In this document: positions 1 through 64,000 of the stretch, piece by piece
Layout of the letters: each line of letters starts with the position of its first letter
How positions within the stretch are numbered: the stretch's first letter is position 1
Source: a virus
Reading direction: 5' to 3' (one strand)
Virus record (IMG/VR): IMGVR_UViG_3300044617_002200
Coordinates: 1-64,000 of that record
Length of the DNA stretch: 64,000 bases
Notes under the pieces: generated by a model
The model's database searches: none
What the model was told of the DNA's origin: nothing
Seen by the model: the letters and a program-made list of their open reading frames with translations, nothing else
Made by a program: the position numbers and the translations under genes

Positions 1-126
1 CCGCTTGTCGAAGACGAACCGCTTGTCGAAGACGAACCGCTTGTCGAAGACGAACCGCTTGTCGAAGACGAACCGCTTGTCGAAGACGAACCGCTTGTCG
101 AAGACGAACCGCTTGTCGAAGACGAA
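1..126. repeat. 18-bp tandem repeat (CCGCTTGTCGAAGACGAA) x7 encoding SSSTSG on the minus strand
   Basis: Units start at 1, 19, 37, 55, 73, 91 and 109; in frame with the CDS starting at 1970. Confidence 0.95.
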
Positions 127-1970
127 CTACTAGAAGACGAAAATATGACATTTTCGAAACTTATAAAAACGTTACCGGCGCTAAATGAAGAGCCACCTGT
201 AGAAGACGAGCCGCTTGTCGAAGACGAACTACTAGAAGACGAAAATATGACATTTTCGAAACTTATAAAAAGATTACCGGCGCTAAATGAAGAGCTGGCA
301 AATGAAGAACTACTACTAGAAGAAATATAAGACGAACTACTAGAAGAAATATAAGACGAACTACTAGAAAAATTAACCCCTGTATTATTATCTGAATAAT
401 ATATAGAATTCTTATCAGAACCAATAAACATTCTGTTACCGCTCCAAGAAATATTTATAGATTTAGGATAAATAACTTTATTATTGTTTCTTATAGAGGA
501 AATATACCAATCTTCTCCATAATTATTGCTATAATAATAATTACCACTAATAATACCAGATTCTGCTAAGAAAATATTTTTACCGTCGTTAGATATAGAA
601 ACATCTACCCAATGCTTTGGTGAAAGTAAATTTTGATCTACATTTATATTTAAATAATTTAAATTCTTAAAAGAAGAAGAACTATTTGAAGTATACAAAA
701 GAGAATTTAAATTCGAATCTTCAAAAGTTAAACCCGCAAACCAATATTTTTTATCTTTTACGGTTTTAAATAAATCTCTGCTAGTACTGGTATTATTTAA
801 TATTAAAATATGTTTTTTTGTTTTATCTGTAAAATTAGTAACTCTTCCATCCCAGTATTCTATATTTAATAAAGTTGCTATTCTATCAATTCGGCATGCA
901 ATACCAGTAAATCTAGTGCCCGCAAAACACAACCCCACAATTTTATGAACACCATTAAAATTTGCTATTAAAACAGAGCCGCTATCTCCTCCAGAAATTG
1001 GATTTCTCGTTCCATCTCGATTTTTAAATTGAATACAATCGCCGAAATCTATTTTAAAAATCTGATCATTATAAAAATACGAAATAGTAAAAAATCCCGA
1101 AGTCCCCGTAATTTTCAAAGAACAATTTTTACCACCCTTGGCCCCAGTTGTTCGGCCAGAAGAATAAACCTCTCTGTCATAAAAAGATAAAGAATCTATT
1201 TCTTCAGAAGTAGCGAACGAGTAATAACGGCCTTCATAATTTAAGCCTAATTGTTGAAATGATTCATTTTTATCAACAATAATCTCTCCATTTTTATTTT
1301 TTTTATCTAGAGCAATAAGCCCACAGTCTACGTAATTTATTTTATCTAAACTATACGGAATAAATCTTTTAATAGTACCAATAGAATCATTCTCTAAATT
1401 TATAGGAGTACCTTCCGTCCATTGGATGATTTTTTTTTCTTTAGAATTATTCGGCAGATTATTTGTATCTGATGTATTTACAGAACAAAAAAAATCTTTC
1501 ATTAAAACATGATTATTTGTTAACCCTACCGCAGAGCCATCGTCTTTGTCCAAACAAACCATACCTAACGTACCTCTTGGTAGCATTCTAGATATTGGAT
1601 CATAATTATCTGTAAAATTAGCTACAACGATGCCTCCTTTAATAGGCCGGTGTCTCGATCTATGCTTTTTTATTTCTTGAGATATATTATATTCCCAATC
1701 ATAGCAAGCTAACGAAACAGGAGAATCTTCTTCTACTACGTCAGTTATATATCTAAGACCATCTATCCAGACTTCGGTTGGCAGTAATTCATCTTCTGGA
1801 ATATACTTTTTTATTTTTTTTACAGAAACCTTAAAGGTAATACATTCAACATTTGTAGAAATATTATTTTTTATTTTTTTGGAAAAAATTACCCCAGTAA
1901 CATAATCTGGAGTTTTTAAATACAAATCTTCTATTTTTCCTAAAAATAATTTTTTATCTCTTGATTGCAT
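1..1970 (-). CDS. Trypsin-like (S1/Nal1-like) serine protease with Asp-box segment and Ser-rich repeats; 3' end truncated by window edge
   Basis: Not in the ORF track. Hand translation from ATG at 1970: MQSRDKKLF...TDVVEE...HRPIKGG...GLTNNHV (His 1509-1511)...YVDCG (Asp 1326-1328)...SGGDSGS (Ser 981-983), all in one frame, then YYSNNYGEDW and (SSSTSG)n. Paralog of 2242..5355. Confidence 0.85.
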   Translation of the reverse strand, partial: MQSRDKKLFLGKIEDLYLKTPDYVTGVIFSKKIKNNISTNVECITFKVSVKKIKKYIPEDELLPTEVWIDGLRYITDVVEEDSPVSLACYDWEYNISQEIKKHRSRHRPIKGGIVVANFTDNYDPISRMLPRGTLGMVCLDKDDGSAVGLTNNHVLMKDFFCSVNTSDTNNLPNNSKEKKIIQWTEGTPINLENDSIGTIKRFIPYSLDKINYVDCGLIALDKKNKNGEIIVDKNESFQQLGLNYEGRYYSFATSEEIDSLSFYDREVYSSGRTTGAKGGKNCSLKITGTSGFFTISYFYNDQIFKIDFGDCIQFKNRDGTRNPISGGDSGSVLIANFNGVHKIVGLCFAGTRFTGIACRIDRIATLLNIEYWDGRVTNFTDKTKKHILILNNTSTSRDLFKTVKDKKYWFAGLTFEDSNLNSLLYTSNSSSSFKNLNYLNINVDQNLLSPKHWVDVSISNDGKNIFLAESGIISGNYYYSNNYGEDWYISSIRNNNKVIYPKSINISWSGNRMFIGSDKNSIYYSDNNTGVNFSSSSSYISSSSSSYISSSSSSSFASSSFSAGNLFISFENVIFSSSSSSSSTSGSSSTGGSSFSAGNVFISFENVIFSSSSSSSSTSGSSSTSGSSSTSGSSSTSGSSSTSGSSSTSGSSSTS
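109..295. repeat. ~85-bp direct duplication with 102-bp period (SSFSAGNxFISFENVIFSSSS)
   Basis: 109-193 and 211-295 are near-identical. Confidence 0.9.
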
Positions 1971-1976
1971 TTTAAG

Positions 1977-2174
1977 TTAATGAGTCTCTTTTTGTATTTC
2001 AAAAAATATATAAAGATCTTTAATTGATTTTGTCTCAGATGAAAAAGAATTTGACCCATTAATAGCATCTGCACTCAGATTAAAATCTTCATCGGCATTG
2101 ATATTAGTTTCTAAAAAAACTGCATCAAAATTCAAATTTTTTCTTAAATTTTCGTCATAGATATAATTTTCCAT
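1977..2174 (-). CDS. Small hypothetical protein
   Basis: 65-aa ORF filling the gap between the two proteases; preceded by GTGTAA and AGGAG. Confidence 0.7.
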   Translation of the reverse strand: MENYIYDENLRKNLNFDAVFLETNINADEDFNLSADAINGSNSFSSETKSIKDLYIFFEIQKETH

Positions 2175-2197
2175 AAAGCTCCTTATGCCTTATAAAA

Positions 2198-2203
2198 TTA
2201 CAC
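2198..2203 (-). promoter_or_regulatory. GTGTAA putative late promoter
   Basis: GTGTAA 23 nt upstream of ATG 2174. Confidence 0.6.
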
Positions 2204-2241
2204 CAAAATCCAAAAAAAATCTTTAAAGCGAATATTATATA

Positions 2242-5200
2242 TTACAAATATATTGTATTAGAGTCTTGATTTAATTTTAATATATCAAAGTTATCTATTA
2301 ACTCCTTTAAATTAAAAGAATTTGGAGAATATGGCGGCGGTTGCCATCCTGGAGGAGCGGTAGTCCCACCACCCTCTCCTAAGCAGCAACTATAAACAAC
2401 TTCATTACATTCATTCAATATTCTTACCCAAGTAACGCCTAAATGCGGGTTCGTATTTCCAGGCGAAGGAACTATAGAAATTGAAAACGATAGAGGTATT
2501 CCTGTATTAGAACCAGTATTAACTCCAGAAAAACCAAATAGAATAAAATTATCATCACTAGTTATAATTCTAGAACTATATCTATCATATTGACCATTAT
2601 ACGGGAATGGTCCTGGTCCATTATCTCTTGTTCCGGCATTATTCAACATCCCACTTAACACAGTATATCCACTGGGAGATAACTCTGTTTTCATTTTAAT
2701 GTCAAAGTCAGCTCTATTGCAAACGTGACCACCACCACAAGGATTATCTACCCCAACATTATCTCCACCAGGACCTTGACCCGAACCACTTGTAAAGATT
2801 AAGAAAGATCCAGATGCGTCATACCAACCGCTAATTAAATCATTCGGACCGCAAGGAACTGTTGGACCACCACCGCCTCCACCTCCAAGAGATTGCACAA
2901 CAATAGTTAATGTCCAAACTTCTTGTATGCCACCTCCATTTCCAGGACCCCCTCCACCATAAGTACCAGTAAATACAATTTTTGTTGTATAAGTACCAGG
3001 TGTTGTTGGCGTTCCAACAACTCTAGCAATGACAGAGTTATTAAGTCCAGCCACTGCTTCGTTGTTTATTGTAACTCCCGGACATACGTTTGGATCTTCT
3101 ATACAAACTGGTCCACTTGGAGGACAAAGTCCGCATGTTTTCAAAATAGCTCCGTTCGATATCGCTAAATTTTCAATAGCATATATTTTTTTTGTATAAT
3201 AATTAATACCCATTCTTCCTGCGGAAGAGTCTCTCGGCTCACAGCATCCGCCAGGATTAATTGCACAACTAATAGCACTAGTTAATGATACTTCTTCATT
3301 TTTATTTTTTAATTCAAATTGAGAATTATCATTTATAAGTTCAGAGACAGCTTCTTTAGATAGAAAAAATTCATTTCCATTAATTGATAAAGGATAATTT
3401 TTGCCAGATTTTGATCTAGCATATATAAAACAACGTTCTCCATCGTCGATTTTTATTGATGAAGTAGGATCTGGCTGAGGCACGATATGAAAGAAAAACC
3501 CACTACCACCGCTACCTATTGATCCAGATAATCCACTTTTTAAAATTGCTGTAGAAGGATTATAGCCAGCTGGAAGTGGAGCTTCTTCAAAAAATAACCA
3601 TTGCTTATTTGGTGTATGTCCAGGACCAGACTCATAAGTTAATTTAAAATCTATCGAATCAGGGCCTGGATTTATAATTCCACTTTCTAAAGAAATTCTG
3701 CAAGGAAAAGGCGGTTCATTAATAAATACAGATTCCGCATGAAAGGTATTAAATTCTAAAAGACCGTCTCCTACAAAACATGGAGGAAGTATTCTTTCGG
3801 GCGGATAGCAAACTGCATCGCTAGGATCACCCTGGTTATGCACATAAATAGTCTCCACTTTATAACCCACCAATCCCTGACCAACGACAGGAGTACAAAA
3901 AGGGTTGTCTCCAGAACATGCTAATCTGTTATTTATATTATCCCAATATTCCTGAGAACCAGTTGGGTATATATTATTATTAGCAGACCCGATACCCGCT
4001 TGATAAAAAGTAACACCATTGAAATCAAAATAATCACCTTTAAAATCTTTTGGAGCCACAACAATAGTTCCTTTTTTCATTGTGTCTACACCTAAAGGTC
4101 TACCATCCCATTGGCTAATATTCAAAGCTTTTTGGACATTATCAATTCTACAGGCATACCCTATAGCACGAGTTGAACTAATCGTACCAGCAAAAATCAA
4201 CCCGACTACTTTAAAGACAGAACCAAATTTTGCTAATAGAAAAGAACCTGAATCTCCTCCAGCAACTGCCATTCCTTGGCCATCTGCATAGTCTACCTCT
4301 ATAAGATCAGAATAATAAAGATCTACTGTTGAACCTTGTGATTGAACTTTTAAAGGACCAATACTAACAGTAACTCCAACTCTAGTTATTTTTAAACCAC
4401 AAGACTCGTTTTTAGGACCTGTTCTTGCTCCAGCACTGATAGCCACTGCATTCAAACAACTATTAATTTCTTGAGTTGTTGCAAATGGCACATTAGTAAC
4501 ATTGGCTGGTAAAATACCGAGTTGAAGATTAGATACTCCGCTCGTTAATAAAGAACTACTACCTAAGGTACATATAGCGGCATCCACAGTATTCATCACA
4601 TAACAAGTTGGAGTACTGGCGGCTGAAGGAGTATATTTTTTGGGACGACCGATAACCGCTGTTCCAGTTGTAACGACACTATTAGTTGAATCTTGAAGAA
4701 CAACTTGATCATAACCGCTAATAAAAGTTCCATTACTTGCCCATACATTCCCCTGTATAGTCCATCTTTGAACAGCAACGTTATCGTATATATTGTATAT
4801 TTCTTTAGCGAGGCTTCTATTGTGAGCGTAAGTATAATCTTTCACTATTACGTGAGCATTTGTTAACCCAACAACAGTGTTTGTATCATTATCTACGACT
4901 AAACCTCCCAAAGTACCTCCAAACCTATTAAATATTTGGTTTTGATTCGTTCCTCCGTTGCCGTCCAAGAAAGCGTTAGTATACATGTTCAAGACATGAA
5001 TACCACCTATCAAAGGCCTATGTGCCCTTCTATGTTCTGCTACGTTAAAAGGAGTAGGAGTAGCATCAAAATTATTGCAAGTAACTAAAAATTCGGCAAA
5101 CCCTCTTTCTACCACATCAGTTTTAAGCTTTTGTCCTTGTAAATAAACATATTCTGGAATTAAATCTCTGTCATCTATAACACTTAAGGGTCTTTTTTTA

Positions 5201-5355
5201 TGAACAAAATAAGTTAAACTCAATTCGTTCGTTTCGACCCCACTAACAATTTTATTACCAATACCAAATCCGTGAATATTAGGAGATGTTTCACGCATCA
5301 ACCCTGCGAACTCTTCGGTTAAACTTTCTCTGTCGTTTAATAAACTTATCTCCAT
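2242..5355 (-). CDS. Multidomain trypsin-like (S1/Nal1-like) serine protease with Cys/Pro/Gly-rich and Ig-like C-terminal modules
   Basis: Triad motifs GLTNAHV, TVDAA, GGDSGS; VVGLIFAG; GTPTTPGTY resembles a putative Ig repeat. Confidence 0.85.
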   Translation of the reverse strand: MEISLLNDRESLTEEFAGLMRETSPNIHGFGIGNKIVSGVETNELSLTYFVHKKRPLSVIDDRDLIPEYVYLQGQKLKTDVVERGFAEFLVTCNNFDATPTPFNVAEHRRAHRPLIGGIHVLNMYTNAFLDGNGGTNQNQIFNRFGGTLGGLVVDNDTNTVVGLTNAHVIVKDYTYAHNRSLAKEIYNIYDNVAVQRWTIQGNVWASNGTFISGYDQVVLQDSTNSVVTTGTAVIGRPKKYTPSAASTPTCYVMNTVDAAICTLGSSSLLTSGVSNLQLGILPANVTNVPFATTQEINSCLNAVAISAGARTGPKNESCGLKITRVGVTVSIGPLKVQSQGSTVDLYYSDLIEVDYADGQGMAVAGGDSGSFLLAKFGSVFKVVGLIFAGTISSTRAIGYACRIDNVQKALNISQWDGRPLGVDTMKKGTIVVAPKDFKGDYFDFNGVTFYQAGIGSANNNIYPTGSQEYWDNINNRLACSGDNPFCTPVVGQGLVGYKVETIYVHNQGDPSDAVCYPPERILPPCFVGDGLLEFNTFHAESVFINEPPFPCRISLESGIINPGPDSIDFKLTYESGPGHTPNKQWLFFEEAPLPAGYNPSTAILKSGLSGSIGSGGSGFFFHIVPQPDPTSSIKIDDGERCFIYARSKSGKNYPLSINGNEFFLSKEAVSELINDNSQFELKNKNEEVSLTSAISCAINPGGCCEPRDSSAGRMGINYYTKKIYAIENLAISNGAILKTCGLCPPSGPVCIEDPNVCPGVTINNEAVAGLNNSVIARVVGTPTTPGTYTTKIVFTGTYGGGGPGNGGGIQEVWTLTIVVQSLGGGGGGGPTVPCGPNDLISGWYDASGSFLIFTSGSGQGPGGDNVGVDNPCGGGHVCNRADFDIKMKTELSPSGYTVLSGMLNNAGTRDNGPGPFPYNGQYDRYSSRIITSDDNFILFGFSGVNTGSNTGIPLSFSISIVPSPGNTNPHLGVTWVRILNECNEVVYSCCLGEGGGTTAPPGWQPPPYSPNSFNLKELIDNFDILKLNQDSNTIYL

Positions 5356-5366
5356 ATAATTAATAA

Positions 5367-5372
5367 TTACAC
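5367..5372 (-). promoter_or_regulatory. GTGTAA putative late promoter
   Basis: GTGTAATTATTAATTATATG; 11 nt from start 5355. Confidence 0.65.
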
Positions 5373-5379
5373 CTCTTGT

Positions 5380-8300
5380 CTAAAAAAAACCTTGGTTTCC
5401 AATTGAAAAAAAACAGGTGGGTCTAAAAAATTGTATAGAATCATAAGTTTTTCTTGTATAAAAATTGTTTGATAATGGATTGTCATAGTCTGGAGGACGA
5501 GAATCATTAGAATTTTTATTTAGATAATTAAAATTACCAACTAATGCGTATCTATATAAAAGATTGCCGTAAATATTTCCGATTGCTAAAGAATCTAATT
5601 CGGAATTATTTTCTGAATCTATAAAACCTACAGTTACACCTTCTGCATAAATATCTAATTTTGTCCAACCATATCTTTTAATTCTTTTTACAGAACCATC
5701 TAAAGGAGTAGAGAAATTACGCAAGCCGTTGCCTCCTGCCCCATTGACTATATAATATATATTTTTTTTCTTTTCTAATAGTCGTTTTTCAAATCTCTCA
5801 TAATTTTTTGAAAAACCGTTAAAAATAATATCTGCAGAATTTAAATTCCATCCGTTTTCAGAATTTAAATCATAATATCCATAATTATACGATTCAGATG
5901 TAAATGGCGGATGATTAAATAACACAAATTTAAATGGATATTCTGAATTAGAAATTGCGTTATTAAACCACGTTTTTTGTATAGATCGATATGTTTCGTT
6001 ATGTTTACTAGACACTGATTCTCCTTTTCCAGCGCCTTCAGAAATAAGTCCACAACGAGAATTACCTCCTGTTATAGGATCGCTATCAAGTACAAAAAAA
6101 TGACAAGGCCCAATTTTAAGCTCGTAATACTTTCTACTATTAGAAGTATTTTTTATTAAATTATTTAATATTAAATTAAAATAACTTAAATATATATCTC
6201 CGAAACCATCTACTCCATCATAATCTTTTTCACCCAAAACAGGATAAAAATTTGAAACAGAAGTTGGAGAGACATCTTTAAACACAAACCTACAAGAATT
6301 AATACCCGTGGGTAAATAAATTTTTCCCTTTTCAATTATATCTATATCAGAAGATTTACGGTAATATTCTATAAATTCTCTATTTGGCTTTTTAACTTCT
6401 ATGGATAAAAAAGAAGGTTTATAATTTTCTAAAAATTCAATATAATAACCTGTCAAATAATTATTAAAAATATTATTTTTTTCATAACCTAAAAATATAT
6501 CTTCCTCTGCTCCATCTTTAGATAAAACGGCCATGTCGGTTAATTCATTTTTTGTAAAAGCTCTCCAAGCTAAAAAAGGGTTGTAATCTTTACTAAAAAT
6601 TACTTCTCCGTCGTTATTAGAGTAAGAATTTAAATTTGGAATAAAATCATTTACATTAGCAGGTAAGCTTATATCAATACTATCATATAAGTAAAAAGAA
6701 TCTATGTTCAATAAAGGAGCTGATCCAGAAACATAATTCTTATGAGGCCATTTTTTAGATTCATTAATTTCATACTGCAAATATTTAAATGGTTTGGGGT
6801 CATTAATTCTAAAATACTTCTTCGAAGAAGAATACCAATTATTATTCAATTCAGAATCTGAGTAAATCCTACTATCTAAAGTAACCCAGGTAGTTAAATT
6901 TTGAGAACCTTTTAAAGAAGTTGATAAAGGATAAAAAGAAGAATTATAATCAAGTCCTATTTCGTAATATTTCGCAACAGGAGAAACATTTAATTCATCT
7001 TTAAATTCAATTCTGATATATCCTGTCTGATTTTCAGAAGTCGTCCATGATTGAGAATCAGATATGTTTCTTAAATCTTTTTCTATAAATAAATTCTGAA
7101 CTAAATTAGTGTTTTCAGACGCAGTAATAGTTATATTAGAACCAGTTAAAGATTGCGGTATTACATGCCTTAGAAGCGTTCCTGTTGAACTTTCAGAAAA
7201 TATTAATTTATTTTTTAGATCTGCAACTCCAGATTCTCCAGAGTAAATAAAACCGCTTATATATTTATTTTCTACCAACACATATTTATCATATTCCTGA
7301 ATATTAGGAATATTAGGCACTCCCGAGGAAGGCGGACTCCAAAATCTTTCATCAAGATTAAAGCAATAAAAACCAGTATAAAAAATATTTTTATTAAAAA
7401 AACCGGTACCAATTCCGGTATTTACGACATCATTGTAAATACCACTCAAAGCAGTTACAGAAGAAAAATCAATGTTTCTACTTTTGAATATAAATTCTGA
7501 AGAACTAACTTCTTCTTCTTCTAAAGAAACTGCATTTATTTTTGTTCCGCTAGAAGGGAATCCCACTGCAAATCCCCCATAAAACGGCAAATCATATTCG
7601 TAATTTATATTACCGGTAGCATAAAAAAGTCTATTTTGAATTATATTATCAAAACTTCCTGTAGCAGGAACGCCATAGAAGTTTGAATTAGAACTTTTAC
7701 CATCGCCCTTTAAATTACCTGATAAATAATCAAAACCATAAACAAAACCACTAAAAGAACCGCTAGCGAAGCCGGTCGCTTCATAATAATCTAAAATTAC
7801 TTCTCCAGTATTACCATAAATAGGATAGACAGAAAAACTAACTGTCTCAGGTTTAGGTATTATAGATCTTAATTCGTAATTATAAAAGTAACCAGAAGTA
7901 TTATTATTATCTATAAAAGTTAATCCAGTGAAACCAGCTAAAAATTCCAAATAATAAATTGGATCTTTAGTAAATTGCATCTCAAAATCTTGAGAAATAT
8001 TGCCGAAATTAGTTCTTAAAAATAATCTTGGTCTAACAACTGTTCCAGCCAAGCCAGCCAATCTCCCTGTTCCAAAAATAAAATCTAAAATTATATTACC
8101 GCTAGATAAACCATTCACTAATTCTGGATATATTTCATTTTTAATTCCAAAAATACCACCAGCATTGAATAAATCTCCGGAAAAAATCTTAAAAGTTTTA
8201 TTTGATTCCTCTGATAGGTTTGAGATATAACCGGTAACATCTTGCCCTACAGGAATTTTATACGGAAAATTTATAGAATAAGAAGGTTTCAATCCTTGAA

Positions 8301-8661
8301 TAGTTAAATCGAAGTCAATTGGAGTTCTATCTGTTTCAATTAAAAAATTATTGTAATAATCACCTCGGAAAGGCGTATATAAACAAACTGGAGTACCCTG
8401 AATAAAATAATTTAAGAAATCATTTCCTAAATTTCCTGAAATAGAAATAATTTCATTAGGATTATAAGACCAAACATGGTTCTGGTCATAATCAAAAATT
8501 TTTCCACTCTCGAATTTAAATATAATAGTTTCTAATTCCGAATTTTTAGAAAAACCAATATTACTAATCCCGGTGACATTGCCAAATGAAGCTTCAAAAA
8601 GAAAAGTAAGCTCGTTACTTCCCGGTATGCTTCTATATAATACACCAGAATCTATTTGCAT
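5380..8661 (-). CDS. Tail-associated protein with discoidin/F5-8-like segments and a C-terminal degenerate metallophosphoesterase
   Basis: LKGSQNLTTWVTLD and AWRAF are discoidin-like; C-terminal GPCHFFVLDS, NHPPF, YIVNGAGG; lies in the tail-tip module. Confidence 0.65.
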   Translation of the reverse strand: MQIDSGVLYRSIPGSNELTFLFEASFGNVTGISNIGFSKNSELETIIFKFESGKIFDYDQNHVWSYNPNEIISISGNLGNDFLNYFIQGTPVCLYTPFRGDYYNNFLIETDRTPIDFDLTIQGLKPSYSINFPYKIPVGQDVTGYISNLSEESNKTFKIFSGDLFNAGGIFGIKNEIYPELVNGLSSGNIILDFIFGTGRLAGLAGTVVRPRLFLRTNFGNISQDFEMQFTKDPIYYLEFLAGFTGLTFIDNNNTSGYFYNYELRSIIPKPETVSFSVYPIYGNTGEVILDYYEATGFASGSFSGFVYGFDYLSGNLKGDGKSSNSNFYGVPATGSFDNIIQNRLFYATGNINYEYDLPFYGGFAVGFPSSGTKINAVSLEEEEVSSSEFIFKSRNIDFSSVTALSGIYNDVVNTGIGTGFFNKNIFYTGFYCFNLDERFWSPPSSGVPNIPNIQEYDKYVLVENKYISGFIYSGESGVADLKNKLIFSESSTGTLLRHVIPQSLTGSNITITASENTNLVQNLFIEKDLRNISDSQSWTTSENQTGYIRIEFKDELNVSPVAKYYEIGLDYNSSFYPLSTSLKGSQNLTTWVTLDSRIYSDSELNNNWYSSSKKYFRINDPKPFKYLQYEINESKKWPHKNYVSGSAPLLNIDSFYLYDSIDISLPANVNDFIPNLNSYSNNDGEVIFSKDYNPFLAWRAFTKNELTDMAVLSKDGAEEDIFLGYEKNNIFNNYLTGYYIEFLENYKPSFLSIEVKKPNREFIEYYRKSSDIDIIEKGKIYLPTGINSCRFVFKDVSPTSVSNFYPVLGEKDYDGVDGFGDIYLSYFNLILNNLIKNTSNSRKYYELKIGPCHFFVLDSDPITGGNSRCGLISEGAGKGESVSSKHNETYRSIQKTWFNNAISNSEYPFKFVLFNHPPFTSESYNYGYYDLNSENGWNLNSADIIFNGFSKNYERFEKRLLEKKKNIYYIVNGAGGNGLRNFSTPLDGSVKRIKRYGWTKLDIYAEGVTVGFIDSENNSELDSLAIGNIYGNLLYRYALVGNFNYLNKNSNDSRPPDYDNPLSNNFYTRKTYDSIQFFRPTCFFSIGNQGFF

Positions 8662-8663
8662 TT

Positions 8664-11072
8664 TTAATAACCCACTCTTTTTATATCAGAAGAAACTTTC
8701 CTCAAAATGACTTCTGGGTTTGGCGGCTTTGGAGGCTTAGAGGCGAATTCGACACTAGTTTTAAAACCATCTTCTCCTAAAGAAATTTCCATTGAAGAAA
8801 GACCGCTAGAGGGAGATAAATCTAATCCATCTGGTTCTCCAGCAAAAATAAAAGAAGACCTCTCCATCGGAGAGGTAACAGAAGAAGCAACTGCAGTGGG
8901 TAAATCAGAGCGTTTCGCCCCCCAAGAATCAAATTCCGCATCAGTCATATTATCTATAGAAACATTTATTCTAGCAACGTCTTTTGCATTACCAACTGAT
9001 CCTGTAGAGTTAAGTATTTCTTTATTACTATCATCATTCAATAATTTTTGTATAGAACTAGTGAATCTTGTCACAAATTGATACTGACTTTTACTAGGGG
9101 CTAAAAATCTTATATTTGATTTCGCATCTTTTAAAGATATACTGATACCTTCTGCCATTTTTTGAACAAGCCCAGAAATAGGTTCTTTTGGGTCTTCGTT
9201 CTTTTCCGGTTGAAGCTTATCCATCAAATATTTTCTAGCCTCGTCTTCCGCAGATAAGCATGGTTTATTTTTAGAGTCTTCTATTGCGTCGCATTGTTTA
9301 GGGGCGTTTTGATTATATTCAGAAACATCGTCGATAGTGGATTCTAAATCATTTTGACCGCTAATGTATGTTACTTTTAAACCAAGATTTTTTTTGACAA
9401 AATCAGAATTCGGGTAAATAACTAAAGTGTTTACTTTTTTAGAAAGTTCTTTTGTTAAAAGCTCTGCTTCAATTAAATACCCTATTAAACCAGACTCGAC
9501 TAACTCAATGTGAATAGGACTACAAGCTCTTAACTCTCGAGTTAATTCAGATAAACCCAATTCTTCTAAAATAGAACTTGGATCATGAGAGAAAGTTCCA
9601 TTTCTTTCCAACAAATTGGATGCTGAAAATTCATCAGTTTGATCTTCTAAATAAGAGCCTTGAGGTTCTACGCTAACTTCAGATTGTACTAAAACATCGC
9701 TGTTACAAAAATAATAAGATCTATTCGTACCTGGGACTTTATAATGGCGACCGAAATTCGACATATTAGTTTTTTCAAGATCTCTCCATGTAGCTAAAAT
9801 TCCTTCGTCATGACTTACATATGCAGCAGTAAAACTAGGCAAACCCTCTTCATCTAGATCTTGCAAGGCTTGAATAGCTTCTTCATAACCGCCAGTTTTT
9901 ATTAAAAAATTTATAATTTTTTTAATATCTACGGTTTCGCCTTTATCAGTTATTTTGTAACCCATAATTCTCCACCATTTCTTTTCAAAAGCATAAATAT
10001 CTCTTAAAGAATCACTAATCAAACCTAACATCCCGCAAATTACAAACTCGCTTCGACTTCTTCCGTCTCCAAAAGTACCGCCCTCCGCGTCTAGTGATTT
10101 TCTTGTACCATTCTTATTTAAATAATAATTTAATGGATATGGATTAACAGAAGAAGTTACTATTTCTGAATACTCTCCATCTACAGCAGTAGGAGCTTCT
10201 TTTGGTTTTGCGCTATAAGAAATAGCAAATTGTCTATAAGTACCTTCCATAGAAGCACCTTCCGAAACAGAAATTAAATTAGAAGCATTAGACGATGGAA
10301 CGCTTGATATACCGGCAGAAGCTTCAAAAAATTTTAGACCGTTATTCCCTCCCGACGAATAATCCCAATAAAAATCATAACCAAAATCTGCGCACCAATT
10401 TTGTAAAACTTCTCTCAGCGTACCGGAATGAGTGGTTCTATATTTAGAATTTTTATCCGGCATATTTAAACTTATAGGACAAGCTTGTTTTAATTCTGAA
10501 AAATTATAATCAGTGGTCGGGATTTCACATTCTGAGTCTCTAAATTGTTCTGTACCTACCAATATAGCGCCTCCTTTAACGGCAGAGCCTTTTTTACATT
10601 TTCTTGTTATAGAGTGAGATCCTAAAGATCGCTCCATCCAATCTAAATAATACCCCCAAGAACCATTACTCTTCAAAATAGGAAGAATAGTTTTTTCTTT
10701 AGAAAAATCGAATTTTTTTGTTTTAGATATTTCAGATCCATTTACGCCCAATAAACCTCTTTTCCATAAAACAACATAATGTCTATCAAGTATAATACTA
10801 TTATCTATTATTTCAACTTCTAACAAAGATTGTTCTGCTGTTTTTGTAATATTATAAGACCAGACAATTCCATTAAAAGTAAAAGAACCCATTCTAACTG
10901 ATACGGCCTTATTTAGAGAACCAGAGCTTATATTATATGATCCAGAAGAACTAACTATGTTTAATGTTAAAACGCTAGGCTCAGCGGAATAGTTTGTTTT
11001 TAATGATAATCCATAAATCACTCCACCATAAGATGGACCACTAATATTTGGAATTTTTTGAAATGAAGACAT
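8664..11072 (-). CDS. Tail tip/baseplate hub-like protein
   Basis: Position downstream of the tape measure; GTLREVLQNWCADFGYDFYWD resembles hub/Tal N-terminal domains. Confidence 0.55.
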   Translation of the reverse strand: MSSFQKIPNISGPSYGGVIYGLSLKTNYSAEPSVLTLNIVSSSGSYNISSGSLNKAVSVRMGSFTFNGIVWSYNITKTAEQSLLEVEIIDNSIILDRHYVVLWKRGLLGVNGSEISKTKKFDFSKEKTILPILKSNGSWGYYLDWMERSLGSHSITRKCKKGSAVKGGAILVGTEQFRDSECEIPTTDYNFSELKQACPISLNMPDKNSKYRTTHSGTLREVLQNWCADFGYDFYWDYSSGGNNGLKFFEASAGISSVPSSNASNLISVSEGASMEGTYRQFAISYSAKPKEAPTAVDGEYSEIVTSSVNPYPLNYYLNKNGTRKSLDAEGGTFGDGRSRSEFVICGMLGLISDSLRDIYAFEKKWWRIMGYKITDKGETVDIKKIINFLIKTGGYEEAIQALQDLDEEGLPSFTAAYVSHDEGILATWRDLEKTNMSNFGRHYKVPGTNRSYYFCNSDVLVQSEVSVEPQGSYLEDQTDEFSASNLLERNGTFSHDPSSILEELGLSELTRELRACSPIHIELVESGLIGYLIEAELLTKELSKKVNTLVIYPNSDFVKKNLGLKVTYISGQNDLESTIDDVSEYNQNAPKQCDAIEDSKNKPCLSAEDEARKYLMDKLQPEKNEDPKEPISGLVQKMAEGISISLKDAKSNIRFLAPSKSQYQFVTRFTSSIQKLLNDDSNKEILNSTGSVGNAKDVARINVSIDNMTDAEFDSWGAKRSDLPTAVASSVTSPMERSSFIFAGEPDGLDLSPSSGLSSMEISLGEDGFKTSVEFASKPPKPPNPEVILRKVSSDIKRVGY

Positions 11073-11090
11073 ACCTTTTACCGAATTATT

Positions 11091-11096
11091 TTACAC
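11091..11096 (-). promoter_or_regulatory. GTGTAA putative late promoter
   Basis: 18 nt upstream of ATG 11072. Confidence 0.65.
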
Positions 11097-11119
11097 TAAA
11101 CTAGTATATAAAAAACAAT

Positions 11120-13033
11120 TTATCTATATACAAAGAAAAAATCGTCCGTATTGTCATAGATCAAATCTAAATTTTTACCGAAGCTGAACGATCCTGAAAT
11201 TCTATCAAATTTAGAATTTTCTATATAATCTTTATCGATAGTTTGTTTGATACCATTTAAATAAACATGGGTACAATAGTTGTTAAAATTAGAATCTAAT
11301 TCTACTGTAGAACGAGAATCAAAGGTATAAGAAAAGTCTGAATTTAAATTTTTTACATAAAGTAAATTTAGTCTAGAAGAAATTAAGTCAAAATTTAAAA
11401 AATTAGGCAATTCATAATCTTTTCCACTAATTAATTTTTGTCCGTTTAAAAAAACAAAGCTATTGTCAAAACTCGCATCTGAAATAGACATACCGCTGAA
11501 AATACTACCAATTAAATATATACTGTAATTCCCAGTTATATTATCTACTGTCAAAACATCATTCTCTGTAAAAAATTTTTCCGTCTCTATATTCCGCCCA
11601 GTTAAATAATAATCAAAAAGAGGGCCTATTAATTCTTCATAGCCAATTTTTTTTCCAGAATAACCCCCATCAATTAGCAATTGACCATTTGCAAACAGTA
11701 AAATATCGCTATTTTTATAATTCCTATTTAAAAAATGTTTTCCTCGAACAGAATCATACAAAGCAGGAATGTTAAAATATTTACGATTAGCCTTGTAATT
11801 TTCTTTATAGATTTCTATTAAATTCTCGCTTGTTTCTTCTGTATTAAAATATAAAGACACCTCAGAAAATGAAAGAGACTTTAAATAATCTGTGTCAATT
11901 GAATAATTTAAATCACCAGTAACGACAGTAAATGAATCGCAAACGTCTTCAGTTATAAAAATTTTTTCGGAACCCGTTATTGTGCCCGTAATTTCTATAT
12001 TCTCATATTCAAATCTTGGCACAAGCCCAGTTAAAGCGATCTCAGTAGTAAATCTAACCTCTCTAAAACCAGATAAATAAACTGTTTCATAAATGGGTCT
12101 TTCGATATTGCAACTATCTAAAAAATAACCTACTAAATCTTCTCTTTTACCTGTTCTTGTGTAATATAAAATTCCTGTTTCTATCGAGGTAACCCCAGTA
12201 ATTTGATTTTCATATATAACATTTTCAATTAGCTGGTAACCCGTAATTCCCGTATAAGAAAAGCCTGAATCTATAAAATACCCAGTAGTATAACAAATTT
12301 CTCTAGAAAAACCTTGAACTTCTCTTGGAGAAGAATATAATCCTAAGGCAAGATCATTTGCATAAATTGACGGTATATCTTCAAAATAATAAAAACGATC
12401 AATCAAACCATATAAATTATCCACATCATTTTGAATAAAATTCCTAACAGGAGATCCGCCTATAAATAATTTGTTAGCATTAATTATTGAATTATTGAAT
12501 ATTTCAAAATCCCTCGTTTCAAAATTAAAAGTATTATTATCAAACCTCCCAATAGAAATATTGGACCCATCCTTACCAACCATGATTAAATTTTTATCAG
12601 ACAAAATTTCATCAAAAGTAAAAGTGAAAACCCCTTCAACTCCATTATTATATTTATAATAAAGCTTATTAGCAGAATTAACACCAACAAAAAAACCTCT
12701 AGCTTCATCGTTAACTTCATCCACGCTTGAAAATAAGATACTATCTTTTGAATCAAATTTTTCATAAGATATTAAAAATAGATAATTATCTTTTTGATAA
12801 TCAATATTAGAATTAAAATAAATATAATTATTTTTATCAAAAAAACCAGGCTTGTTATTAACAAAAACTGATTCATTAAAAACCAATCCCGTTAATGCGA
12901 AATTCGACGAAAAGTCGGGGTAAAGCAAACCCCCGTTAAAGCTGCCGCTCGAAAAATCAAAACCAACAATATTTTTCTGGATAGGTTCTCCTAGAAGATT
13001 TAAATAAAATTTAATACCAGTATAATTAATCAT
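11120..13033 (-). CDS. Tail-associated protein (LamG-like N-terminus, [S/T]G-rich middle, NGQ repeats)
   Basis: LFIGG...GLIDRF LamG-like end; repeated FANGQ/FLNGQ/YLNGI; overlaps the neighbouring stop codon. Confidence 0.55.
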   Translation of the reverse strand: MINYTGIKFYLNLLGEPIQKNIVGFDFSSGSFNGGLLYPDFSSNFALTGLVFNESVFVNNKPGFFDKNNYIYFNSNIDYQKDNYLFLISYEKFDSKDSILFSSVDEVNDEARGFFVGVNSANKLYYKYNNGVEGVFTFTFDEILSDKNLIMVGKDGSNISIGRFDNNTFNFETRDFEIFNNSIINANKLFIGGSPVRNFIQNDVDNLYGLIDRFYYFEDIPSIYANDLALGLYSSPREVQGFSREICYTTGYFIDSGFSYTGITGYQLIENVIYENQITGVTSIETGILYYTRTGKREDLVGYFLDSCNIERPIYETVYLSGFREVRFTTEIALTGLVPRFEYENIEITGTITGSEKIFITEDVCDSFTVVTGDLNYSIDTDYLKSLSFSEVSLYFNTEETSENLIEIYKENYKANRKYFNIPALYDSVRGKHFLNRNYKNSDILLFANGQLLIDGGYSGKKIGYEELIGPLFDYYLTGRNIETEKFFTENDVLTVDNITGNYSIYLIGSIFSGMSISDASFDNSFVFLNGQKLISGKDYELPNFLNFDLISSRLNLLYVKNLNSDFSYTFDSRSTVELDSNFNNYCTHVYLNGIKQTIDKDYIENSKFDRISGSFSFGKNLDLIYDNTDDFFFVYR

Positions 13034-14622
13034 GATGATATAGGACCTTCAAATAACCAGCTTTCTTTTAAATTTACACTTTTTAAATCAGGATTAATTG
13101 TTTCGTTATTATTTTCAAGAACGCCTCTACCTACTCCATAATTACTTTTTATACGTCCTAATTCACTTTGAGCCGCCGATAAAGCTTCTTGCATACTAGA
13201 ATTTGGTTTAGCTATTGCAGTAACATCAAAATCAGCTCTAGCTCTTCTCGCAGTGCCAAGATCTTGAACATTATGATCTCCAGGTGTAACCGCCGAAGCA
13301 TTAGGTACATATATTTTAACTGATGGTTTTAAATTAACAGTAGACTGCAAGCTCAAGATTTTATCCGAAAAATGCTGATATTTGTCATCCCAAGTTGCAC
13401 TAAAATTAATTCTAGCATTAAATTCATCAAAAGTCGCAGATTCGTTTAATTTTTTATTATATAAAACTCTATTAGAAATTTCTTTTCTATATTCTGCATT
13501 AGCTAAAGAAAAAGGATCAAAAGAATTTTTGTAAAAATTTTTTACTTTTTCCCATTTAGTTTTTGTGTCGCCATATTTTGCAAATATTTCAGTATTTAAT
13601 GTTACTGTGGTAATATTTTTAATATTATCACTAGAAATATCTACCGAATAGTTGTTAACTACATCCGAAGAATAATCATTATTAAAAGTATAGTTAAATG
13701 AAATTTTATTTTCATACTCGAATTCTGTAACCGAATTCTCTATTGGTTTTGAATTTAAAATTACTCCTACCGAAGAAACAGTATTAGAATTAGCAATATT
13801 ATAAAAATTTATCTTATCTAATTCCTCTCTTAAGACAGGAAGAGTATTCTTTGTTAGAGAACCTTCTATATTAGTGACTACGTAACCATCATTAACTCCA
13901 GAGGAAATATCTATAGAATAATTTAAAAAACAATTTTTAGGGCTTTCAATTGATCTCGTTTTTTGATAAACGCCCTCCCAAGAATAAAATCCCTCTATCC
14001 GATTGATTTCTTCTTTAACAGAATCAAGTAAATAATCAGAACCGTTCGGGTCAATTAAAATCGGATTAATTTTATTAAAATTGTCTTTTCGAGAAACAAC
14101 CCACTCTTTCGCATTTTCTAATGGAGACTTATTATTTATTTTTAAGCCTTTTGCTGATAAAGAATGGGTTACAGAAGCTATTCCAAAGTCTTCTTCTTTA
14201 AATTCTAAATTTTCTTGTGGTTCTATTATTCCATAATAATTATTAAATAAACTTGGCTCATATACTGTAAAATTTATCTCGAATGGTATTACTCCGTACC
14301 ATTTATCCTCCGGAATACTTAACGAATCAAATATAGCTCTTTCAGCTTTAAATAAAATATCATTATCTTGTTTTATCTCTAATTCTTTAAAATTAGAAGA
14401 AAGCCTTTCTTTTAATATATTGAGAGATCTATTTAATTCAAAAAAAGAAGTTTCTCCCAAATATCTTCCAGTTATCTGTCCTTGCATTTTTAGATTAGTA
14501 ACTTGGTTCCAAGTATTTTTATAATCGATAAAATTTTGTTCTGAAGAAATAAATGGGATTGGTGCAATATCTTTAAACAAATCTTGATTATTATATAATA
14601 TTTTAATATTAGACTCGCTCAT
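13030..14622 (-). CDS. Distal tail/tail-tip protein, paralog of 14625..16292
   Basis: Beta-rich; position after the tape measure; DSLSIPEDKW aligns with KSLSFDEGNW. Confidence 0.5.
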   Translation of the reverse strand: MSESNIKILYNNQDLFKDIAPIPFISSEQNFIDYKNTWNQVTNLKMQGQITGRYLGETSFFELNRSLNILKERLSSNFKELEIKQDNDILFKAERAIFDSLSIPEDKWYGVIPFEINFTVYEPSLFNNYYGIIEPQENLEFKEEDFGIASVTHSLSAKGLKINNKSPLENAKEWVVSRKDNFNKINPILIDPNGSDYLLDSVKEEINRIEGFYSWEGVYQKTRSIESPKNCFLNYSIDISSGVNDGYVVTNIEGSLTKNTLPVLREELDKINFYNIANSNTVSSVGVILNSKPIENSVTEFEYENKISFNYTFNNDYSSDVVNNYSVDISSDNIKNITTVTLNTEIFAKYGDTKTKWEKVKNFYKNSFDPFSLANAEYRKEISNRVLYNKKLNESATFDEFNARINFSATWDDKYQHFSDKILSLQSTVNLKPSVKIYVPNASAVTPGDHNVQDLGTARRARADFDVTAIAKPNSSMQEALSAAQSELGRIKSNYGVGRGVLENNNETINPDLKSVNLKESWLFEGPISS

Positions 14623-14624
14623 AA

Positions 14625-16292
14625 CTAAGAATGTTTGTAAGTTATACTGTACGAAGCAGTTTGCTCTATTTCATTAGAGTTAAAAGAAACTTCTTCTATA
14701 TATTTTTGGCTTGAGGGAATTTGAGATACAAAAGAAGACAATCTTTGTTTCAAAGCATTTATATACTGAAATCCATTAAATATTTGGTTTTGACTTAATA
14801 AAGCTATTTCCGCAGAAGCACTCAAAGTAGCCGAACCTTGTTTTGTGAAACCTTGGTTTTGTATAAATGTATAAGATCTATTCGGAATAATAAATTCTTT
14901 AGTAAAAGATAAAGCGTCTGTTTTCGAATATTCTATATTAATTCTTCGTATATCGCTATTTAAGTTTATTCTCGGGTCATCTGAATATTCATAACTATAT
15001 GTAATTTGCCCTTCAGCAGGTTTTTTTACTACATTTTTATTAACTAATTTTAAAGACGAAGAAGCTTTGTCGGCAGAAGAAACGTATGTATTCCAAATAG
15101 AAAGAGTATTATTAGTTATTTCATTTTTTTTCGTATTCCAGGCGTTTTCGGCTTTTTTGTACTTATCGTTTTGAACTAAATTATATTTTACTCCTACCCC
15201 CTCTATAGTTCCATTTTCTATTACTTTCCAAATCCAATCTGCGTCTCTTTGTATTATTAAAGTATTTTCAAAAATAAAATTAGCATTTTTTCTTTTTTCA
15301 TCGTTATCGTACTCTACACTATAATTTATAGTTCCATCAAATTTGTTTATAACAATGCTTTTTTGAGAAGGTCCAGAGCTAATCAATTCGGAGTTTTCTA
15401 TATTAAATCTATTTGATGTTTTATATCTATTAAAAACAAGATTGCATCTATTAAAAGAATTATTTATACCTTCTACTGGATCATTCAAACCCAAAAGAGC
15501 GCACTCATATAAAGACGGGGAATTAGATTCGGCTTTTATCGAAGCATCCTCTTTAACAGCAACTCTGCCCTCTGAGTCTAAACGGATGCTTATATTTCTA
15601 TTTATTGAGAAAGGTTTATCTAAATTATTGTTATTCTGGTAAGAAAATTTCTTAGAAAATCCGCACGAACTATTTATTAAATCATAAGATTCACTTTTTA
15701 ATACAGAATAAGAATTTTCTGGTCTTGTATTATAATTACCCTCTTTTAAATTAGAAGGTAAAGTCTTTAATAATTCTAAAGCTAGCTGTTGAGCAAAAGA
15801 AATTAAATTCAAATTAACGTCGTTAGACTCAAATTCAATTTGTATATTATGATCTCCCCCTAAAATAGAACTATCTGCATCAAAATCAAGAGTAAATGTT
15901 TCATTAAAATTTTTTATTAAATGTAAATTTTTATTGTTTAAATTAACACCATTAAATTCCGGACCAAGATCAGTGATCGATACTTCATCTAAAATTTCTA
16001 TTTCTGCTTGAAATTCTGTATTTTTTACCCAGTTACCTTCGTCGAAAGATAAAGATTTAATTTTACCTTTCCCAAAACTGACGCCATTTATAGTAACTTC
16101 CTGAAAATTCCTCGCTAAAGATTTAATTTCTTGAACTCCCTCAAAAACGTTTTTAACGCCATTATCGTTCAACAGATCTAAAATATAGCCACGAATAGAA
16201 ATTTGTTTTACTATAGAGTAGTAAAAAGACTTTTCTCCCAAAAAAGAATTTTGATGGTTATAACCAAGAAGCTGTATATTATTAAATATCAT
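14625..16292 (-). CDS. Distal tail/tail-tip protein
   Basis: First gene after the tape measure; repeated GxIxYSxEYxDD-type segments. Confidence 0.5.
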   Translation of the reverse strand: MIFNNIQLLGYNHQNSFLGEKSFYYSIVKQISIRGYILDLLNDNGVKNVFEGVQEIKSLARNFQEVTINGVSFGKGKIKSLSFDEGNWVKNTEFQAEIEILDEVSITDLGPEFNGVNLNNKNLHLIKNFNETFTLDFDADSSILGGDHNIQIEFESNDVNLNLISFAQQLALELLKTLPSNLKEGNYNTRPENSYSVLKSESYDLINSSCGFSKKFSYQNNNNLDKPFSINRNISIRLDSEGRVAVKEDASIKAESNSPSLYECALLGLNDPVEGINNSFNRCNLVFNRYKTSNRFNIENSELISSGPSQKSIVINKFDGTINYSVEYDNDEKRKNANFIFENTLIIQRDADWIWKVIENGTIEGVGVKYNLVQNDKYKKAENAWNTKKNEITNNTLSIWNTYVSSADKASSSLKLVNKNVVKKPAEGQITYSYEYSDDPRINLNSDIRRINIEYSKTDALSFTKEFIIPNRSYTFIQNQGFTKQGSATLSASAEIALLSQNQIFNGFQYINALKQRLSSFVSQIPSSQKYIEEVSFNSNEIEQTASYSITYKHS

Positions 16293-16293
16293 C

Positions 16294-19200
16294 TTAAATT
16301 CTAGCTAAAGATGGAGGTACTTTTTTTCCTAAAGCTCTTTTTACATTATTTCCTATTTGATCATTTATCTCTGGAAGCATAGATAAAATAACCTCTCTTG
16401 GGTCTTGTTGAGCCGAAGTTATATTTAAATTTACAGGAGCATTTATATCCGCTTTTACATTAGAAGTCATGCCAGCAGCAAAATTAGGAACAAAATTACT
16501 CGCAGCACCAGTAAGCTTTTCTATAGCCGAATTTAAACTTTCTAACATAATTGAAATATTATTATTAGGAATATTATTTTCGGATAGACTATCAAAAGCG
16601 CTTACAATATTATTTAATCCAGAATCTAAATTAGAAAAATTCGGGACTCTTTTTTCAAAATTCATACCTGACATTTTTAAATTTTCTCCAGCATGGTCTC
16701 TAAAAGCTTGGGATAAAGAATTTTGCCCTTGTAATTTATTAAAGACTCCTAATCCAAGTGGATTTGTCGCACTTTTTAATAAACCAGAACTCCCTACTCT
16801 AACAGAATTCAATGCTTCACTGGGAGAAGCACCCATAGAAACCAAGCTAGCAACTTCTCTTTGAATTGAATCATTAAGAGGATTTTTTTCAAAAAAGTTA
16901 GGAATAAAACCTTTTGAGTAAGAATCAGTTTTTTTATGCGAGTTGTATACAGTTCTTAATTTCGAATACTGCTGTCTAGAATACATTGTTTTGTATTCCA
17001 TTAATTTTTTAGCAAGAGCCATTTTTTCTTCAGATGTTTTTGCGTTTTTTATAGCATCTTCATAAGCAGTATTTAATTCTAAAACTTCTGCTTTCGCCGT
17101 TTCATCAGAATAAGCGTTTTCTTTTTGAGTAGATTCTATTACCGATCTAACAGGGTCAGCATTTGAAGAAGTATCGCTTTTAGTATTTAATAAAGACGCA
17201 ACCTTTTCAGAAGGCTTTCTTTCCAAAACTGGCGCTTTTGACTCCTCTTCTTTTGGTAAAGGATTCGTTGCGTCTGGATCTAAAATCCCTGTAGATTTTT
17301 GACGAACCCTATCAGAAATTACCTGTGTAGCATACAAACCTTCTGTTAACCAACGCTTACCAGCAGGAGTTAATTTATACGAACTATCTTCCGAACCATA
17401 CTTTTCTAAAGTTTGTTTTAATGATTTAATTTTATTTCTAGCTTCGCTATAGCTTTTGTCCTGAAATTCACTTTTTTTAATTTCAGTTAAAGAATCTTGT
17501 ATATTTCTAATAAAAGAGGCCATTTCATCTTCAGAGAATTGTTCTGATGGGTAAAGTCCCTCTACAACAGATTTTGGTCTAGAAGTTTTTGTATCTATTT
17601 CTCCAACAGCTTTTTGCTTCATTCTCGATTGAGACTCTTTTATTTCGTTTAAAACCGTAGAAGAAAAATCGGCTATTTCTTTTGGTATTTGAGTACCACT
17701 ATACTCCTCAAGTTGTTTTTTAGCTAATTCATACTGTTTTCTTGCTTCCCCAACTTTTCCAGCATCTTCCGATCTGTTTGCATTTTCTATTATACGATAA
17801 ATATTTTCTGGTATTGTTGGTTTAGTTTTTTTAGTATCACTGCTAGAGCTAGGTTGAGAAACCGTATTTTTAGCAGAGGATACCGGTTTAGAAGCAGGAG
17901 TGGGAATAACAGAAGCAGGAGCGGGTTGGTTTTGATTTGCTGTAATTATCGCAGGCATTGCTGCATTATTATTGACAACTGACTCAGGATTTTCAGTAGT
18001 AGAAGAAGCAATATCTCTAACCGTTAAACCAGTATCTATAGCTGCAGAAATACCAGTTCCAATGCCAGGAAAACTTCCTGCTACTCCAGAAACAACTTCT
18101 AAACCTGCGCCTGCGAAATCACCCTCCATAGCACGCGAAATACCGAAACCAATACCAGCACCAATACCAATTATAGGTATCTTTTTTAATATGGCTTTTC
18201 CCAATCCTTTGCCCCCAGCTTTTCCAGCTGTTTTTGCTGCAGATTTTGTAGTAGCTTCAGCTGCTTCTTCTACAACTTTGCTAGTAGCTTTCGACGCCGC
18301 TTTATTTTGGAAAGCTTGCTCTACAGTTTTTTTTGCTAAATCATCTGAGTAACCTTTTGATTTCAACCAGTTATATAATTGGCTTTTTTGAGAAATACCT
18401 CCCGTTCTTCCTCTAGAACCTACTTTTCCAGGAGTGGTTGTATTTTTTTTATTTCTATCTAAAAACTCCAAAGCTTCTCTTTCTGCTTTTTTTATAGGGT
18501 CTTCTGGTTTAGGGGTCGGTACTTTTTTAGTCTCAGGTTTGGGTTTTTCCGCATCTGCGATACCCTTTTTAACGCTATCTGATTCAAGTTGTGATATTGG
18601 TTTATCAATAGGGGCAATTTTTTCTGGATTTATTTTTGCTAATTTTTTTCTAGCGACTGCCTGCTCTTCCGGAGTACCAAAATCAACCATTCTTTTTAAT
18701 TTATCTGCCTTAGTGTCCATTGACTGCTCTAAAGCAAGATTCTTATTTACTTTAGATACACCCTCTGCTTCTTGTATAGCTTTTTTGTATATTTCAGCTG
18801 GAGTGCTATTTGTTCCAGCCTGTTTATCCATCTCAAAAATCCCTTCTAAAAATGCGGCGGAGTCTTCTAATGTATTAAAAGTTCCTGACTCAACTAATTG
18901 ACGAATTGTTTTTTCAAATCCAGGATCTTTAGGAATCCTAGCAAAATTAGGTATAAGCCCTTTCGCAAAATTAAACGCTTTTTGCATATCCCTTGTAAGG
19001 ACTGCTGTTTTTCTCGTTCCTCCAAAATTTTTAATTAATTTCTCACCACTATTAATCATGGCGGGTTTTCCGTTAAGGTCATTTAAAAAAACAGGATAAT
19101 CTGAAGGCAATGCCCCACCAATGCCTTTATTAATAGCAGAAGTTTCATTTTTAAATGCAGGTATATACCCTGACGCTTTGTTTTTAACTGGGCCTTTAGG

Positions 19201-22200
19201 TGGAGAATATGGTTGTAAATTATTTTCAGATCCTGCTCTTTGAGACATTATTTGAGCTAAAGAAATAATAGATTTATCTATATTTTGAAGAACTCCAAAT
19301 TGCTGAGTCTGTATTTGAGTTTGAAGTGACGCTTGATTTACTAGCGGATCATCAGATATAGATAAACCGGATTTTATTGCTTCTGCAACTTGTAAATTTA
19401 TTTTTTCTATTTGACCGATAGAGTTTTTATAAATTTTACTGAAAATTGAGTTAAAAACAGAGCTATCTATTTGACCAGTAGCTTGTCCCATTTGTAAAGC
19501 GGCGATCTCTTTGGGATTGAATTGTTTTAAAGCATCAACAAAAGATCTATACTCTTGTCTAACATCATCTGGTAAAATAGCTCTTCCAGTATTCTGTCTA
19601 GAAATAGCATCATCCCGCAAGGCTTTTTCAAATTCTTTTATTTTATTTGAAATATCTTGAGTCAATCCCGCCATGGCTTTTTGGTAAGAATCAGATTGTG
19701 GATCTACCTCATATAGGCCTCCCGATAATGTTTGCAATGTCTTTATAAGAGATAAATAATTTCTTCCCAAATCAGGAATATCTGCAACTCTAGCATTTAC
19801 AGATTCTTTATTGTTATATCTAAAAGCACTTTTAGATTCTATGCCTTTGATTTCATTTACAAATGAATCTAAAGATTTTAAAGGGGTTATTTCATTACCA
19901 AATTCGTCTTTTTGAGGAGATAAAAAACTTTCAGCACCTCCAAAAATACCAGTCGCCGATTGAAGTGTTTTTAAAACTAAATTTTGAGTAGCTCTATCAG
20001 CTAAACTTTTGTTAGCAAGTTTTTCTTGTTGGTTAATGCTGATTAATTCATTATTTGTTTTTTCAGCCAATATTTCAATATTTGTTAAAATTGAGTTTAC
20101 ATTTTCTACACCAGCAGAAATCAAATAAGTTTTTAAACCTCTAAGTAAATTTTGAGTATCTATTTGTTCTCCTAAAGCTTTTCCAAGCAAAGTGTTAGAA
20201 TTTTTAAAACTTGATTCTAATTTCAAGTTCTGACTTTCTAACTGAAGACGGTTAGTACTAATTTGTTTGGGAGATAAATTTTCACCCGAAGCCTGGTCTA
20301 TTATTTTTTTTCTAACATCTTCAAAAGCAGACCCTAATAAAGTTGAGACTTGATTTTGAAAATCAAGATTTCTATTTTGAATAGAATTAATTCTATCATT
20401 GCTATTTTTTAATATATCTTCCGCAATCTGGTATTGAGTTGCAATTCTAGAACCCTCGCCAGTTATTTGAGAAGCAGCCTCTCTTTTATTAGAAAAATTC
20501 TGTTCAATTATTCTATTTTGACTAAATTGTTGTAAAGCTAATTTAGATTGTTCTATACTAGAAATATAAGCTTGTGTTATTTCAATATTTTTTCGAATAG
20601 AATCTTTTGTTTTTTCTAATAATTGATTTTCAAAAGCCCTGCTCTTAGATAAATTTCGAATAGAATCATCATAATTTTTTTGAGCTGTAATAGAATCTTC
20701 AAAAGATTTTTTAGAATTATCTAATCCAGCAGCAAAAGTTTTTACGATTACAGATAAAGAGTCGAAAGGTATTGTTGCTAATTCGTTTTTTAAACTTCTA
20801 ACTTCTTCTGTGTCTGGCAATCCAGAAGCAAAAGCTTCCGCGAAATCTTGCGATGAATTAATATTCGAACTAAATCCTTGCCCACCACCAACAGCGTTAA
20901 TCTTACCAAGACCAGACCTCTCATCTAATCCTTGAAAAAATATTGATTGCAATGTTTTATTTAATTTTTCTAATTCTTTAGAATCATTTTCTAATAATCC
21001 TGATCCGAATAAACCGCCACTCACATTTCTAATATTAGCGTTTGATCTCTCCTGCCCAAGTATTTTTCCTACATCCTGTAAATTAGAAGTAAATTCAGTT
21101 ACAACTTGTTTATTTTGAAGTATTTTAGCTATTTTTTCTCTAGCTTCAGATAAACTTTTGGAACTTAGAATTGATTTTTTTTCTTCTTCTGAAACACCAT
21201 TCAAAGATTCATTTAAAGCTTTTCTAGCTTTATTTACAGTATCTAAATCAGCGCCATCTTCAAGAAGTTTTTGGTAATTTTCAGATGCAGTTAAAAATTT
21301 AGAAGAACTGTCGGAAAAATTCTGAAGACTTTCTCTTGATTTTTCTGCTGCTGAAGAGAGTTCTGGAAAATTAGAATTTAATTCATCTAATAATGGGCCT
21401 AGCGATAATAAACCACCAGCCACACCGCCTACAGCGGCTCCGATAGGTCCTCCTACTAAAAATCCCGCTCCTGCAAAAGATGCGGTTTGCCCGAGAGCAC
21501 TTACAGCTGCACCAGTTCTTCTATCTTCTGGATTATTTCTACCTATAGAATTAGCAATTGTTTCAGCTATAATAGGAGCTGAAGTTAAACCTAATGCGCC
21601 ACCAGAAGACAAGCCAGCTTTAATTCCAGCTCCAGAAAAAATTCTTTTAAAAGTCCCTGCCACACCGGAAGACCCGGCTATTTTTTCTAACTTCCCTAAA
21701 GAAGTTTCTGATTTAGATATTTGAGCTTCAAGTTTTCTGAATTGTTTACTATTCTTATCTAGAGAGGATAACTCTTCTTTTCTTATCGAAATAGAAGACC
21801 TTATTTTGTCGATTTCAGAATTAAACTCAGAATTAAAACTTCTAAATCCAATCGAAAGTAAAGCTAACTGAGTTAAAACAGCACCTATAGATCCAAAATC
21901 AGCCTGCTCTGCAAAGTTAGGAATATATCCAGTAGACTTGCTTTTTACAGCTTTATTTTCTTTTGATTTAGTCCCCTCGTCTCTACTATTAAAAACGCCC
22001 AAACCAAAAGGGTTAGATTTTGATACTAAATCTTTATTATTAGCTACATAAATTTTATTATTTGGTAATCCTGACTCATTAGTCTCTCTAATTATAGCAT
22101 CTTTTAAGGCATTTGAAAAATTTGGAATAAAACCTTTAGAGCGCGACTTCATTTTTGGAACTCTAAAAATATTCTCTTTCAATCCTTTGCGTATAACATC

Positions 22201-24681
22201 AGGAGCTAAAGACTCGGAAATTTTTGCTTCATAGTCCCCAGGTGTATTATTAAATAATGACCTTAATTCTTGGTTTGGGTTAATAAAATCTATAACAGCA
22301 CTAGCCCCGCCCTCTCTAGATGATTGAGCCATAACGGAATTAGTTCCTTTTGTGACAGCTGTTTCAAATACAGTTCCAGCTATACTAGGAAGCGAACCAA
22401 GATTTGATAATTCCGAAACATCTTTAATTCTTGCTAGCGAAGATTTATTTCCAAAAAAACTTACATAGCGATTTGTATAATCAACAATATAATCGCCAAT
22501 TCCTCTAGCAAGATCCTGATCTTCTGGCTCGATAGCTTCTTTTGGATTAAATCCACTTGAATTAAAACGCGCTTTATATATTTGCCCTCTTGCCCCAAAT
22601 TGCCCGTCTTTATCTTTCCAAGAAGCCTCTATTTTCTTATAAGAATTCGTTTGTTTACCATAGATTAGACTTAATCTATCTGTAGAGCCCAAGTCGATTG
22701 GAGGCGAGGCAACTTTATTATCCTGAGTTTTACCAATTTGATATTTTAACTGACTTAATCTTTGTTTTTCTTGATCAGTGAGGGTTTTCTTTCTTTCTAA
22801 ATTATAAAGTTCAGTTTTTGGATTTACAGCAAAATTAGGTATATAACCCAAAGCCATTGAGAGTCCCTTTTGCATTTCGCGAGTAAGAATTGCCGTTTCT
22901 TTGCTTCCTCCAAAATTTTCTACAAGCCTCTCTCCTGTATTTATTACAGTTGGTTCTCCATTTATATTGAATGGGCCAATTGGTTTATCACTAGGCTTTG
23001 CGCCCCCAACTCTTTTCTGTATATCTTTTTGTTCTTTTTTAAAAGCAGGTATATAACCATCCGCCCTAGTTTTAGGAGTCGGTGCGTTAGGAATTCCCTC
23101 TGAAACTCTTACGCCTCTATTAAATAATTGAGAAGCAATTTTAGCCGTTAATATATCCTGTTTTTGTAATTCAGTTGTTTGTGCTCTTAAACTAGCCAAT
23201 AGTTGTTCAGTTGCCTTAGCTACACCCTGAGTACCTTGCTGCATTAACTGAAGCAACTGTGGATTTTGACTAAGAATACTCGTTATACTTTTTTGTAAAT
23301 CAGCTTGTTGTTTCGCAGCATTATTTAGACCCAGAAGTTCCTTAGAACTGCCTATTGCAAATTTAGAAAAATCCTTAAATAATTTAGCAAGAACACCTCC
23401 TATTAAAGCAATTCCTGGACCAGCTAATATTTTACCTATACCGTCTAAAATACCAGTACCTAGTTTAGCGCCGAATCCTTCACTATCTACATTGTTTAAA
23501 TTTTCTAATATCAAATTACCCCCGCCTACCACTCTTTCAAACGATGGTCCAATTACTCTTTCCCCTGCTGCAGCAGCTAATTGCACAGCATTCTCTCTTA
23601 AAGCATTCAATTGAGCTGCGTAGGTTTTATTTAATTCTTCATTTCTTCTTATAGCTTGATCAGTTGTCGATTCAGCAACTTTTAAAGCATTATTATATAT
23701 AGAAAATTCTTTACCTAAATCTGCAAGAGCAGACTTCAAAATATTTATTTGGAACACTCCGCCAACTTTTTCAGCAACTTCCGCCTGCTGAAGCGTACCT
23801 AACTTATCATAAACCGACCCTAAGTCTTGGAGTAATGCTATTGTTGATTTCAATTGACCTGTTCCATCTGTAGTCGAAATCCCCAATCCTTCTAAAAGGT
23901 CTACTACTTTTGTTCTTTGTAATCTTGTAAAAATAGTTTTAAAGGAGTTACCAATAACAGCTCCACCTCTAGCCGTAGTTTGTTGAGCGGCTGTAACAAT
24001 TGCGATTAATTCATTTAAACTAACTCCTGATTGAGCAGCGCTGCTACCTACACGGCTAATAGCGTCAGCTAAATCAGCTGAACTCACCGCGAAAGCTGCG
24101 TCAACATTTGCGAATTTATTGACTATTTCAGTTGCAGTTACGGCTTCTGAGGCGAAAGAATTTACTGCTGCTGTTAAAGCCTCGACGCTTTTAGCAGCAT
24201 CTAGACCGCTCAATCTAGACAATATTAAAGCTTCATTTGTTCTTTTTAAAGTTTCTGATATCCCTAAACCCTGTCTTGAAAATTCCGTAGCAGCTTTTGC
24301 TACAGCTTCAAAAGATTGACCCGTATTTTTAGCAATATTAAATAAATCTGCTCCAAATTTATTTAATTCAGTAGATGATGCATTTAAAATTACATTTATA
24401 TCTTGTAAAGATTTTTGAACTTCAATAGTAGATGAGACTAAAGATTGAAAAGCTTTCTCAATACCAAAAATAATACCCGCACTTGCGCCGAAGGCTATAA
24501 CTCTTGCGTTAGAAGCATCTAATGATTTGTTAAATTCATTAATTTTTCCAGTTATACGACCCAAAGGCTGCTCGCCTTTAGTTTTTAAGTCAATTTCAAA
24601 AACCTTATTAACGCTTTTTCGTATATCACGATCTAAGCGTTTTGTATTCCCACCAATATCTAAATCAATTGAAGCTGGCAT
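16294..24681 (-). CDS. Tail tape measure protein (TP901-type core) with internal cassettes
   Basis: 2795 aa; N-terminal core AKAATEFSRQG...AVSSADLADAISRVGS...GAVIGNSFKTIFTRL; follows tail tube and chaperones. Confidence 0.92.
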   Translation of the reverse strand: MPASIDLDIGGNTKRLDRDIRKSVNKVFEIDLKTKGEQPLGRITGKINEFNKSLDASNARVIAFGASAGIIFGIEKAFQSLVSSTIEVQKSLQDINVILNASSTELNKFGADLFNIAKNTGQSFEAVAKAATEFSRQGLGISETLKRTNEALILSRLSGLDAAKSVEALTAAVNSFASEAVTATEIVNKFANVDAAFAVSSADLADAISRVGSSAAQSGVSLNELIAIVTAAQQTTARGGAVIGNSFKTIFTRLQRTKVVDLLEGLGISTTDGTGQLKSTIALLQDLGSVYDKLGTLQQAEVAEKVGGVFQINILKSALADLGKEFSIYNNALKVAESTTDQAIRRNEELNKTYAAQLNALRENAVQLAAAAGERVIGPSFERVVGGGNLILENLNNVDSEGFGAKLGTGILDGIGKILAGPGIALIGGVLAKLFKDFSKFAIGSSKELLGLNNAAKQQADLQKSITSILSQNPQLLQLMQQGTQGVAKATEQLLASLRAQTTELQKQDILTAKIASQLFNRGVRVSEGIPNAPTPKTRADGYIPAFKKEQKDIQKRVGGAKPSDKPIGPFNINGEPTVINTGERLVENFGGSKETAILTREMQKGLSMALGYIPNFAVNPKTELYNLERKKTLTDQEKQRLSQLKYQIGKTQDNKVASPPIDLGSTDRLSLIYGKQTNSYKKIEASWKDKDGQFGARGQIYKARFNSSGFNPKEAIEPEDQDLARGIGDYIVDYTNRYVSFFGNKSSLARIKDVSELSNLGSLPSIAGTVFETAVTKGTNSVMAQSSREGGASAVIDFINPNQELRSLFNNTPGDYEAKISESLAPDVIRKGLKENIFRVPKMKSRSKGFIPNFSNALKDAIIRETNESGLPNNKIYVANNKDLVSKSNPFGLGVFNSRDEGTKSKENKAVKSKSTGYIPNFAEQADFGSIGAVLTQLALLSIGFRSFNSEFNSEIDKIRSSISIRKEELSSLDKNSKQFRKLEAQISKSETSLGKLEKIAGSSGVAGTFKRIFSGAGIKAGLSSGGALGLTSAPIIAETIANSIGRNNPEDRRTGAAVSALGQTASFAGAGFLVGGPIGAAVGGVAGGLLSLGPLLDELNSNFPELSSAAEKSRESLQNFSDSSSKFLTASENYQKLLEDGADLDTVNKARKALNESLNGVSEEEKKSILSSKSLSEAREKIAKILQNKQVVTEFTSNLQDVGKILGQERSNANIRNVSGGLFGSGLLENDSKELEKLNKTLQSIFFQGLDERSGLGKINAVGGGQGFSSNINSSQDFAEAFASGLPDTEEVRSLKNELATIPFDSLSVIVKTFAAGLDNSKKSFEDSITAQKNYDDSIRNLSKSRAFENQLLEKTKDSIRKNIEITQAYISSIEQSKLALQQFSQNRIIEQNFSNKREAASQITGEGSRIATQYQIAEDILKNSNDRINSIQNRNLDFQNQVSTLLGSAFEDVRKKIIDQASGENLSPKQISTNRLQLESQNLKLESSFKNSNTLLGKALGEQIDTQNLLRGLKTYLISAGVENVNSILTNIEILAEKTNNELISINQQEKLANKSLADRATQNLVLKTLQSATGIFGGAESFLSPQKDEFGNEITPLKSLDSFVNEIKGIESKSAFRYNNKESVNARVADIPDLGRNYLSLIKTLQTLSGGLYEVDPQSDSYQKAMAGLTQDISNKIKEFEKALRDDAISRQNTGRAILPDDVRQEYRSFVDALKQFNPKEIAALQMGQATGQIDSSVFNSIFSKIYKNSIGQIEKINLQVAEAIKSGLSISDDPLVNQASLQTQIQTQQFGVLQNIDKSIISLAQIMSQRAGSENNLQPYSPPKGPVKNKASGYIPAFKNETSAINKGIGGALPSDYPVFLNDLNGKPAMINSGEKLIKNFGGTRKTAVLTRDMQKAFNFAKGLIPNFARIPKDPGFEKTIRQLVESGTFNTLEDSAAFLEGIFEMDKQAGTNSTPAEIYKKAIQEAEGVSKVNKNLALEQSMDTKADKLKRMVDFGTPEEQAVARKKLAKINPEKIAPIDKPISQLESDSVKKGIADAEKPKPETKKVPTPKPEDPIKKAEREALEFLDRNKKNTTTPGKVGSRGRTGGISQKSQLYNWLKSKGYSDDLAKKTVEQAFQNKAASKATSKVVEEAAEATTKSAAKTAGKAGGKGLGKAILKKIPIIGIGAGIGFGISRAMEGDFAGAGLEVVSGVAGSFPGIGTGISAAIDTGLTVRDIASSTTENPESVVNNNAAMPAIITANQNQPAPASVIPTPASKPVSSAKNTVSQPSSSSDTKKTKPTIPENIYRIIENANRSEDAGKVGEARKQYELAKKQLEEYSGTQIPKEIADFSSTVLNEIKESQSRMKQKAVGEIDTKTSRPKSVVEGLYPSEQFSEDEMASFIRNIQDSLTEIKKSEFQDKSYSEARNKIKSLKQTLEKYGSEDSSYKLTPAGKRWLTEGLYATQVISDRVRQKSTGILDPDATNPLPKEEESKAPVLERKPSEKVASLLNTKSDTSSNADPVRSVIESTQKENAYSDETAKAEVLELNTAYEDAIKNAKTSEEKMALAKKLMEYKTMYSRQQYSKLRTVYNSHKKTDSYSKGFIPNFFEKNPLNDSIQREVASLVSMGASPSEALNSVRVGSSGLLKSATNPLGLGVFNKLQGQNSLSQAFRDHAGENLKMSGMNFEKRVPNFSNLDSGLNNIVSAFDSLSENNIPNNNISIMLESLNSAIEKLTGAASNFVPNFAAGMTSNVKADINAPVNLNITSAQQDPREVILSMLPEINDQIGNNVKRALGKKVPPSLARI

Positions 24682-24702
24682 ACCTTTTTCCTATATAATT
24701 AT

Positions 24703-24708
24703 TTACAC
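24703..24708 (-). promoter_or_regulatory. GTGTAA putative late promoter
   Basis: 21 nt upstream of tape measure ATG 24681. Confidence 0.65.
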
Positions 24709-24709
24709 T

Positions 24710-25741
24710 TCAATTATTTTCTCGAACATTCAAATAATCAGACTTTTCTATAATCCCGCCGCTTTCCTTAGCCATTTCTAATAAACTTTTACCTTTTATT
24801 TTTTCAACTTTCACACCCATTTCTTTTAAGTCTTGTTGTGAAGCTCCAACGTAACTACCAACAGCATTTTTAGTATTAGTTTTATTAGATTTTTTTATAA
24901 ATTTATTTCCTTTACTAGGGGAGGAATTATAATTATCAAACCATTCTACTAATTTATCAGAATCATTTAAAATATCGTCGCTTATTTGTTTTCCAGTTTC
25001 TGACTGCATTTTGATAAAATTCTTAAACATTTTCCCATACATTAACAAATCTATCTGATATTTTGTACATTTAGAAGCTGCAATACCCCAAAAATTTAAA
25101 GCATCTTCGCTTAAAAACATTAAATTTTGAAAAAACCCACTAGCCCCGACTTTCTTTAAAGATTGGCTATTGAATATATCAGTATAATTAAAATAAGCAT
25201 TACGTATTTCTTCAGCGTCATTATCTGTTAAATCATAATAATCATTTTTATCTTTAAAATATTTATTCGTAAATTTAGAATCTTCAAATGTATATTCTAT
25301 CAATAATTCTTCTGTTAATTTGTTATTTGCATATTCTTCTAAACAAAAACCTATAAGCTCTCTTCTTTGTTTATTATAAGATATTAAAATAGAGTTATTT
25401 TTTTCTATCTGCTCATCTATAGATTTTTTTTGAGAAGGATAAAGAAGTTTATCTTTTGTAATTTTTAAGTTATTAATTGTTTTAATCAATAAATCTATTT
25501 TAGATTCATACTCTAAACTCCACCAGCTATTTGAAATAGCCTCTTCTATTTTTTCTTTTTCAGAAACTAAGCCCTTTTTAGACCCTTCTTTTAAAAAGAA
25601 TTCGTAGTTTGAATAATTCTTAAAATGTTCTGCTACGGTAGGGTGTTTGAAAAAAATTTTATTTTTGTTTTTTAATAAAACACCAGTAAAGCCATCGCAT
25701 ATATTGCTATACAGTATGCCTAATTCATAGCTTTTATCCAC
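24710..25741 (-). CDS. Probable tail assembly chaperone
   Basis: Helical, charged; immediately upstream of the tape measure; GTG start. Confidence 0.5.
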   Translation of the reverse strand: MDKSYELGILYSNICDGFTGVLLKNKNKIFFKHPTVAEHFKNYSNYEFFLKEGSKKGLVSEKEKIEEAISNSWWSLEYESKIDLLIKTINNLKITKDKLLYPSQKKSIDEQIEKNNSILISYNKQRRELIGFCLEEYANNKLTEELLIEYTFEDSKFTNKYFKDKNDYYDLTDNDAEEIRNAYFNYTDIFNSQSLKKVGASGFFQNLMFLSEDALNFWGIAASKCTKYQIDLLMYGKMFKNFIKMQSETGKQISDDILNDSDKLVEWFDNYNSSPSKGNKFIKKSNKTNTKNAVGSYVGASQQDLKEMGVKVEKIKGKSLLEMAKESGGIIEKSDYLNVRENN

Positions 25742-25747
25742 ATTTTA

Positions 25748-26557
25748 TCAACTAACTTGTATTTTTTCTATTACATTATCTGCTTCGTTAGGAGGAGTCG
25801 GTTGACTTGAAGAAGCACTTTCTATGTTTTTATTCTCTTCAGTTTTATCTATGATGTTTTCTTCTTCGTTTTCACTAATATAATTTTTGTCAAATAAAGA
25901 GAAATCCTCTTTAGTCTCGGCCCTACCCAAAAACCACAAAGTTATTAAATAAGTGAGTCTTCTTATTATTCCTAATAAAAACTCGTTTTTTTCAGAGTCA
26001 TCTTCTAACGAATCATATTTTAATAATTTTTCATTAAATTCATTACCTTCGAATAAAGCAACAAAATTTCCGTTTTCATCTTGACGATAAGAAAGGAACA
26101 TAACCCACCATAATATGGTTCTATTCCGAGCTTTTGCTTCAGCAGTATTTTCAAAAATTGCTATTTGAGAAGCCTCAAAAGCCTGTATATCTTTTTTTAC
26201 AGAATCAAGTTCTTCTATTAAAGAATCTACCCTGCTTTTTTCGACATCTGTTCTTTCTGATTCGCCCTTTATAAGAATAGATTGTAAATCAAAAGATTTA
26301 TCTCTAAACTTTATAAGTAAACTTCCATATAACTCCCTGTCTTGCTCGCTAATGCTACCACCGCCATTTGAAAGAATGGTGTTCCATGCGGCTTTAGGCA
26401 AAACTCCGGCTTTTGCGAATCTAGATGTTTCGGTAGCATAAAACAACTCCCCGTCTTCTCTTAATTTACGATTAGGTTTTAATATAGCGAACTTCTTAGC
26501 ACCGCCGCTATTTTTTGTTTCAAACTCATACATCCAAGAATTTTTATGTTTTTCCAT
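25748..26557 (-). CDS. Probable tail assembly chaperone
   Basis: Helical/coiled-coil with acidic tail; between tail tube and tape measure. Confidence 0.5.
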   Translation of the reverse strand: MEKHKNSWMYEFETKNSGGAKKFAILKPNRKLREDGELFYATETSRFAKAGVLPKAAWNTILSNGGGSISEQDRELYGSLLIKFRDKSFDLQSILIKGESERTDVEKSRVDSLIEELDSVKKDIQAFEASQIAIFENTAEAKARNRTILWWVMFLSYRQDENGNFVALFEGNEFNEKLLKYDSLEDDSEKNEFLLGIIRRLTYLITLWFLGRAETKEDFSLFDKNYISENEEENIIDKTEENKNIESASSSQPTPPNEADNVIEKIQVS

Positions 26558-26566
26558 ATAAGAATA

Positions 26567-26791
26567 TTATTTGTCTTTTAATATAAAATCAAAAGAATTT
26601 ACTTGTTCCTCTATATTTCTAGAGCAATCATTACCATAATCTAAGACCCGCTTTCTTAATTTAGAAAACTCTTCTTCAGAAATTTTTTTATCGTTTCTTA
26701 AATCTTCTAAAATATAGAGAAAACCCAAATAAAGTTTTTTTACGTCTCTATATATGAAAGTCCTTATAAGATTATTTAAATCTATGTTCAT
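26567..26791 (-). CDS. Small hypothetical protein
   Basis: 74-aa ORF with its own GTGTAA motif. Confidence 0.75.
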   Translation of the reverse strand: MNIDLNNLIRTFIYRDVKKLYLGFLYILEDLRNDKKISEEEFSKLRKRVLDYGNDCSRNIEEQVNSFDFILKDK

Positions 26792-26822
26792 TTTCCTTTT
26801 AAAAACCTTTACCTTTATTTAT

Positions 26823-26828
26823 TTACAC
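26823..26828 (-). promoter_or_regulatory. GTGTAA putative late promoter
   Basis: Directly after the tail-tube terminator, 31 nt upstream of ATG 26791. Confidence 0.65.
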
Positions 26829-26832
26829 ATCT

Positions 26833-26868
26833 AAAAAAAAACGACCACTTATATTTAAGTGGTCGTTT
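26833..26868 (-). terminator. Rho-independent terminator after tail tube gene
   Basis: AAACGACCACTTA-TATT-TAAGTGGTCGTTT stem with A-run at 26833-26841 (U-tract on minus strand). Confidence 0.85.
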
Positions 26869-26886
26869 ATATAATTTATTATTATT

Positions 26887-27966
26887 TTATAATACGCTTC
26901 CAGAAATAAAGACGCCTCTAGCAGTATCTTGAGGACCACCGATTTGGACTTCGTAAGTTGCACTCATTGTTGCGTTACTTCCGATTGCTGAACTAAAATT
27001 CTGAGAAACAAGTTTTGCTTGTTTGAAAAGATAAGCTAAAGAAGCATCGCCTGTTCCATTACAGTTCGGTTTCTTTAGAATTATGTTAAAATCATAATTT
27101 GGATTCGAGCATAATAAATCGGCCAAATTAGCATTATCTAAATCTCCTACTTCGGCATTAACTTCTAAAGTAGCAGTAACAGGAAAATCTATTTCTCTAG
27201 AGAAAGCGAATCTACTACCTAATTTTTGCAGAGGAGTACGACTTAATTCGAAAGATAAAGTAAAATCTTGAACTTTTAAATTTGTTTCATCATAACCAAA
27301 TGCACTATTATTGGGCAGGCTGAAAACAATATCTCCAGGTTGAAGCGCTGTAGCTTGAGATGCATTGTCATCTTCTTTTGCCGATGGTAAAGAAAAGAAA
27401 ACGTTATTTAATGGTTGTCCAGTAGCAGGATCAACAGCAGGACTTGCGCCACTTTCCCCAATAGAAGAATAAACTCTAATATTTAAGCCTTCTATATCAA
27501 CACTCGCTGTAGGTATATCTCCAACTGCAGCAGTAACGCTATAAGAAGTTAAGAAACCATTTCCAATAGCGATAACACCAGTATTGGGTAAGTTATAACC
27601 ATTCGCATCATTTCCTTCGTCAGCAATTAAAAGATAATAATTTTTTTCATCAGTTGCTTTTTGTAAAAGTTGCGAAATACAAGACTGTACGCCACTTGTA
27701 TTCAAGCCCAAATACTTTTCGTTACTTCCATCTGTAACATAATACGATAAACTAGCATTAACAGTTGGCGCTTCAGTTTCGATACGGTCAATAGCAGCAA
27801 GATTACCGAACTGATTTACGTCTGTAAAATTACGACTAAAGTCTTCATCGAAAGATTGAACTCTAGTCAATTGTTTAATTGATCCGTCAATAGTTTGATC
27901 TATTTCAGGCTTGACTTGACTAGCATAGACAGCCAAAACGTTATATATAACTCTATTTCTGCTCAT
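26887..27966 (-). CDS. Major tail tube protein
   Basis: Two beta-rich tube-like halves (LTRVQSF..., VQDFTLSFELSRTPL...LGS); followed by a strong terminator; no sheath gene nearby. Confidence 0.75.
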   Translation of the reverse strand: MSRNRVIYNVLAVYASQVKPEIDQTIDGSIKQLTRVQSFDEDFSRNFTDVNQFGNLAAIDRIETEAPTVNASLSYYVTDGSNEKYLGLNTSGVQSCISQLLQKATDEKNYYLLIADEGNDANGYNLPNTGVIAIGNGFLTSYSVTAAVGDIPTASVDIEGLNIRVYSSIGESGASPAVDPATGQPLNNVFFSLPSAKEDDNASQATALQPGDIVFSLPNNSAFGYDETNLKVQDFTLSFELSRTPLQKLGSRFAFSREIDFPVTATLEVNAEVGDLDNANLADLLCSNPNYDFNIILKKPNCNGTGDASLAYLFKQAKLVSQNFSSAIGSNATMSATYEVQIGGPQDTARGVFISGSVL

Positions 27967-27974
27967 AACAATAA

Positions 27975-27980
27975 TTACAT
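27975..27980 (-). promoter_or_regulatory. ATGTAA variant of the late promoter motif
   Basis: ATGTAATTATTGTTATG before start 27966. Confidence 0.45.
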
Positions 27981-28015
27981 TATATTTAGATTGCCGACAC
28001 TTAATTTATAAAAAA

Positions 28016-28861
28016 TTATTTTCTAGGACTTCTCACAGAGGATAATTCAAAATCTACTAATGCAGCAAGACACTTTTTATTAATTTTAGAATTTTCAACT
28101 TCACTTAATTTCGAAACAGTAACGTTTTTAATAAAACTATAATCCTGAACAGAAACAAAAGATGCGTAATTTTTATAATTAAAATTAATACCACTTTTTA
28201 TATCACCATAAATATCAAAAGGCAATTCCTTGGAATCAAATATTGGTATGTTCTTCTTATTAGAATCATTAAGTAATGATAGCAAAGAATCTAAAGAAAA
28301 GCTATTAGAAGCAAGAATTATACATCTAACCATCGACTCTGTAGAATCTTGTCCTCCGAAAGAAAAAGGATAATTTTGTATATTTGTATTTTTAATGAAA
28401 ATACAAGGAAAAGGGCGATCTAAATAATTTAAAGACCCAGTAATTGCATTTATTTTTGGAGTTACAGAATAAGCGTTTTCAAAAATAAGTTTTTCTTCTT
28501 TTTCGTCTGTATAATATATATTATATTCTTTTAAAGCATAAGACGAAGTTATATTTTTCCCAATATTTTTAGAAACATAAATAGCTCGGCCTCTATTATA
28601 ATCAATTTTTAAGCCATTATTTTTTGGTTCGTATACGCCATTATTAAAAACCCCAGAAATAATATTCGCACCTGTTATACTAGTATCATAAACCCATTGG
28701 CGAAAAGGAGACCCATAAATAGAGCTTAATGCAAAATTTGGGTCAGCTGTTTCAAAAAGTTTACCACTATAGTTAGTATAAGCTTCTCCATGATATAAAA
28801 TTTCATGATCTAACCACAAATAGAAACTAGACATTAAATTATTTAAATAAGAATTTTTCAT
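28016..28861 (-). CDS. Probable tail terminator/neck protein
   Basis: FPCIFI...PFSFGG motif; directly upstream of the tube gene. Confidence 0.55.
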   Translation of the reverse strand: MKNSYLNNLMSSFYLWLDHEILYHGEAYTNYSGKLFETADPNFALSSIYGSPFRQWVYDTSITGANIISGVFNNGVYEPKNNGLKIDYNRGRAIYVSKNIGKNITSSYALKEYNIYYTDEKEEKLIFENAYSVTPKINAITGSLNYLDRPFPCIFIKNTNIQNYPFSFGGQDSTESMVRCIILASNSFSLDSLLSLLNDSNKKNIPIFDSKELPFDIYGDIKSGINFNYKNYASFVSVQDYSFIKNVTVSKLSEVENSKINKKCLAALVDFELSSVRSPRK

Positions 28862-29436
28862 TTAATTTTTAAGTTATTTATATTTTTTATGAAATCATCA
28901 TATAACGCAGTAAAATAAGGGACTGATTTAAAAACAGCATTTCTAAAATCCGTCGCCTGTATACCGGTACCAGTACGAGAAGATTTGAACTTTCCATATA
29001 AATAAGCGCTCAAACCAGATATATATTTCTCTATATCGAACAACCAACTTCTACCATTCTCCCATGGCATTTTAGTAACTTTTTTAATTTCCGAAATAGA
29101 AGGTATAAGTATCTTAAATTTATAAGAATCTTGTTTTCTTATAACACTTCCAATTTTTATATTTTTCAATAAACTTTTAACGCCTAATGTTGGATTGTTA
29201 TCAGTAAACCCAATAAAAGAAAATAAATTTCCGTATCCACCTAAAGTAGAAGATATATTTTTGGCTAGCGGACCGCCTTCAATTTCTTTAGTTACAGGAT
29301 GGTTGTTAAATTTTTTTATAAATATATTTTTTTCTTTTATAACTTCTTGTTCTACTATATTAGTAATTAATTTTTGAACATTTTTGTTAGCAAAAATTTC
29401 TTTGTTAAGTTGTTTTCTGTTTATTCTTGCCGCCAT
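28858..29436 (-). CDS. Neck/tail completion protein
   Basis: Basic protein; synteny within the neck module. Confidence 0.45.
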   Translation of the reverse strand: MAARINRKQLNKEIFANKNVQKLITNIVEQEVIKEKNIFIKKFNNHPVTKEIEGGPLAKNISSTLGGYGNLFSFIGFTDNNPTLGVKSLLKNIKIGSVIRKQDSYKFKILIPSISEIKKVTKMPWENGRSWLFDIEKYISGLSAYLYGKFKSSRTGTGIQATDFRNAVFKSVPYFTALYDDFIKNINNLKIK

Positions 29437-29438
29437 AT

Positions 29439-29870
29439 TTATTCACTTTCTTTAAAGTAAATTATATAAAAATATATATCAAATAACCCAATTGGACGAC
29501 TAGTACCTACTTGCTGAACTACACGCCCATCTATTTCTATTCGCTCAGCGTCTGAAATAAAATCTAGCATTTCTTTTTTTACCTTTACTCTGCAAAAGTT
29601 ACCTCGAATTTCTTCTTTTATTTCGGGTATCCCACCTAATTCGGAAGCGTCGCCCCATTTTATTCTACAATCAAAAATTCCAGACACGGGCTGATAACTT
29701 ACAGAAACAGAGTCTTGTTCATTATACAAAAAATTATAAGATATATCACTTGAGATAATAGTTCTCTCTGGTGTTTTCCAAACAATTACGGGTCTTGCAA
29801 AAGTATCATGGATATCATTCATCAATGATGCATATACTAATTTAGAATTTTCATCAACTAAAGAAGGCAT
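29439..29870 (-). CDS. Head closure (stopper)-like protein
   Basis: 143-aa beta-rich protein following the adaptor. Confidence 0.5.
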   Translation of the reverse strand: MPSLVDENSKLVYASLMNDIHDTFARPVIVWKTPERTIISSDISYNFLYNEQDSVSVSYQPVSGIFDCRIKWGDASELGGIPEIKEEIRGNFCRVKVKKEMLDFISDAERIEIDGRVVQQVGTSRPIGLFDIYFYIIYFKESE

Positions 29871-29871
29871 A

Positions 29872-30789
29872 TCAAGTTATATTTCTAGGTTTTTCATTAC
29901 TATAATAGTAATTAACTCCAATAAAATCATCTCCAGATATTTGTTCCGCTGAGGATGTTTTCTTCAGATACATTTTAATTAAAAATTGCAACTCTTCATA
30001 ACTATCTTTATAAAGCGCTCTTAGATTTTTTGAAATTTCATTTTTATTAATTCTAGTTATAGAAGAATCCCCATCTTTTATAGATACCCAATCGCCCACC
30101 ATGCTAACCGATTTTGCTATGTCAAAAGATTGTTTCTTATAAAAATTACATTCAAACAGTTTTTTATAAATAGCCATTTGATCATTATTAAGCTCTGGTT
30201 CTAAATAATAATAAACAGGTATCTCGACTGTTGATCCATCTTCTGATATTTTTTCAGAACCGGAAGCGACTATTGGATAAAGACCTATCGAAGGAGGAAC
30301 CGTATTAAGCCACCAATTCCCAGTTATCTCAGTCACATCAAAAGCATCTGATTCTATAAGACCCCAAACTATAAAATCTACGCCAGGAACTCCTATTGAA
30401 TCATCTTGAGAAACCCAGCCAGTAAAATTTGCTTTACCATAAACTGAATAATCTTGATTAACTACATACTTAATAACGTTTGAAACAATACTAGGGTCTG
30501 GATTTGTATAAATATAAACTGGACGATTATTTAAAAACGATGTTTGCGTATAAATTAAAGGCGAAGACGCGGGAAAGGTTTCTTCTATATATTTCGGAAA
30601 TAAGCGCGGGCCAGGAGGAGTAGAACATCTTTGTATATCGGTACCTATTAAATTATTTAAATTACCTATATTAGAATCGTCTAAAAACCAGCTAGAGACT
30701 CTCGAAATAGGATACTCAGTTGGATTATTTAAATCCAAATAAACGCCTGAAACAAAATTATAAAAAGAATCTATAGCTGAATTATTCAC
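29872..30789 (-). CDS. Head-tail adaptor-like protein with inserted domain
   Basis: Helical N- and C-terminal parts with SIKDGDSSITR hairpin; aromatic/Pro-rich central insert. Confidence 0.55.
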   Translation of the reverse strand: MNNSAIDSFYNFVSGVYLDLNNPTEYPISRVSSWFLDDSNIGNLNNLIGTDIQRCSTPPGPRLFPKYIEETFPASSPLIYTQTSFLNNRPVYIYTNPDPSIVSNVIKYVVNQDYSVYGKANFTGWVSQDDSIGVPGVDFIVWGLIESDAFDVTEITGNWWLNTVPPSIGLYPIVASGSEKISEDGSTVEIPVYYYLEPELNNDQMAIYKKLFECNFYKKQSFDIAKSVSMVGDWVSIKDGDSSITRINKNEISKNLRALYKDSYEELQFLIKMYLKKTSSAEQISGDDFIGVNYYYSNEKPRNIT

Positions 30790-30798
30790 ATAAGAAAT

Positions 30799-30804
30799 TT
30801 ACAC
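30799..30804 (-). promoter_or_regulatory. GTGTAA putative late promoter
   Basis: 9 nt upstream of GTG 30789. Confidence 0.6.
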
Positions 30805-30810
30805 AAAAAA

Positions 30811-31167
30811 TCAGGCCCCTTCTCTTAATATCTTGCGCGCTTTAGCTGGCAAATCATCCAGGTTTGTTTTTGCAACAGCTTGGACGCAAGAATTAGTTTT
30901 TGATTGCCATTTAATAAATTCAGCAACTAATCTATCGGTAAGAACTTTTCTATCTTGCGTTGGAACAAGGCCAATTTTATAAGCATGAGCTTGTAAATCA
31001 GTCATATTCATTTCTGATAAAAATTTAGAATATTCTTCTGTATTAGTTGTCTTATAAAGACATAAACTTTCTCCGAGTATCTCATCTAAGGAAGAAAAAG
31101 ACTTTGGATTTAAAGTTTCATCTTTACCGTGAATTTCCATATTTTTTTTTGTTTTTTTTGATTTCAT
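30811..31167 (-). CDS. Hypothetical protein downstream of major capsid
   Basis: 118-aa ORF with upstream sigma70-like promoter. Confidence 0.75.
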   Translation of the reverse strand: MKSKKTKKNMEIHGKDETLNPKSFSSLDEILGESLCLYKTTNTEEYSKFLSEMNMTDLQAHAYKIGLVPTQDRKVLTDRLVAEFIKWQSKTNSCVQAVAKTNLDDLPAKARKILREGA

Positions 31168-31186
31168 AAAAATAGACCTCTATTCT

Positions 31187-31215
31187 ATTCTAGATATAAA
31201 GGCTTGTTTTTTCAA
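31187..31215 (-). promoter_or_regulatory. sigma70-like promoter TTGAAA-17-TAGAAT
   Basis: -35 at 31210-31215, -10 at 31187-31192; overlaps the capsid terminator. Confidence 0.5.
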
Positions 31216-31244
31216 AAAAAAGAGCCGCGTAAAGCGGCTCTTTT
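31214..31244 (-). terminator. Rho-independent terminator after major capsid gene
   Basis: AAAAGAGCCGC-GTAAA-GCGGCTCTTTT with extended A-run. Confidence 0.9.
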
Positions 31245-31276
31245 AAAGAATTAATTTCTTTTATGTTAGGTTCAGC

Positions 31277-32377
31277 TTAAACAATAAGTCCAACTGCAGC
31301 CTTAGCATCAACAGCCACGCGGCCCTCTTCTACAAAGCTGTAGAATCCAACCTTTTGACTGCGAGCTAAAAATTGGTCGTCTGGTAAAACCTTTACCTGT
31401 CCACGAGTTTCGCTTTGAATAGCGACTGGTCGCAAGAAAGCGTTACGAGTGGAATCGACACCAATAATTAATTCACTAGCAGCACTATTAAAAGCACTTC
31501 CACCGAATTGAGTATTACCAGCTAAAGCTCCAAATAAATCATTATATTTGCGAGATCTACCTAACTCTAAGAGTTCGTGAATTTTAACACCAAATATTTC
31601 ATTTGTTCCGGCACTGCGGTAAATGTCTTCTCTAACATTATCTGGAAGAGCTACATTACCGGCACTGTTTCCAGCACCATTTCTGGTGTTCATTGGCTGA
31701 TAAGCAAAACCACGAATTTGCTCTTTGATTTCGGGACTAACATAAATATCTGTTAGACCACGGCTTTGATTTCCAACAGGAGTACCTCCAGTGTAAGCAG
31801 TGTTTAATCTACGAACTAAAGTCCATAGCTTATTCATATCATCGAGCTGGAATGTTCCTGGAGTACCAGCGCGGAAAACGTGCTTAGAATTATTAGTTTC
31901 GGCGTCAGCCAAAAGCTTTAAAATAACAGCCCAAGCATTTCTCTCTTGCTTAACTAAAAGTTCATTGGCCATTCTCTCTAAACCTGCAGCGACAACATCT
32001 AATCTTGCTCTACGAACATATCTTTTATCCATAGAAATAGCGCTATCAAGACGATAAGTATTTACTTTCATTTCTTGAAGCCCTTGGACAAAATTAGTTG
32101 GAAGACCACCACCAACAGTTTGGCTCCAAACGCTAATATGACCCTCATTTAAACCATAATAAAGGTCTAAAGGAATCGAGGGAGAGTCGTCCTCATCAAA
32201 TTCTACATCACGATAGAAAGCCGAGGCTGTAGATGATTGCAACAAAACTTGCTGAATGACATCTCCGATAAATGCAGCAAATGCTTCTTGAGCTTCAGCA
32301 GCGACAATTTTATTGTCCGATGCCAAGGCTTTAATTAGTTCTATTTGCTCTGGATTTTTTTCAAATTGAATTTTCAT
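31277..32377 (-). CDS. Major capsid protein (HK97-like fold expected)
   Basis: 366 aa; follows protease-scaffold and decoration genes; ARLDVVAAGLERMANELLVKQE spine-like helix; C-terminal GFYSFVEEGRVAVD; strong terminator. Confidence 0.85.
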   Translation of the reverse strand: MKIQFEKNPEQIELIKALASDNKIVAAEAQEAFAAFIGDVIQQVLLQSSTASAFYRDVEFDEDDSPSIPLDLYYGLNEGHISVWSQTVGGGLPTNFVQGLQEMKVNTYRLDSAISMDKRYVRRARLDVVAAGLERMANELLVKQERNAWAVILKLLADAETNNSKHVFRAGTPGTFQLDDMNKLWTLVRRLNTAYTGGTPVGNQSRGLTDIYVSPEIKEQIRGFAYQPMNTRNGAGNSAGNVALPDNVREDIYRSAGTNEIFGVKIHELLELGRSRKYNDLFGALAGNTQFGGSAFNSAASELIIGVDSTRNAFLRPVAIQSETRGQVKVLPDDQFLARSQKVGFYSFVEEGRVAVDAKAAVGLIV

Positions 32378-32411
32378 ATATTTTTTTCTTCTATTTTTTT
32401 TCTTCTATTTT

Positions 32412-32948
32412 TTAAAGTTCGATTTTTAAAAGTGCATATCCTTCTGCATCTTTAGGTCCTAAGAATTTGCCTACAGTCTTAGAAGAATAAGCAACAACTT
32501 TTAGATCGCCGTTACCAGCATCAGCAACAGCGGCTCCACTACCAAAACCGGGGTTACCTTGTGCTACATGAGCTAAAACGATACCCTTGGTTAATATTGG
32601 AGCAGCCTGTCCACTAACAATAACGTCCATCTCAGCTGCTTTGCGGGGGTTAAATAACAAAACTTCTCCGTTTTCATCAAACTTACGAACATCTTTTAAT
32701 AAAAGCCCAACAATATTGCCAGCAGTGGATCCAGAAGCGGCAGGCGCGACTGTCCAGGGAACATTAAATTGAGCGGAAAAAGTGTTATCATAAGCTGATA
32801 AATTATCAACAGATGTGTTTGCTTTTAAATCGATGCCATTACCAACAGCTGTTACAACTGCTCCTTTATTAACGGATTCTGCATTAACAGCAAAAAGGTT
32901 AATAACATCGTGTTCATCATAATCTCTAAATGGTTTTAAATTTGCCAT
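32412..32948 (-). CDS. Head decoration/cement protein
   Basis: Small Gly/Ala/Val-rich protein between scaffold and capsid genes. Confidence 0.6.
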   Translation of the reverse strand: MANLKPFRDYDEHDVINLFAVNAESVNKGAVVTAVGNGIDLKANTSVDNLSAYDNTFSAQFNVPWTVAPAASGSTAGNIVGLLLKDVRKFDENGEVLLFNPRKAAEMDVIVSGQAAPILTKGIVLAHVAQGNPGFGSGAAVADAGNGDLKVVAYSSKTVGKFLGPKDAEGYALLKIEL

Positions 32949-32965
32949 AATTTTTTTATCTTTCT

Positions 32966-34819
32966 TTATTTAATTTTTACGCTATTTTTATTAAAAGCTG
33001 CATTGATTTTTTCGACCAACGAGGCTTCTTGAGGAGAGGATGCGTTAGGAAGAACTTCTTCTTTCACCTCTGCACTCGAAATTATTTCTTCTACAGATTT
33101 ATTTTCACTAGCTTTAACTTCTTCTTTAACTTTTTCTTCGTTAACTTTTTTACTTTCCATTTTCTTGTTGGATTTCTTTTTCGCGGCAGCTAGTGTTGAA
33201 AATTTCTTATACCACTTTTCAAATTGCTCATCGTTCTCTATAGTATTTAAATCTTCTGCTACTATAGAGCGATCTTCTTCAGACAATTCGAATTCTTCAT
33301 CTATTAAAGACATTCTGTTTTGAAAGTTAACTTCAATCTCTTTTGCTCGCAAGTCTTCTTGAAGTTTTGAAAAATCATTTTTCACTTGTTCGCTTTCAGT
33401 TTTTATTTTGTCTATTTCTGCATTTAAGGAAGAAAGTTTTTCTTCAGCTAATTGCAAAGCATTTTCTTTTTCTTCAACTTTAGTTTTCCATTCAGAAGCC
33501 AGCTCGTTAATTTTATTAGAAATAAAATCTCTAACTTCGCTAGCAGCCAATTCTTTAATGGAAGACTCCGTTATATCTTCAATAGTTTTTACTTGCATAG
33601 TATTTTTTACATTTTTATTTTCTTCTTGGACACTTTTTTTATTAATTTTAATTTCAGAAGATTCGATTTCATTTTCATCTAAACTATCTTCCTCGCTTTC
33701 ATCCATATCATCTTGCTTTTCTAATTTAATATATTCTTCGGCTTTCTCTTTAGAGTCAAAGCATTTTTCCATTTCACCATCTTCAAAAACAGCGTATCCA
33801 TCACAACCTTCTACATCTTGTTTAATTTCATAATTAGAAGCTTTAGATTGCTGGTCTTTATTTTTTTGAATATTCCTATCAGAAACAATCACTCCGCTTA
33901 CTTCAGCTGCGGGGTTATTTGTAAACCCAATACCGAGAGGTAAAACATTTCCTGTTAAATTTAAAAGCAATAAATCTCCATCTTCCGCAAAACCATTACC
34001 GCCGAAAACTTTTAACTTGTCTTTCAAACTAACAATCTCTTTATCATTTTCTATGATAGTTGCTTCAGCTAGATTTTTATTACCTTTTGCTATATTAAAT
34101 TCATTAAATCCAAGTTCCCAACTCGCACTTATAGATAAATATTTAGAAGAAGACGGGTCATTACTATCAATTAATTCAGATGCAAACTCTGGATTAGCTA
34201 CTTTCCATATATATCCAGAAAGAACAACGTTAAATGGATCTTTCGTATTTTTAATATCTTCTAAAGATAATGGGCGACTACTACCAAATTCACTAAAACC
34301 ATAACCAGTACAAACGCCTACTATAACTCTACGATTATGCTCTATATTAAAAGGCTTGTTAACAAAATTTTCCACCATAGATAAAGCAACGTCTGTTCCT
34401 ATAATATGTCCGTTTTTGTTTCCACGGTTTACAACAAATGCATCGAATGCAACTGCCATCAAATCCTTGTTAACATCTAAGTTTATATTTTCTGGGATAT
34501 ATTGTTTTAATTGATCTATAGAAGCCATTGCTAAATATTTATCTTCTTCTAGAGATATCATTGCTTGTACCAATATTCCGTCAAATTTAATTGAATATTT
34601 AAAATCCTCAAATGCTCTCATTTTACAATTTACACTTCCATCTGATAAAAATGCAATATTTTTCAATTTATTATTAATTTTAATTCTATTATCTTTTAGA
34701 TGATTTAACTCAAAGGCACAAACAGAAATAGGTCTCGAAAAAGAATATAAAACATCGGATAGATCAAACCCACTTTTAGGATCAATAATTTCTGTTATTG
34801 TTTCGTCATAAAAAGGCAT
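32966..34819 (-). CDS. Prohead protease-scaffold fusion
   Basis: NKNG...KPFNIEH (His)...SASWE (Ser) protease motifs followed by an acidic coiled coil. Confidence 0.8.
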   Translation of the reverse strand: MPFYDETITEIIDPKSGFDLSDVLYSFSRPISVCAFELNHLKDNRIKINNKLKNIAFLSDGSVNCKMRAFEDFKYSIKFDGILVQAMISLEEDKYLAMASIDQLKQYIPENINLDVNKDLMAVAFDAFVVNRGNKNGHIIGTDVALSMVENFVNKPFNIEHNRRVIVGVCTGYGFSEFGSSRPLSLEDIKNTKDPFNVVLSGYIWKVANPEFASELIDSNDPSSSKYLSISASWELGFNEFNIAKGNKNLAEATIIENDKEIVSLKDKLKVFGGNGFAEDGDLLLLNLTGNVLPLGIGFTNNPAAEVSGVIVSDRNIQKNKDQQSKASNYEIKQDVEGCDGYAVFEDGEMEKCFDSKEKAEEYIKLEKQDDMDESEEDSLDENEIESSEIKINKKSVQEENKNVKNTMQVKTIEDITESSIKELAASEVRDFISNKINELASEWKTKVEEKENALQLAEEKLSSLNAEIDKIKTESEQVKNDFSKLQEDLRAKEIEVNFQNRMSLIDEEFELSEEDRSIVAEDLNTIENDEQFEKWYKKFSTLAAAKKKSNKKMESKKVNEEKVKEEVKASENKSVEEIISSAEVKEEVLPNASSPQEASLVEKINAAFNKNSVKIK

Positions 34820-34845
34820 AAATAATATTAATTATATATAAAATT

Positions 34846-34851
34846 ATACAC
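34846..34851 (-). promoter_or_regulatory. GTGTAT variant late promoter
   Basis: 26 nt upstream of ATG 34819. Confidence 0.55.
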
Positions 34852-34869
34852 TTATTAAATTTTAATATA

Positions 34870-35343
34870 CTATAAAAGTGCTGCTTGAAAATGCATCCAA
34901 TCATAATTTCTAGCTCTACCCAAGCTAACCCAGTTTTCTGATTCTACTATTTTCCAGAAATCTCTATACTCTGCTTTAGCAAAACTTGCTTGTTTATTGG
35001 TCATTTTCAAAGTATTTCTATCTGGATCTAAATCCACTGCAGCGCCCCAAGAATGAATAGACCAACTAGACCCACCCCTCATTTTTCTAACATTTAAACA
35101 CCCGCCAAAAACATCAAGTCTTAGTCGTTGTATTTCTTTCAAACCATATGTTTTGAGTGTTTTTTCAAAAATTGTATGTAAAGATTCCGAAACTTTTTTA
35201 TTACAAGTTAATCTTTTTATCACAGTGTTAGTATCCCATGCAAGCTTTAAAGAATACGGTAAATCTAATCTAGATTGGTTTTCGCCAACTGGACCATAAT
35301 AATCTAGCATAGATTGTAAATTTTGTTTAGGCCAATTATTCAT
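34870..35343 (-). CDS. Endolysin, peptidase M15 family (L-Ala-D-Glu peptidase-like)
   Basis: R...SIHSWGAAVD...DWMHFQ zinc motif; likely start MNNWPKQ at 35343 overlapping the holin stop. Confidence 0.85.
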   Translation of the reverse strand: MNNWPKQNLQSMLDYYGPVGENQSRLDLPYSLKLAWDTNTVIKRLTCNKKVSESLHTIFEKTLKTYGLKEIQRLRLDVFGGCLNVRKMRGGSSWSIHSWGAAVDLDPDRNTLKMTNKQASFAKAEYRDFWKIVESENWVSLGRARNYDWMHFQAALL

Positions 35344-35809
35344 TATCTTTTTGTATCCACTCCAAAGGGGCATAAGAAGGATCATTCTTAAATTTTTCAG
35401 CGTAATTTATTATAACGTTCTCATTTATTTCTTCACTTGTATATTTATGATCGCCTTCTAAATTTACACTGCTATTAGATTGCATTTTATAATCTAAAAC
35501 CGTTTGAACACCTAAATAGCTAGCAATTATTACGGCTAATATTTTTATAGTTTCTGTAAATATAGAAACAAAAGGCAATGTCAAATTAGGGAAACTAGCA
35601 GTTAAAAACAAAACGACAATACTAGCTAAATAAAAAATTGCCAATATCACAACAGAGCAAAAAACAACATAAAACTTTTTTGAAGTAAAAAAATTAATTT
35701 TACTAAAATCTTCCTTATATTTTATGGGAGTATTTATTGGCGATTTATTAAACTGCAACATAGAAACGAGGGAAGATGCTATATTAGCTATGGAGCGTTG
35801 TAAGTACAT
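35336..35809 (-). CDS. Putative holin (two transmembrane segments)
   Basis: SKKFYVVFCSVVILAIF... and ILAVIIASYLGVQ; directly upstream of the endolysin; start taken at ATG 35809. Confidence 0.65.
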   Translation of the reverse strand: MYLQRSIANIASSLVSMLQFNKSPINTPIKYKEDFSKINFFTSKKFYVVFCSVVILAIFYLASIVVLFLTASFPNLTLPFVSIFTETIKILAVIIASYLGVQTVLDYKMQSNSSVNLEGDHKYTSEEINENVIINYAEKFKNDPSYAPLEWIQKDNE

Positions 35810-35919
35810 GACTTTATTAATAATATTACACAACCTAATAATAATCCTGACATAAATAATAAAACATCAAGGTTTCTTTTTAAGAATTGTAAAATTACTT
35901 TTTTAAATAAAGTTTTCAT
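35788..35919 (-). CDS. Small single-pass membrane protein in lysis cassette
   Basis: MKTLFKK...LDVLLFMSGLLLGCVILLIK; ATG 35919 lies just after the spanin stop. Confidence 0.5.
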   Translation of the reverse strand: MKTLFKKVILQFLKRNLDVLLFMSGLLLGCVILLIKSCTYNAP

Positions 35920-35924
35920 ATATT

Positions 35925-36611
35925 TTATAATACGCCCTTCATTCTTAAGTAAACTCCGCCTCCGATCATAAGACAAAGAAAAGCTATAACAATATATAAT
36001 TTCAAAATATGAAGATCTTTTTTAATTGTTTCTTTTTGTAATTTATTTAAATCTTCAATCATTTTTGTATTGTATTTTTGTTGCTTTAATAACTCGTCGT
36101 CAATATCTTGAGCTAATTGCTTAAGCCTGAGGTTGTCTTTTTCTAACTGCTCTTTAAATTCTTTGGTTTGTAAAAGTTCCTTCCATTCTTCCGAATTTTC
36201 AACCAGAAGTTTTGCGTGTTTAAGATTTTCTGGAATAACAAGTCTTAAAATAGTTTCTTCTTCGTCTTTATAAGAAGTAGAAGTAATAATGTTACTAACT
36301 AGCTTATCGGTACGGCTCGAATTACCAGGCGAAGTTTTAATGTCGTTATTAGTATTTACAGAGCTAATAGATTTTATTTTTTTAGTTAAAATAGGAGGTA
36401 TTTTTATAGGATTTTTAGGAGGATAAGCTAATTTCTTAGCTTGTTCAGCGTATTCAAAAGCTTTTTCAAATCTAGCATTTTTAATTCCTTCGGAAGTAGC
36501 AAAAACAGCTTGAGACAAAGCCTCGCTTCTTTTTTCTGTATAAATAGTACAAGAGCTACCAATAAAACAAAACAAAAATATAAGAATAAAAGTAAAATAT
36601 TTCTTTTTCAT
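35925..36611 (-). CDS. Putative unimolecular spanin (lipoprotein with C-terminal TM)
   Basis: MKKK + hydrophobic stretch + GSSC lipobox-like; coiled coil; C-terminal LYIVIAFLCLMIGGGVYL. Confidence 0.65.
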   Translation of the reverse strand: MKKKYFTFILIFLFCFIGSSCTIYTEKRSEALSQAVFATSEGIKNARFEKAFEYAEQAKKLAYPPKNPIKIPPILTKKIKSISSVNTNNDIKTSPGNSSRTDKLVSNIITSTSYKDEEETILRLVIPENLKHAKLLVENSEEWKELLQTKEFKEQLEKDNLRLKQLAQDIDDELLKQQKYNTKMIEDLNKLQKETIKKDLHILKLYIVIAFLCLMIGGGVYLRMKGVL

Positions 36612-36625
36612 AAAGATAATGTATA

Positions 36626-36631
36626 TTACAC
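36626..36631 (-). promoter_or_regulatory. GTGTAA putative late promoter (lysis cassette)
   Basis: 14 nt upstream of ATG 36611. Confidence 0.65.
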
Positions 36632-36651
36632 TTTATTCTTTTTAAGATATA

Positions 36652-39504
36652 TTAATTATCCAAATCGGTTATTACTAATTGATCATTAGAATTATAGTAG
36701 GATAAACGAGATTGGTTATTTGAATTTTTTAAAAATTTTACAGAATAAGACGAATAAACATGTGCATTCTGTGCAGCAAGATTCAAATTAGAACCAGAAA
36801 AAGAACCTTCATTATATCTAAAATTATCACCAATTACATTTTTTTCGAAATTGTTGAAAATATTATTTTCAAAAAAATTACCTATTAATAAGTTACTATT
36901 AAAGTTTTGCCCTATGTAATTTTTATAGAAAGAACCCTTTATTAAATTTCCCGAAAAAGAGTTTGATATTTCATTATTAAAACACTTAGAAATATTATTT
37001 GAATTAAATTGGTCACCTACTGCATTAGAATAAAATCCACTTCCTATAATATTTGAAGAAAACTCGTCTCCTATTTTATTTCTATAAAAATATCGAGCAT
37101 CAATAGTATTATTGCTAAAATCTGACCCTATTTCATTAGAATAACAATTAATGTTTTGACCGCTAGGAACATAAAAAACACTGTTTATTAATTTTTTAAT
37201 ATATATATCTTTAACACCTGTAGAATTTAAAATCCCCGTATTAGTAATTGAGTTTGAAAAAATCGGCTGTTGTATCAAAGCTCCTGTTAAAACTGGTAGT
37301 GTCAAAATATTTGTTGAGCCATTTGATTTTATATTAAAAAAGTCTAACTCGTCACTTGTAGCAAAATAACTATCTGCTTCAATAAAAGGAGTTAACTGCT
37401 GCCACCAATCAGAATTCTGATCTGGGCTTTTATTTATATTTGAATTTTTTAGAGAGATAAATAACTTACCAGCACTTGTTTTTACAACATCGTCTTTACT
37501 ATAATTATAGGATGTGCTGTATAAAACAACCGAGCTTAAATCTAATTTACCGCAATTTACGGTCAAATTTCTCCAATCACAAGATATATCAATACTATTT
37601 TTAGTGTCTATTCTTCTATAAATCCAACCCTTAAAATCATTTATTTCTGTATTATTATTGCTCTCCCAAGTATAACTGGTTTTAGCTTCGTCATCATAAT
37701 ATATAATATCTTCTGGATATATTGTTGAAAAAGCATTTTTGGCGATGGAATTTTTGGTTAAAGCCATAACAACCAAAGGTTCAAAGTATTTCCCACTTTT
37801 TACTGTTTTATCTGTACTACTTTTGTTCCACCATTTAGAAATAAAATCGGTTATCTCATAATAAGAACCTTCTGTTAAAAGGTTGTTGTTTTTTAAATTT
37901 TTGAACCCACTAAAAGTTAATTTATTATAATTTTGATAATTCTCTGATTCTATTACTTGTTGGTTTGAATAATTTTTAAGCCTCCACTCCGGAGAAATAA
38001 ATACAAACTCCGCAAAATCGCCTATTTTAGGATTTTGTATATTATACAATGTTAAATTCTCGGAAAAAGAGTTTCCAGTTAAATATTTAAATCTAAAACT
38101 TAAAGAGTCTGGATTCTGAATATTTAAAGAAACATTGTAATATAATATATCTCCATTTTGAGCGTTTTGACCAGAAACATCTGGTAAATCAATTATACAT
38201 GCTCCTGTCGTATCAAAAAGACAATCAATATATAAATTTCTAGATGCAGGCGTTTTCGAAATTAAAAAATCATCAACAAACCATGCGCTGTTAACTTTAT
38301 CATAGCCAGTCAAATAATTTAGAGTTTCTTCTAATAAGAAGATATCCCCCATTTCATGCGGGTGTTCTGATTTAGCGTATTGTAGAAACGGAATAGACTC
38401 TAATGTCCAAAAATTCGAATTTTTATTCTTAAATTCTATAAAATAATCTCTATTAGAAATCTCTGAATATATATTATATAAAGAATAATAGTCAGGCCCC
38501 TCTAATAAATTTTGCCCGTTAAAAGATATTTTGTATTCATAACCAGATTTAATTTTATTAATTAAAACTGGATCTACATATGACAATTTAAATTTTATAT
38601 TATTTCCAGATTCAGATAAGTTCAAATCCGGTAAGTTTATATTAAAATCCCCAGTTTGGTAAATATAAATATCGTATTCAGTATTATTTTTATTCGTTAA
38701 AAAAATATTTCTATTTCCACTCAAAAAAATACTTTCAAAGTTTATTTTATTTGAAAAGGCACTATTTGAACCCCAATTTATTTTTTTTAGCGCTCTTTTC
38801 TCATAAAGGGGATGAATGATAGGATAAACAAGATTAGGAATTAAAGGCCCATCATATTCTATCATCACATAAGATTCAAAATCTGAATTTAAATCTTGTT
38901 GATTTTGTTTTGATATATTAACGATATTTCCAGTTCTTATCCCTAAAGGTAAATCAACCGATTCAGTAAATGGTACTCCAAATAAATTATATATTCCAAA
39001 AGAAGTATGTCCGTTAATCGTATCAATATAAGAATTTCCCTCTAAAATTATATTAGAGTCTTTATCAAAAACTACGTCTACTCCAGAAAAATAAACTCCA
39101 GAAGTAAAAAAAGATTTTGACCCAGAAATAAAATTTTGAAGACCAACAATATCCCCTTCCAACAAGATTTTTTTACCGCTTATATATATTGCTTTATCAA
39201 ATATTTTTTCTCCAGAAATTATTTGATCACCAGTTGTATAAACTACATTTTCTAAATTTATAATCCCGGTGCCAGAAATGATATTATTAGTGATATCGCC
39301 TTCAAGTAAAACTCTTTTGTTATCAACTATAGGTCTGTTCGAAAAAGTTTTTTGACCTTGTATATTTTGATTTCCAGTAGTATATACAACATCTTTAATT
39401 AAACTATCAACTTGCCCAAAAGATGGGAAAAGTAATTGTCCATATTCATAAACTGCTCCGCTAATATCAGCGTCAATTTGTCTTCTTTTAATTAAACTTC
39501 TCAT
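36652..39504 (-). CDS. Fibre/spike protein with VYTTGxQ shaft repeats and C-terminal NxIGxxF beta-helix-like repeats
   Basis: VVYTTGNQNIQGQKTF and VVYTTGDQIISGEKIF; C-terminal half homologous to 58482..61052 (FKGWIYRR.DTK..IDI..DWR; RLSY.N..DQLV.TD). Confidence 0.7.
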   Translation of the reverse strand: MRSLIKRRQIDADISGAVYEYGQLLFPSFGQVDSLIKDVVYTTGNQNIQGQKTFSNRPIVDNKRVLLEGDITNNIISGTGIINLENVVYTTGDQIISGEKIFDKAIYISGKKILLEGDIVGLQNFISGSKSFFTSGVYFSGVDVVFDKDSNIILEGNSYIDTINGHTSFGIYNLFGVPFTESVDLPLGIRTGNIVNISKQNQQDLNSDFESYVMIEYDGPLIPNLVYPIIHPLYEKRALKKINWGSNSAFSNKINFESIFLSGNRNIFLTNKNNTEYDIYIYQTGDFNINLPDLNLSESGNNIKFKLSYVDPVLINKIKSGYEYKISFNGQNLLEGPDYYSLYNIYSEISNRDYFIEFKNKNSNFWTLESIPFLQYAKSEHPHEMGDIFLLEETLNYLTGYDKVNSAWFVDDFLISKTPASRNLYIDCLFDTTGACIIDLPDVSGQNAQNGDILYYNVSLNIQNPDSLSFRFKYLTGNSFSENLTLYNIQNPKIGDFAEFVFISPEWRLKNYSNQQVIESENYQNYNKLTFSGFKNLKNNNLLTEGSYYEITDFISKWWNKSSTDKTVKSGKYFEPLVVMALTKNSIAKNAFSTIYPEDIIYYDDEAKTSYTWESNNNTEINDFKGWIYRRIDTKNSIDISCDWRNLTVNCGKLDLSSVVLYSTSYNYSKDDVVKTSAGKLFISLKNSNINKSPDQNSDWWQQLTPFIEADSYFATSDELDFFNIKSNGSTNILTLPVLTGALIQQPIFSNSITNTGILNSTGVKDIYIKKLINSVFYVPSGQNINCYSNEIGSDFSNNTIDARYFYRNKIGDEFSSNIIGSGFYSNAVGDQFNSNNISKCFNNEISNSFSGNLIKGSFYKNYIGQNFNSNLLIGNFFENNIFNNFEKNVIGDNFRYNEGSFSGSNLNLAAQNAHVYSSYSVKFLKNSNNQSRLSYYNSNDQLVITDLDN

Positions 39505-41423
39505 TGTCTATCAAGATTTTTTTTACTGTGAAAAAGTACGATAGCAGTTTTTATATCAACGCCGAAATTCTCAGAAATCTTATTAATTTCTTCTAAATTA
39601 TGCGCTTTAATAGTTTTTGGTTCTTTGCAATATTCTTCTATTTTTGAATTCCAATTAAGAGGGTCTTCATTTATTGCAATCATTTCCGAGACATCTTTTA
39701 TTATGTTTCTTTGATCTGCTGTAAGTCTTTTTTTATTAAATTGATTCTTCAGTTTAGAAGTAATATTACTTTCTAATTGATCATACGATAGTAAATTTTT
39801 TGTAACTAAATTTGCATCAATTAAATCATTATAGGAAGAAGCCGTACCTATTTTACCAGGAGTTTTAGTTGATTGCTTTACACCGGTTGTTCCACCTGGA
39901 CGACCAGCTTCCGTATTTAAATTTTGAGCTTTGTTTAATAGAGGTTGATACAAACCGTCTTCTTGAAGTTTCGTAAACTTTTTTTGAGATTCTATACTTT
40001 CTTCAGGAAGCGGAAGTCTTCCTGTATCAATAGCGGTGAGTCCTTCTTCTGGAGTCAAAACTCCAAGTTCTATCAATCTAGAATATATCCGTGTTAAATT
40101 CGAATCACTTTTGAAGTCAGCGTCTTTGAACCTTGGCGTCGGCAAGTTTTTAAAGTTTAAATTTTTACCTATTTTTTTAATTTCTGGTATTATAAACTCA
40201 TTCAAAAAGGTTTCTCTAGCGTGTTTTAAACGTGACAAAAAAACTTCAATTTTCGTTGAGGTATTAGCATACTTTTCCTCTCCAAATAAAACATTGTTCA
40301 ACCCATATCTAATGTCCCTATCAACAACTTCATATTTTTTGGGATCCAGAATCTGGCCAATTTCGGGTATAATGAACTTTATATTAGTTGTGTAATCTGT
40401 AACTAAAATTCTACCAACGCTTTCGTTTTCAAAAATTTTTCTTAAGTTTCCAATTTGGTCTTTTGTCGGCATACCAACTTCGTCATTCCCCATAGTTACT
40501 AATAAAACAGCTTGCTGTATTGTTCTGCTAATAGCCATATCCATATTTTTAAGCTCCGCTTTCCAGTTAATATCTTCTAAAACAGGAAAACCCATTGGTA
40601 CACTAAAAGGTTCGTAATCTTGTTTTTTATAAAAAATTGGTATAAATTTTTCTTCATCTAAATCAAAAACCATTTGTTGATGTAAGTTGGATGTTTTAGC
40701 GTCCTTAAATTTTTTAATATCAACTATTTTTTCAGATAATTGTTTATCCTGAGGAGTACTAGGATTTAATAAAACTTGCATTTCAAAATCATTTAGTATT
40801 TTAATATATTTTGGAGTTATAAAAGAAGCTGACCCTACAGCCTGTATATCGGCTGGATTCAATATAACATATCTAATTGGAATTTGATTAGATTTAGCCT
40901 CGCCAATCATTAAGTCTGAAATAACACGCATATCTTGTTTATTAAATTCAGCGCTTAATTTATATAAAAATACGTTGCCACTTCTAAAAAACTCGCGAAA
41001 AAACATATCCTGCAGTCTCCACAAATTAATTTTGTCTGACCAGCTTGTGAAAAATTTTCTTGATTGCTCGTTTCCTCCTGTAAAATATATTGGAGAACAG
41101 CTAAATTCAGTCATTAAATCAATAGTATTTCTAAATATTGAAAAATTATAATAAGCTTTTTGACACAAAATAATAGTGTCTTTTATACTAATGTTAGAAT
41201 TGTATTTTCCTCCTCCACTTCCATAAGTAAAAGGTATAACCCCTCCCTCTATATTTGCATACTTATCAGATCTTGATATTGAGGCGGAACGATTCCTTCT
41301 TACCGAAGAAGATTGATTAGATGTAGACGTATCTACTGACCTAGAACCCTTAACTTGAATCAAAGAATCACTCGAGGCTTGTATTACTTGCGGAACCGGG
41401 AAATTAATATTTTTTTTATTCAT
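39501..41423 (-). CDS. Portal protein
   Basis: IFRNTIDLMTEFS, FREFFRSGNVF; directly after the terminase. Confidence 0.8.
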   Translation of the reverse strand: MNKKNINFPVPQVIQASSDSLIQVKGSRSVDTSTSNQSSSVRRNRSASISRSDKYANIEGGVIPFTYGSGGGKYNSNISIKDTIILCQKAYYNFSIFRNTIDLMTEFSCSPIYFTGGNEQSRKFFTSWSDKINLWRLQDMFFREFFRSGNVFLYKLSAEFNKQDMRVISDLMIGEAKSNQIPIRYVILNPADIQAVGSASFITPKYIKILNDFEMQVLLNPSTPQDKQLSEKIVDIKKFKDAKTSNLHQQMVFDLDEEKFIPIFYKKQDYEPFSVPMGFPVLEDINWKAELKNMDMAISRTIQQAVLLVTMGNDEVGMPTKDQIGNLRKIFENESVGRILVTDYTTNIKFIIPEIGQILDPKKYEVVDRDIRYGLNNVLFGEEKYANTSTKIEVFLSRLKHARETFLNEFIIPEIKKIGKNLNFKNLPTPRFKDADFKSDSNLTRIYSRLIELGVLTPEEGLTAIDTGRLPLPEESIESQKKFTKLQEDGLYQPLLNKAQNLNTEAGRPGGTTGVKQSTKTPGKIGTASSYNDLIDANLVTKNLLSYDQLESNITSKLKNQFNKKRLTADQRNIIKDVSEMIAINEDPLNWNSKIEEYCKEPKTIKAHNLEEINKISENFGVDIKTAIVLFHSKKNLDRQ

Positions 41424-41450
41424 TACAATATTATATAGATTATAATCAAA

Positions 41451-41456
41451 TTACAC
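41451..41456 (-). promoter_or_regulatory. GTGTAA putative late promoter
   Basis: 27 nt upstream of ATG 41423. Confidence 0.6.
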
Positions 41457-41467
41457 CTAAATACCTA

Positions 41468-43369
41468 TTACAGAAGCTCAGCTATAAAAGTAGTATTTTT
41501 TTTAACAAAATTTTCTGGGTCTACAATATCAAAATATATCTTTAACCCCCAATTACTTAACATCAACGTGGTATAATTATCTTTTCTTGCTCTATTTATG
41601 CTAGTAGACCTTTTAAGATGATAAGGCAAATCAAAGCTCTGAGTTCCTCTAGAAGTAGTAGTAACTTCAATGTTTGCGCATTGTTCTTTCGTATCTTTTA
41701 TTATAAAGTCCTGTTCTTCTATAAATTCTCTAACAGTCAATTTTTTTGTTTCATATTCGGTGTCTGCTTTATCTCCTATACCTCTAGGACAAATATCTGA
41801 CATCGGTAAGTTCATTGAAAAAACATTTTCTAAAATGTCGGGGTGACAGCTAGCACGAGATGCAAACCATATTTTTTTATGGTCTATACATGTTTGAAGA
41901 TAAGAGTTTGCTCTAGATAAAAAAGCAGAAGTAAAATATTGTTTCACACATATTGAACCAAAGTCTCTGTTATATTGAGACGCGCAATTTTTTACCATTT
42001 TTACGTAATCTTCATTTTCTTTATCTGAATCAAAATCTATAAAACCTATTTTTTTATTAATTTTTTTAAAAAATTCTGAATTATTTACTGCATCTATAAA
42101 AGTGTCTGCTCCGGCATGATCAATAATAACTAACGCTATATTAAAATGTTTATATAAATAATAAAAATATTTAATATGATCTTGCAATGAAGCTCCCGCT
42201 ACTTGGTAACCATGAACTACGACTCCTTGTTTTTTTTCCTCATCTATTTCAACAACACTCATCGCAAAATAATCTGCTGTTTTAGAAGCAGAAAAATTAG
42301 GGTCTATTCCTAAAATATATTTTTTGTCACTATCACCGACTATTTTCGTTGTAGGGTATTCTCCATCTGGTATAGTACACAAATGCATTTTTTGAGGAGA
42401 AAAATAACTATCCCCACCATCAATGAATCTAGCGCAATATTCTCTTAAAAATGAATGATGAGAACTTCCCCCGCTTTTAGCTACTTGAATTGCAGCTTGG
42501 TCTACCATATGAGAAGGTAAGGCCTCGTAACTCAATTGTGAAATAAAATAAGTTCCCGGCAATTCTCCATCTTTAGCTGTTTGAACGTCAGGATTTTCAA
42601 TTAAATGCGACCATTTTTGATAAACATTAAATAAATGCTCGAAAGTATAACTAGCGGAACTCAAAGCTAACATTTGAGAAGTGTTTTCAAAAATTTGACG
42701 ATTATCAGGATGTAGTAATCCTTTTTGAATTAATTCCTCTTCAAGTCTTCTAATTCGGATTCTTTCTCCAACATCACGAGGGGAACTTAAAAATGGAATC
42801 AATACATTATCAATAATATCTGCTGGTAATAATAAAAACTCATCCAGAATCAGAACATTAGCTCTGATACCTCTAATTTTTTCTCCAGTCAATGGAATTG
42901 CTGTTATGCTACCCCCATTTATCTGCCATTCATATTGATCATTCCTCTTACTTTTTAAACCAAAACATTGCATAGCTAACCGGGCGACAGATGAACTCAA
43001 GAATTTTTCTATTTCATTAAAAACTCTACGGCTAGTTCTAAAATTTACAGAAGCTATTAATATTTTAGTTCCTGGTTCAAATATACATTTCAATATGCAA
43101 TAAATGGCCGCACAAAAACTTTTAGCGCACCCTCTTCCCCATATCAGCATACAATAATTCTTATTAAAAAAAGAATTAAGAGTTAGTTCTTGATATGATT
43201 CTAACGTCAAACCTAATATTAAATCAGTCGTAAAGCCTAGATTATATCTCAAAAACTTCGCTAAAGAAATTCGAGCGTCCATATCAGAAAGCTCTCCTTT
43301 AAGAGACAGGAGTTCTTTATTTACATTCTTTATATTTTTTTTATTTTGATTACCTATTATTAAACTCAT
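41468..43369 (-). CDS. terL: Terminase large subunit
   Basis: Walker A GRGCAKS, Walker B LILDE, coupling motif LSSA, nuclease ILGIDP...ADYFA...KDNYT. Confidence 0.9.
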   Translation of the reverse strand: MSLIIGNQNKKNIKNVNKELLSLKGELSDMDARISLAKFLRYNLGFTTDLILGLTLESYQELTLNSFFNKNYCMLIWGRGCAKSFCAAIYCILKCIFEPGTKILIASVNFRTSRRVFNEIEKFLSSSVARLAMQCFGLKSKRNDQYEWQINGGSITAIPLTGEKIRGIRANVLILDEFLLLPADIIDNVLIPFLSSPRDVGERIRIRRLEEELIQKGLLHPDNRQIFENTSQMLALSSASYTFEHLFNVYQKWSHLIENPDVQTAKDGELPGTYFISQLSYEALPSHMVDQAAIQVAKSGGSSHHSFLREYCARFIDGGDSYFSPQKMHLCTIPDGEYPTTKIVGDSDKKYILGIDPNFSASKTADYFAMSVVEIDEEKKQGVVVHGYQVAGASLQDHIKYFYYLYKHFNIALVIIDHAGADTFIDAVNNSEFFKKINKKIGFIDFDSDKENEDYVKMVKNCASQYNRDFGSICVKQYFTSAFLSRANSYLQTCIDHKKIWFASRASCHPDILENVFSMNLPMSDICPRGIGDKADTEYETKKLTVREFIEEQDFIIKDTKEQCANIEVTTTSRGTQSFDLPYHLKRSTSINRARKDNYTTLMLSNWGLKIYFDIVDPENFVKKNTTFIAELL

Positions 43370-44291
43370 ATTTATTAAAGTAATATTGTAAATCTAAATT
43401 TTTAAGCTTATCTTTTTCAAGACTTAATATCTTCAAGGAATATTTAGTAGCCTCTTCTTTATTTTTGGCAAAAACAAATTGAAGATTATTAAAATCTTTA
43501 TTTAAAACTCTCATTCGGTGAGCTATAAACTCACCTGAAGCTTTTCCAAAAAAATTTTTTTTGTATAATATGTCGTTTAAAGTTGACTCAACAACTACTA
43601 TTAAATACCCATCTAAATCCAAACTTCTTTTTATTTCGTTTTGAAAGCGTATAAAACCTTTACTTAAAGTATTTATAAAATCTGACGCGCTTTTTCTTTC
43701 TATTGAAACCGAAGGATCTTCCAAAGAAGCGTAATCTCCAAATTCTAACTTTTTATTTGTAACATTTACGCAACTGTCAAAAACAAAAGGCTTTTGCTCT
43801 CTAGTATCGACAATTAAGTTAGAAACTTTATTAAATTTTAAACTTTTTAAAAATTTTTCATTATATTTAAATAATGATTTTAAACTTAAAATTTCACAAA
43901 TTTCGTCGAAGTTCATATTAATAGACTCTTCGATATAAGAAATTGGTAATAAACAATTAACAGTGCTAATAATAGCTTCCGGCAACGCATTTTCTATATT
44001 TTTTAATAATATATAATTTTTATATTTATTAAATATATAATCGCGCCTTTCTTCTACAGATTTAGACTTCAACCATAATTTTAAATTTTTTCTATTATTA
44101 AAATCGCTTAACAAGTATTGTTCTAATGATTTAAATTTTATAGCGCTTTTATCATAAAAGTCAAATTTTTTTTCGTATTTATTTATATAATCTTTTAAAG
44201 AAATATTATGTTTAGATTTTAAATAATTTATAAAAGTTTTTACTTCTACCTCTTTATTATCAATCTTACAATAGATTTTATAATTATCCAT
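43350..44291 (-). CDS. ERCC4/XPF-like nuclease
   Basis: IVDTREQKP, GDY, IERKS..DF, IVVVE motifs; likely start MDNYK at 44291. Confidence 0.8.
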   Translation of the reverse strand: MDNYKIYCKIDNKEVEVKTFINYLKSKHNISLKDYINKYEKKFDFYDKSAIKFKSLEQYLLSDFNNRKNLKLWLKSKSVEERRDYIFNKYKNYILLKNIENALPEAIISTVNCLLPISYIEESINMNFDEICEILSLKSLFKYNEKFLKSLKFNKVSNLIVDTREQKPFVFDSCVNVTNKKLEFGDYASLEDPSVSIERKSASDFINTLSKGFIRFQNEIKRSLDLDGYLIVVVESTLNDILYKKNFFGKASGEFIAHRMRVLNKDFNNLQFVFAKNKEEATKYSLKILSLEKDKLKNLDLQYYFNKYEFNNR

Positions 44292-45378
44292 AGACCATTT
44301 CATCTATATCAATACCTTTTATTATAGCTTTTAATTCATCCATCGATGACAGACGCTTCGCTTCCTGTTCTAAATTTTGCTTCTGGGCCTCTGCTAAATT
44401 AATAATAGATTTTCTTTTTTCTTCGTCTTTCCAAGCTTGAACCAAATTTAGAATACTCGCATTTTCTTCTTTTCGTTCTTGTAATTTTTTAGACCTATCA
44501 TCCACTAGAGATTTATAAAGTTTATTTTGTCTTCCGCGACATTGATTATATTCTGTCTGAAGATTATTAATAGCTTCATTTAACTGCATTTTTATGTTTC
44601 TACCCTCGTCTTCTTCAGAAGACTGCCTTAACATCTGCCTAAGTTCTTCAACTTGTTGTAAAATAGTAGAAGCAGTGACCACTTCTGTACATAATGTAAT
44701 AAATTGATCTAATTCTTCTTGAGAAAGATCTTCTTTATTATAAGTATAACGAATAAAAGCGTCCTCAAACAACTTTCTATCATCTTCTCTTTTGTAGGTA
44801 TTTATTTGATAACAAAAACTAAAAGTATTCAAATATCTTTGAAGAGACTCTGCTTGTTTTAACTGTATTGCTTTTAATTCTAAAGTCCAATTTAAATTTA
44901 AGTATCTATTAATTCTGGCTACAGTTTGGTCTAATCTTCTAGGTGGGAAATATTCAGTTATTATATTGTCGTTATCTTGTTTTTCTTCAGGGATATAATC
45001 AATTTGTTCAAAAGAATTTTCTTCTTTACTTTTTAATAAATTTATATATTTACTAACCTCTTTAGATTCTAAACTCAAATGTGTTAATTCTTTTTTAAAA
45101 ATTAATTTAGCGATATCTAAATAGTGCTGATCTTTAAAATTATTTTTTATAAACTCTTTTTGATCTTCTGTTAAAGAAATTCTTTCCCTTTGATAAACGG
45201 AACGACTTTTATATTCAATATTGTTATCGATTATGAATTTTTTAATTTCCCTGCCCTGTTTGCTTCTCGTGTCTATATTTTTATTTTCATAAACAAAAGC
45301 TGTAATCTCTGTAAGAGTCGCTTCTGGGTTCTTATTTAGTATTTCATAAATACGACTTTTATGATTTTCATTTAACAT
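44284..45378 (-). CDS. Coiled-coil hypothetical protein (candidate small terminase)
   Basis: HTH-like N-terminal segments and long coiled coil upstream of terL; function inferred from position only. Confidence 0.4.
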   Translation of the reverse strand: MLNENHKSRIYEILNKNPEATLTEITAFVYENKNIDTRSKQGREIKKFIIDNNIEYKSRSVYQRERISLTEDQKEFIKNNFKDQHYLDIAKLIFKKELTHLSLESKEVSKYINLLKSKEENSFEQIDYIPEEKQDNDNIITEYFPPRRLDQTVARINRYLNLNWTLELKAIQLKQAESLQRYLNTFSFCYQINTYKREDDRKLFEDAFIRYTYNKEDLSQEELDQFITLCTEVVTASTILQQVEELRQMLRQSSEEDEGRNIKMQLNEAINNLQTEYNQCRGRQNKLYKSLVDDRSKKLQERKEENASILNLVQAWKDEEKRKSIINLAEAQKQNLEQEAKRLSSMDELKAIIKGIDIDEMVYG

Positions 45379-45380
45379 AA

Positions 45381-46082
45381 TCAGATAACTTCTTTAACTA
45401 AAATCCTAGCTTTTTGTAAAATTCTAGATTTTATTTTACCTATCTGCCTATAAGCTGGGCGTCCTTCTTTTAAACTCAATTTATAGCCCATCTTACTTGC
45501 GACTTCATTTTCTTCTAAATTTTGCAAGAATAATAAGTCGTAAACTTTCCATTCTATTACTGTTAAATTTTTTTTCATTAATTCATGAAAATGAGGTAAA
45601 ACCTTGTCTATATCAAAAAAAGATACAGACTCTTGTATCGAGTGCTCTAATGTTATTTCTGGAATATCTGAAATCGGAGTATGGATGCTTATTGGAAATT
45701 TTATATCATAAGCGGGTTTTTTATTTTTTTCCCATTTTGAATAATCTTTGCATTGACTATTTTGCAATCCATATACAGCGCAATTATTTTCGCCCATGTT
45801 AAATTTGCATTTAAGGCACGGTCTAGAAAAATTTGAATAATAATTACGAATCATATTTGTCATCTGATGATTAATTACTTGGTTAAGCCAAGGTCTAAGG
45901 GGTCTAGACGCGTCCCATTTAACCCATTTTTTATAAATATGTAATTTTAGTTTTTGAGAAACATCTTCAAAATCCATCCAAGATATAGCTGTTAAGTGCC
46001 ATCGATGTTTTCTTTTTTGTATTTCTGAGTCAATTATTTCTATACTTTCTTCAAAAGAGGGTCTTAAAATTTTTTTTCTCAT
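45381..46082 (-). CDS. Phage RNA polymerase sigma factor with Cys4 insert
   Basis: Region 2-like DFEDVSQ...WDASRPLRPWL...NMIR; region 4-like LTVIEWKVY...EVASKMG...RQI. Confidence 0.75.
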   Translation of the reverse strand: MRKKILRPSFEESIEIIDSEIQKRKHRWHLTAISWMDFEDVSQKLKLHIYKKWVKWDASRPLRPWLNQVINHQMTNMIRNYYSNFSRPCLKCKFNMGENNCAVYGLQNSQCKDYSKWEKNKKPAYDIKFPISIHTPISDIPEITLEHSIQESVSFFDIDKVLPHFHELMKKNLTVIEWKVYDLLFLQNLEENEVASKMGYKLSLKEGRPAYRQIGKIKSRILQKARILVKEVI

Positions 46083-46085
46083 GTT

Positions 46086-46505
46086 TCATTTATTTCTAGA
46101 ACAACCGGCTTCATTTTTGAAAGCTTCTAAAATTTCGTTAGAAGACCTTGGTGAATCACTTATATATTGTTCGGTTTTAATTTTAATTGAATCAGTTCCC
46201 TCATTATTTTCATCAAAATAATCTGAATTTTCATTAGCATTGATTAAATCTCCTAAAGTATGATTTGATTTACTTATATCTGCTTGAAAAGTAAAAGACG
46301 GTTTTACACGTTTAAAATTTACAAATTGAGAAACTTCTATCGAATCTTCTTTATAAAGATTATCTTTATAAGCTAAAGTATTAGGTAAAACTGGTTTATT
46401 TTTTTCTAAAACTGAAGAAAAAATTGTTTTACAAAAACTACACACATCAGGCCTTTTTGAGAAAAAAGTATTACCTTTACCGCATTTATAGCAATAATAT
46501 TTCAT
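46086..46505 (-). CDS. Zinc-ribbon protein
   Basis: N-terminal CYKC...CSFC. Confidence 0.7.
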   Translation of the reverse strand: MKYYCYKCGKGNTFFSKRPDVCSFCKTIFSSVLEKNKPVLPNTLAYKDNLYKEDSIEVSQFVNFKRVKPSFTFQADISKSNHTLGDLINANENSDYFDENNEGTDSIKIKTEQYISDSPRSSNEILEAFKNEAGCSRNK

Positions 46506-46520
46506 TATATTAATTATAAT

Positions 46521-46567
46521 GTGTACACTTTACTTTAACAAAATTTTTCTTTCTATAAAAAGTGTAA
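46521..46567. promoter_or_regulatory. Divergent pair of GTGTA motifs
   Basis: GTGTAC on the minus strand (46523-46528) before ATG 46505; GTGTAA on the plus strand (46562-46567) 9 nt before ATG 46577. Confidence 0.6.
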
Positions 46568-46576
46568 TTAATAAAC

Positions 46577-47179
46577 ATGAAAGATTTTTTAAAATCTGAT
46601 TTATATCAATATATATTAAACGATATCGAAGACTACGATGGGAAAATTGTTTTTTGTAAAGGCAAGTATTGCGGAGGAGATAATCAGTGCGCAGGTATTT
46701 TCTATATTGATTCAAAAGACCAACCAGTTTTAAAAGTAGCTACAAAAACAACCCTTCCAGAAGAGTGGATCGGAGCTTTAATACATGAATATTGTCATTT
46801 CATACAATGGAGAGATGATTGTAAAGAATGGAGAGATTTTGAATTAAAAGGTCTAGCTTTCTCAGAAATAATACAAACGCCGAAAAAATATAAAAAAGAA
46901 TTATTAGTTTTGTTAAATCTAGAATTAGATTGCGAAAAAAAAGTTGTATCTATACTAGGGAAAAAAAATCTCTTTTTGGATAAAAAAAAATATGTTCAAA
47001 CAGCAAACGCAATTCTTTATAAATATGGATTCCTTTATAAGGAAGGCAAGTGGCCAATAATAAACAAAAATAGATTTGAAAAAATTACCGAGCTTTGTAA
47101 TACAAAATTATTTTCAGATCCACTCCAATACACAGATCTGCCGATAAAAATAAAAGATTTTTTTAAAAATAAAAGTTAA
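46577..47179 (+). CDS. HEXXH zincin-like metallopeptidase
   Basis: LIHEYCHFIQW and downstream LELDCE. Confidence 0.65.
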   Translation: MKDFLKSDLYQYILNDIEDYDGKIVFCKGKYCGGDNQCAGIFYIDSKDQPVLKVATKTTLPEEWIGALIHEYCHFIQWRDDCKEWRDFELKGLAFSEIIQTPKKYKKELLVLLNLELDCEKKVVSILGKKNLFLDKKKYVQTANAILYKYGFLYKEGKWPIINKNRFEKITELCNTKLFSDPLQYTDLPIKIKDFFKNKS

Positions 47180-47910
47180 TTAATTTTTAATTTCTCAAAT
47201 TCATCAATAATAAAGCTTAATATTTCAGATCTAACTATATCTGTTTTGTCAAATTCAAAAGTGTAAATACCATTTTTTTTAGCTTCTTCTGTATTAAATA
47301 AAGAGAATATTTTTTCAAATCCACTATTTTTAATATCGGATTGCTTAACATCACCACAAATAAATAAATTAGAAAATTTAGCCATGCGTGTCATAACTAA
47401 TAAAAAATCTTCCACACGGCAATTTTGAGCTTCATCCAGAATAAAACAGGCATTTGATATATTAAGACCTCTTAAAAACCCCAAAGGAACTCCTATAATT
47501 CTATTATCTGACATTAAAGATTTAATTTGATTTTCTGGTATTAATTCATTTAATTTATCAGTTAAAGGCTGGAGATAAGGATTCATTTTTTCCTCCGTAG
47601 ATCCTTTTATATATCCGATACCATGGACAGAAGATTCAACGGGAACACGACTATAATAAATTTCGCTAATTTTTTTATTTTTTATCTTATTTAATGCCGT
47701 ATAAACAGATAATAAAGTTTTTGCAGTTCCAGCGACGCCCTTCACTATAAGAATCTTAACGTCTTTTTTTTCAGCTAGCTCCAAAAATATTTTTTGTTTT
47801 TCTGTCCAAGGTAGTTCTTTTATTTTTAAATCTACAGAGTAAAATTTGTTTCTTTTTTTTTCTGTATATGGAGAAGTATCTTTTTGATTTTCTTTAGTTT
47901 CTTTTTTCAT
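47176..47910 (-). CDS. phoH: PhoH-like ATPase
   Basis: GVAGTAKT, GYIKG, FLRG, ILDEAQN, CGDVKQSD, DIVRS. Confidence 0.93.
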   Translation of the reverse strand: MKKETKENQKDTSPYTEKKRNKFYSVDLKIKELPWTEKQKIFLELAEKKDVKILIVKGVAGTAKTLLSVYTALNKIKNKKISEIYYSRVPVESSVHGIGYIKGSTEEKMNPYLQPLTDKLNELIPENQIKSLMSDNRIIGVPLGFLRGLNISNACFILDEAQNCRVEDFLLVMTRMAKFSNLFICGDVKQSDIKNSGFEKIFSLFNTEEAKKNGIYTFEFDKTDIVRSEILSFIIDEFEKLKIN

Positions 47911-47927
47911 GCAAACTATAAATATAA

Positions 47928-47933
47928 TTACAC
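47928..47933 (-). promoter_or_regulatory. GTGTAA putative late promoter
   Basis: 17 nt upstream of ATG 47910. Confidence 0.6.
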
Positions 47934-47982
47934 TGGTATTTTTTATTGAACATATTTAGTATTAAATAGTCTAATAGAGTCT

Positions 47983-48399
47983 ATGAATATAAATACTACA
48001 CTTATTCCTAAATCTTATATCAGCGGTAATAATTCTTGGGACATTATAGATAGGTTAACAAATGCCTTCCCAAAATGGGATTCAATGTTTGATTTAATAG
48101 CTAGCCCTACCTATAGTTTTTCAGAAGCTTTCGGTTTTACCGAAAATCCAAAAATAAAAAATCAATTTAATTTAGAAATCGAAATACCTCGATTTAGAAA
48201 AGAAAATATCAAAATAACAACAGAAAATAATAAACTTTTTATAAATGCTGAACAAGATGGGCTTAAATTTTATCACTCTATTAATATCCCAGATCATTTA
48301 GATCAAGAGTCTATTGAAGCAGAATTAGATCATGGTGTTTTGACTATAAAAGCAGACAAAATTCAAAAATTCAGAAGTAAAAAAGTCAATATTAAATAA
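47983..48399 (+). CDS. Small heat-shock protein (Hsp20/alpha-crystallin)
   Basis: EIPRFRKENIKI...IEAELDHGVLTI. Confidence 0.88.
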   Translation: MNINTTLIPKSYISGNNSWDIIDRLTNAFPKWDSMFDLIASPTYSFSEAFGFTENPKIKNQFNLEIEIPRFRKENIKITTENNKLFINAEQDGLKFYHSINIPDHLDQESIEAELDHGVLTIKADKIQKFRSKKVNIK

Positions 48400-48418
48400 G
48401 TAAAAAAATAAATTAATA

Positions 48419-48458
48419 AAAAAACGCGCTTATCCTTAATAGAGGTAAGCGCGTTTTT
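48419..48458. terminator. Bidirectional terminator between convergent hsp20 and phoD
   Basis: AAAACGCGCTTA...TAAGCGCGTTTT inverted repeat with A- and T-runs on both sides. Confidence 0.85.
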
Positions 48459-49887
48459 ACTTATATAAAAATGACAGAGGGTTAACAAATAAATTTTGTT
48501 TATTATGACAAACGTTTATAAAAGATACAATACTACCACATAAAATTTGCTGATCAGCACCTTCTGAAGAACCCGAGGAACTTGACGAACTTGACGAACT
48601 TGACGAACTTGACGAACTTGACGATATAGGAATACCAGCAATTAAATCAAAACTAACATCTATTGCAATAGATTCTGTAAAATCTATTTTACTAACAACT
48701 ATACCTTTAAAATTAATATTTATACTAGTATTGCCCGTATCGTTTATTTCTATTACGCCATATTGTGTAACCCATCCAGTTCCAGAATCATTTGTTATCG
48801 GACCTAATGTGTATGGACCACCTTTAGGGCGAGCTTGTTGATCTAAAGCTGCGGCATGACATACTTTTAAAGAACCATAATTGTTAATACTAGATCCATC
48901 ATCAAAAGCCAGAGCATGCATGTCTCCTGATAAAATAACTATTCTATCACGTAAATTATTTTGATTGATGAAATCTACTATCTCTAGCCTCGCTGCATGA
49001 TATCCACCCCAATCATCTTTCCCGTCTCCTGTTGAAGAAATCCAAGGCTTGGTATTTACCCAAACAATTATTTGAGAATTATTTTTAGCCGCCAGCATTT
49101 CTGAAAAAAACCAAGATTTTTGATCTGGAGATAATACTTGCTGTCGAGAATCTGTAGATGGATAGGTACCTTTTTCTTCACGTTCACTTCTAATATCTGT
49201 AACTATAAACCTTGCACGACCTCTAACAAAACTATAATATGGGGAATCTGTATTTCCATTCTTAGCTAGTATCGATGAATATGGAACCCTTCGTCTATAT
49301 GCAGCTATAGCTGCATTTCGTGAAGGATTTAATTTACTGCCATCATTGGGACCATAATCATGATCATCCCACATATAATACATTGGGAGATTTTTCCAAC
49401 AATTATTTTGACGAGGAGCATTAAATACCCCGTCATAAGATTGATGAAAAAGGGCTTCATTATTTGTACTTATATCGCTATAATGCATGTCCCCCAAATG
49501 CAAAAATAAATCAATTTCATTATTAATAGCTTTTTGGGCTATTCTATCGTATATAATTTGATTTGAAGCGGTTACCCCCGGACCTGGGACAGAAGAAGAA
49601 AAAGAACACGAAGCAAATCCTAATTTAAAACTATAAACACCACTCACCGGGGTTTTAAAACTTCCTACATAATTATCGATAGGCACTCCATTACTATAAC
49701 AAATTCTAACATAATATTTAGTATTTGGTAATAAGTTTGAAATTTGAAATTTAGCTAAATTAAAATTATCAACTGACGCAGCAGAACTCGTTAAATTTAT
49801 TATTGAAAAATTATTAAAAATAGAGCATTGGGCAATATAAAAATTATCACTTGCATTTAAAATTTTAGCCGTAATATTTATTGTCAT
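48457..49887 (-). CDS. phoD: PhoD-like alkaline phosphatase with poly-Ser tail
   Basis: FN3-like LLPNTKYY; FASC, LGDMHYSD, WDDHD, DDW, LSGDMH. Confidence 0.85.
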   Translation of the reverse strand: MTINITAKILNASDNFYIAQCSIFNNFSIINLTSSAASVDNFNLAKFQISNLLPNTKYYVRICYSNGVPIDNYVGSFKTPVSGVYSFKLGFASCSFSSSVPGPGVTASNQIIYDRIAQKAINNEIDLFLHLGDMHYSDISTNNEALFHQSYDGVFNAPRQNNCWKNLPMYYMWDDHDYGPNDGSKLNPSRNAAIAAYRRRVPYSSILAKNGNTDSPYYSFVRGRARFIVTDIRSEREEKGTYPSTDSRQQVLSPDQKSWFFSEMLAAKNNSQIIVWVNTKPWISSTGDGKDDWGGYHAARLEIVDFINQNNLRDRIVILSGDMHALAFDDGSSINNYGSLKVCHAAALDQQARPKGGPYTLGPITNDSGTGWVTQYGVIEINDTGNTSININFKGIVVSKIDFTESIAIDVSFDLIAGIPISSSSSSSSSSSSSSSSSGSSEGADQQILCGSIVSFINVCHNKQNLFVNPLSFLYK

Positions 49888-49892
49888 AAGAT

Positions 49893-51467
49893 TTATCCTA
49901 TCCAGAGCGATTGAGTTTGAGGTAATTGTAATAAAGATGAAGAGCTACCGCTTGTTGAAGAACTGTCTGTTACAGAACTAACGCTAGAAGAAGAACTACT
50001 TTTCGAAGAAGAAGAAGAACTACTTCTCGAAGAAGAGGAAGAACTTCTCGAAGAAGAGGAAGAACTTCTCCTCAAAGGTTGTTCGGAAGACGAGCTTGAA
50101 GATTCATCGCCAGGAAGATCTCCTCCTGATCCTGAAGAACCATCGAAAAAAGAACTAGACGAAGAACTAGACGAAGAACTAGACGAAGAACTAGACGAAG
50201 AACGAGACGAAGAACGAGACGAAGAACTAGACGAAGAACGAGACGAAGAACTAGATAAAGAGCGAGAAGAAGATCCAAGAAAAGATATCGACGATGGAGC
50301 GTTAGAATCTCCGTCACCTCCTAATATTTCTGGTGTCACGCAATCTCCACCACAACCAGATTCTGTTTGTAATATCCAAGCAGTTCCAGGGTTATTTGTT
50401 TGAACTTCTATTTGAAGTTGTCTTATATTAGCAGGAACTTCAATGCATCCAGTAACAGGAGTACCATTAGTAGAAATAAAACCCGTATCTCCTAAAAAAG
50501 AAAGAGAAGACGCTGTTGAAGTTGAAGATGAACCAGCGCAAATACAATTTAACGCTTGGGGATCATCACTTTCAGTACCGACAATTAATAATCTATCCGG
50601 AACAGAAAAAGTCTCAAAGTTTACTTTTATCCATCTTTTCGGGCAACCTTCGCTTTGATTTTTTTGGTTATTAGGAACACCATTTGTAGGAGGATCAAAA
50701 GCTTGATTCAGATTAATGGGTATTCTTGTGTGTTCTTCTTCGAGATCAATCCCTAAAAAATTTAAATCTTCTATTATTAAATCATCTAATAATGATAATA
50801 TTTGTTCTTGGGAAAAAGTACTATTCCCGATTCCAGAAGAGCTTGAATTATTATTGTTTGAGGAGCTACTCCCTCCACTTGAAGAGCTACTGCTTGAAGA
50901 GCTACTGCTTGAAGAGCTACTGCTTGAAGAGCTACTGCTTGAAGAGCTACTGCTTGAAGAATCTGAAAAGCTACTGCTTGAAGAAGAACCTCTGCCACTA
51001 CTCGAAGACGAACGAGAAGAAGAAGATGACGAACGAGAAGAAGAAGATGACGAACGAGAAGAAGAAGATGACGAACGAGATGATGATGATGATGAACGAG
51101 AAGAAGAAGAAGAAGAAGACGAAGAACTAGAAGAAGATGAGCATATATAACAATAAATTTCACAGAGACCCTCTACACCGCCACTAGTTTCTATAGGAGG
51201 AGGTAGAGCATTACAGTCTGGACATCCACTACTACTACTACTACTACTATTAGGACATGAAAAAATAGGTATACACGGAGGCGGGCAAGGAGTTTGTGAC
51301 TGAACAACTAGGTTAGGAGGAGTATTTAAAAAAGATCCTGCCGCTGAATTATAATCTGGGTCTGCAAAAATTCTATTCAAGAAAGAACGCTTTGCGAATT
51401 CATACTTGGTCGGAAGATTATATACGAAGTCAAGAGCTTCGTCTCTAGTTTGGAATTTATCGAACAT
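49893..51467 (-). CDS. Poly-Ser, Cys-containing protein (probably virion associated)
   Basis: Two long Ser tracts flank a folded segment (FETFSVPD...DTGF...GTAW); own GTGTAA motif. Confidence 0.75.
   Translation of the reverse strand: MFDKFQTRDEALDFVYNLPTKYEFAKRSFLNRIFADPDYNSAAGSFLNTPPNLVVQSQTPCPPPCIPIFSCPNSSSSSSSGCPDCNALPPPIETSGGVEGLCEIYCYICSSSSSSSSSSSSSSRSSSSSSRSSSSSSRSSSSSSRSSSSSSRSSSSSGRGSSSSSSFSDSSSSSSSSSSSSSSSSSSSSSSSSSSSSGGSSSSNNNNSSSSGIGNSTFSQEQILSLLDDLIIEDLNFLGIDLEEEHTRIPINLNQAFDPPTNGVPNNQKNQSEGCPKRWIKVNFETFSVPDRLLIVGTESDDPQALNCICAGSSSTSTASSLSFLGDTGFISTNGTPVTGCIEVPANIRQLQIEVQTNNPGTAWILQTESGCGGDCVTPEILGGDGDSNAPSSISFLGSSSRSLSSSSSRSSSSSSSRSSSRSSSSSSSSSSSSSSSSSFFDGSSGSGGDLPGDESSSSSSEQPLRRSSSSSSRSSSSSSRSSSSSSSKSSSSSSVSSVTDSSSTSGSSSSLLQLPQTQSLWIG
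50152..50255. repeat. 12-bp tandem repeat (GAACTAGACGAA and variants) encoding poly-Ser
   Basis: Directly visible tandem units. Confidence 0.9.
50881..51140. repeat. 15-bp (GAAGAGCTACTGCTT x5) and 21-bp tandem repeats encoding poly-Ser and S6R
   Basis: 15-mer at 50881-50955; 21-mer GACGAACGAGAAGAAGAAGAT from 51007. Confidence 0.9.
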
Positions 51468-51478
51468 TTTTCATGTAT

Positions 51479-51484
51479 TTACAC
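51479..51484 (-). promoter_or_regulatory. GTGTAA putative late promoter
   Basis: 11 nt upstream of ATG 51467. Confidence 0.65.
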
Positions 51485-51553
51485 TTTTTTTGGCTAGTTT
51501 AAAGTTATTTTATTTTTTTATAAAAAAACTGCATTCATACTATAATATAGTAA

Positions 51554-52600
51554 ATGTTAACAAATTTATATTTTTTCCATTGGCCTTCCGATTTAGGTGG
51601 AGCAGACACAAGATTAAAAGAATTAATTCAATTATTTAGCTCTAATAAAAACTATAAATTGTACTGCATCCCAAATGACAATTTTAGATTGAAAGAACAA
51701 CATCATGTTGATTTTTTAAAAAAAAATAATGTAGAAATTTTAACTTGGGAAAGTCTGCCCGAAAAAACACATGGCTATGCTATAGCATTTTGTAATTTTC
51801 GAATCTTTACAGAAAAATGGAGATTAGAAAAAATTAAGAGTATAGGTTTAAAATTTCTTTGGTCGAATGATATGATGTGGGTGACTAACGAAGAATTAGC
51901 AGTAATTGAAAATAATCTTGTAGATGCCCATTTATATACAAGTCAATTTCACCAATTCACTCTAGAAAAAAAATACCCTAAACTAAAGGATGTTAAAAAT
52001 AGTTTCATAATACCAAACTACTTTCATCTTGAAAATTATAAAACAAAAAAAATAAAAAAGAAATATCCTAATAAATTTGTAGTAGGAAAGTTAAGCAGAG
52101 CCGATTTTGGTAAATTTAGCGAAAATTTCCCGCTTTTCTATGAAAAAATGCCTATAAAAAACCCATTATTTAGAGTAATGGGTGTCGATAAAAAAATACT
52201 CGAAAAATATTCTTGGCATTCTTTTGAAAATCAAAAATGGGAATTACTTCCAGAAAATTCTGAAAATTCTATAGATTTTTTATCTCAATTAGATCTTTAT
52301 GTATTTAATGCTAATCATAATTATACAGAAAATCAAACACGTGCAATGGTAGAGGCGCTATTATGCGGCGTTCCCGCTATCGCTCCTAATTATGGAAATT
52401 TTCCAAATATAATTTGGCACGGCAAAAATGGTTTTATATATGATTCTATAGAGGAATGTTACGAATATATTAAACTCTTGTCTTCTAATAAAGCTTTATT
52501 AAAATTTATGAAAACAAACAGTGAAATTTTCGCCAAACAAATTTGGTGCAACAAAGAATTACAAACATTGGAGTGGGAATCTATTTTTAAAAATTTATGA
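51554..52600 (+). CDS. Glycosyltransferase, GT-B (GT4-like)
   Basis: N-terminal GGAD; VGKLSR; ENQTRAMVEALLCGVPAIA...IIWHGKNGF. Confidence 0.85.
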   Translation: MLTNLYFFHWPSDLGGADTRLKELIQLFSSNKNYKLYCIPNDNFRLKEQHHVDFLKKNNVEILTWESLPEKTHGYAIAFCNFRIFTEKWRLEKIKSIGLKFLWSNDMMWVTNEELAVIENNLVDAHLYTSQFHQFTLEKKYPKLKDVKNSFIIPNYFHLENYKTKKIKKKYPNKFVVGKLSRADFGKFSENFPLFYEKMPIKNPLFRVMGVDKKILEKYSWHSFENQKWELLPENSENSIDFLSQLDLYVFNANHNYTENQTRAMVEALLCGVPAIAPNYGNFPNIIWHGKNGFIYDSIEECYEYIKLLSSNKALLKFMKTNSEIFAKQIWCNKELQTLEWESIFKNL

Positions 52601-53388
52601 AAAAATATTGTTATTGGTCAATAGCTTGGGGAGATTATAGCTATATGCTACAATCTTTAGTTAATTCAGCCAGAAGCGTAGGAGTAGAAGAAGATTTTAT
52701 AACTTTCAGTGATATACCAATATCTAATTCTATAAATTACGAACTAGATAAAAATATTGAACTAGATCAACTTCAGTTTTTTAAATTTGAATATTTAGTA
52801 AAAAAAATGAAAGAAATGGACTATGAATATTTTATATTTATAGATGCAGATCATTTCTTTTTAAGAAAACCCGAAATGGATTTAAATGAAATAATGCGCA
52901 ATTCTCCATGGCATTCTTTTCTAGAAAGTCCTATTAATGGCATTAAAACGCAAAGAAAAGATTGGTGGAGCGTACAGAATAAAATAATGGTTCAGTACAT
53001 GAAATTAATGGGAGTACAATGCGAAGAAATGCGGAATACAAACGGCGGTTTTTGGATTTGTCATAAAAATTTTTGCCAGCAAGCGCATACTCTTGCTTAC
53101 GAATTTCATAATAAATTAAAAAACATGGGGCTTATTGTTCCAGAAGAAGTTTCGATTGGTTATCTTTCTCATTTAATGAGTCCCAATGTATCAGATCGTT
53201 TCGCAGAACGGTTTACAAAATACTGGGCAAGCGATTGGACTGGGATTTTTCAAGATAAACTTCCTGAAGATATAGAGTGGGAAAGCACTTCTTATATGAC
53301 TTTTGAAAAAATACCGGTTCAACCAGCAATCATTCATGCGATGAGAAGTAAAAAAGCTTTAATAGATAAAAGTAAAATTACTCAATAA
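52597..53388 (+). CDS. Glycosyltransferase, GT-A fold
   Basis: FIFIDAD DxD motif, NGGF, EE, IIH. Confidence 0.7.
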   Translation: MKKYCYWSIAWGDYSYMLQSLVNSARSVGVEEDFITFSDIPISNSINYELDKNIELDQLQFFKFEYLVKKMKEMDYEYFIFIDADHFFLRKPEMDLNEIMRNSPWHSFLESPINGIKTQRKDWWSVQNKIMVQYMKLMGVQCEEMRNTNGGFWICHKNFCQQAHTLAYEFHNKLKNMGLIVPEEVSIGYLSHLMSPNVSDRFAERFTKYWASDWTGIFQDKLPEDIEWESTSYMTFEKIPVQPAIIHAMRSKKALIDKSKITQ

Positions 53389-53754
53389 TTATAAATTATC
53401 ATCGGCCCACTTCTTAAGGAATGACCTGCTATCATAGCCCGACTGTACAGTAGTAAATAAAGAAACTCCGTTACCTCCTAGAAGAGGTTCTCCGCTATCA
53501 TCTAAAATTGATTGGTTAGATGTAATATATGTATTTTCGCCACTAATAAAAGGTTGAATTATTTCTGATATTTCTTCTTTTCTATTCAGTCTTAAAAGAG
53601 CTTCTGCTTTAATAAAGGCTTCAACTTCTTCAATCGAATATTCAGAAAAAAGCATATTCCAAAAATTAACTTTTTCTCCTTCATATTCTGCAACTGAATG
53701 AGTTTTATTTTTTTCATCTATAAATAAATAGTTTATCATAATTATTCCTCCCAA
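53389..53754 (-). CDS. Hypothetical protein (fibre-associated)
   Basis: Small acidic ORF following a fibre-like gene; true start may be a downstream Met. Confidence 0.6.
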   Translation of the reverse strand: MGGIIMINYLFIDEKNKTHSVAEYEGEKVNFWNMLFSEYSIEEVEAFIKAEALLRLNRKEEISEIIQPFISGENTYITSNQSILDDSGEPLLGGNGVSLFTTVQSGYDSRSFLKKWADDNL

Positions 53755-55400
53755 AGCGAAACATTCCAGTTTGTATCAATTACCCCTCCTCCACATTGGT
53801 TCACAACTCGAATCGAACCGCCTGTTGTATTAGAAAGAATACCATTCGGAAATTGCAAAGTATGTGGCTGACCACTTTTTAACCGAGTTTTTAATATCTC
53901 TAAACTAAAAGTTCCTGCTTGATTAAAATATTGAAAAATAAATTGACCGAACAAATCTACAGCAGTACTTCCCTGATACATCCATGAGAATATTATTTGG
54001 TTCAAACGGATTCGGCGAAAACTAGCAGAGCTAGTATAGATTGTTGCTATAGAATTATTAGCTAAAGAATTCCACTCTCCGGCTAGAGAAATATCCGGCA
54101 ATCTTGAGTCAACATAAGTCTCGGAGCTTAAACGATTAACATTTATATTTTTAACAACAAGGCCTACATCAGTACTAAGCATCCCGTCATTTAAATTTCT
54201 TAAAGCAGCACTTAATAATCTACCATTATTTTGAATAACGACCCCAAGAGCAGAATTAGTAGCTGATTGTACAATCAAAGGATTCGAATCGCTTATAGGA
54301 TTATTATTCCTTATAATTTCCGCTTGTGTTTTAAGATTTGATGCTGTAGACTGAGTCGCTATAAGCATACCAGTAACAGGTATATCACTTGCGCGAAGCT
54401 GTTGATTTGTTATCGGGCCACTTACAGGCTGTGTTGCCTGCCAAAAAACGCCTGAAACCCCAATAGGAGTATCTCTGAGTTGTGTATTAGTAAGCGGGCC
54501 AGTAACAGCTTGAGATAAAGGGAAAACTACATCAGCATTAACGGATCCTGTAACTATAACCGGATTTGAGTTTGGACTTAAAGCAACAACTAATGATCTA
54601 TCCGAAGCTTGAGCATTTTGCCCCGATGGTTTTACAGATACTTCGATACCATCTCTATCAACCAGTTGTATTTTTTTTGGTAATGTAGGACTAATATTTG
54701 CACCATACACTTGTAAACTAGCAGAACCAGAACCATTACCTACAAGCCTAAGGGATCCGCGTTTTGCTTTAATTAAAATCCATAAAGGGTCCGCATCAGA
54801 ACCAAATACAATATTTCCATTTAGTTCGGGATACTTTTCTCCATTAATCCAATATTCTGTTTCTGAATAATTTGATGAAAAATCAGAAGGATTAGCTGAC
54901 CATTGAATTTGTAAAGAGTAAGCTTCTTGAATGCTGCTAGAAGCCTTTAAAGCAACCCATTCATATTCAAAAGAAGAAACCGAAACAGCTGTAGAGGATT
55001 GGTTCCCAAGCGTAGAAAGCGTTCCTAATAAATTTCCTATTTGAATATCTGACGAGAATGTTTTTATGGAAGCTGCATTAAAACTAGGATGAGTATCAAA
55101 ACTATATTGCTGTATTTGAAATTTATCTCTAAGCGATCTATCATCATAATGTATAGCTAGAATATCAGTAGATTGATGTCCAGCACTAGCGGTATCAAAA
55201 TTTAAAGTAAAAACCGTATTACCACCAGAATAAGATCTGTTACTAACCCCTAACCCAGGCTGAGCTAAATTATAAAGAATTGTATTATCCCTAGTTTTAT
55301 TTATTATTAGAGAAAGACCTTCAGTAGATACGTCCTGACCAACAATCGTAACTGTCTTTAAAGTCGGATTAAAAGTATAATTTGTTGCTATTTGTTTCAT
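53742..55400 (-). CDS. Fibre-like virion structural protein
   Basis: N-terminal YTFNP...LSLIIN...ILYN; repeats VTGPLTNTQLR and VSGPITNQQLR. Confidence 0.6.
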   Translation of the reverse strand: MKQIATNYTFNPTLKTVTIVGQDVSTEGLSLIINKTRDNTILYNLAQPGLGVSNRSYSGGNTVFTLNFDTASAGHQSTDILAIHYDDRSLRDKFQIQQYSFDTHPSFNAASIKTFSSDIQIGNLLGTLSTLGNQSSTAVSVSSFEYEWVALKASSSIQEAYSLQIQWSANPSDFSSNYSETEYWINGEKYPELNGNIVFGSDADPLWILIKAKRGSLRLVGNGSGSASLQVYGANISPTLPKKIQLVDRDGIEVSVKPSGQNAQASDRSLVVALSPNSNPVIVTGSVNADVVFPLSQAVTGPLTNTQLRDTPIGVSGVFWQATQPVSGPITNQQLRASDIPVTGMLIATQSTASNLKTQAEIIRNNNPISDSNPLIVQSATNSALGVVIQNNGRLLSAALRNLNDGMLSTDVGLVVKNINVNRLSSETYVDSRLPDISLAGEWNSLANNSIATIYTSSASFRRIRLNQIIFSWMYQGSTAVDLFGQFIFQYFNQAGTFSLEILKTRLKSGQPHTLQFPNGILSNTTGGSIRVVNQCGGGVIDTNWNVSLWEE

Positions 55401-55404
55401 ATTA

Positions 55405-58206
55405 TTATAATGCCAACGCCATCGCGGTTGATATATTTGTTATATTGTTTGTTATATATGTTACACTTTCTACATTTTTATTTGTCCATAAATTGTTTTC
55501 AAAAACTAAAATCTGGCCAGATTGAGGATTAACAATTTTTACATCATGAAGTTCATCTATTTCATACCCATTTTGCACTTTAACGTACATAATGCCATTA
55601 TTACCATTACTTGGTCTTTCTACTACACCAAGAAATACAGCATGTTGCGGAGCTTGTGGTTTTGTTTTTGTAAGAGTACCATCTCCAGAACCTAACCAAA
55701 CCATATCGCCAGTATCAAATCCGGTTAATATACTTAAATTTTGCAGTTGTCCGTTAGTAAGAATATATCCATCAGCGCCACTAGCGATAGATTGTGCAGC
55801 CAAACCGAAAGTTCTTGCTGATGTTCCTTCACTGAGATTATTTGCTTTTTTAACTGTTGCTCTATCACCTTGCGCACCAGCAATATAAACAGTTTCTCCT
55901 TTAGTTAAATTTGCTCCGTTGTTTCTTACATAAGCAACCGTAGAAAAACCAAGAGGCACGCGAACATCACTATTCGGTAGTGAACTAGTTAGCACTCCAG
56001 TTATATCTTGGTCTCCTGATTTAGAAAGAGCATTGATATCATTTGGAGTAATATTTATATTAGCTTGTTTTACTAATGAATTAAAAGTATAACCTCCTAA
56101 AACTGAAACCCAGCCAGTAGCTAAATCCGGGGTCGCGACATCGCTAGAGGATCTAAAGAATAGAGTCTGAAAAGAACTGAGGCCTATTTCCCATCTAGAA
56201 GATGTAGAGTTCCACCCAATTTGGGTTGTGTTTGATAATCCATCTTTTGAATATAAAGGTCTTCCATTTCTAGTTCCTATTATTTTATAAATACCAGCAC
56301 CAGAGGACCAACTAATATTTAAAATTAAATTATCAGTATAATAATTCGAACCAATTGAAACAGCGTTAATGTCTTTAGGGTATATTGGATCGTTTCCACC
56401 AACAAAATGAGAATCTGCATGTCTTGTTACGGGTTCAATTAACCATTGATTTTCAAATCTTTCTCCGTAAATAAATCTAGCAGATTGATTAAAATAAAGC
56501 GTAGTAAGCAAACCTTGCTCAACATCGTACGCTGCGAAAGTAGGATATACGCGTAGTTCTCTATACAAATCATTGCTAAAATCAGAAGTCAAAGTGACCT
56601 CTACAAAAGAACCTTTTTCTAAATTTGTTTCTGGTAAAACTAAAAAAGAATGCCCTTCAACATTCATGAAGATATTAGCATAAGTATCTTTATTTTGAAT
56701 TTGAAAGACATCTCCGCTACCGAGGTTCGCTCCAGTATAAACGGGAGATAAAGCCACTCTATTATTACCAACAATTATTCTATTATTAAAAGTTTTTATT
56801 CCATTAATAGTTTGATTTCCAGTTATATAAACTAAATCTTGAGAATTTATTTCTGCAGGATTGATTTGAAAATAACTAGATCCGCCCCATCTATATGTTT
56901 TTGCGTCTCCGGTTGTTACATAAATTTTGCCAGCTTCTCCAGAAACCCCAGTAAGAGTGCTATAGTTTGGATATTCTATAACATCATCTACATAACTAGG
57001 TAATTGGCTAGAAGGAATTTTCCCATTTATTAATGATGCTGCATTAGAATCTCTAACAGGTACCTCTTTCTTCCATCGTAAATCTGATCCATTATATAAT
57101 AATCTATAAACTCTGCTTTCGTATTGATTTGTAAAATCATAATAATCCCAATTGTCTACAGTAGTACTATTATAATTTCTTATGTTAAAAGAAACCATAC
57201 CATTTATTTGAGTTCTTATTTCAATTCTATCTCCAAATCTAGCAGTACCACCTGAAAGTATATCTCTAGGCAATGCAATAACAGCTGATGCAAAGGCAAG
57301 CGATGCTGGACTATGATTAACTTCAACAATAGCATTTCTTCCAATATCTGGGCCATTAAAATTTTGGAGTGTAGATGTCAAGGATACTTCTTCATTAGGA
57401 GAAGTTAAGATAGCTGTTTTGTAATATACAGGTAAAGATTCAGATTCCCCAACAAGAGCTATCCCAGTATTATTAACTGTAGGTCTATTTAAAAAATTCC
57501 AATTATCATATAAGGTATGATTACCACTTTGTCTTAATTCAAAAACCGAGGGTTCACCAGGTGCATTTAAACGCTTTATAGTTAAATTTTGATCATAATT
57601 AGCCGAAGGATCTTGTATAACACCCCATAATCTTTTAAAACCACTAGAATCACCGCTAGCGCCGAAATCGATTCCAATTCTATTATGAGCGCCAGACGGA
57701 GAATAAAGTCTTAATGCTGTATCGTTTTTTATACAATTAATATTTCCATCTTTATCAATATAAAATGGAGTCGTGTCTGGATTATTAGAATCTTCAACCA
57801 GAAATACATGACCATTTCCGGTTGTTCTCTGCGTTAACCTTAATACAGGATCCGCAGACTCATTTTCAAATATAACAGAACCACCAGATACATGAAGCTT
57901 TGCTTTTGGATCTGATGTATTTACGCCAACATTTCCATTATCAGAAACAAAAAACGATATATTGCCCGTACCTATTTGTAAAGGATCTAGAAATGTTTTT
58001 ACCCCGCTAATGTTTTGATTACCCGTAGTATAAACGATTGTATTAGGTAATTGAATACCATTAGTAGAAGAAACCTCCCCGATTAATAAAACTCCAGTGC
58101 CATTTACTCTGGGTCTACTGGCGAAATCTTTAATCCCACTTATATTAGACTGGTCACCAGTTGTCGAAACAACTTGGTCTATATGGGCATGTATTTTTGT
58201 TGGCAT
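55405..58206 (-). CDS. Mosaic tail fibre protein
   Basis: V[YS].TG[ND]Q..I.G.K.F repeats, GNVGVNTSDP..KLHV, GKIPSSQLPSYVDDV, QNGYEIDELHDV. Confidence 0.8.
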   Translation of the reverse strand: MPTKIHAHIDQVVSTTGDQSNISGIKDFASRPRVNGTGVLLIGEVSSTNGIQLPNTIVYTTGNQNISGVKTFLDPLQIGTGNISFFVSDNGNVGVNTSDPKAKLHVSGGSVIFENESADPVLRLTQRTTGNGHVFLVEDSNNPDTTPFYIDKDGNINCIKNDTALRLYSPSGAHNRIGIDFGASGDSSGFKRLWGVIQDPSANYDQNLTIKRLNAPGEPSVFELRQSGNHTLYDNWNFLNRPTVNNTGIALVGESESLPVYYKTAILTSPNEEVSLTSTLQNFNGPDIGRNAIVEVNHSPASLAFASAVIALPRDILSGGTARFGDRIEIRTQINGMVSFNIRNYNSTTVDNWDYYDFTNQYESRVYRLLYNGSDLRWKKEVPVRDSNAASLINGKIPSSQLPSYVDDVIEYPNYSTLTGVSGEAGKIYVTTGDAKTYRWGGSSYFQINPAEINSQDLVYITGNQTINGIKTFNNRIIVGNNRVALSPVYTGANLGSGDVFQIQNKDTYANIFMNVEGHSFLVLPETNLEKGSFVEVTLTSDFSNDLYRELRVYPTFAAYDVEQGLLTTLYFNQSARFIYGERFENQWLIEPVTRHADSHFVGGNDPIYPKDINAVSIGSNYYTDNLILNISWSSGAGIYKIIGTRNGRPLYSKDGLSNTTQIGWNSTSSRWEIGLSSFQTLFFRSSSDVATPDLATGWVSVLGGYTFNSLVKQANINITPNDINALSKSGDQDITGVLTSSLPNSDVRVPLGFSTVAYVRNNGANLTKGETVYIAGAQGDRATVKKANNLSEGTSARTFGLAAQSIASGADGYILTNGQLQNLSILTGFDTGDMVWLGSGDGTLTKTKPQAPQHAVFLGVVERPSNGNNGIMYVKVQNGYEIDELHDVKIVNPQSGQILVFENNLWTNKNVESVTYITNNITNISTAMALAL

Positions 58207-58215
58207 AAAATGATA

Positions 58216-58476
58216 TTACACTATATTTATTTTATTTTCCCATGTTAAACGATTAGACTCTATTTGATTATCTAATTCACTTTCTTCTTCTATCCAATTT
58301 AACCTTTCACAAAATAAAAGATAATCATCTATCTTTTCAATTTCTTTTTGTTCTGGTTTATTGGATTCCTTGTTAAATTCGAATTCTTTGATTTTAAAAA
58401 CATGATCTTTTTCCCAGTAATTAACTCTTACTGTGTTGTCTATATATGCGTCTTTTGTAACAAAAACATTTTTCAT
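58216..58476 (-). CDS. Small fibre-associated protein
   Basis: 86-aa ORF; its final GTG-TAA doubles as the GTGTAA motif for the next gene. Confidence 0.65.
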   Translation of the reverse strand: MKNVFVTKDAYIDNTVRVNYWEKDHVFKIKEFEFNKESNKPEQKEIEKIDDYLLFCERLNWIEEESELDNQIESNRLTWENKINIV

Positions 58477-58481
58477 AAATT

Positions 58482-61052
58482 TTAAGCTGTTGGATCTGTT
58501 ACTACCAATTGATCAGTTGTGTTAAAGTAACTTAAACGAACCGTGTTATTAGAATTTGAGAAGATTCTAGTATTATAATTGTTATATACGTGAGTTGCTC
58601 CTGTAACATCACCTATACTATTATTATTTTCTATAGTATTTCTTCTAAAATTGTTTCCAACGGCGTTGTTGGTGAAGCTGCTTCCAACGGCGTTGTCGGT
58701 GAAGCTGCTTCCAATGGTGTTGGAGTTGAAGTAGTTTCCAATGGTGTTGTAGCTGAAGTTGTTTTCAACGGTGTTGTAGCTGAAGTTGTTTTCAATGGTG
58801 TTGGTGTAAAAGGACTCGTTTCCAATGGTGTTGGAGTTGAAGTAGTTTCCAATGGTGTTGGAGTAGAATAAGTTTCCAATGGTGTTGGAGTTGAAGTTGT
58901 TTCCAATGGTGTTGTAGTAGAAGCTGCTTCCAATGGTGTTGGATTGGAAGTCGACTCCAATGGTGTTGCGGTTGAAGTTGTTTCCGATGGTGTTGGAGAT
59001 GAAGTTGTTTCCAATGGTGTTATGTAAGAAGTAGTTTCCAACAGCGTTATTGGTGAAGTCTTTTCCAATATTATTATAATTAAAATCACTTCCTATTTTG
59101 TTTTCTAAAAAGAAAATATCTACAGAATTAAATATAAAAGGCCCGCTAGTGGTATTAAAATAAAAATTAGCGACTATATTATTACCGTAAAAACTGTTAC
59201 TGATAATATTAGAATAAAAAGCTTCTCCGATTGTATTGGTGGTAAAACCATTACCGATAACATTAGTATCAAAGCGATTACCAATCGAGTTTACCTGAAA
59301 ACCTTCTCCGATTGTATTGGAGTGAAAACCTTCTCCGATTGTATTGGAATAAAAATTATTACCAATAATAACATTTTGAAAACCGTTTTGTATTTTTATA
59401 TTATTGACGTTTTCGATATTTAATTGACTTTCTTGATCTAAAGATGTTACAAAAGTAGGTTGTTGAATTCTTGTTTGATACAAAGGAGGTAATGAAACTG
59501 ATATATTATTATTTGTTTTAAACGCAAGCTCACCGTCTTCCGTTATGTAAGTTGCAAAATAAGTTTGAGATTCATTAAACGGAGAAACCGGCAACCAGAA
59601 ATTAGTGTTTGTTAAATTATTATTTGTATTTGAATTAACCACAGAATAATAAAGCTTACCACTAACATCTTTTACGACATTATGTAAATTATATGTAGTA
59701 CCAGAATTGTATAAATTAACCGATGACATATCTGGACGGCAGCAGTTATTAGTTATATATCTCCAGTCCCAACCGATATCAATATTTTTCTTTGTATCAT
59801 TTCTTCTATAAATCCAACCCTTAAAATTGGGTATTGGTGTATTGATATTTCTTGTGCCCCAAGTATTTGAACTTGTTGCATCTATATCATAATACACAAT
59901 ATCTTCTGGGTGGAGTGTAGATTTCGCTTCAGTATGAATTCCACTCGCATTAACAGCTGTGACAACCAGTGGTTCTATTGCGCTACCAGTTAAAACAACA
60001 GTATTGTTTACAGATTGGTTCCACCATCTTAATTGGAAGTCATTGATAATGTAATTTTGCCCACTCTTTAATAGACCGCTATTTTTTAAATTTTTTAAAT
60101 CATTATAAGGTAATGAAATTGCAGATTGAATAGAAGAAATATCTACACCAGTTATAAATCCGCTAGGATTTGAAGCTGGGTATGCACCGATTTCTTGAGG
60201 AGTATGGAGGTGATTACCAGAAGCGACCGTGCCTGCAGTATCGCCTTTTCTTATAAATCTATCTTCAATAAAAGCACCCAGTGGAGTGTTTAAAAGAATT
60301 GGTATACCTCCACCAACATTAATAGGGAAAGTATTTAAAATTTCAGGACCTAGAGATTGAAAAAACGCATACCCCTCAAAAAAACCGCCATCCTCATTGT
60401 AAATGTTTGTTTGTATTCGAGGAATATCTTTAATTTTTAAATTATTTAAAGTATTATTATTCCCAGTTATTATTGAATGAGTTCTGATATAATTACTATT
60501 AAAACCAACTTTAGAAGGCGTTGGAGGAGAACCGCTAACAAAAAAACAACTTATATATGTCCCACTAGCAGGAACAATTGGGCTATTTGAAGCTGAAACC
60601 TCAAAATCTAAAGCAAATGTAGATCCTGGTAAAACAACTGCTGAACCGAGAGACTCAAAATTAAGAACATCTCCGGCTTCCCATCCTGTTCTGGGTATTT
60701 TTATTTTTGTGTTTCCGTTAGGAATACTTGACAAAATATACTTAGCGTATCTTTTAGGCTGTATTAAAAATTCATTATTTAAAAAATTGCTAGAATTTAT
60801 CTCGATATATTCATATTCGTGAGAATGTAATTTTTTAGCAGCACCAATATTCTCAGGATTAATTGGGTCTGTTCCACTTAAACTATGGACATAAGCATGA
60901 GAAGGTAAACTCCCAGAAGGTAAAACGCCGCTAATATCATTTAGCTTTAAATCAACATTTCCATTAATAGGTAATTTTCCGTTTACCGATAGTAATGCAG
61001 AATCAGGAACTGATGAATTTTCTATTGTCGAAATACCTATTTGATTAATCAT
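58482..61052 (-). CDS. Fibre/spike (receptor-binding) protein with 9-aa NTIGNxFxx repeats
   Basis: LSVNG, HxH motifs, GAYPASNPSGFITG; long C-terminal repeat array. Confidence 0.8.
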   Translation of the reverse strand: MINQIGISTIENSSVPDSALLSVNGKLPINGNVDLKLNDISGVLPSGSLPSHAYVHSLSGTDPINPENIGAAKKLHSHEYEYIEINSSNFLNNEFLIQPKRYAKYILSSIPNGNTKIKIPRTGWEAGDVLNFESLGSAVVLPGSTFALDFEVSASNSPIVPASGTYISCFFVSGSPPTPSKVGFNSNYIRTHSIITGNNNTLNNLKIKDIPRIQTNIYNEDGGFFEGYAFFQSLGPEILNTFPINVGGGIPILLNTPLGAFIEDRFIRKGDTAGTVASGNHLHTPQEIGAYPASNPSGFITGVDISSIQSAISLPYNDLKNLKNSGLLKSGQNYIINDFQLRWWNQSVNNTVVLTGSAIEPLVVTAVNASGIHTEAKSTLHPEDIVYYDIDATSSNTWGTRNINTPIPNFKGWIYRRNDTKKNIDIGWDWRYITNNCCRPDMSSVNLYNSGTTYNLHNVVKDVSGKLYYSVVNSNTNNNLTNTNFWLPVSPFNESQTYFATYITEDGELAFKTNNNISVSLPPLYQTRIQQPTFVTSLDQESQLNIENVNNIKIQNGFQNVIIGNNFYSNTIGEGFHSNTIGEGFQVNSIGNRFDTNVIGNGFTTNTIGEAFYSNIISNSFYGNNIVANFYFNTTSGPFIFNSVDIFFLENKIGSDFNYNNIGKDFTNNAVGNYFLHNTIGNNFISNTIGNNFNRNTIGVDFQSNTIGSSFYYNTIGNNFNSNTIGNLFYSNTIGNYFNSNTIGNESFYTNTIENNFSYNTVENNFSYNTIGNYFNSNTIGSSFTDNAVGSSFTNNAVGNNFRRNTIENNNSIGDVTGATHVYNNYNTRIFSNSNNTVRLSYFNTTDQLVVTDPTA
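58650..59070 (-). repeat. 27-bp coding tandem repeat, consensus AAC ACC ATT GGA AAC AAC TTC AAC TCC (~15 units)
   Basis: Read directly; C-ending codons unlike the rest of the window. Confidence 0.95.
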
Positions 61053-61058
61053 AACTTT

Positions 61059-61370
61059 TTAATTTTGATATGTTACTGCTGCCCAAAAATTGCCATTACC
61101 ACTTGCGACAGCCCTAATAATACCAAAAGGAGTAGTCATGTATGCTGGAGTCGCATATCCACTGGATAGGTTATTAAATCTATAAAAATCAATGAAATCT
61201 TTTTCAAAAAATGGACTTTGATATTGTAAAGTTATGTTTGCTGGAGAATTTCCGCTATAGAAAACTGAAAAAGCGGCGTCTCTTGCTCTAGAAATATTAA
61301 CATATTCGCCAGTAACAGGTCCGGATTGACCACTCAATAATAGATCCGGTTTAAATAAAAAACTATTCAT
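61059..61370 (-). CDS. Small beta-rich virion-associated protein
   Basis: 103 aa, [S/T]G-rich; preceded by GTGTAT. Confidence 0.65.
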   Translation of the reverse strand: MNSFLFKPDLLLSGQSGPVTGEYVNISRARDAAFSVFYSGNSPANITLQYQSPFFEKDFIDFYRFNNLSSGYATPAYMTTPFGIIRAVASGNGNFWAAVTYQN

Positions 61371-61379
61371 ACTATATTA

Positions 61380-61385
61380 ATACAC
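61380..61385 (-). promoter_or_regulatory. GTGTAT variant late promoter
   Basis: 9 nt upstream of ATG 61370. Confidence 0.55.
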
Positions 61386-61392
61386 TATAATT

Positions 61393-62280
61393 TTAATATT
61401 TAATATTATATTTTTGTATGTAAGTATTAATAGTAGACATAAATTTATACTTGTCACACACAAGGTGGCACATACCTGTACCAGTTATCGTATAGGGCAT
61501 TGTATAATGATTAATATTTTTTTCATTTTCATCTACTAGACTGTCCTCTGAATTAAAAGACGGAAGTAAAACAATTTTTTCTCCAATTTTTAAAGGTCTT
61601 TCGCACATTAATCTATAACATACCTGCTCTAAGCTAACTGGAAAATACGCAGTAAATGTTTTGTGGGAATCGACTATTCTCTGAAATTTATTACTTTCAA
61701 AAAAGAATTTATTTTGTTTTACATAATTCAAGATTATATTTGCATTATTTTTTAATACATTTAAATATTCTGGACAACTAGTTCCGAATACTCCGAAATT
61801 TCTCGATATAAAAATATCTTTTTCCATATTCATATTCGGTAAAAATCCTGTATTTTCGAACATATCTTGAACGAAATTTTTCATCACCTTATGTTTTACC
61901 CAAGGCTCATCGTTCAAAGTAAAAAATTTAGAATTTTCTACTTTTTTAAAGATTTCTTTGTGAAATAAAAAAAAGTCAAAATCTACATGAACAAAGGGTC
62001 TTTCATGGTTTTTTATAGCAATAAATTTTCCGCCACTCCAAAATGGGATAGGAATTAAAGATAAATCTGATAATGACATTATGCGGACTTCATCATAAGG
62101 AATATTTTTAAAAATATGAGAACTTAATTCATCCACATACAAAATAGTTTTATACCCCTGTCTTCTCATTAAAAAGTTACTAAACGCGGCTAATTTTTTT
62201 TGTGTTTCTAATTCTTCTTGTTGATTAAAATCCCACCTATCTTTTCTATCTACTGTCCACCAGCTATAAATTGCGTCCAT
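61393..62280 (-). CDS. GT-A-like nucleotide-sugar transferase (DUF6734-like)
   Basis: FW..GK......PFVHVDFDFFL, NFGVFG, LEQ. Confidence 0.6.
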   Translation of the reverse strand: MDAIYSWWTVDRKDRWDFNQQEELETQKKLAAFSNFLMRRQGYKTILYVDELSSHIFKNIPYDEVRIMSLSDLSLIPIPFWSGGKFIAIKNHERPFVHVDFDFFLFHKEIFKKVENSKFFTLNDEPWVKHKVMKNFVQDMFENTGFLPNMNMEKDIFISRNFGVFGTSCPEYLNVLKNNANIILNYVKQNKFFFESNKFQRIVDSHKTFTAYFPVSLEQVCYRLMCERPLKIGEKIVLLPSFNSEDSLVDENEKNINHYTMPYTITGTGMCHLVCDKYKFMSTINTYIQKYNIKY

Positions 62281-62283
62281 ATA

Positions 62284-63381
62284 TTATATTACAAATTCAA
62301 AAGTTAAAGATTTATGTAAAATTTCTCCATAATTAACGAATTCTTTTTTACAAAAATCTAATTTTTCGGGCCACTTTGGTTTTGGGCTGTCAATAACCCT
62401 GCCATCTGGATGCACATAGTATATATGCAATTTATATTTATTTTTATTTTTTAAAATTAATTTTAAGTCTTTAAAGGTGACTGTTACCGCCGTTGGTATT
62501 TTTGGACAGTCTTCAAAATTCAATTTAATATGGTTGTCTATAGGTATTATATTTTTTTCAGAATCTTCTATTAAGAATTTAAAAACGCGATATTTATCTA
62601 CATCTAAAATCATGTTGGGATGAATTTGGATTTCTATTTTGGAAAAATCGCATAAATACTTGATTAATTCATGATCAACTATATTAAATAAATAAGAAAT
62701 ATTTGGCGCGTTTATATATTTTCGCAACGATACGGGTTTGTCACCGCTTGCTTTTAATTCCGGATTTAAAAGATAACTATTTAGACTTGGATTAAAGCCA
62801 CCAATAGTATTATTGTCTATAGTATCTTTTAACGGTAAAAGAGTATTTATTATATGATCTATTTTTCGCCCATTAACAAAATATGTATACGTTCCCCAAG
62901 CATCGCCCTTTTGAAGAGTGTCTTTTGTTATTTTTTTTAAATTCGGCTGAACTTCTTCGTCCAAAAATTCGTAACACTTTTTACACCAAGTAAACATATG
63001 TAAAAAATCATAATCGGGAGGAAAAGATGGTATTAAATTTAAAAAGTTAGGGTGCAAGATACAATCATCCTCTATGACTAAGACATCTTCTTGTAAGTTA
63101 AGTCTTTTAATTTCATGTAATATTTTTAAATGACTCAACGCACATCCAAGAGTCCCCTTTAATTGTATCAATCCGTTGTCAAACCATTTTGGTCCTAGCC
63201 ATTTATTATAATCCATAGTAAAGTCTTCGCCATGAATCCCTAATATATGTAAATTTTCAACCTTATCAACTAAATTGGCTCGCTTTATTTCTTTGAATAA
63301 ATCCTTTAAACGTTTTTTGTAAGAATTTTTCCAAAAGACATTGACAGTACTAAAATATGGAGATACTATAAATATATGCAC
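62284..63381 (-). CDS. Glycosyltransferase family 25-like
   Basis: GTLGCALSHLKIL, VLVIEDD, WGTYTY. Confidence 0.8.
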   Translation of the reverse strand: MHIFIVSPYFSTVNVFWKNSYKKRLKDLFKEIKRANLVDKVENLHILGIHGEDFTMDYNKWLGPKWFDNGLIQLKGTLGCALSHLKILHEIKRLNLQEDVLVIEDDCILHPNFLNLIPSFPPDYDFLHMFTWCKKCYEFLDEEVQPNLKKITKDTLQKGDAWGTYTYFVNGRKIDHIINTLLPLKDTIDNNTIGGFNPSLNSYLLNPELKASGDKPVSLRKYINAPNISYLFNIVDHELIKYLCDFSKIEIQIHPNMILDVDKYRVFKFLIEDSEKNIIPIDNHIKLNFEDCPKIPTAVTVTFKDLKLILKNKNKYKLHIYYVHPDGRVIDSPKPKWPEKLDFCKKEFVNYGEILHKSLTFEFVI

Positions 63382-63387
63382 TTAATA

Positions 63388-63415
63388 ATTATATTGATTT
63401 TATTAAACAAGTCAA
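63388..63415 (-). promoter_or_regulatory. sigma70-like promoter TTGACT-16-TATAAT, probably leaderless
   Basis: -35 at 63410-63415, -10 at 63388-63393; GTG start 6 nt after the -10. Confidence 0.6.
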
Positions 63416-63434
63416 ATACAGATAATAAATAATT

Positions 63435-64000
63435 TTATGCGGTTATTGCTTTAGAGGCGCTGCCAATAAGGGTTGCATACGCTCTACGTTCATCATCATA
63501 TTGATTACCAGATCTGAACCAAGAATTTTTATTAGTTTTTATATTAACATTAACTCTAACTGCAATATTAGAAGAAGATTTACCTGCTTGGTTTGGGTTA
63601 ATGAAATCAAATTTATCCCCTATATAAATAGAATTTGGGTCTCGTCTCATGCAATAATATAGTTCAATATTATCAGATAAAGCTTCATAAGCGCCATCAT
63701 GAATACCCATGTTAGATTCTATATATATATTAGCTTGTCCGCCCGTCACGCCGGTATTTTCTAATATATTAGACCCATTAATTAAACTATCTGTAGCCGC
63801 CAGGAAGGGTTGTGGGAAACTAGCTGTATGTATCCTTGGCTCTAAGAGCAACTTACGATAAGAATTTCTAACTCTTACTCTTCTCGTTACCCCTCCAGCA
63901 AATGTCGCATCGACCAACCTAGTTTGATTCAATTTATCGTAGTTAGTTATATCTATCGTCTTACTTAAAGAGGTAAACGAGCCATCGGTTCTTGTAATAT
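63435..64000 (-). CDS. Hypothetical protein, 5' end beyond the window
   Basis: The frame stays open upstream of the called TTG at 63932 (ITRTDGSFTSLSKTIDITNYDK) to the window edge. Confidence 0.7.
   Translation of the reverse strand, partial: ITRTDGSFTSLSKTIDITNYDKLNQTRLVDATFAGGVTRRVRVRNSYRKLLLEPRIHTASFPQPFLAATDSLINGSNILENTGVTGGQANIYIESNMGIHDGAYEALSDNIELYYCMRRDPNSIYIGDKFDFINPNQAGKSSSNIAVRVNVNIKTNKNSWFRSGNQYDDERRAYATLIGSASKAITA

Follow-up and report, generated by a model that had tools for sequence, protein, structure and literature searches.

Gene content of the window

The window analysed here, from an uncultured lake phage, is a stretch of 64,000 nucleotides, positions 1 to 64,000 of the IMG/VR virus record IMGVR_UViG_3300044617_002200, with 45 ORFs; the genes discussed lie on the minus strand unless stated otherwise. 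It begins with a truncated ORF (3..1970) that encodes an N-terminal trypsin-like protease domain and Ser-rich tracts with SSSTSG repeats. Two tail-tip proteins are encoded further on, one of 1093 aa (5380..8661), whose C-terminal half gives a weak metallophosphatase-like match, and one of 637 aa (11120..13033), in which two LamG/ConA-like jelly-roll domains lie either side of an [S/T]G-dense beta region (residues 234–379). The tape measure protein of 2795 aa (16294..24681) served as an internal control, the putative major capsid protein (366 aa, 31277..32377) is 83–84% identical in relatives, and the large terminase (41468..43369) was the query with which relatives were sought. Two fibre proteins of 950 and 933 aa (36652..39504 and 55405..58206) carry a BppL_N motif (PF18338, 34.6 and 43.3 bits, respectively), and a 103-aa protein (61059..61370) is encoded within the fibre operon.

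The initial annotation counted four glycosyltransferases (GTs) in this region. Two of them, a GT4-type (GT-B) enzyme on the plus strand (51554..52600; PF00534, 41.8 bits, cut-off 26.4) and a GT25-like enzyme (62284..63381; PF01755, 38 bits, cut-off 24) in the same orientation as the fibre genes, pass the Pfam thresholds. The third, a 263-aa protein with an FIDADH motif (52597..53388, plus strand), has no match in Pfam or NCBIfam, but shows similarity in the ESM Atlas to GT-A models of GT6/GT8 type (TM 0.65–0.70) and is a probable GT-A-fold transferase. For the fourth, the DUF6734 protein (61393..62280), no GT family was matched by Pfam, hhalign or a PDB profile search: Pfam returned DUF6734 alone for nine of nine members, hhalign gave a probability of 0.6% against the GT-A family, and the PDB search gave no hits. 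It is only an invariant HxDxD motif (H98, D100, D102), which is DxD-like, together with the gene neighbourhood that points to this protein as a candidate GT. The GT25 and DUF6734 genes are located within the fibre operon, with gaps of 3–53 nt.

[S/T]G excess in tail-tip and fibre proteins

When each of the 45 ORFs was compared with 5000 composition-preserving shuffles, five exceeded every shuffle in their number of [S/T]G dipeptides (z 4.2–6.9), namely the tail-tip proteins 5380..8661 (z 5.6) and 11120..13033 (z 5.8), the fibre proteins 36652..39504 (28 of 60 glycines after S or T, z 6.9) and 55405..58206 (29 of 86, z 4.2), and the 103-aa protein 61059..61370 (z 4.7). The hand counts that had first drawn attention to the dipeptide were exact (21 of 49 glycines in 11120..13033, 12 of 13 in its CYTTG..VVTGD stretch, 6 of 8 in 61059..61370, and 2 of 33 in the terminase), and the estimate of about 30 sites in 5380..8661 corresponds to 33 of 91 glycines. 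Pooled over the five ORFs, 117 of 294 glycines are preceded by S or T; TG (observed/expected, O/E, 3.24) and SG (O/E 2.04) are their top two dipeptides, and the reverse-order pairs GS and GT show no enrichment. Within 5380..8661 the excess is domain-specific, with 29 of 55 glycines following S/T in residues 1–560 and 4 of 36 in the remainder.

The initial annotation had extended the enrichment to surface virion proteins more generally, with many more sites in the tube and terminator, and had proposed a glycan coat built by the phage. The enrichment holds for the five ORFs above, but not for the tape measure (z 0.9 against shuffles) or for the three tail-tip neighbours 8664..11072, 13030..14622 and 14625..16292 (z 0.0, −0.8 and −1.8, respectively), and the ORFs from the tape measure to the capsid module, putative tube included, stay at z ≤ 2.05. 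The putative capsid protein has a single one of its 30 glycines after S/T (z −1.4), and its C-terminus is not S/T-rich (2 S/T among the last 40 residues). A coat over capsid, tube and tape measure is thus contradicted by these values.

Conservation in related phages

Ten related contigs encode [S/T]G-rich proteins (z up to 15), and the strongest excess (z 15.4) occurs in G004, a relative that is complete, with terminal repeats. The excess is retained by 132 of 137 distant representatives with mutual identities below 50%, in a lineage where a single family already comprises at least 598 clusters of proteins at 50% identity. In the outer tail proteins of the window's phage and its relatives, roughly half of the glycines come after S or T, a pattern that ordinary phage fibres lack. 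In 11120..13033, 17 of the 21 sites are [S/T]G in at least 79% of 39 homologues (23–72% identical), 20 of the 33 sites of 5380..8661 are preserved in at least 75% of 12 sequences, and three of the six sites of 61059..61370 remain [S/T]G in five relatives. Conserved site columns hold 914 S/T versus 15 N/D, S and T interchange freely, and N/D-G columns form a class apart from [S/T]G columns. Conserved G columns preceded exclusively by S/T make up about 70% in two unrelated families versus 14% in ten control families; in the three similarly divergent tail-tip neighbours, S/T stands before 5 of 63 conserved G columns.

Observed/expected statistics by protein class, suggested at the outset as a check, bear out the enrichment, with pooled ratios of 2.73 for 54 enriched lineage proteins, 1.11 for 728 other lineage proteins and 1.16 for 461 control ORFs, and in nine unrelated phages none of 237 ORFs reaches z ≥ 5. 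The enriched proteins have different folds and are mostly without detectable homology to one another. Because the sites draw on every codon for S/T (ten) and for G (four), selection acts at the protein level. The [S/T]G excess is a genuine, ancient, protein-level signature of distal tail adhesins and fibres in an uncultured phage lineage, limited to this one protein class and this one lineage, and one class of tail proteins within this large, uncultured group can be picked out by a simple sequence statistic.

Sequence context and predicted structure of the sites

The sites have the form hydrophobic-hydrophobic-[S/T]-G-hydrophobic. Directly before S/T, D is depleted 7-fold, and after the glycine both P and G are depleted; the distances between sites show no strong period. 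In an AF2 model (pLDDT 76), the C-terminal domain is predicted confidently and has five of its six sites within or next to short loops that join strands, and the dense central region is modelled with low confidence as four long strands. In the confident part of this one model, the sites thus appear to mark the point at which a beta strand gives way to a tight loop. Some sites of relatives fall within structural repeats, including Pfam repeats, such as leucine-rich repeats (LRR, NQLtGxIPsLsGL), the Asp-box (SxNtGxTW) and RCC1 (tgWGDN); among the enriched proteins is an LRR protein of G004 (10386..11489) with 23 of its 38 glycines after S/T.

Glycosyltransferase genes, poly-serine tracts and a sugar module

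None of the window's four GT genes has a homologue in the complete relative G004, and a homologue of the GT25-like gene was found in just one of the ten related contigs. Because G004 lacks all four and yet shows the strongest excess, these enzymes cannot be its general cause. The anticipated link between [S/T]G excess and the window's GT genes across relatives breaks down here, and [S/T]G as an acceptor code of these four genes is ruled out; the excess is independent of them.

The GT4/GT-A pair co-varies with poly-serine tracts, not with [S/T]G. The GT4 gene adjoins, in divergent orientation, the gene for a 524-aa protein that is 38% serine (49893..51467; 199 S), with serine runs of as many as 28 residues that short tandem repeats of differing Ser codons encode, and lies near a PhoD-like phosphoesterase whose C-terminus bears 17 consecutive serines (48457..49887). 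Tail-cluster proteins of relatives carry runs of up to 111 serines. In a comparison of seven genomes, the window's own and others with a completeness of 71% or more, the pair and the poly-Ser runs occur together in G000–G003, G005 and G006, and neither occurs in the complete G004; in the fragments G008 and G009, poly-Ser runs are present and GT4/GT-A are not on the piece examined. In G002, G006 and G010 the genes for GT4, GT-A and DUF6734 make up a three-gene cassette, and in G005 they are near neighbours.

A second set of sugar enzymes, absent from the window's contig, is encoded in relatives beside the fibre cluster. It consists of a 639-aa GT4-like, a 401-aa heptosyltransferase-like and a 250-aa protein, whose genes are contiguous and 39–89% identical in seven relatives, and a GDP-mannose 4,6-dehydratase (GMD). 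For the 401-aa ORF there is a Pfam match to GT9 (33 bits, cut-off 22) and a second match to the LPS heptosyltransferase C-lobe (E 4.5e-9); the ORF's score against the NCBIfam heptosyltransferase model is far below threshold (35.8 versus 170 bits). At 12 of 13 module loci an ORF with z ≥ 4 lies within 10 kb, the 13th locus being cut short; the 13 loci come from a single lineage in which gene order is conserved, and their adjacency is therefore not independent evidence. Synteny would place the module just past the end of the window's contig.

What the [S/T]G signature may represent

We infer that [S/T]G is a structural turn motif, a reading to which we give a probability of roughly 45%. The Ser/Thr hydroxyl would cap or hydrogen-bond the turn, the glycine would adopt the backbone angles that a turn or bulge needs, and beta-rich adhesin modules would use the device pervasively. 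Plant-specific-type leucine-rich repeats have the consensus L[S/T]GxIP, likewise a conserved, hydrophobic-flanked [S/T]G at a fixed position of a beta-rich repeat, although this likeness covers one protein of one relative (G004) and most enriched proteins are not LRRs. The hydrophobic flanks and the depletion of D, the modelled strand-loop-strand junctions, the sites within canonical repeats, the domain-specificity inside 5380..8661, the fixed site positions across divergent homologues, and a trait that does not track the window's GT repertoire are all consistent with a turn motif. However, a structural preference predicts the same bias in the fibres of other phages, where none of the control ORFs reaches z ≥ 5, and an excess in the lineage's other beta-rich virion proteins, whereas the tail-tip neighbours show little of it. 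At turn caps, S, T, N and D can usually replace one another, and the S/T columns almost never hold N or D. Moreover, the excess spans non-homologous proteins with different folds, which suggests a trans-acting cause. If the motif is structural, it would be an unrecognised turn motif that could aid the modelling and engineering of beta-rich fibres.

It is possible, though less probable, that [S/T]G is an acceptor code for O-glycosylation (or another hydroxyl modification) on tail adhesins. Receptor-binding proteins set the host range of phages, and to our knowledge little is known about post-translational modification of phage proteins outside mycobacteriophages. The code would be read by a lineage-conserved enzyme pair, the cytoplasmic 639-aa GT4-like and 401-aa heptosyltransferase-like proteins, with the glycine giving the enzyme access to the hydroxyl at a tight turn; the sugar would come from GDP-mannose 4,6-dehydratase, and the glycan would be elaborated or diversified by variable GTs, the window's among them. 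If such an enzyme exists, the relatives' conserved sugar module is a better candidate than the window's GTs. Positions conserved for a hydroxyl group, with S and T freely exchanged, would fit such a code, as would the restriction to a single protein class across unrelated folds, the absence of the trait from the fibres of the nine other phages, the predicted position of the sites at tight strand-loop-strand junctions, the contiguous 639/401/250-aa module with its GT9 and heptosyltransferase C-lobe matches abutting the [S/T]G-rich fibre cluster, and the GT25 and DUF6734 genes inside the fibre operon. Against it, the module's presence in the window's genome follows by synteny only, its adjacency is from a single lineage, the heptosyltransferase scores are low, the sites have hydrophobic flanks and in part belong to structural repeats, there is no avoidance of [S/T]G outside the target proteins (O/E 1.11, controls 1.16), and GT4, GT9 and GMD genes could equally well serve to modify the LPS or capsule of the host.

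Known systems offer partial parallels. In mycobacteriophages, according to Freeman et al. 2023 as cited in PMC12619734, glycans are found at the C-termini of capsid and tail-tube subunits. As there, phage GT genes lie beside structural genes here (PF00534 and PF01755 above cut-offs, and a GT-A-like fold as a lead from the ESM Atlas) and virion proteins are the proposed target, but the putative capsid and tube-region ORFs carry no [S/T]G signal, the signal being an internal dipeptide at predicted turns of distal tail proteins. The structural ORFs of Che8 that were tested reach z ≤ 2.3. A glycosylated tail would resemble the hyper-glycosylation of bacterial adhesins: the O-heptosyltransferases Aah/TibC, which act on AIDA-I, TibA and Ag43, are described in PMC4358343 and PMC3835316 as cytoplasmic WaaC-type GT-B enzymes encoded beside their beta-rich adhesin substrate, with many Ser/Thr modified and, in the account given there of Aah, no sequence consensus. 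The relatives' heptosyltransferase-like ORF, a candidate counterpart, abuts the fibre cluster; unlike Aah/TibC, the phage ORFs match LPS heptosyltransferases weakly, and the enzyme appears to be split over two genes, in relatives and not in the window. The passenger domain of Ag43, a substrate of this type, has no [S/T]G excess (20 sites versus 20.4 expected, z −0.1). Eukaryotic Ser-Gly xylosylation and the (T/S)-G sites of EOGT require acidic or EGF-cysteine contexts; they share with the phage sites a glycine directly after the hydroxyl residue, but the phage flanks are hydrophobic with D depleted before the site, and no related enzyme family was found.

Were the sites glycosylated, phage adhesins would have a modification code that is new, can be predicted and can be read directly off metagenomes. 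A fuller version is doubtful: in a freshwater phage lineage of wide occurrence, a dense, conserved O-glycosylation code would mark the distal tail adhesins, with a lineage-core split GT-B pair, encoded next to the fibres, reading [S/T]G at tight beta turns and swappable GT cassettes diversifying the glycan. The fibres would then be sugar-coated adhesins with 20–80 sites per protein, at half of all glycines, making this the first case of a phage with a sequon-like code for protein glycosylation.

We consider it unlikely that the window's GTs serve targets other than [S/T]G, be it poly-serine tracts of virion-associated proteins or the host envelope or phage DNA. Serine-rich-repeat adhesins are glycosylated by GT4-type enzymes (GtfA/GtfB), and here too a GT4-type gene adjoins a protein made mostly of serine runs and co-occurs with such runs across relatives, a likeness that concerns the poly-Ser tracts and not [S/T]G. 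The 17-Ser tail nearby, the runs in the relatives' tail-cluster proteins, the joint presence in six genomes and joint absence in G004, and the cassette in relatives favour such targets. Yet the seven related genomes are non-independent samples, the fragments G008 and G009 show the runs without the pair on the piece, and tracts encoded by tandem DNA repeats may simply be flexible linkers. Neither a partner resembling GtfB nor genes for accessory secretion appear among the Pfam and PHROG results for the window's 45 ORFs.

It is very improbable that composition, ORF calling, DNA motifs or low-complexity repeats produce the excess artefactually, given the composition-preserving shuffles, the diverse site codons, the column-by-column conservation in divergent homologues, the excess retained at below 50% identity and the lack of a strong period, even if a repeated BppL_N-type motif (YTTGNQxIxGxKTF) gives some sites in both fibres and the SSSTSG tandem repeat part of the count in 3..1970. 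This last repeat has an 18-nt unit and extends past the end of the contig.

Contig and gene layout

The viral contig (83.4 kb, GC 0.335), of which the window forms the first 64 kb, lacks about half of its genome, since relatives bounded by terminal repeats, whose terminases are 84-85% identical to that of the window, have genomes of 166-178 kb. Its left end falls inside a perfect 18-nt tandem repeat of seven copies (window 1-127) encoding SSSTSG units, where the assembly probably broke. A long structural block on the minus strand comprises the terminase (41468-43369, -), the tape measure gene (16294-24681, -), the tail-tip genes downstream of it and two fibres with a BppL_N motif. With its 2795 aa, the tape measure implies a very long non-contractile tail; its length in relatives ranges from 1960 to 3367 aa, and it carries an internal peptidase/endolysin-like domain (residues ~2065-2225). 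A search of 50,697 phage records found a homologue of the tail-tip protein 11120-13033 in no cultured phage, and for the fibre 36652-39504 only a 13% partial match in phage PAU. The putative major capsid protein (31277-32377) has an 86% identical relative on a 3.9-kb contig (L153, CAZUSF010000265.1) binned in an uncultured Thiobacillus MAG, which is probably a binning accident rather than a host assignment and is uninformative on the host.

[S/T]G excess in tail-tip and fibre proteins

Serine or threonine directly before glycine ([S/T]G) was counted in 45 ORFs of the window, each shuffled 5000 times with its composition kept (z, excess over the shuffles). All shuffles were exceeded by five ORFs: the fibres 36652-39504 (z 6.9) and 55405-58206 (4.2), the tail-tip proteins 11120-13033 (5.8) and 5380-8661 (5.6), and a 103-aa protein of the fibre operon (61059-61370, 4.7). 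In these five, S/T precedes 117 of 294 glycines, and TG (observed/expected, O/E, 3.24) and SG (2.04) are the top two among all 400 dipeptides, the reverse orders GS (0.99) and GT (0.79) being without enrichment. Within 5380-8661 the excess is limited to residues 1-560 (29 of 55 glycines vs 4 of 36 in the rest).

The initial annotation, whose hand counts were every one exact on recount, had described this enrichment for predicted surface virion proteins, with many more sites in fibres, tube and terminator. It is borne out for the five ORFs and not for tube and terminator: z stays at or below 2.05 in every ORF that lies between tape measure and capsid module. Nor is there an excess in the tape measure protein (z 0.9), the putative capsid protein (S/T before only 1 of 30 glycines) or three tail-tip neighbours (8664-11072, 13030-14622 and 14625-16292; z 0.0, -0.8 and -1.8). 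The observation itself stands, and the signal is much stronger and older than the window alone could show, and narrower in its targets.

Among ten related contigs (G001-G010, two of them complete), all ten encode proteins with z >= 5, up to z 15.4; this includes G009, though its terminase is only 54% identical. In one protein of the complete relative G004 (128074-131796), S/T stands before 82 of 133 glycines. Orthologues of the enriched proteins of the window reach z 6.8-9.2, and those of the tape measure, putative capsid, terminase and others show no enrichment. Seventeen of the 21 sites in 11120-13033 are [S/T]G in at least 79% of its family (39 sequences, 23-72% identical); S/T comes before 28 of the 39 conserved glycine columns of this family and N/D before 4, and the S/T columns hold 914 S/T against 15 N/D residues. 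For 5380-8661, whose family is unrelated to the first (12 sequences, 17-70% identical), 20 of 33 sites are kept; 28 of 41 conserved glycine columns come after S/T and one after N/D, and S/T account for 268 of 300 residues in the S/T columns. Ten families without enrichment from these genomes have S/T before only 30 of 214 conserved glycine columns (14%) and N/D before 28. A profile of the 11120-13033 family retrieved 598 representatives (50% clustering, E <= 0.001), of which 150 were listed; these gave 140 with new identifiers and 137 after dropping three shorter than 250 aa. A z of at least 4 is reached by 132 of these 137; the median share of glycines after S/T is 55%, and the excess does not weaken with distance. 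The [S/T]G signal is selected, old and lineage-wide.

Causes that do not account for the excess

Chance and artefact are excluded as the cause. The sites draw on every one of the ten S/T codons and four glycine codons, which rules out a DNA-motif or codon artefact; the site spacing has no strong period and no visible periodic repeat; and the enriched proteins are mostly without BLAST relation to one another, which rules out one shared domain. A generic property of fibres was considered with 237 ORFs of at least 250 aa from nine unrelated phages, low-GC ones included: Cellulophaga phi38:1, Microcystis MaeS, Bacillus Slash and PBC4, and, sampled in part only, lambda, T4 (70-169 kb), T5 (70-120 kb), Che8 (1-40 kb) and Sphingomonas PAU (20-160 kb). 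It is ruled out, since none of the 237 reaches z >= 5 (one has z >= 4, maximum 4.12; T4 gp37 z 0.65, lambda J z -0.5), against 44 of 514 ORFs of the lineage. Pooled, the enriched lineage proteins have O/E 2.73 with 48.4% of glycines after S/T, compared with 1.16 and 15.8% in controls and 1.11 and 15.2% in the other lineage proteins, which thus do not avoid [S/T]G.

Glycosyltransferase genes and a conserved sugar module

The initial annotation had counted four glycosyltransferases (GTs) in the window. The GT4-type (51554-52600, +) and GT25-like (62284-63381, -) genes lie above Pfam cut-offs and 52597-53388 (+) resembles GT-A models of GT6/GT8 type; the DUF6734 protein (61393-62280, -) showed no relation to any GT in hhalign, PDB profile or Pfam searches. 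It has an invariant HxDxD motif, and its homologues adjoin the GT4/GT-A pair in four relatives. The proposed tie between [S/T]G and these four genes does not hold, because G004, which is complete, has homologues of none of them and yet shows the strongest excess. No relative without any GT was found; G004 encodes other GTs and sugar genes.

A scan of 137 G004 ORFs of at least 110 aa (eight crossing piece boundaries were left out) yielded four sugar genes conserved in seven relatives (G001-G006 and G008): a GDP-mannose 4,6-dehydratase (72-80% identical), a 639-aa GT4-like protein (72-86%), a 401-aa heptosyltransferase-like protein (39-70%) and a 250-aa protein (77-89%). The last three are contiguous (L099:2605-6522, G004 122605-126522, with counterparts in the same seven relatives) and adjoin the fibre cluster, which is rich in [S/T]G. 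LPS heptosyltransferases are matched in two parts, at their N-terminus by the final ~100 residues of the 639-aa ORF and in their C-lobe by the 401-aa ORF that follows, so the two may be one GT-B enzyme split over two genes. At 12 of 13 module loci an ORF with z >= 4 lies within 10 kb, the 13th being incomplete; this adjacency is not independent evidence, because all 13 loci come from one lineage. The module is not on the contig of the window and by synteny would lie just beyond its left end, which places the better candidate enzyme for glycosylation of [S/T]G outside the window.

Structural motif or glycosylation site

The reading that we tentatively prefer, at a probability of about 0.45, is that [S/T]G is a structural turn motif. 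Sites follow the pattern hydrophobic-hydrophobic-[S/T]-G-hydrophobic, with D depleted to 0.14 directly before S/T and P and G depleted after the glycine. In an AF2 model of 11120-13033 (pLDDT 76.4), two LamG/ConA-like jelly rolls flank a low-confidence centre built of four very long strands, and short inter-strand loops contain or adjoin five of the six sites in the confident C-terminal domain. Some sites in relatives fall within canonical repeats (plant-type LRR, Asp-boxes, RCC1 blades). The fixed positions, hydrophobic flanks, canonical-repeat cases, domain specificity and independence from the GT repertoire all fit a structural role.

Three observations are left unexplained by such a role: the restriction of the trait to a single protein class in a single lineage, its presence across unrelated folds, and the exclusion of N/D at the sites. 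They speak for a trans-acting factor that reads the hydroxyl. O-glycosylation of [S/T]G by the lineage-core module, which we consider less likely than the structural role, would accommodate them and is a live hypothesis. Ag43, which the Aah and TibC O-heptosyltransferases can glycosylate (PMC4358343, PMC3835316), has no [S/T]G excess, so the motif would not be a signature of that enzyme family. The mycobacteriophage precedent concerns glycans on capsid and tube C-termini (PMC12619734), and differs in target and site type. A full-text literature search returned no paper dealing with the glycosylation of phage tail fibres or with an [S/T]G motif, which is no proof of absence.

Poly-serine tracts and further tail-cluster features

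Three proteins of the window (within 48457-51467 and 3-1970) contain poly-Ser runs, the longest of 28 residues, whose coding DNA consists of 9-21-nt tandem repeats with mixed Ser codons; in tail-cluster proteins of relatives (e.g., G002 81616-84912) the runs reach 111. Of seven related genomes (that of the window or at least 71% complete), six have poly-Ser runs together with the GT4/GT-A pair, and G004 has neither. Because of this co-occurrence, in a small and related sample, poly-Ser tracts are a more natural candidate acceptor than [S/T]G for the GT4, GT-A and DUF6734 genes of the window.

Two large proteins encoded where the tail cluster ends (3-1970 and 2242-5355) have a trypsin-like serine protease domain at their N-terminus (phrog_20754, GDSG motif); the second (1037 aa) contains many cysteines as well as stretches rich in Gly and Pro. 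The C-terminal part of 5380-8661 has a weak metallophosphatase-like match (21.3 bits), and a PhoD-like phosphoesterase (48457-49887) is encoded nearby; together they suggest virion-associated phosphodiesterases, with phosphodiester-linked surface polymers as a possible target. In the relatives, tail clusters also carry RCC1, BNR/sortilin, FG-GAP and fn3 modules, and G004 encodes SET and HTTM domain proteins as well as, near the terminase, a plant-type leucine-rich repeat protein (10386-11489, L093; NQLtGxIPsLsGL). An 856-aa fibre-operon protein of the window (58482-61052) contains a 27-nt tandem repeat (58651-59068, ~15 copies, 79% match) that gives a 9-residue protein repeat.

Follow-up and report, generated by a model that had tools for sequence, protein, structure and literature searches.

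The window analysed here is a 64,000-nucleotide stretch of a viral record of 83,405 bases with a CheckV completeness of 55%. Its minus strand, on which the parts of the tape measure and the two genes upstream of it lie, carries a single open frame at 16294..24681 (P0001) that encodes 2795 aa. Residues 117-308 match PF10145 (PhageMin_Tail; E 3e-26, 93 bits against a cutoff of 33.2), which bears out the earlier note's reading of the gene as a tape measure, and residues 50-506 match phrog_4211, 'tail length tape measure protein' (E 6.7e-53). A Pfam search of the whole protein at E up to 0.1 returned nothing beyond PF10145 and a weak TMP_3 match, with neither a peptidase family nor a recognisable enzyme domain. 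The gene order fits a tail module: two genes of 343 aa and 269 aa (24710..26557) lie directly upstream in the usual position of tail assembly chaperones, and distal tail genes would follow. Neighbours of the gene, these two included, match no Pfam or PHROG family. A putative tail tube protein is encoded at 26887-27966. The protein is the tape measure protein (TMP) of an uncultured, low-GC aquatic siphophage. Its N-terminal TMP domain (aa 1 to ~530; 23092..24681), defined by PF10145 and phrog_4211, is kept in 97-110 of 110 relatives and would, if T5-like phages as described in parts of PMC10713586 are a guide, form the head-proximal end of the protein.

The TMP is punctuated by nine copies of a short motif, given here with residues, window coordinates and then the residue and first base of the I or V codon. 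Four follow the N-terminal domain closely: GYIPAF at aa 542-547 (23041..23058; aa 544, 23052), with Ala replacing Asn; GYIPNF(A) at aa 612-617 (22831..22848; aa 614, 22842); GFIPNF(S) at aa 850-855 (22117..22134; aa 852, 22128); and GYIPNF(A) at aa 918-923 (21913..21930; aa 920, 21924). Pattern matching places three more in the second half of the protein: GYIPAF at aa 1838-1843 (19153..19170; aa 1840, 19164), again with Ala for Asn (aa 1842), GLIPNF(A) at aa 1908-1913 (18943..18960; aa 1910, 18954) and GFIPNF(F) at aa 2591-2596 (16894..16911; aa 2593, 16905). The eighth and ninth, KRVPNF(S) at aa 2677-2682 (16636..16653; aa 2679, 16647) and NFVPNF(A) at aa 2729-2734 (16480..16497; aa 2731, 16491), are degenerate copies without the G-[FY] prefix, the last of them 61 aa before the C-terminus. 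All nine copies listed in the earlier note are thus present, against 0.076 matches to [IV]P[NA]F expected from composition. Among 20,000 shuffles of the protein, 18,491 had no match, 1,450 had one, 59 had two and none had three or more. The motif is also restricted to the TMP gene. Under the looser pattern [FYHL][IV]P[NSA]F, eight of nine matches in frames open for at least 100 aa fall inside the TMP, the ninth being LIPSF in the ORF at 62284-63381, and all four strict DNA-pattern matches across the 83,405-base record lie within it.

As the earlier note had proposed, the motifs mark module boundaries, and the region is framed by A and B. Module A (aa 548-611, 22849..23040; HMM modA at aa 549-610) lies between motifs 1 and 2, the first of which marks its junction with the N-terminal domain. 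It is followed by domain X (aa 618-849, 22135..22830; seen in alignments A2 and A3, HMM modX at aa 631-849) and, after motif 3, by module B (aa 856-917, 21931..22116), a small alpha/beta unit carrying NP.GLGV.N.RDE. Motif 4 closes the array. Second copies of both outer modules lie further along: A' at aa 1844-1907 (18961..19152), found by self-match and HMM, and B' at aa 2597-2676 (16654..16893), found by self-match and by HMM modB at aa 2600-2673. The duplication of each module holds up, aa 531-604 matching about 1828-1900 (up to 1918) with 54% identity over 74 aa (E 2e-25), and aa 843-898 matching 2584-2648 with 45% identity over 65 aa (E 4e-9).

We predict from AlphaFold2 (AF2) models that the motif sits in flexible or disordered linkers. 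Motifs 1, 2 and 4 lie wholly in stretches with pLDDT below 50, as does motif 3 except for its last residue (aa 850-854 in), although these low values may partly reflect shallow alignments of 33-34 rows. The flanks of the motifs are rich in K, S, A and G. In the same cassette model, pLDDT is 70-90 for X, 73-83 for B and below 60 for A. A complex prediction for A (segment residues 14-97) with B (322-403) scored 0.00 in two runs without controls, which speaks neither for nor against binding.

Relatives of this TMP are numerous in IMG/VR (at least 568). The MAG contigs that carry them are assigned to many phyla, and no isolate carries one; the best 30 of 137 cultured-phage records matching the whole TMP by tblastn share the N-terminal domain only, and a typical cassette (L024) gave no cultured-phage match by the same method. 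The motif was not found in the literature searched. For motif conservation, relatives were picked by homology rather than by the motif itself. In alignment A1 (35 TMPs), where mean column identity is 15%, the invariant positions are G542, G612, P615, G850, P853, F855, G918, P921, N922 and F923, and 34 of the 35 relatives carry at least three motifs. At least two were present at 78 of 80 IMG/VR loci. In the 94 TMPs that have a single A and a single B, the motif stands at the start of A in 81, at its end in 90, at the start of B in 92 and at its end in 90. Asn occupies its position in 317 of 330 instances under a pattern that also permits Ala or Ser. The first junction of close relatives has Ala or Ser there, and the motif at this junction is shortened to G-Y-I-P in 13 of the 94. 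Control TMPs are different: six of six Firmicute-type PF10145 TMPs have no motif, and that of phage Staley has one weak match. We conclude that G-x-[IV]-P-N-[FY]-[AS] is the hallmark of a large clade of TMPs from uncultured aquatic siphophages. These data also contradict an unremarkable reading of the window protein, in which a long repetitive TMP underwent an ordinary internal duplication and the motif recurs by chance or descent. A/A' and B/B' are true duplicates, so a single duplication could explain four to six of the nine motifs, but the motif is kept at four junctions in about a hundred TMPs that lack the duplication, flanks unrelated modules and is absent from the control TMPs; we give this account next to no credence.

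The relatives also reveal how the array is organized. Among 107 relatives of at least 1500 aa, A was detected in 105, X in 101 and B in 100. Exactly one of each is present in 88 of these TMPs, and in 87 of the 88 the order is A-X-B; 70 of the 88 arrays are minimal and 18 have 438-1433 aa between A and B. The array order is N-terminal TMP domain, A, X, zero to six accessory modules, B, and then glycine-rich membrane segments with a long remainder, assumed to be helical, and a chain can bear up to 14 motif copies. X was the first 'cargo' of the earlier note (about 230 aa), read there as an interchangeable effector with the proviso that cargo as conserved as A and B would refute the idea. X turns up about as often as A and B, so that on the note's own terms this cargo is not interchangeable; it is a conserved core domain of the array.

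Within X, alignments A2 and A3 contain an invariant G..FE together with conserved D, (D/E)xK and K residues. In the pattern E...D...(D/E)xK...K, E249 and K308 are invariant and D274 and K294 are at least 90% conserved (numbering of segment window:21862-23109:-). As a pattern only, this is a PD-(D/E)xK-like signature. Structure and profile searches returned nothing usable for assigning X to PD-(D/E)xK or another known fold. Two AF2 models containing X (pLDDT 65.7 and 66.5) gave best Z values of 3.9 and 4.1 in VIA-align wide, to unrelated helical chains, and nothing in Foldseek against the PDB at E up to 1e-3. The best BFVD match to the X model had E 9.7e-3 and TM 0.09, a PDB profile search gave a single match at E 0.42, and the ESM Atlas gave no match (best score 0.80). 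Pfam found no family in more than one of the 34 members of alignment A2. Like X, modules A and B lack a recognisable peptidase signature and match nothing in Pfam, PHROG, PDB or BFVD. A search for stand-alone X proteins returned one match, probably a fragment.

Comparing arrays among relatives showed that their units act as cassettes, gained, lost and exchanged motif to motif, much as the earlier note had envisaged for the region as a whole. Four of five in-array indels of at least 40 aa start at one motif and stop at the next (198, 292, 76 and 110 aa), and 397 inter-motif segments fall into 26 clusters and 33 singletons that occur in shuffled orders. Such a pattern could also arise if the motif were mainly an evolutionary joint, that is, a conserved hinge whose near-identical coding sequence permits in-frame recombination and which has no specific biochemical partner. 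The motif-to-motif indels and shuffled module orders fit this idea, as does the codon bias of this AT-rich clade, which gives most copies the sequence GGW TTT ATT CCT AAT TTT. It further agrees with the first A of the window subclade, which resembles the A' type (50% identity to its own A' versus 17-20% in relatives P0005 and L006) and so suggests conversion between positions. Constraint at the DNA level was nevertheless rejected: synonymous choice in motif codons varies like the background, with the exception of Pro CCT (62% versus 33%). Since synonymous sites vary about as the background does while the peptide is kept at ~15% mean column identity, selection acts on the amino acids, and an invariant Pro, Asn and Phe would be superfluous in a plain hinge. 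We consider a joint without further function improbable.

Some of the accessory modules of relatives look like enzymes. A GNAT acetyltransferase domain (PF00583) was matched in four of 20 arrays, in two of them above the Pfam cutoff; HIGH_NTase1_ass was matched at 31.8 bits versus a cutoff of 26.7; and a glucosaminidase was matched in L049/P0029 (65 bits). Each lies exactly between motifs. Module consensus sequences display the GNAT RGxGIG, GHKL N/G1/G2 boxes, a P-loop with TRGH, and HExxH, consistent with a repertoire that includes GNAT, GHKL ATPase, P-loop plus HIGH nucleotidyltransferase, HExxH and glucosaminidase modules. HExxH is present as a motif without a family match in modules c9 and c14 of some relatives, a minority of arrays (c9 in six inter-motif segments), and none of these modules occurs in the window. 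Most modules match no Pfam or PHROG family; PHROGs gave a family in none of 15 arrays and Pfam none in six further arrays.

What might the motif do? We tentatively favour a site-specific processing signal at which the modules are cut apart, while putting this somewhat short of an even chance. A protease of the phage, the host or the TMP itself would cut at the motifs after tail assembly, or during or after ejection, the most natural guess being a chymotrypsin-like cut after the final Phe and before the small Ala or Ser. Cutting would separate the length-setting rod from globular units, each of which could be released individually. If the T5-like orientation applies, the membrane-active parts at the C-terminus would be the first to leave, with the array reaching the cell just before the DNA. 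In-frame joints for module exchange could at the same time be provided by the uniform DNA that encodes the motif. TMP processing has precedent, as a cleaved C-terminal TMP fragment of the T5-like phage DT57C remains in the tail tip according to the passages on that phage in PMC10713586.

Several observations weigh on processing from the other side. No cognate protease could be recognised, whether in the TMP or elsewhere in the window. Two of the proteins encoded downstream match phrog_20754 'protease' (1e-18 and 9e-21), without Pfam support, and tblastn found no proteins like them in 80 related loci, whose downstream reach is limited. A protease dedicated to the motif would have just one substrate, since none of the record's other genes contains it. 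In bacteria, by the N-end rule, Phe at a new N-terminus destabilises a protein, so a cut leaving N-terminal Phe would destabilise the released module. Given the G-Y-I-P truncation in 13 of 94 first junctions and the IPAF at that junction in the window, some junctions may not be sites at all. Nor were split forms resembling cleavage products found: a search of IMG/VR for genes ending at GFIPNF followed by TAA, this spelling and stop only, gave 18 pattern matches, all by chance and with upstream frames of at most 63 aa. The 'short' TMP of L021, considered as a split form, was rejected; its stop lies 30 aa past the fourth motif rather than at a motif, and the sequence continues in another frame. 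Short or stand-alone cassette proteins numbered 26 matches, mostly on contigs below 4 kb, and most are therefore fragments.

Without cutting, the motif could be a docking or assembly element that binds a repeated partner, whether the upstream chaperone-position proteins, the tube lumen or the motif in other TMP chains. The partner would hold non-helical inserts in register or unfolded in the tube, and the whole TMP would be ejected as one chain. Conservation of the motif, its linker location and its restriction to the TMP fit this model equally well as they fit processing. Docking is likewise compatible with the failure to find a protease and with the retention of the 343-aa and 269-aa upstream genes at 77 and 74, respectively, of 80 related loci by tblastn. 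A hydrophobic-Pro-Asn-aromatic pattern would suit a small hydrophobic clasp, and keeping the G-Y-I-P half where N-F is lost (13/94, junction 1) fits a structural role better than a scissile site. However, no structure or complex prediction backs any partner, and AF2 puts the motifs in unstructured stretches rather than against A, X or B. Docking also leaves unexplained why every module, whatever its fold, needs a motif on each side, and how GNAT, GHKL or nucleotidyltransferase modules could be active while still attached to a rod exceeding 2000 aa. We regard docking as the chief alternative to processing, albeit on balance less likely than not.

Cutting without a protease is conceivable if the conserved Asn cyclises and the motif cleaves itself. 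Nodavirus and tetravirus capsids cleave at Asn-Ala and Asn-Phe, and FlhB/YscU at an NPTH site. The near-constant Asn of the motif, followed by Phe, would suit such chemistry, as would the lack of a recognised protease gene. Yet Asn gives way to Ala in two window motifs (aa 546 and 1842) and to Ala or Ser at the first junction of close relatives, and Asn-Phe is lost in 13 of 94 first junctions; cyclisation moreover requires a folded catalytic setting, while disorder is predicted for the motif. Self-cleavage seems to us very improbable.

If processing by a protease does occur, its boldest extension would make the TMP a polyprotein injector. The heptapeptide G-[FY]-[IV]-P-N-F-[AS] would be a dedicated cleavage signal that frees a programmable set of enzymes for host takeover or counter-defence just ahead of the DNA, with new modules plugged in by recombination at the motif. 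Candidates for freed modules are an acetyltransferase, a GHKL ATPase, a NadR-like kinase/nucleotidyltransferase that could restore NAD, a sigma-region-4-like module and X as a possible nuclease. We offer this injector as a doubtful but possible scenario.

Comparison with known systems helps to place the array. TMPs with embedded domains are alike in their N-terminal PF10145, great length, hydrophobic glycine-rich segments and the presence of a non-rod domain in a tail-ejected protein. Annotated examples are the lysin domain in the TMP of Bacillus phage Staley and the 'putative transglycosylase' YomI of SPbeta; further ones are mycobacteriophage TMP motifs and T5 pb2. In contrast to these, the TMPs described here have an ordered A-X-...-B array near the N-terminus with a near-invariant bounding motif and zero to six inserts, some modules do not look like cell-wall enzymes, and PF10145 control TMPs are without the motif. 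Viral polyproteins offer another parallel. Their protease sites span 6-7 residues, as in potyvirus NIa/TEV sites, and the motif here resembles them as a conserved site of about seven residues, with a large and then a small residue at its end, that recurs between unrelated domains of one product. Unlike in those systems, no protease domain is recognised here, and the protein, whose processing we propose, is the structural ruler of a tailed phage. A polyprotein strategy of this kind in a tailed-phage ruler protein was not found in the literature searched.

Iyer et al. 2017 (PMC5512222) describe polyvalent proteins, giant proteins proposed to accompany the DNA into the cell and to be processed into units. 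They combine unrelated enzyme domains in various ways, and GNAT is among these domains according to parts of PMC7824862. The main text of PMC5512222 does not mention tape measures and ascribes processing to an embedded zincin-like peptidase. The array has a repeated linker motif instead, HExxH modules being present in few relatives, and the multiple catalytic domains typical of polyvalent proteins are absent from the window TMP but present in relatives (GNAT, HIGH-NTase and glucosaminidase). In polymorphic toxins, VENN in CdiA and PxxxxDPxGL in Rhs demarcate the constant from the variable part, as set out in sections of PMC3150448. The likeness, as far as those sections go, is that identity between relatives breaks at a short motif where cassettes are swapped (here 4/5 in-array indels). 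The toxins they describe have one motif, one C-terminal toxin and an adjoining immunity gene, whereas up to 14 copies flank internal modules here and no immunity partner is in view.

TMPs are commonly regarded as rulers, with a cell-wall enzyme built into some of them. A TMP with a fixed A...B 'socket' and a near-invariant linker motif is common to at least 568 contigs of uncultured aquatic phages, and unrelated modules, some enzyme-like, have been inserted into, lost from and shuffled within this socket. A TMP divided in this way suggests how phages might bring variable proteins through the tail into the cell. Should the motif be a processing signal, tailed phages would be applying a polyprotein strategy to a virion protein, and early effectors would have a general route through a non-contractile tail; even if uncut, a linear motif that is invariant and limited to a single virion protein points to an assembly interaction not yet described. 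The motif also provides a simple sequence handle for mining phage effector domains from metagenomes.

In the rest of the window protein, a hydropathy scan placed hydrophobic and glycine-rich segments just after the array (aa 926-951 and 1058-1102, within 21376..21906), where the family consensus shows a conserved Gly-rich block. The middle part (aa 1103-1837, 19171..21375), assumed to be the helical, length-setting part, is common to only 7-19 of 110 relatives and includes cluster c16, shared with P0005. Between A' and B' lies the second cargo of the earlier note (aa 1914-2590, 677 aa; 16912..18942), made up of lysine/proline- and serine-rich low complexity, a glycine-rich hydrophobic segment and a helical-looking tail. 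That this cargo is unique was upheld, none of 110 relatives matching aa 1951-2450; that it is an effector domain was not, for it shows no enzyme domain and no Pfam family at E up to 0.1, and consists mostly of low-complexity or helical sequence around a widespread glycine-rich membrane segment. This segment (~aa 2115-2235, 17977..18339), recognised by library matches including phrog_23178 and phrog_34252, matches 1,922 library proteins at E up to 1e-3 and 749 at up to 1e-10, most best stretches covering about query residues 170-440 and commonly 200-320, and none of 111 family TMPs. Some of the matching proteins bear VanY/M15, lysozyme or PF10145 domains. The flanking modules have relatives within the clade: A' shares 56-66% identity with its counterparts in P0005 and L006, and B' is matched by B modules of 69 of 110 relatives. 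The window TMP has a minimal A-X-B array together with a second, older A'...B' frame near its C-terminus around a foreign glycine-rich membrane segment.

The feature lies within a single open reading frame of 8,388 bases (window positions 16294-24681, minus strand) that encodes 2795 residues. Its assignment as a tape measure protein (TMP), proposed in the earlier note, is borne out: the N-terminal ~530 residues form the tape measure domain, with Pfam PF10145 matching residues 117-308 (3e-26) and the PHROGs family phrog_4211, 'tail length tape measure protein', matching residues 50-506 (6.7e-53). All nine copies of an IPNF-type motif that the note had described were recovered in place. Given its composition, the protein should contain 0.076 matches to [IV]P[NA]F by chance, against nine observed, and 20,000 shufflings of it never yielded more than two. 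Elsewhere in the window and in the 83,405-base source record, the motif is absent from every gene. The two proposed duplications were likewise found: module A (residues 531-622) recurs at 1828-1918 as A' (~54% identity, E = 2e-25), and module B (843-898) recurs at 2584-2648 (45% identity, E = 4e-9).

A search with residues 520-2795 recovered 35 relatives, picked by homology and not by motif, all of them PF10145 TMPs of 1645-3724 residues; 34 have at least three motifs. Mean column identity in their alignment is only 15%, and motif columns that are invariant in it are G542, G612, P615, G850, P853, F855, G918, P921, N922 and F923. In IMG/VR, at least 568 stretches encode a relative among the 600 pattern matches listed. 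We retained 80 of these loci, and the longest open reading frame contains two or more motifs in 78; the exceptions are L059, which a contig end cuts, and L021, where the longest frame is the wrong one. In L021 (9983-16101), whose third and fourth motifs are spelled GFIPNY, the TMP frame ends 30 residues past the fourth motif, directly behind a run rich in lysine (...EKKKL-stop). Since the sequence goes on in another frame, we read this stop as a frameshift or sequencing error. Three MAG-binned contigs have longer TMP-like open frames, counted stop to stop: 5746 residues with 14 motifs in L102 (12721-29958, plus strand), and 4202 and 5001 residues with ten motifs each in L104 and L107. None of these three arrays matched a Pfam family.

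We collected 330 motif instances with [ILVM]P[NAS]F, a pattern that itself fixes P and F. Glycine stands two residues before I/V in 314 instances, F or Y directly before it in 282, asparagine at the N/A/S position in 317, and A or S after F in 251. Distant members loosen the F/Y position, giving G-x-[IV]-P-N-[FY]-[AS]. The motif was absent from six of six Firmicute-type PF10145 control TMPs, and the 2249-residue TMP of control phage Staley gave a single weak match, RIPAF. We found no such cassette in the cultured phages searched and no motif strings in the published literature searched. Judged from these sequences, the motif is a hallmark of a large TMP clade.

To resolve the array, the motif-bounded series from A to B, module HMMs made from clustered modules were run on 107 TMPs of at least 1500 residues. 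The region between A and B in the window TMP (residues 618-849) had been named as an interchangeable effector cargo with hypervariable sequence. It proved instead to be a universal core domain, X, detected in 101 of the 107 (A in 105, B in 100), so that the predicted conservation of A, B and the motif held while X was conserved as well. In 88 TMPs A, X and B each occur exactly once, and in 87 of these they come in that order. The array is minimal in 70, with 211-308 residues from A end to B start; in the other 18 the gap is 438-1433 residues, mostly extra modules. X has an invariant G..FE and conserved D, (D/E)xK and K, a pattern that recalls PD-(D/E)xK nucleases; no fold or profile search supported any family for X.

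In the 94 TMPs that have a single A and a single B, a motif marks the start of A in 81 and its end in 90, and the start of B in 92 and its end in 90. Where the first junction lacks it (13 TMPs), G-[FY]-[IL]-P is mostly retained and N-F lost. An AF2 model of the window A-X-B segment (34 aligned sequences) had a mean pLDDT of 65.7; motifs 1, 2 and 4 entirely, and motif 3 minus its last residue, fell below 50, against 70-90 for X and B. The model thus suggests that these are linear motifs placed in linkers.

When 112 unique TMPs were divided at their motifs, 397 inter-motif segments resulted, which form 26 clusters and 33 singletons; accessory clusters occur in differing orders and combinations. 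A second A is present in five of the 107 TMPs, three of which also have a second B. The window's second A groups with the second copies of relatives P0005 and L006 (56-66% identity). Identity between the first A and A' is 50% in the window TMP, compared with 17-20% in those two relatives, and both window copies share the spelling IPAF. Because of this resemblance, modules seem to move between positions too.

We aligned eight pairs of relatives and scored indels of at least 40 residues. Four of the five within arrays start at a motif and stop just before the next: 198 residues (P0002/P0003), 292 (P0017/P0018), 76 (P0025/P0026) and 110 (P0003/L008). The fifth, of 62 residues (P0020/P0023), falls within a slot that holds different modules in the two proteins. 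Indels outside arrays do not have boundaries at motifs. At the family level the motif-delimited cassette array is real, and to that extent the earlier note's interpretation is supported. In 277 motif copies from the TMP genes of the window and the 80 loci, synonymous codons follow background save for proline, where CCT makes up 62% versus 33% of other prolines in the same genes. Conservation acts on the motif peptide, not on DNA. The codon bias of AT-rich genomes leaves most copies near-identical as DNA, which would favour in-frame exchange; that the motif is nothing but a passive recombination hinge of this kind we consider improbable. The motif flanks each unit of a recombining array, is specific to one virion protein and shows strong selection on its peptide sequence.

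Of 20 arrays with extra motifs searched against Pfam, ten matched no family. GNAT acetyltransferase (PF00583) appeared in four, always in the 177-179-residue cluster c7, above the 20.7 cutoff in L016 (29.4 bits) and L033 (25.9 bits) and below it in L015 and L030. HIGH_NTase1_ass matched cluster c12 in L071 (31.8 bits; cutoff 26.7), Glucosaminidase matched the C-terminal part of L049 upstream of the last motif (65 bits), and HATPase_c matched the 570-residue cluster c14 in L076 and L078 below cutoff (22-23 bits). Consensus motifs are RGxGIG in c7, HExxH in c9, GVPGAGKST and TRGH in c12, and N, G1 and G2 boxes with HEAAH in c14. The c12 module (485-662 residues, motif-bounded) combines a P-loop with the HIGH-type nucleotidyltransferase motif TRGH and occurs in P0003, L008, L033, L071 and P0002 (residues 1313-1799), the window's closest relatives among them. 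It seems NadR-like and could bear on NAD metabolism. Of two fragment proteins, one has a P-loop module flanked by two motifs (P0054) and the other a weak sigma-70 region 4 match below cutoff (P0052, 22.3 bits). Most modules match no known family: PHROGs gave no match in 15 arrays and Pfam none in six more.

The second cargo (residues 1914-2590), also proposed as an interchangeable effector, is unique to the window TMP, residues 1951-2450 being matched by 0 of 110 relatives; it shows no obvious effector. An exhaustive search with it returned 1,922 proteins with E-values of 1e-3 or below. Among the 150 listed, most top stretches lay at query ~170-440, commonly 200-320, which corresponds to a glycine-rich hydrophobic segment at residues ~2115-2235 present in no other TMP of the family. 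Among 29 of those matches scanned with Pfam, VanY/M15 was found in three, phage lysozyme in one and the PF10145 domain in one; most had no Pfam domain. The A'...B' frame therefore encloses foreign sequence, probably membrane-active, and no enzyme.

We tentatively read the motif as a processing site at which the TMP would be cut, separating the units from the rod. Its length and its large-then-small residues resemble protease sites, and it is hard to see how unrelated enzyme-like modules could function when attached to a rod exceeding 2000 residues. A precedent for TMP processing exists in the T5-like phage DT57C, whose tail tip retains a C-terminal TMP fragment after cleavage; there the N-terminus contacts DNA and the C-terminus lies at the tip (PMC10713586). 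If the TMP here is oriented likewise, the array would be the last part to enter the cell, immediately before the DNA. Cleavage is weakened in that neither protease nor product is known, A, X and B show no peptidase features, no gene in IMG/VR ends at a motif (GFIPNF-TAA scan), and junction 1 is often degenerate. We rate cleavage as somewhat less likely than not, and the main rival, an uncut docking or assembly motif, as a little less likely again. Self-cleavage at Asn is very improbable and is weakened by Ala standing in place of Asn in motifs 1 and 5 of the window TMP itself. Conceptually, the system comes nearest to TMPs bearing lysin domains, polyvalent proteins (PMC5512222, whose main text never names tape measures) and polymorphic toxins with VENN and DPxGL demarcation motifs (PMC3150448). 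The array combines features of all three, a combination not found in the open-access main texts searched.

The source is an uncultured, long-tailed phage, probably of aquatic habitat; the record is 55% complete (CheckV), and window G+C is ~30%. Other genes include a large terminase subunit, and no tRNA genes were found in the window. A cluster at 43350-49887 encodes an ERCC4 nuclease, a sigma-70 region 2-like protein, PhoH, HSP20 and a PhoD-like phosphatase, an auxiliary set typical for aquatic phages. An M15-type endolysin (34870-35385, minus strand; phrog_17001, 7e-71; Peptidase_M15_4, 4e-7) lies among the structural genes and is not part of a lysis cassette. Directly upstream of the TMP gene, a pair of genes (24710-26557, minus strand; 343 and 269 residues) is kept in 77 and 74 of the 80 related loci, respectively; the pair matches no known family in Pfam or PHROGs, is separated by a 6-base gap with no overlap and is large compared with tail assembly chaperones. 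Downstream, two large proteins (3-1970, >655 residues, and 2242-5355, 1037 residues; both minus strand) show N-terminal similarity to phrog_20754 'protease' (1e-18 and 9e-21) and match no Pfam family. Two ~940-residue proteins lie far apart (36652-39504 and 55405-58206, both minus strand), each beginning with a match to BppL_N, the lower baseplate protein N-terminal domain (1.2e-8 and 2.2e-11). Encoded away from the main tail module, they could serve as alternative receptor-binding proteins.

Follow-up and report, generated by a model that had tools for sequence, protein, structure and literature searches.

A probable young tandem array behind NNC codon variation in the fibre gene of a lake phage

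A fibre gene of an uncultured lake phage carries a block of nonapeptide repeats in which nearly all the variable codons end in C on a framework rich in AAC, and the locus raises the question of how such variation arose. The initial annotation proposed a DGR-type variable region, produced by mutagenesis of template adenines and possibly templated in trans, or else a recently imported and expanded block. The window is the whole stretch of 64,000 nucleotides that was analysed, and it belongs to a record of 83,405 bases (83.4 kb), whose completeness is estimated by CheckV at 55%.

The fibre gene, its repeat units and their predicted fold

The features on which the analysis is based are the following.

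58482..61052, minus strand: tail-fibre or receptor-binding protein gene (P0001), 856 aa, recognised from its open reading frame, its translation and a fibre-like neighbourhood
59403..60116, minus strand: central domain (aa 313-550), conserved and rich in beta structure, in which several alignment columns are invariant
59082..59378, minus strand: older part of the array, eleven nonapeptide units (aa 559-657) of divergent DNA whose codons end in A/T (AAT, TTT, GGT)
59055..59081, minus strand: transitional unit NYNNIGKDF (AAT TAT AAT AAT ATT GGA AAA GAC TTC), which bounds the C-ending block upstream
58647..59054, minus strand: fifteen C-ending units, aa 667-802, frame AAC ACC ATT GGA AAC nnn TTC, variable at x1, x2, x8 and partly N7
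58812..58814, minus strand: extra codon TCC (Ser747), by which unit 739-748 has ten residues
58485..58646, minus strand: cap unit RRNTIENNN and conserved C-terminal tail (SIGDVTGATHVYN...RLSYFN..DQLVVTDPTA), with A/T-ending codons
36652..39504, minus strand: second fibre gene (P0002), 950 aa, a paralogue that shares the C-terminal module and has A/T-ending codons in its array

Phage receptor-binding proteins are expected to be encoded together with tail and baseplate genes, and P0001 accordingly lies on a virus contig that has genes for a tape measure protein (16294-24681), the large terminase (41468-43369) and an endolysin, as well as further fibre-like genes. A BppL_N motif is present in the neighbouring gene 55405-58206 and in the paralogue, not in P0001, whose protein has no match in Pfam or in PHROG. 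The two paralogues share 43% identity across 383 aa (BLASTP, E 2e-66); the central domain, also 43% identical between them, contains the motifs FKGWIYRR, DWR, NCCRP and RIQQPTF, invariant in the alignments, and has a pLDDT of 70-92 across most of its length. A search of viral contigs with the single P0001 sequence gave no match, and an alignment-based search gave 16 loci; for residues 320-856 at least 926 homologues were found. These homologues make up a large family of fibre modules of lake phages that is unannotated, Pfam, PHROG and PDB sequences giving no match. Three of the homologues (P0015, P0021 and P0025) sit on contigs of 155-202 kb.

The C-terminus of the protein is made of about 28 nonapeptide units with the pattern x1-x2-N-T-I-G-N-x8-F. 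Tandem Repeats Finder places the repeat at 58651-59068, with a period of 27, 15.4 copies and 79% matches, a unit match that, with few variable codons per unit, corresponds to the roughly 80% DNA identity taken as high conservation among tandem units. The unit table confirms the block of about 15 units reported at first, since 15 C-ending units lie within 58647-59054. Among them the framework codons are AAC at N3 in 15/15, TTC at F9 and GGA at G6 in 13/15 each, ACC at T4 in 12/15 and ATT at I5 in 10/15, while the codons of the four variable positions (x1, x2, N7 and x8) end in C in 53 of 60 cases, again as the initial annotation had it. The seven others are TTA (twice), CAA, CAT, GAG and AAT (twice), to which the extra codon TCC has to be added; in the list of exceptions given earlier TTA, CAT, CAA and the extra codon were correct, but GAA belongs to a framework Gly-to-Glu change found in two units. 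It had also been claimed that framework changes occur mostly at A, and indeed seven of the 13 deviations are A-to-G at codon position 1 (ACC to GCC or GCT, ATT to GTT), the remaining ones being GGA to GAA (2/13) and synonymous changes (4/13).

Deviations from the unit consensus number 18, 23 and 7 at codon positions 1, 2 and 3 of the variable codons (60 sites each), and 7, 2 and 4 at those of the framework codons (75 sites each); 48 of the 61 fall within four of the nine codons. Consensus A sites deviate in 42 of 180 cases, compared with 19 of 225 at other sites, and the same tendency is found in the framework alone (7/75 at A sites, 6/150 elsewhere); the adenines of the 15 AAC codons at N3 are nevertheless all intact (30/30). 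Adjacent units differ by 5.36 letters per 27 nt and random pairs by 6.43, a difference reached in 41 of 10,000 permutations (p = 0.0041), and an exact repeat of 41 nt is found within the block, its copies being 111 nt apart.

C-ending codons amount to about 20% in the rest of the record. Outside the P0001 gene AAC/(AAC+AAT) is 364/1832 = 0.199 and TTC/(TTC+TTT) is 216/1220 = 0.177, and C-ending pyrimidine codons do not exceed 0.29 in any other open reading frame before 66 kb; the codon contrast described in the initial annotation is real. Over the block GC content climbs to 0.40-0.435 and GC skew to +0.5. The upstream repeats and the paralogue use AAT and TTT, as already observed; this is seen in the eleven units at 59082-59378 and in the P0002 array, where the N3 codon is AAC once and AAT eight times.

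AlphaFold2 models of the array have a mean pLDDT of 72.5-73.5 and a strand pattern with period 9 (EEE--EE--), and model residues 202-209 (aa 746-753), around the extra Ser747, have a pLDDT of less than 50; in the orthologue L021, a Ser replaces the Phe of the matching unit. The models predict a beta-solenoid, a fold distinct from the C-type lectin. The top structural match is 3p4g (Z 18.2, rmsd 3.4, 249/301 residues, sequence identity 10%), and the Pam1 tailspike 7eea gives Z 17.0 within a group of solenoid matches, including phage tailspikes, at Z 15-18 (VIA-align), although Z scores of such size in repeat proteins may reflect the common arrangement alone. Foldseek gave no match to the PDB at E <= 0.001, and phmmer none to PDB sequences at E <= 1. 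Each unit is predicted to form two short strands, with Ile and Phe pointing into the core and Asn and Gly in the turns. Since x8 and x1 flank the Phe on one strand, both would lie on the outside, next to a turn that contains x2, an orientation read off the DSSP string rather than from coordinates. The array may bind host receptors through these positions.

Relatives of the array and origin of the block

The frame AAC ACC ATT GGA AAC nnn TTC is common to the block and to two metagenome orthologues, L020 and L021, whose arrays are filled with units of this type; in viral contigs, the exact C-type frame gave no match beyond the window's own record, which that search may omit. At residues identical between the window and L021, the same codon is used in 76 of 86 cases within the block, compared with a share of 0.44-0.53 in the flank before the array and of 21/42 in the one after it; in the older units (59082..59378) the share is 11/38. 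The cap and tail (58485..58646) are 78% identical to those of L021 at the amino-acid level. L020 and L021 differ from each other in 25 of 40 amino acids at variable codons and in 5 of 50 at framework codons, with tails that are 87% identical. The variable codons differ between phages at all three codon positions, 1, 2 and 3 respectively: in 24-26, 26-28 and 18-21 of 56 cases between the window and L021, and in 15, 16 and 12 of 40 between L020 and L021.

The arrays also differ in composition and length. L021 has about 21-22 C-type units and is wholly C-ending, while the window has 15 and retains 11 A/T-type units. The x1 codons of L020 are all NAT (TAT or GAT), those of L021 and of the window mostly TAC; read from the codons, this pattern shows one synonymous change spread across an entire array. 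In the array of L004 the third base retained is T for both x2 and x8, and C for x1; judging from these two cases, the legacy of the third base is a general feature of such arrays. Like neighbours, an array-wide synonymous change and a unit number varying among relatives are all signs of unit turnover.

In our assessment the block is probably a young tandem array with few hypervariable surface positions, which came from a C-ending founder, was imported by recombination and was later modified by point changes and by gain and loss of units. A founder unit with C-ending codons, present by chance, would be the ancestor of all 15 C-ending units, and slippage or unequal crossing-over would have amplified it, in a process of concerted evolution; the block was probably gained through recombination inside the array, from a lineage similar to that of L020 and L021. 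Ordinary point substitution would since have altered the outward-facing codons, driven by diversifying selection for binding to the host surface, with unit gain and loss proceeding alongside and the scaffold codons remaining fixed. It is the contrast between variable and framework sites that argues for diversifying selection as the driver. The C at third positions would combine the founder's legacy with a family-wide preference for residues having NNY codons: in 1,636 units from 119 homologues, residues without such codons (K, E, Q, M and W) account for 15.8% at x1, 4.6% at x2, 4.1% at N7 and 3.4% at x8, and NNY codons are expected at the variable positions because these residues are rare there. 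A recently imported and expanded block, the second reading of the initial annotation, fits with the frame shared by L020 and L021 and with a codon identity of 76/86, against about 0.5 in the flanks. The comparison is suggestive of an import event, the chance of finding no difference being about 0.016 at a same-codon rate of about 0.5; it refers to about six effectively independent framework synonymous sites, because the units within an array are not independent. Shuffling of cassettes between phages was considered as the source of the variety and rejected, since no 15-nt cassette is common to the three phages (0 identical among 12, 20 and 8 distinct ones).

A different explanation, which we consider unlikely, is that the C-ending codons are kept by selection at the codon level, for instance because the many structurally critical Asn and Phe residues would then be decoded accurately or fast; AAC is supposed to be decoded more accurately than AAT. 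Five of the six framework codons do have the same dominant form in the three phages, where the flanks share about half of their codons, and the sixth, T4 (ACC), differs within arrays only (GCC or GCT in three units of the window, ACT in L021). Moreover, AAC at N3 exceeds the background of its own gene in six of nine other arrays examined, the AAC/AAT counts in the array and in the rest of the gene being 13/0 and 4/27 in L004, 11/4 and 9/82 in L006, 5/7 and 5/28 in L009, 5/14 and 7/104 in L011, 8/4 and 10/45 in L012, and 5/9 and 20/175 in L014. However, ATT and GGA remain A/T-ending across all three C-type arrays; AAT and TTT are used by the eleven upstream units of P0001, by L013, by L015 and by the paralogue arrays; and the variable codons, which are not conserved, end in C as well. 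No tRNA gene was found in the window.

Still less probable is a C-ending array that is old and descends strictly vertically from a common ancestor with L020 and L021, the identity of the framework being due to chance. Colinear odd units in the window and in L021 are in accord with such a descent: in both arrays a unit that has Ser in the Phe position or next to it precedes Y.NTIEN.F, after which SYNTV... comes. Against it, none of the approximately six framework synonymous sites differs from L021 in its dominant codon (the rough probability of 0.016 given above), the codon style switches sharply at both edges of the block, and the array of L021 is all C-type, whereas that of the window retains 11 A/T-type units.

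Reverse transcription, hypermutation and assembly as sources of the pattern

According to the first proposal of the initial annotation, the block would be a DGR variable region (VR), rewritten from a template repeat by an error-prone reverse transcriptase that is encoded in the unsampled part of the phage genome or in the host. The higher deviation of consensus A sites (42/180 against 19/225; 7/75 against 6/150 in the framework), the NNC form of 53 of the 60 variable codons, the presence of variant contigs inside the array and the incompleteness of the record (55%) are compatible with it. We nevertheless hold it to be highly improbable, and the tests for a reverse transcriptase, a template, the fold and an IMH went against it. 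The reverse transcriptase profiles RVT_1 and RVT_N had no match at E <= 10 in the 83,405 bases of the record, and outside the array of the gene itself no ungapped segment of 60 nt reached 39/60 identity with the block on either strand; the absence of a reverse transcriptase and of a template repeat, first stated for the window, thus extends to all of the 83.4 kb. A BLAST search of the record for a second copy of the block found only the block itself and two chance matches of 15-17 nt. RVT_1 was also absent from the five other module-bearing fragments (0/5; 25-65% complete).

The 3' end of DGR VRs is marked by a hairpin and by an IMH rich in GC. Within 280 nt downstream of the block, the richest 14-mer has 8/14 G+C, and the inverted repeats after the block are weak, being 9-10 nt long and 89-90% complementary. 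The DNA of the record extends 58 kb from the gene in one direction and 22 kb in the other, which counts against a nearby system, as in nearly all cases described in PMC5758913 a phage DGR target is no more than 50 kb away from the reverse transcriptase. The fold points in the same direction: in the account given by PMC8144416, annotated VRs are systematically found in C-type lectin folds, whereas a beta-solenoid is predicted here; an Ig-like fold had earlier been suggested for VRs (PMC8144416, PMC5758913).

The pattern of variation itself points both ways, the excess at A sites towards adenine mutagenesis and several other features away from it. The 30 intact adenines at N3 are hard to square with a template-wide process acting on a region of 405 nt; third codon positions vary between phages (18-21/56 and 12/40); and the x8 codons of L021 include GAA, GGA and GTA. 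The NNC pattern needs no adenine mutagenesis, since C inherited from the founder and the family preference for residues with NNY codons account for it. Five close relatives, identified through the large terminase (85% identity), have no RVT_1 match either (0/5), and two of them are complete with terminal repeats (178 and 166 kb). However, the fibre module was not matched at E <= 0.001 in three of them (G006, G007 and G010), in a search where the positive controls G000 and G002 were matched, nor in G008 and G009, in a search run without a positive control; the lack of a reverse transcriptase in these terminase relatives therefore says little on a DGR at the module.

Contigs from four lake runs (X1-X4), in which rare variants are dropped, allow a comparison among populations. 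Contigs of X2, X3 and X4, three lake runs from three other studies, repeat the window's version of the block letter for letter, and overlapping contigs of X2, X3 and partly X4 tile the block. In X1 the depth of the block's contigs is 21.7-25.9, the same as that of the flanks (21.9), a further point against a DGR. Short contigs with 2-7 other letters inside the array, at 58701-58897, are present in X1 and X3, and one such variant in X3 has a depth of 8.57, compared with 2.5-5.1 for the window's version. The idea that they are units of the window placed a second time was discarded, since the mismatch counts do not fit (5 vs 3, 4 vs 2, 8 vs 7).

An equally improbable reading makes the array a target of site-directed hypermutation, either by a DGR acting in trans from the unsampled part of the genome (about 45%) or from the host, or by rewriting of 15-nt cassettes between fixed 12-nt anchors independently of a reverse transcriptase; the variant contigs inside the array would then be its products. 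Least probable of all is that the number or order of the units is an artefact of short-read assembly, through collapsed or mis-joined repeats: no single contig spans the array in the four runs, with breaks at 58720-58860, unit order and number are as assembled, with an exact 41-nt repeat longer than the 31-letter word size, and fungal arrays of highly similar units are described as not rebuildable from Illumina assemblies (PMC12222747), but the tiling contigs of X2, X3 and partly X4 contain no deviating letter, none of the units interrupts the reading frame and the array of the orthologue L021 is alike in style.

A false DGR lead is thereby removed, and the reason for its plausibility becomes apparent. 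In a young tandem array that prefers Asn, Ser, Tyr, Thr and Asp at exposed positions, codons of the form NNC or NNT vary on a frame rich in AAC with no reverse transcriptase involved; because such arrays mimic DGR targets, the latter should not be called from codon patterns alone.

Likeness to known systems

A literature search gave no paper with the string NTIGNNF, and the matches to NTIGN that it listed are chance strings inside other words; within the literature consulted on tandem-repeat DGR targets and on nonapeptide phage solenoids, no account of this fibre-module family was found. The module can be compared with several known systems. Region IV of the Marinomonas primoryensis antifreeze protein (3p4g) is likewise a regular solenoid of short period with flat faces. 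The nonapeptide beta-roll of RTX proteins binds Ca through the consensus GGxGxDxUx; membership of this group was rejected, as the GGxGxD motif is absent from the xxNTIGNxF units and there is no Pfam match. Phage tailspikes, such as those of cyanophage Pam1 (7eea) and CBA120 TSP3 (5w6f), are receptor-binding beta-solenoids too (Z 16-17), but their coils are irregular, with about 22 or more residues each, and a catalytic groove is often present, whereas the array is a strict nine-residue repeat with no Pfam or PHROG match.

The VRs of DGRs, of the type of Mtd in Bordetella phage BPP-1, resemble the block in being an AAC-rich, C-terminal part of a receptor-binding protein, with variable surface codons on a constant scaffold. 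They differ in that no reverse transcriptase, template repeat or IMH-like element was found here; moreover, the block is a predicted beta-solenoid formed by 405 nt of tandem units, its scaffold adenines are intact and its third positions vary between phages. TAL effector repeats are helical units of 34 residues that read DNA bases through repeat-variable diresidues. They are also tandem units nearly identical in DNA except for adjacent specificity codons, and the block is likened to them by this DNA pattern alone, not by a code of one unit for one ligand.

A further likeness is found in the WD40 repeats of fungal NLR proteins, whose units keep 80-100% identity via concerted evolution and contain four hypervariable codons under diversifying selection, as described in PMC12222747. 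These HIC repeats (het-d, het-e) share with the block near-identical DNA units, few hypervariable codons on a predicted binding surface and a varying unit number, and the mechanism proposed for them in the same paper, concerted evolution by unequal crossing-over combined with diversifying selection, is the one proposed here (PMC12222747). The block differs from them in having units of 9 rather than about 42 residues, a solenoid instead of a propeller, and a location in a phage structural gene rather than in a eukaryotic immune receptor. On this comparative analysis, the solenoid surface of the fibre module appears to evolve like the fungal NLR and TAL repeats, each unit keeping its DNA frame and being hypervariable at a few codons; if this is true, host-range change in abundant freshwater phages could be readable, and perhaps predictable, from a ladder of surface residues.

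Layout and codon style of the repeat array

The C-terminal third of the fibre protein P0001 (aa 559-811 of 856 residues) consists of about 28 consecutive nonapeptides of the form x1-x2-N-T-I-G-N-x8-F, in which x1, x2, N7 and x8 are encoded by variable codons and the other positions form the framework. At 58651-59068, Tandem Repeats Finder detects 15.4 copies of a 27-nt period (79% matches).

Parts of the fibre gene (first line from ORF listing and translation, the others from the unit table)
58482..61052, minus strand: fibre ORF, 856 residues
59082-59378, minus strand: eleven first units, with the A/T-ending codons usual for the record and divergent DNA
59055-59081, minus strand: a single transitional unit
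58647-59054, minus strand: fifteen C-type units with the common frame AAC ACC ATT GGA AAC nnn TTC
58812-58814, minus strand: an extra codon, TCC, in the block
58485-58646, minus strand: a cap unit and a conserved 45-residue tail, again with A/T-ending codons

The AAC-type frame described in the initial annotation is real: the C-type units carry AAC at N3 in 15/15 cases, TTC at F9 in 13/15, ACC at T4 in 12/15, ATT at I5 in 10/15 and GGA at G6 in 13/15. The variable codons also mostly keep C at the third position (53/60); the exceptions had been listed as TTA, CAT, CAA, GAA and one extra codon, and those found are TTA (twice), CAA, CAT and the extra TCC, with GAG and AAT (twice) also among the variable codons. 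Over the block, GC rises up to 0.40-0.435 and plus-strand GC skew up to +0.5. Codon counts bear out that this style is foreign to the surrounding structural genes: elsewhere in the record, C-ending codons make up a share of 0.199 for Asn, 0.177 for Phe and 0.17 for Tyr (TCC versus TCT: 0.108), and at most 0.29 in every other ORF before 66 kb. The paralogous array at 36652-39504, likewise as first described, uses A/T-ending codons (N3 is AAC once and AAT eight times). Beyond the window, a sharp compositional switch between genome modules occurs at about 67 kb; the share of pyrimidine codons ending in C is 0.25-0.52 in ORFs past that point, up to 83 kb, versus 0.08-0.29 in the structural genes.

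The block is tiled with zero differing letters by contigs from metagenome runs X2 (2024), X3 (2016) and, partly, X4, which belong to three other studies, and in run X1 the block contigs have a depth of 21.7-25.9 versus 21.9 in the flanks. Short contigs with 2-7 other letters at 58701-58897 are present in X1 and X3, one of them in X3 at a depth of 8.57 versus 2.5-5.1 for the window's version; rare variants are hidden in contigs. The short contigs do not fit simply as the window's own units placed twice, an explanation that was rejected; a related C-type array, a copy-number variant or a variant allele would each look like this.

Predicted fold, neighbours and family

Two AlphaFold2 models give a regular beta-solenoid (mean pLDDT 73.5 and 72.5). 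The model of aa 545-856 repeats the strand pattern EEE--EE-- every nine residues: counted from aa 545, x8-F9-x1 form a three-residue strand and T4-I5 a two-residue one, with turns at x2-N3 and G6-N7. Since side chains alternate along beta-strands, Phe and Ile are expected to point into the core, and x8 and x1, which share a sheet, to face outward next to x2; x8, x1 and x2 would make one long variable face, while the conserved Thr and Asn would occupy the remaining faces, where a subunit interface is possible. Model confidence falls over aa 639-654, where the units are irregular, and over aa 746-753, at the ten-residue unit that holds the extra codon. In structural comparison the antifreeze solenoid 3p4g ranks first (Z 18.2, rmsd 3.4, 249 aligned residues), followed by phage tailspikes (Z 15-17), although for repeat proteins scores of this size may reflect a common arrangement only. 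Most likely the protein serves as a receptor-binding fibre, and its solenoid face would touch a host surface polymer.

The IMG/VR virus record that includes the window is linear, 83,405 bases long and about 55% complete by CheckV estimate, and its DNA is found in lake and freshwater metagenomes. The window encodes a large terminase, an endolysin, PhoH, Hsp20 and three fibre-like genes, besides the features listed here.

Fibre-related genes and other features of the window
36652-39504, minus strand: paralogous fibre gene, 950 residues, same C-terminal module (43% identity, E 2e-66), N-terminal BppL_N motif
55405-58206, minus strand: third fibre-like gene, 933 aa, directly downstream of the focal gene; BppL_N motif at residues 56-73, weak PHROG 'peptidase' match at residues 386-473
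58216-58476: 86-residue ORF with no family match, between the third fibre-like gene and the focal gene
61393-63381, minus strand: DUF6734 protein and family 25 glycosyltransferase (LPS-biosynthesis type), directly upstream of the fibre gene within the structural module
16294-24681, minus strand: tape measure protein, 2,795 residues, with a peptidase/endolysin-like domain at about residues 2065-2226

Two fibres of this family, with unlike array styles, are therefore present in the phage. The fibre module matches no Pfam or PHROG family and has no sequence relative among solved structures; in metagenomes it has at least 926 homologues, and long NTIGNxF arrays were present in all eleven homologues examined and throughout a scan of 119. 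Two complete genomes of 178 and 166 kb, both with terminal repeats, share a large terminase 85% identical to that of this phage and lack the module, indicating that it is swapped among otherwise close phages. Contigs of X1, X2 and X3 match only the conserved stretch 59451-59825 and continue beyond it, on either side, with unlike letters that are identical among the runs; the same runs show a joint from 59473 to 59802, with a shorter side of 23 letters. The contigs most likely represent a co-occurring related fibre gene with the central domain in common.

Origin of the C-ending codons

The alternative raised initially, a recently imported and expanded block, finds support in two metagenome loci, L020 and L021, the contigs that a metagenome scan for two consecutive C-type frames turned up. 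Both encode orthologues with C-type arrays, L021 being C-type throughout, and both share colinear oddities with the window: a unit in which Ser occupies the Phe position or the one next to it, then Y.NTIEN.F, then SYNTV... How often an identical residue also has an identical codon differs between the block and its flanks.

Same-codon share, window versus L021
Before the array: 0.44-0.53
Eleven A/T-type units: 11/38
C-type block: 76/86
Tail: 21/42

Units within one array are not independent, so the block counts as about six effective synonymous sites of the framework. At none of these does the dominant codon differ, although a same-codon rate near 0.5 is expected (roughly p = 0.016), a result no more than suggestive of import. 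Expansion within arrays is indicated by adjacent units being more alike than random pairs (5.36 versus 6.43 differences, reached by 41 of 10,000 permutations) and by an exact 41-nt repeat with copies 111 nt apart. Moreover, x1 codons are all TAT or GAT in L020 and mostly TAC in L021 and the window; the array-wide TAT/GAT indicates that a synonymous change spread through the whole array, a mark of concerted evolution. In the simplest account, the C-type unit would have originated in a lineage like that of L020 and L021 and spread there; recombination inside the array would have brought a C-type stretch into the window's gene.

Selection at the codon level may be a further factor. In six of nine other arrays (L004, L006, L009, L011, L012 and L014), AAC is commoner at N3 than in the rest of the same gene, the AAC/AAT counts in the array versus elsewhere in the gene being 13/0 versus 4/27 in L004 and 11/4 versus 9/82 in L006; however, ATT and GGA remain A/T-ending, and AAT is used throughout in several of the arrays. 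A codon-level preference at the Asn ladder, separate from the C-type block, is possible.

Mutagenesis by a diversity-generating retroelement (DGR), also raised initially, is very improbable, since on every testable feature the block falls outside the DGR target class. The absence of a reverse transcriptase (RT), already noted for the window, extends to the whole 83.4 kb, where RVT_1 and RVT_N give zero matches at E <= 10 (the controls of the RVT_2 search were silent, which makes its result unusable). RVT_1 is found in 0/5 other module-bearing fragments (25-65% complete), and an RT in 0/5 relatives found through the terminase, of which two are complete and have terminal repeats; the fibre module is absent from those tested alongside positive controls, hence they bear on the phage backbone only. 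The noted lack of a template repeat also holds: by BLAST against the whole record the block matches itself only, and outside the gene's own array no 60-nt window on either strand has 39/60 or more identical bases. Neither a GC-rich element nor a hairpin resembling an IMH lies 3' of the block. DGR variable regions are placed systematically in C-type lectin folds by two studies (PMC8144416, PMC5758913), whereas the block is a predicted beta-solenoid. Furthermore, the N3 adenines are intact (30/30 in the 15 units), and template-wide adenine mutagenesis over 405 nt is unlikely to have spared them all. The unvarying letters of the block in X2, X3 and X4 and its even depth in X1 also speak against a DGR, while the short variant contigs of X1 and X3 weaken this point.

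The NNC pattern itself needs no DGR, because the family prefers residues with NNY codons and the third base would be a legacy of the amplified unit. Variable positions favour N, S, Y, T, D, G and F across the family, independent of codon style; residues lacking NNY codons (K, E, Q, M, W) occupy 15.8% of x1, 4.6% of x2, 4.1% of N7 and 3.4% of x8 in 1,636 units from the 119 homologues. The L004 array, with the frame AAC ACT ATT GGC AAC nnT TTy, keeps T at x8 and x2 and C at x1, and the x8 codons of L021 include GAA, GGA and GTA. Variable codons differ at all three positions: 24-26, 26-28 and 18-21 of 56 (codon positions 1, 2 and 3) between window and L021, and 15, 16 and 12 of 40 between L020 and L021; framework codons differ at 2-8/70 and 1-3/50, respectively. 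Deviations from the unit consensus are more frequent at A sites (42/180) than at other sites (19/225) because AAC is the commonest form of the variable codons. The framework changes reported at A, ACC to GCC and ATT to GTT, do occur, together in three 'NAV' units; they are conservative Thr-to-Ala and Ile-to-Val replacements, and Ala occupies T4 in 5% of units family-wide.

Comparison with known repeat systems

AAC-rich tandem arrays can thus mimic the codon signature of a DGR, which calls for caution, and the module points to a large unannotated fibre family of freshwater phages. Beta-solenoid receptor-binding proteins are a common kind in phages; the present one differs in its strict nonapeptide repeat, which is named by no library. 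In evolutionary mode the closest parallel is found in the WD40 repeats of fungal NLR proteins, with their 'high internal conservation', and TAL effector repeats are a second one. The units of the fungal proteins are reported to be kept 80-100% identical through unequal crossing-over, with four hypervariable codons under diversifying selection (PMC12222747).
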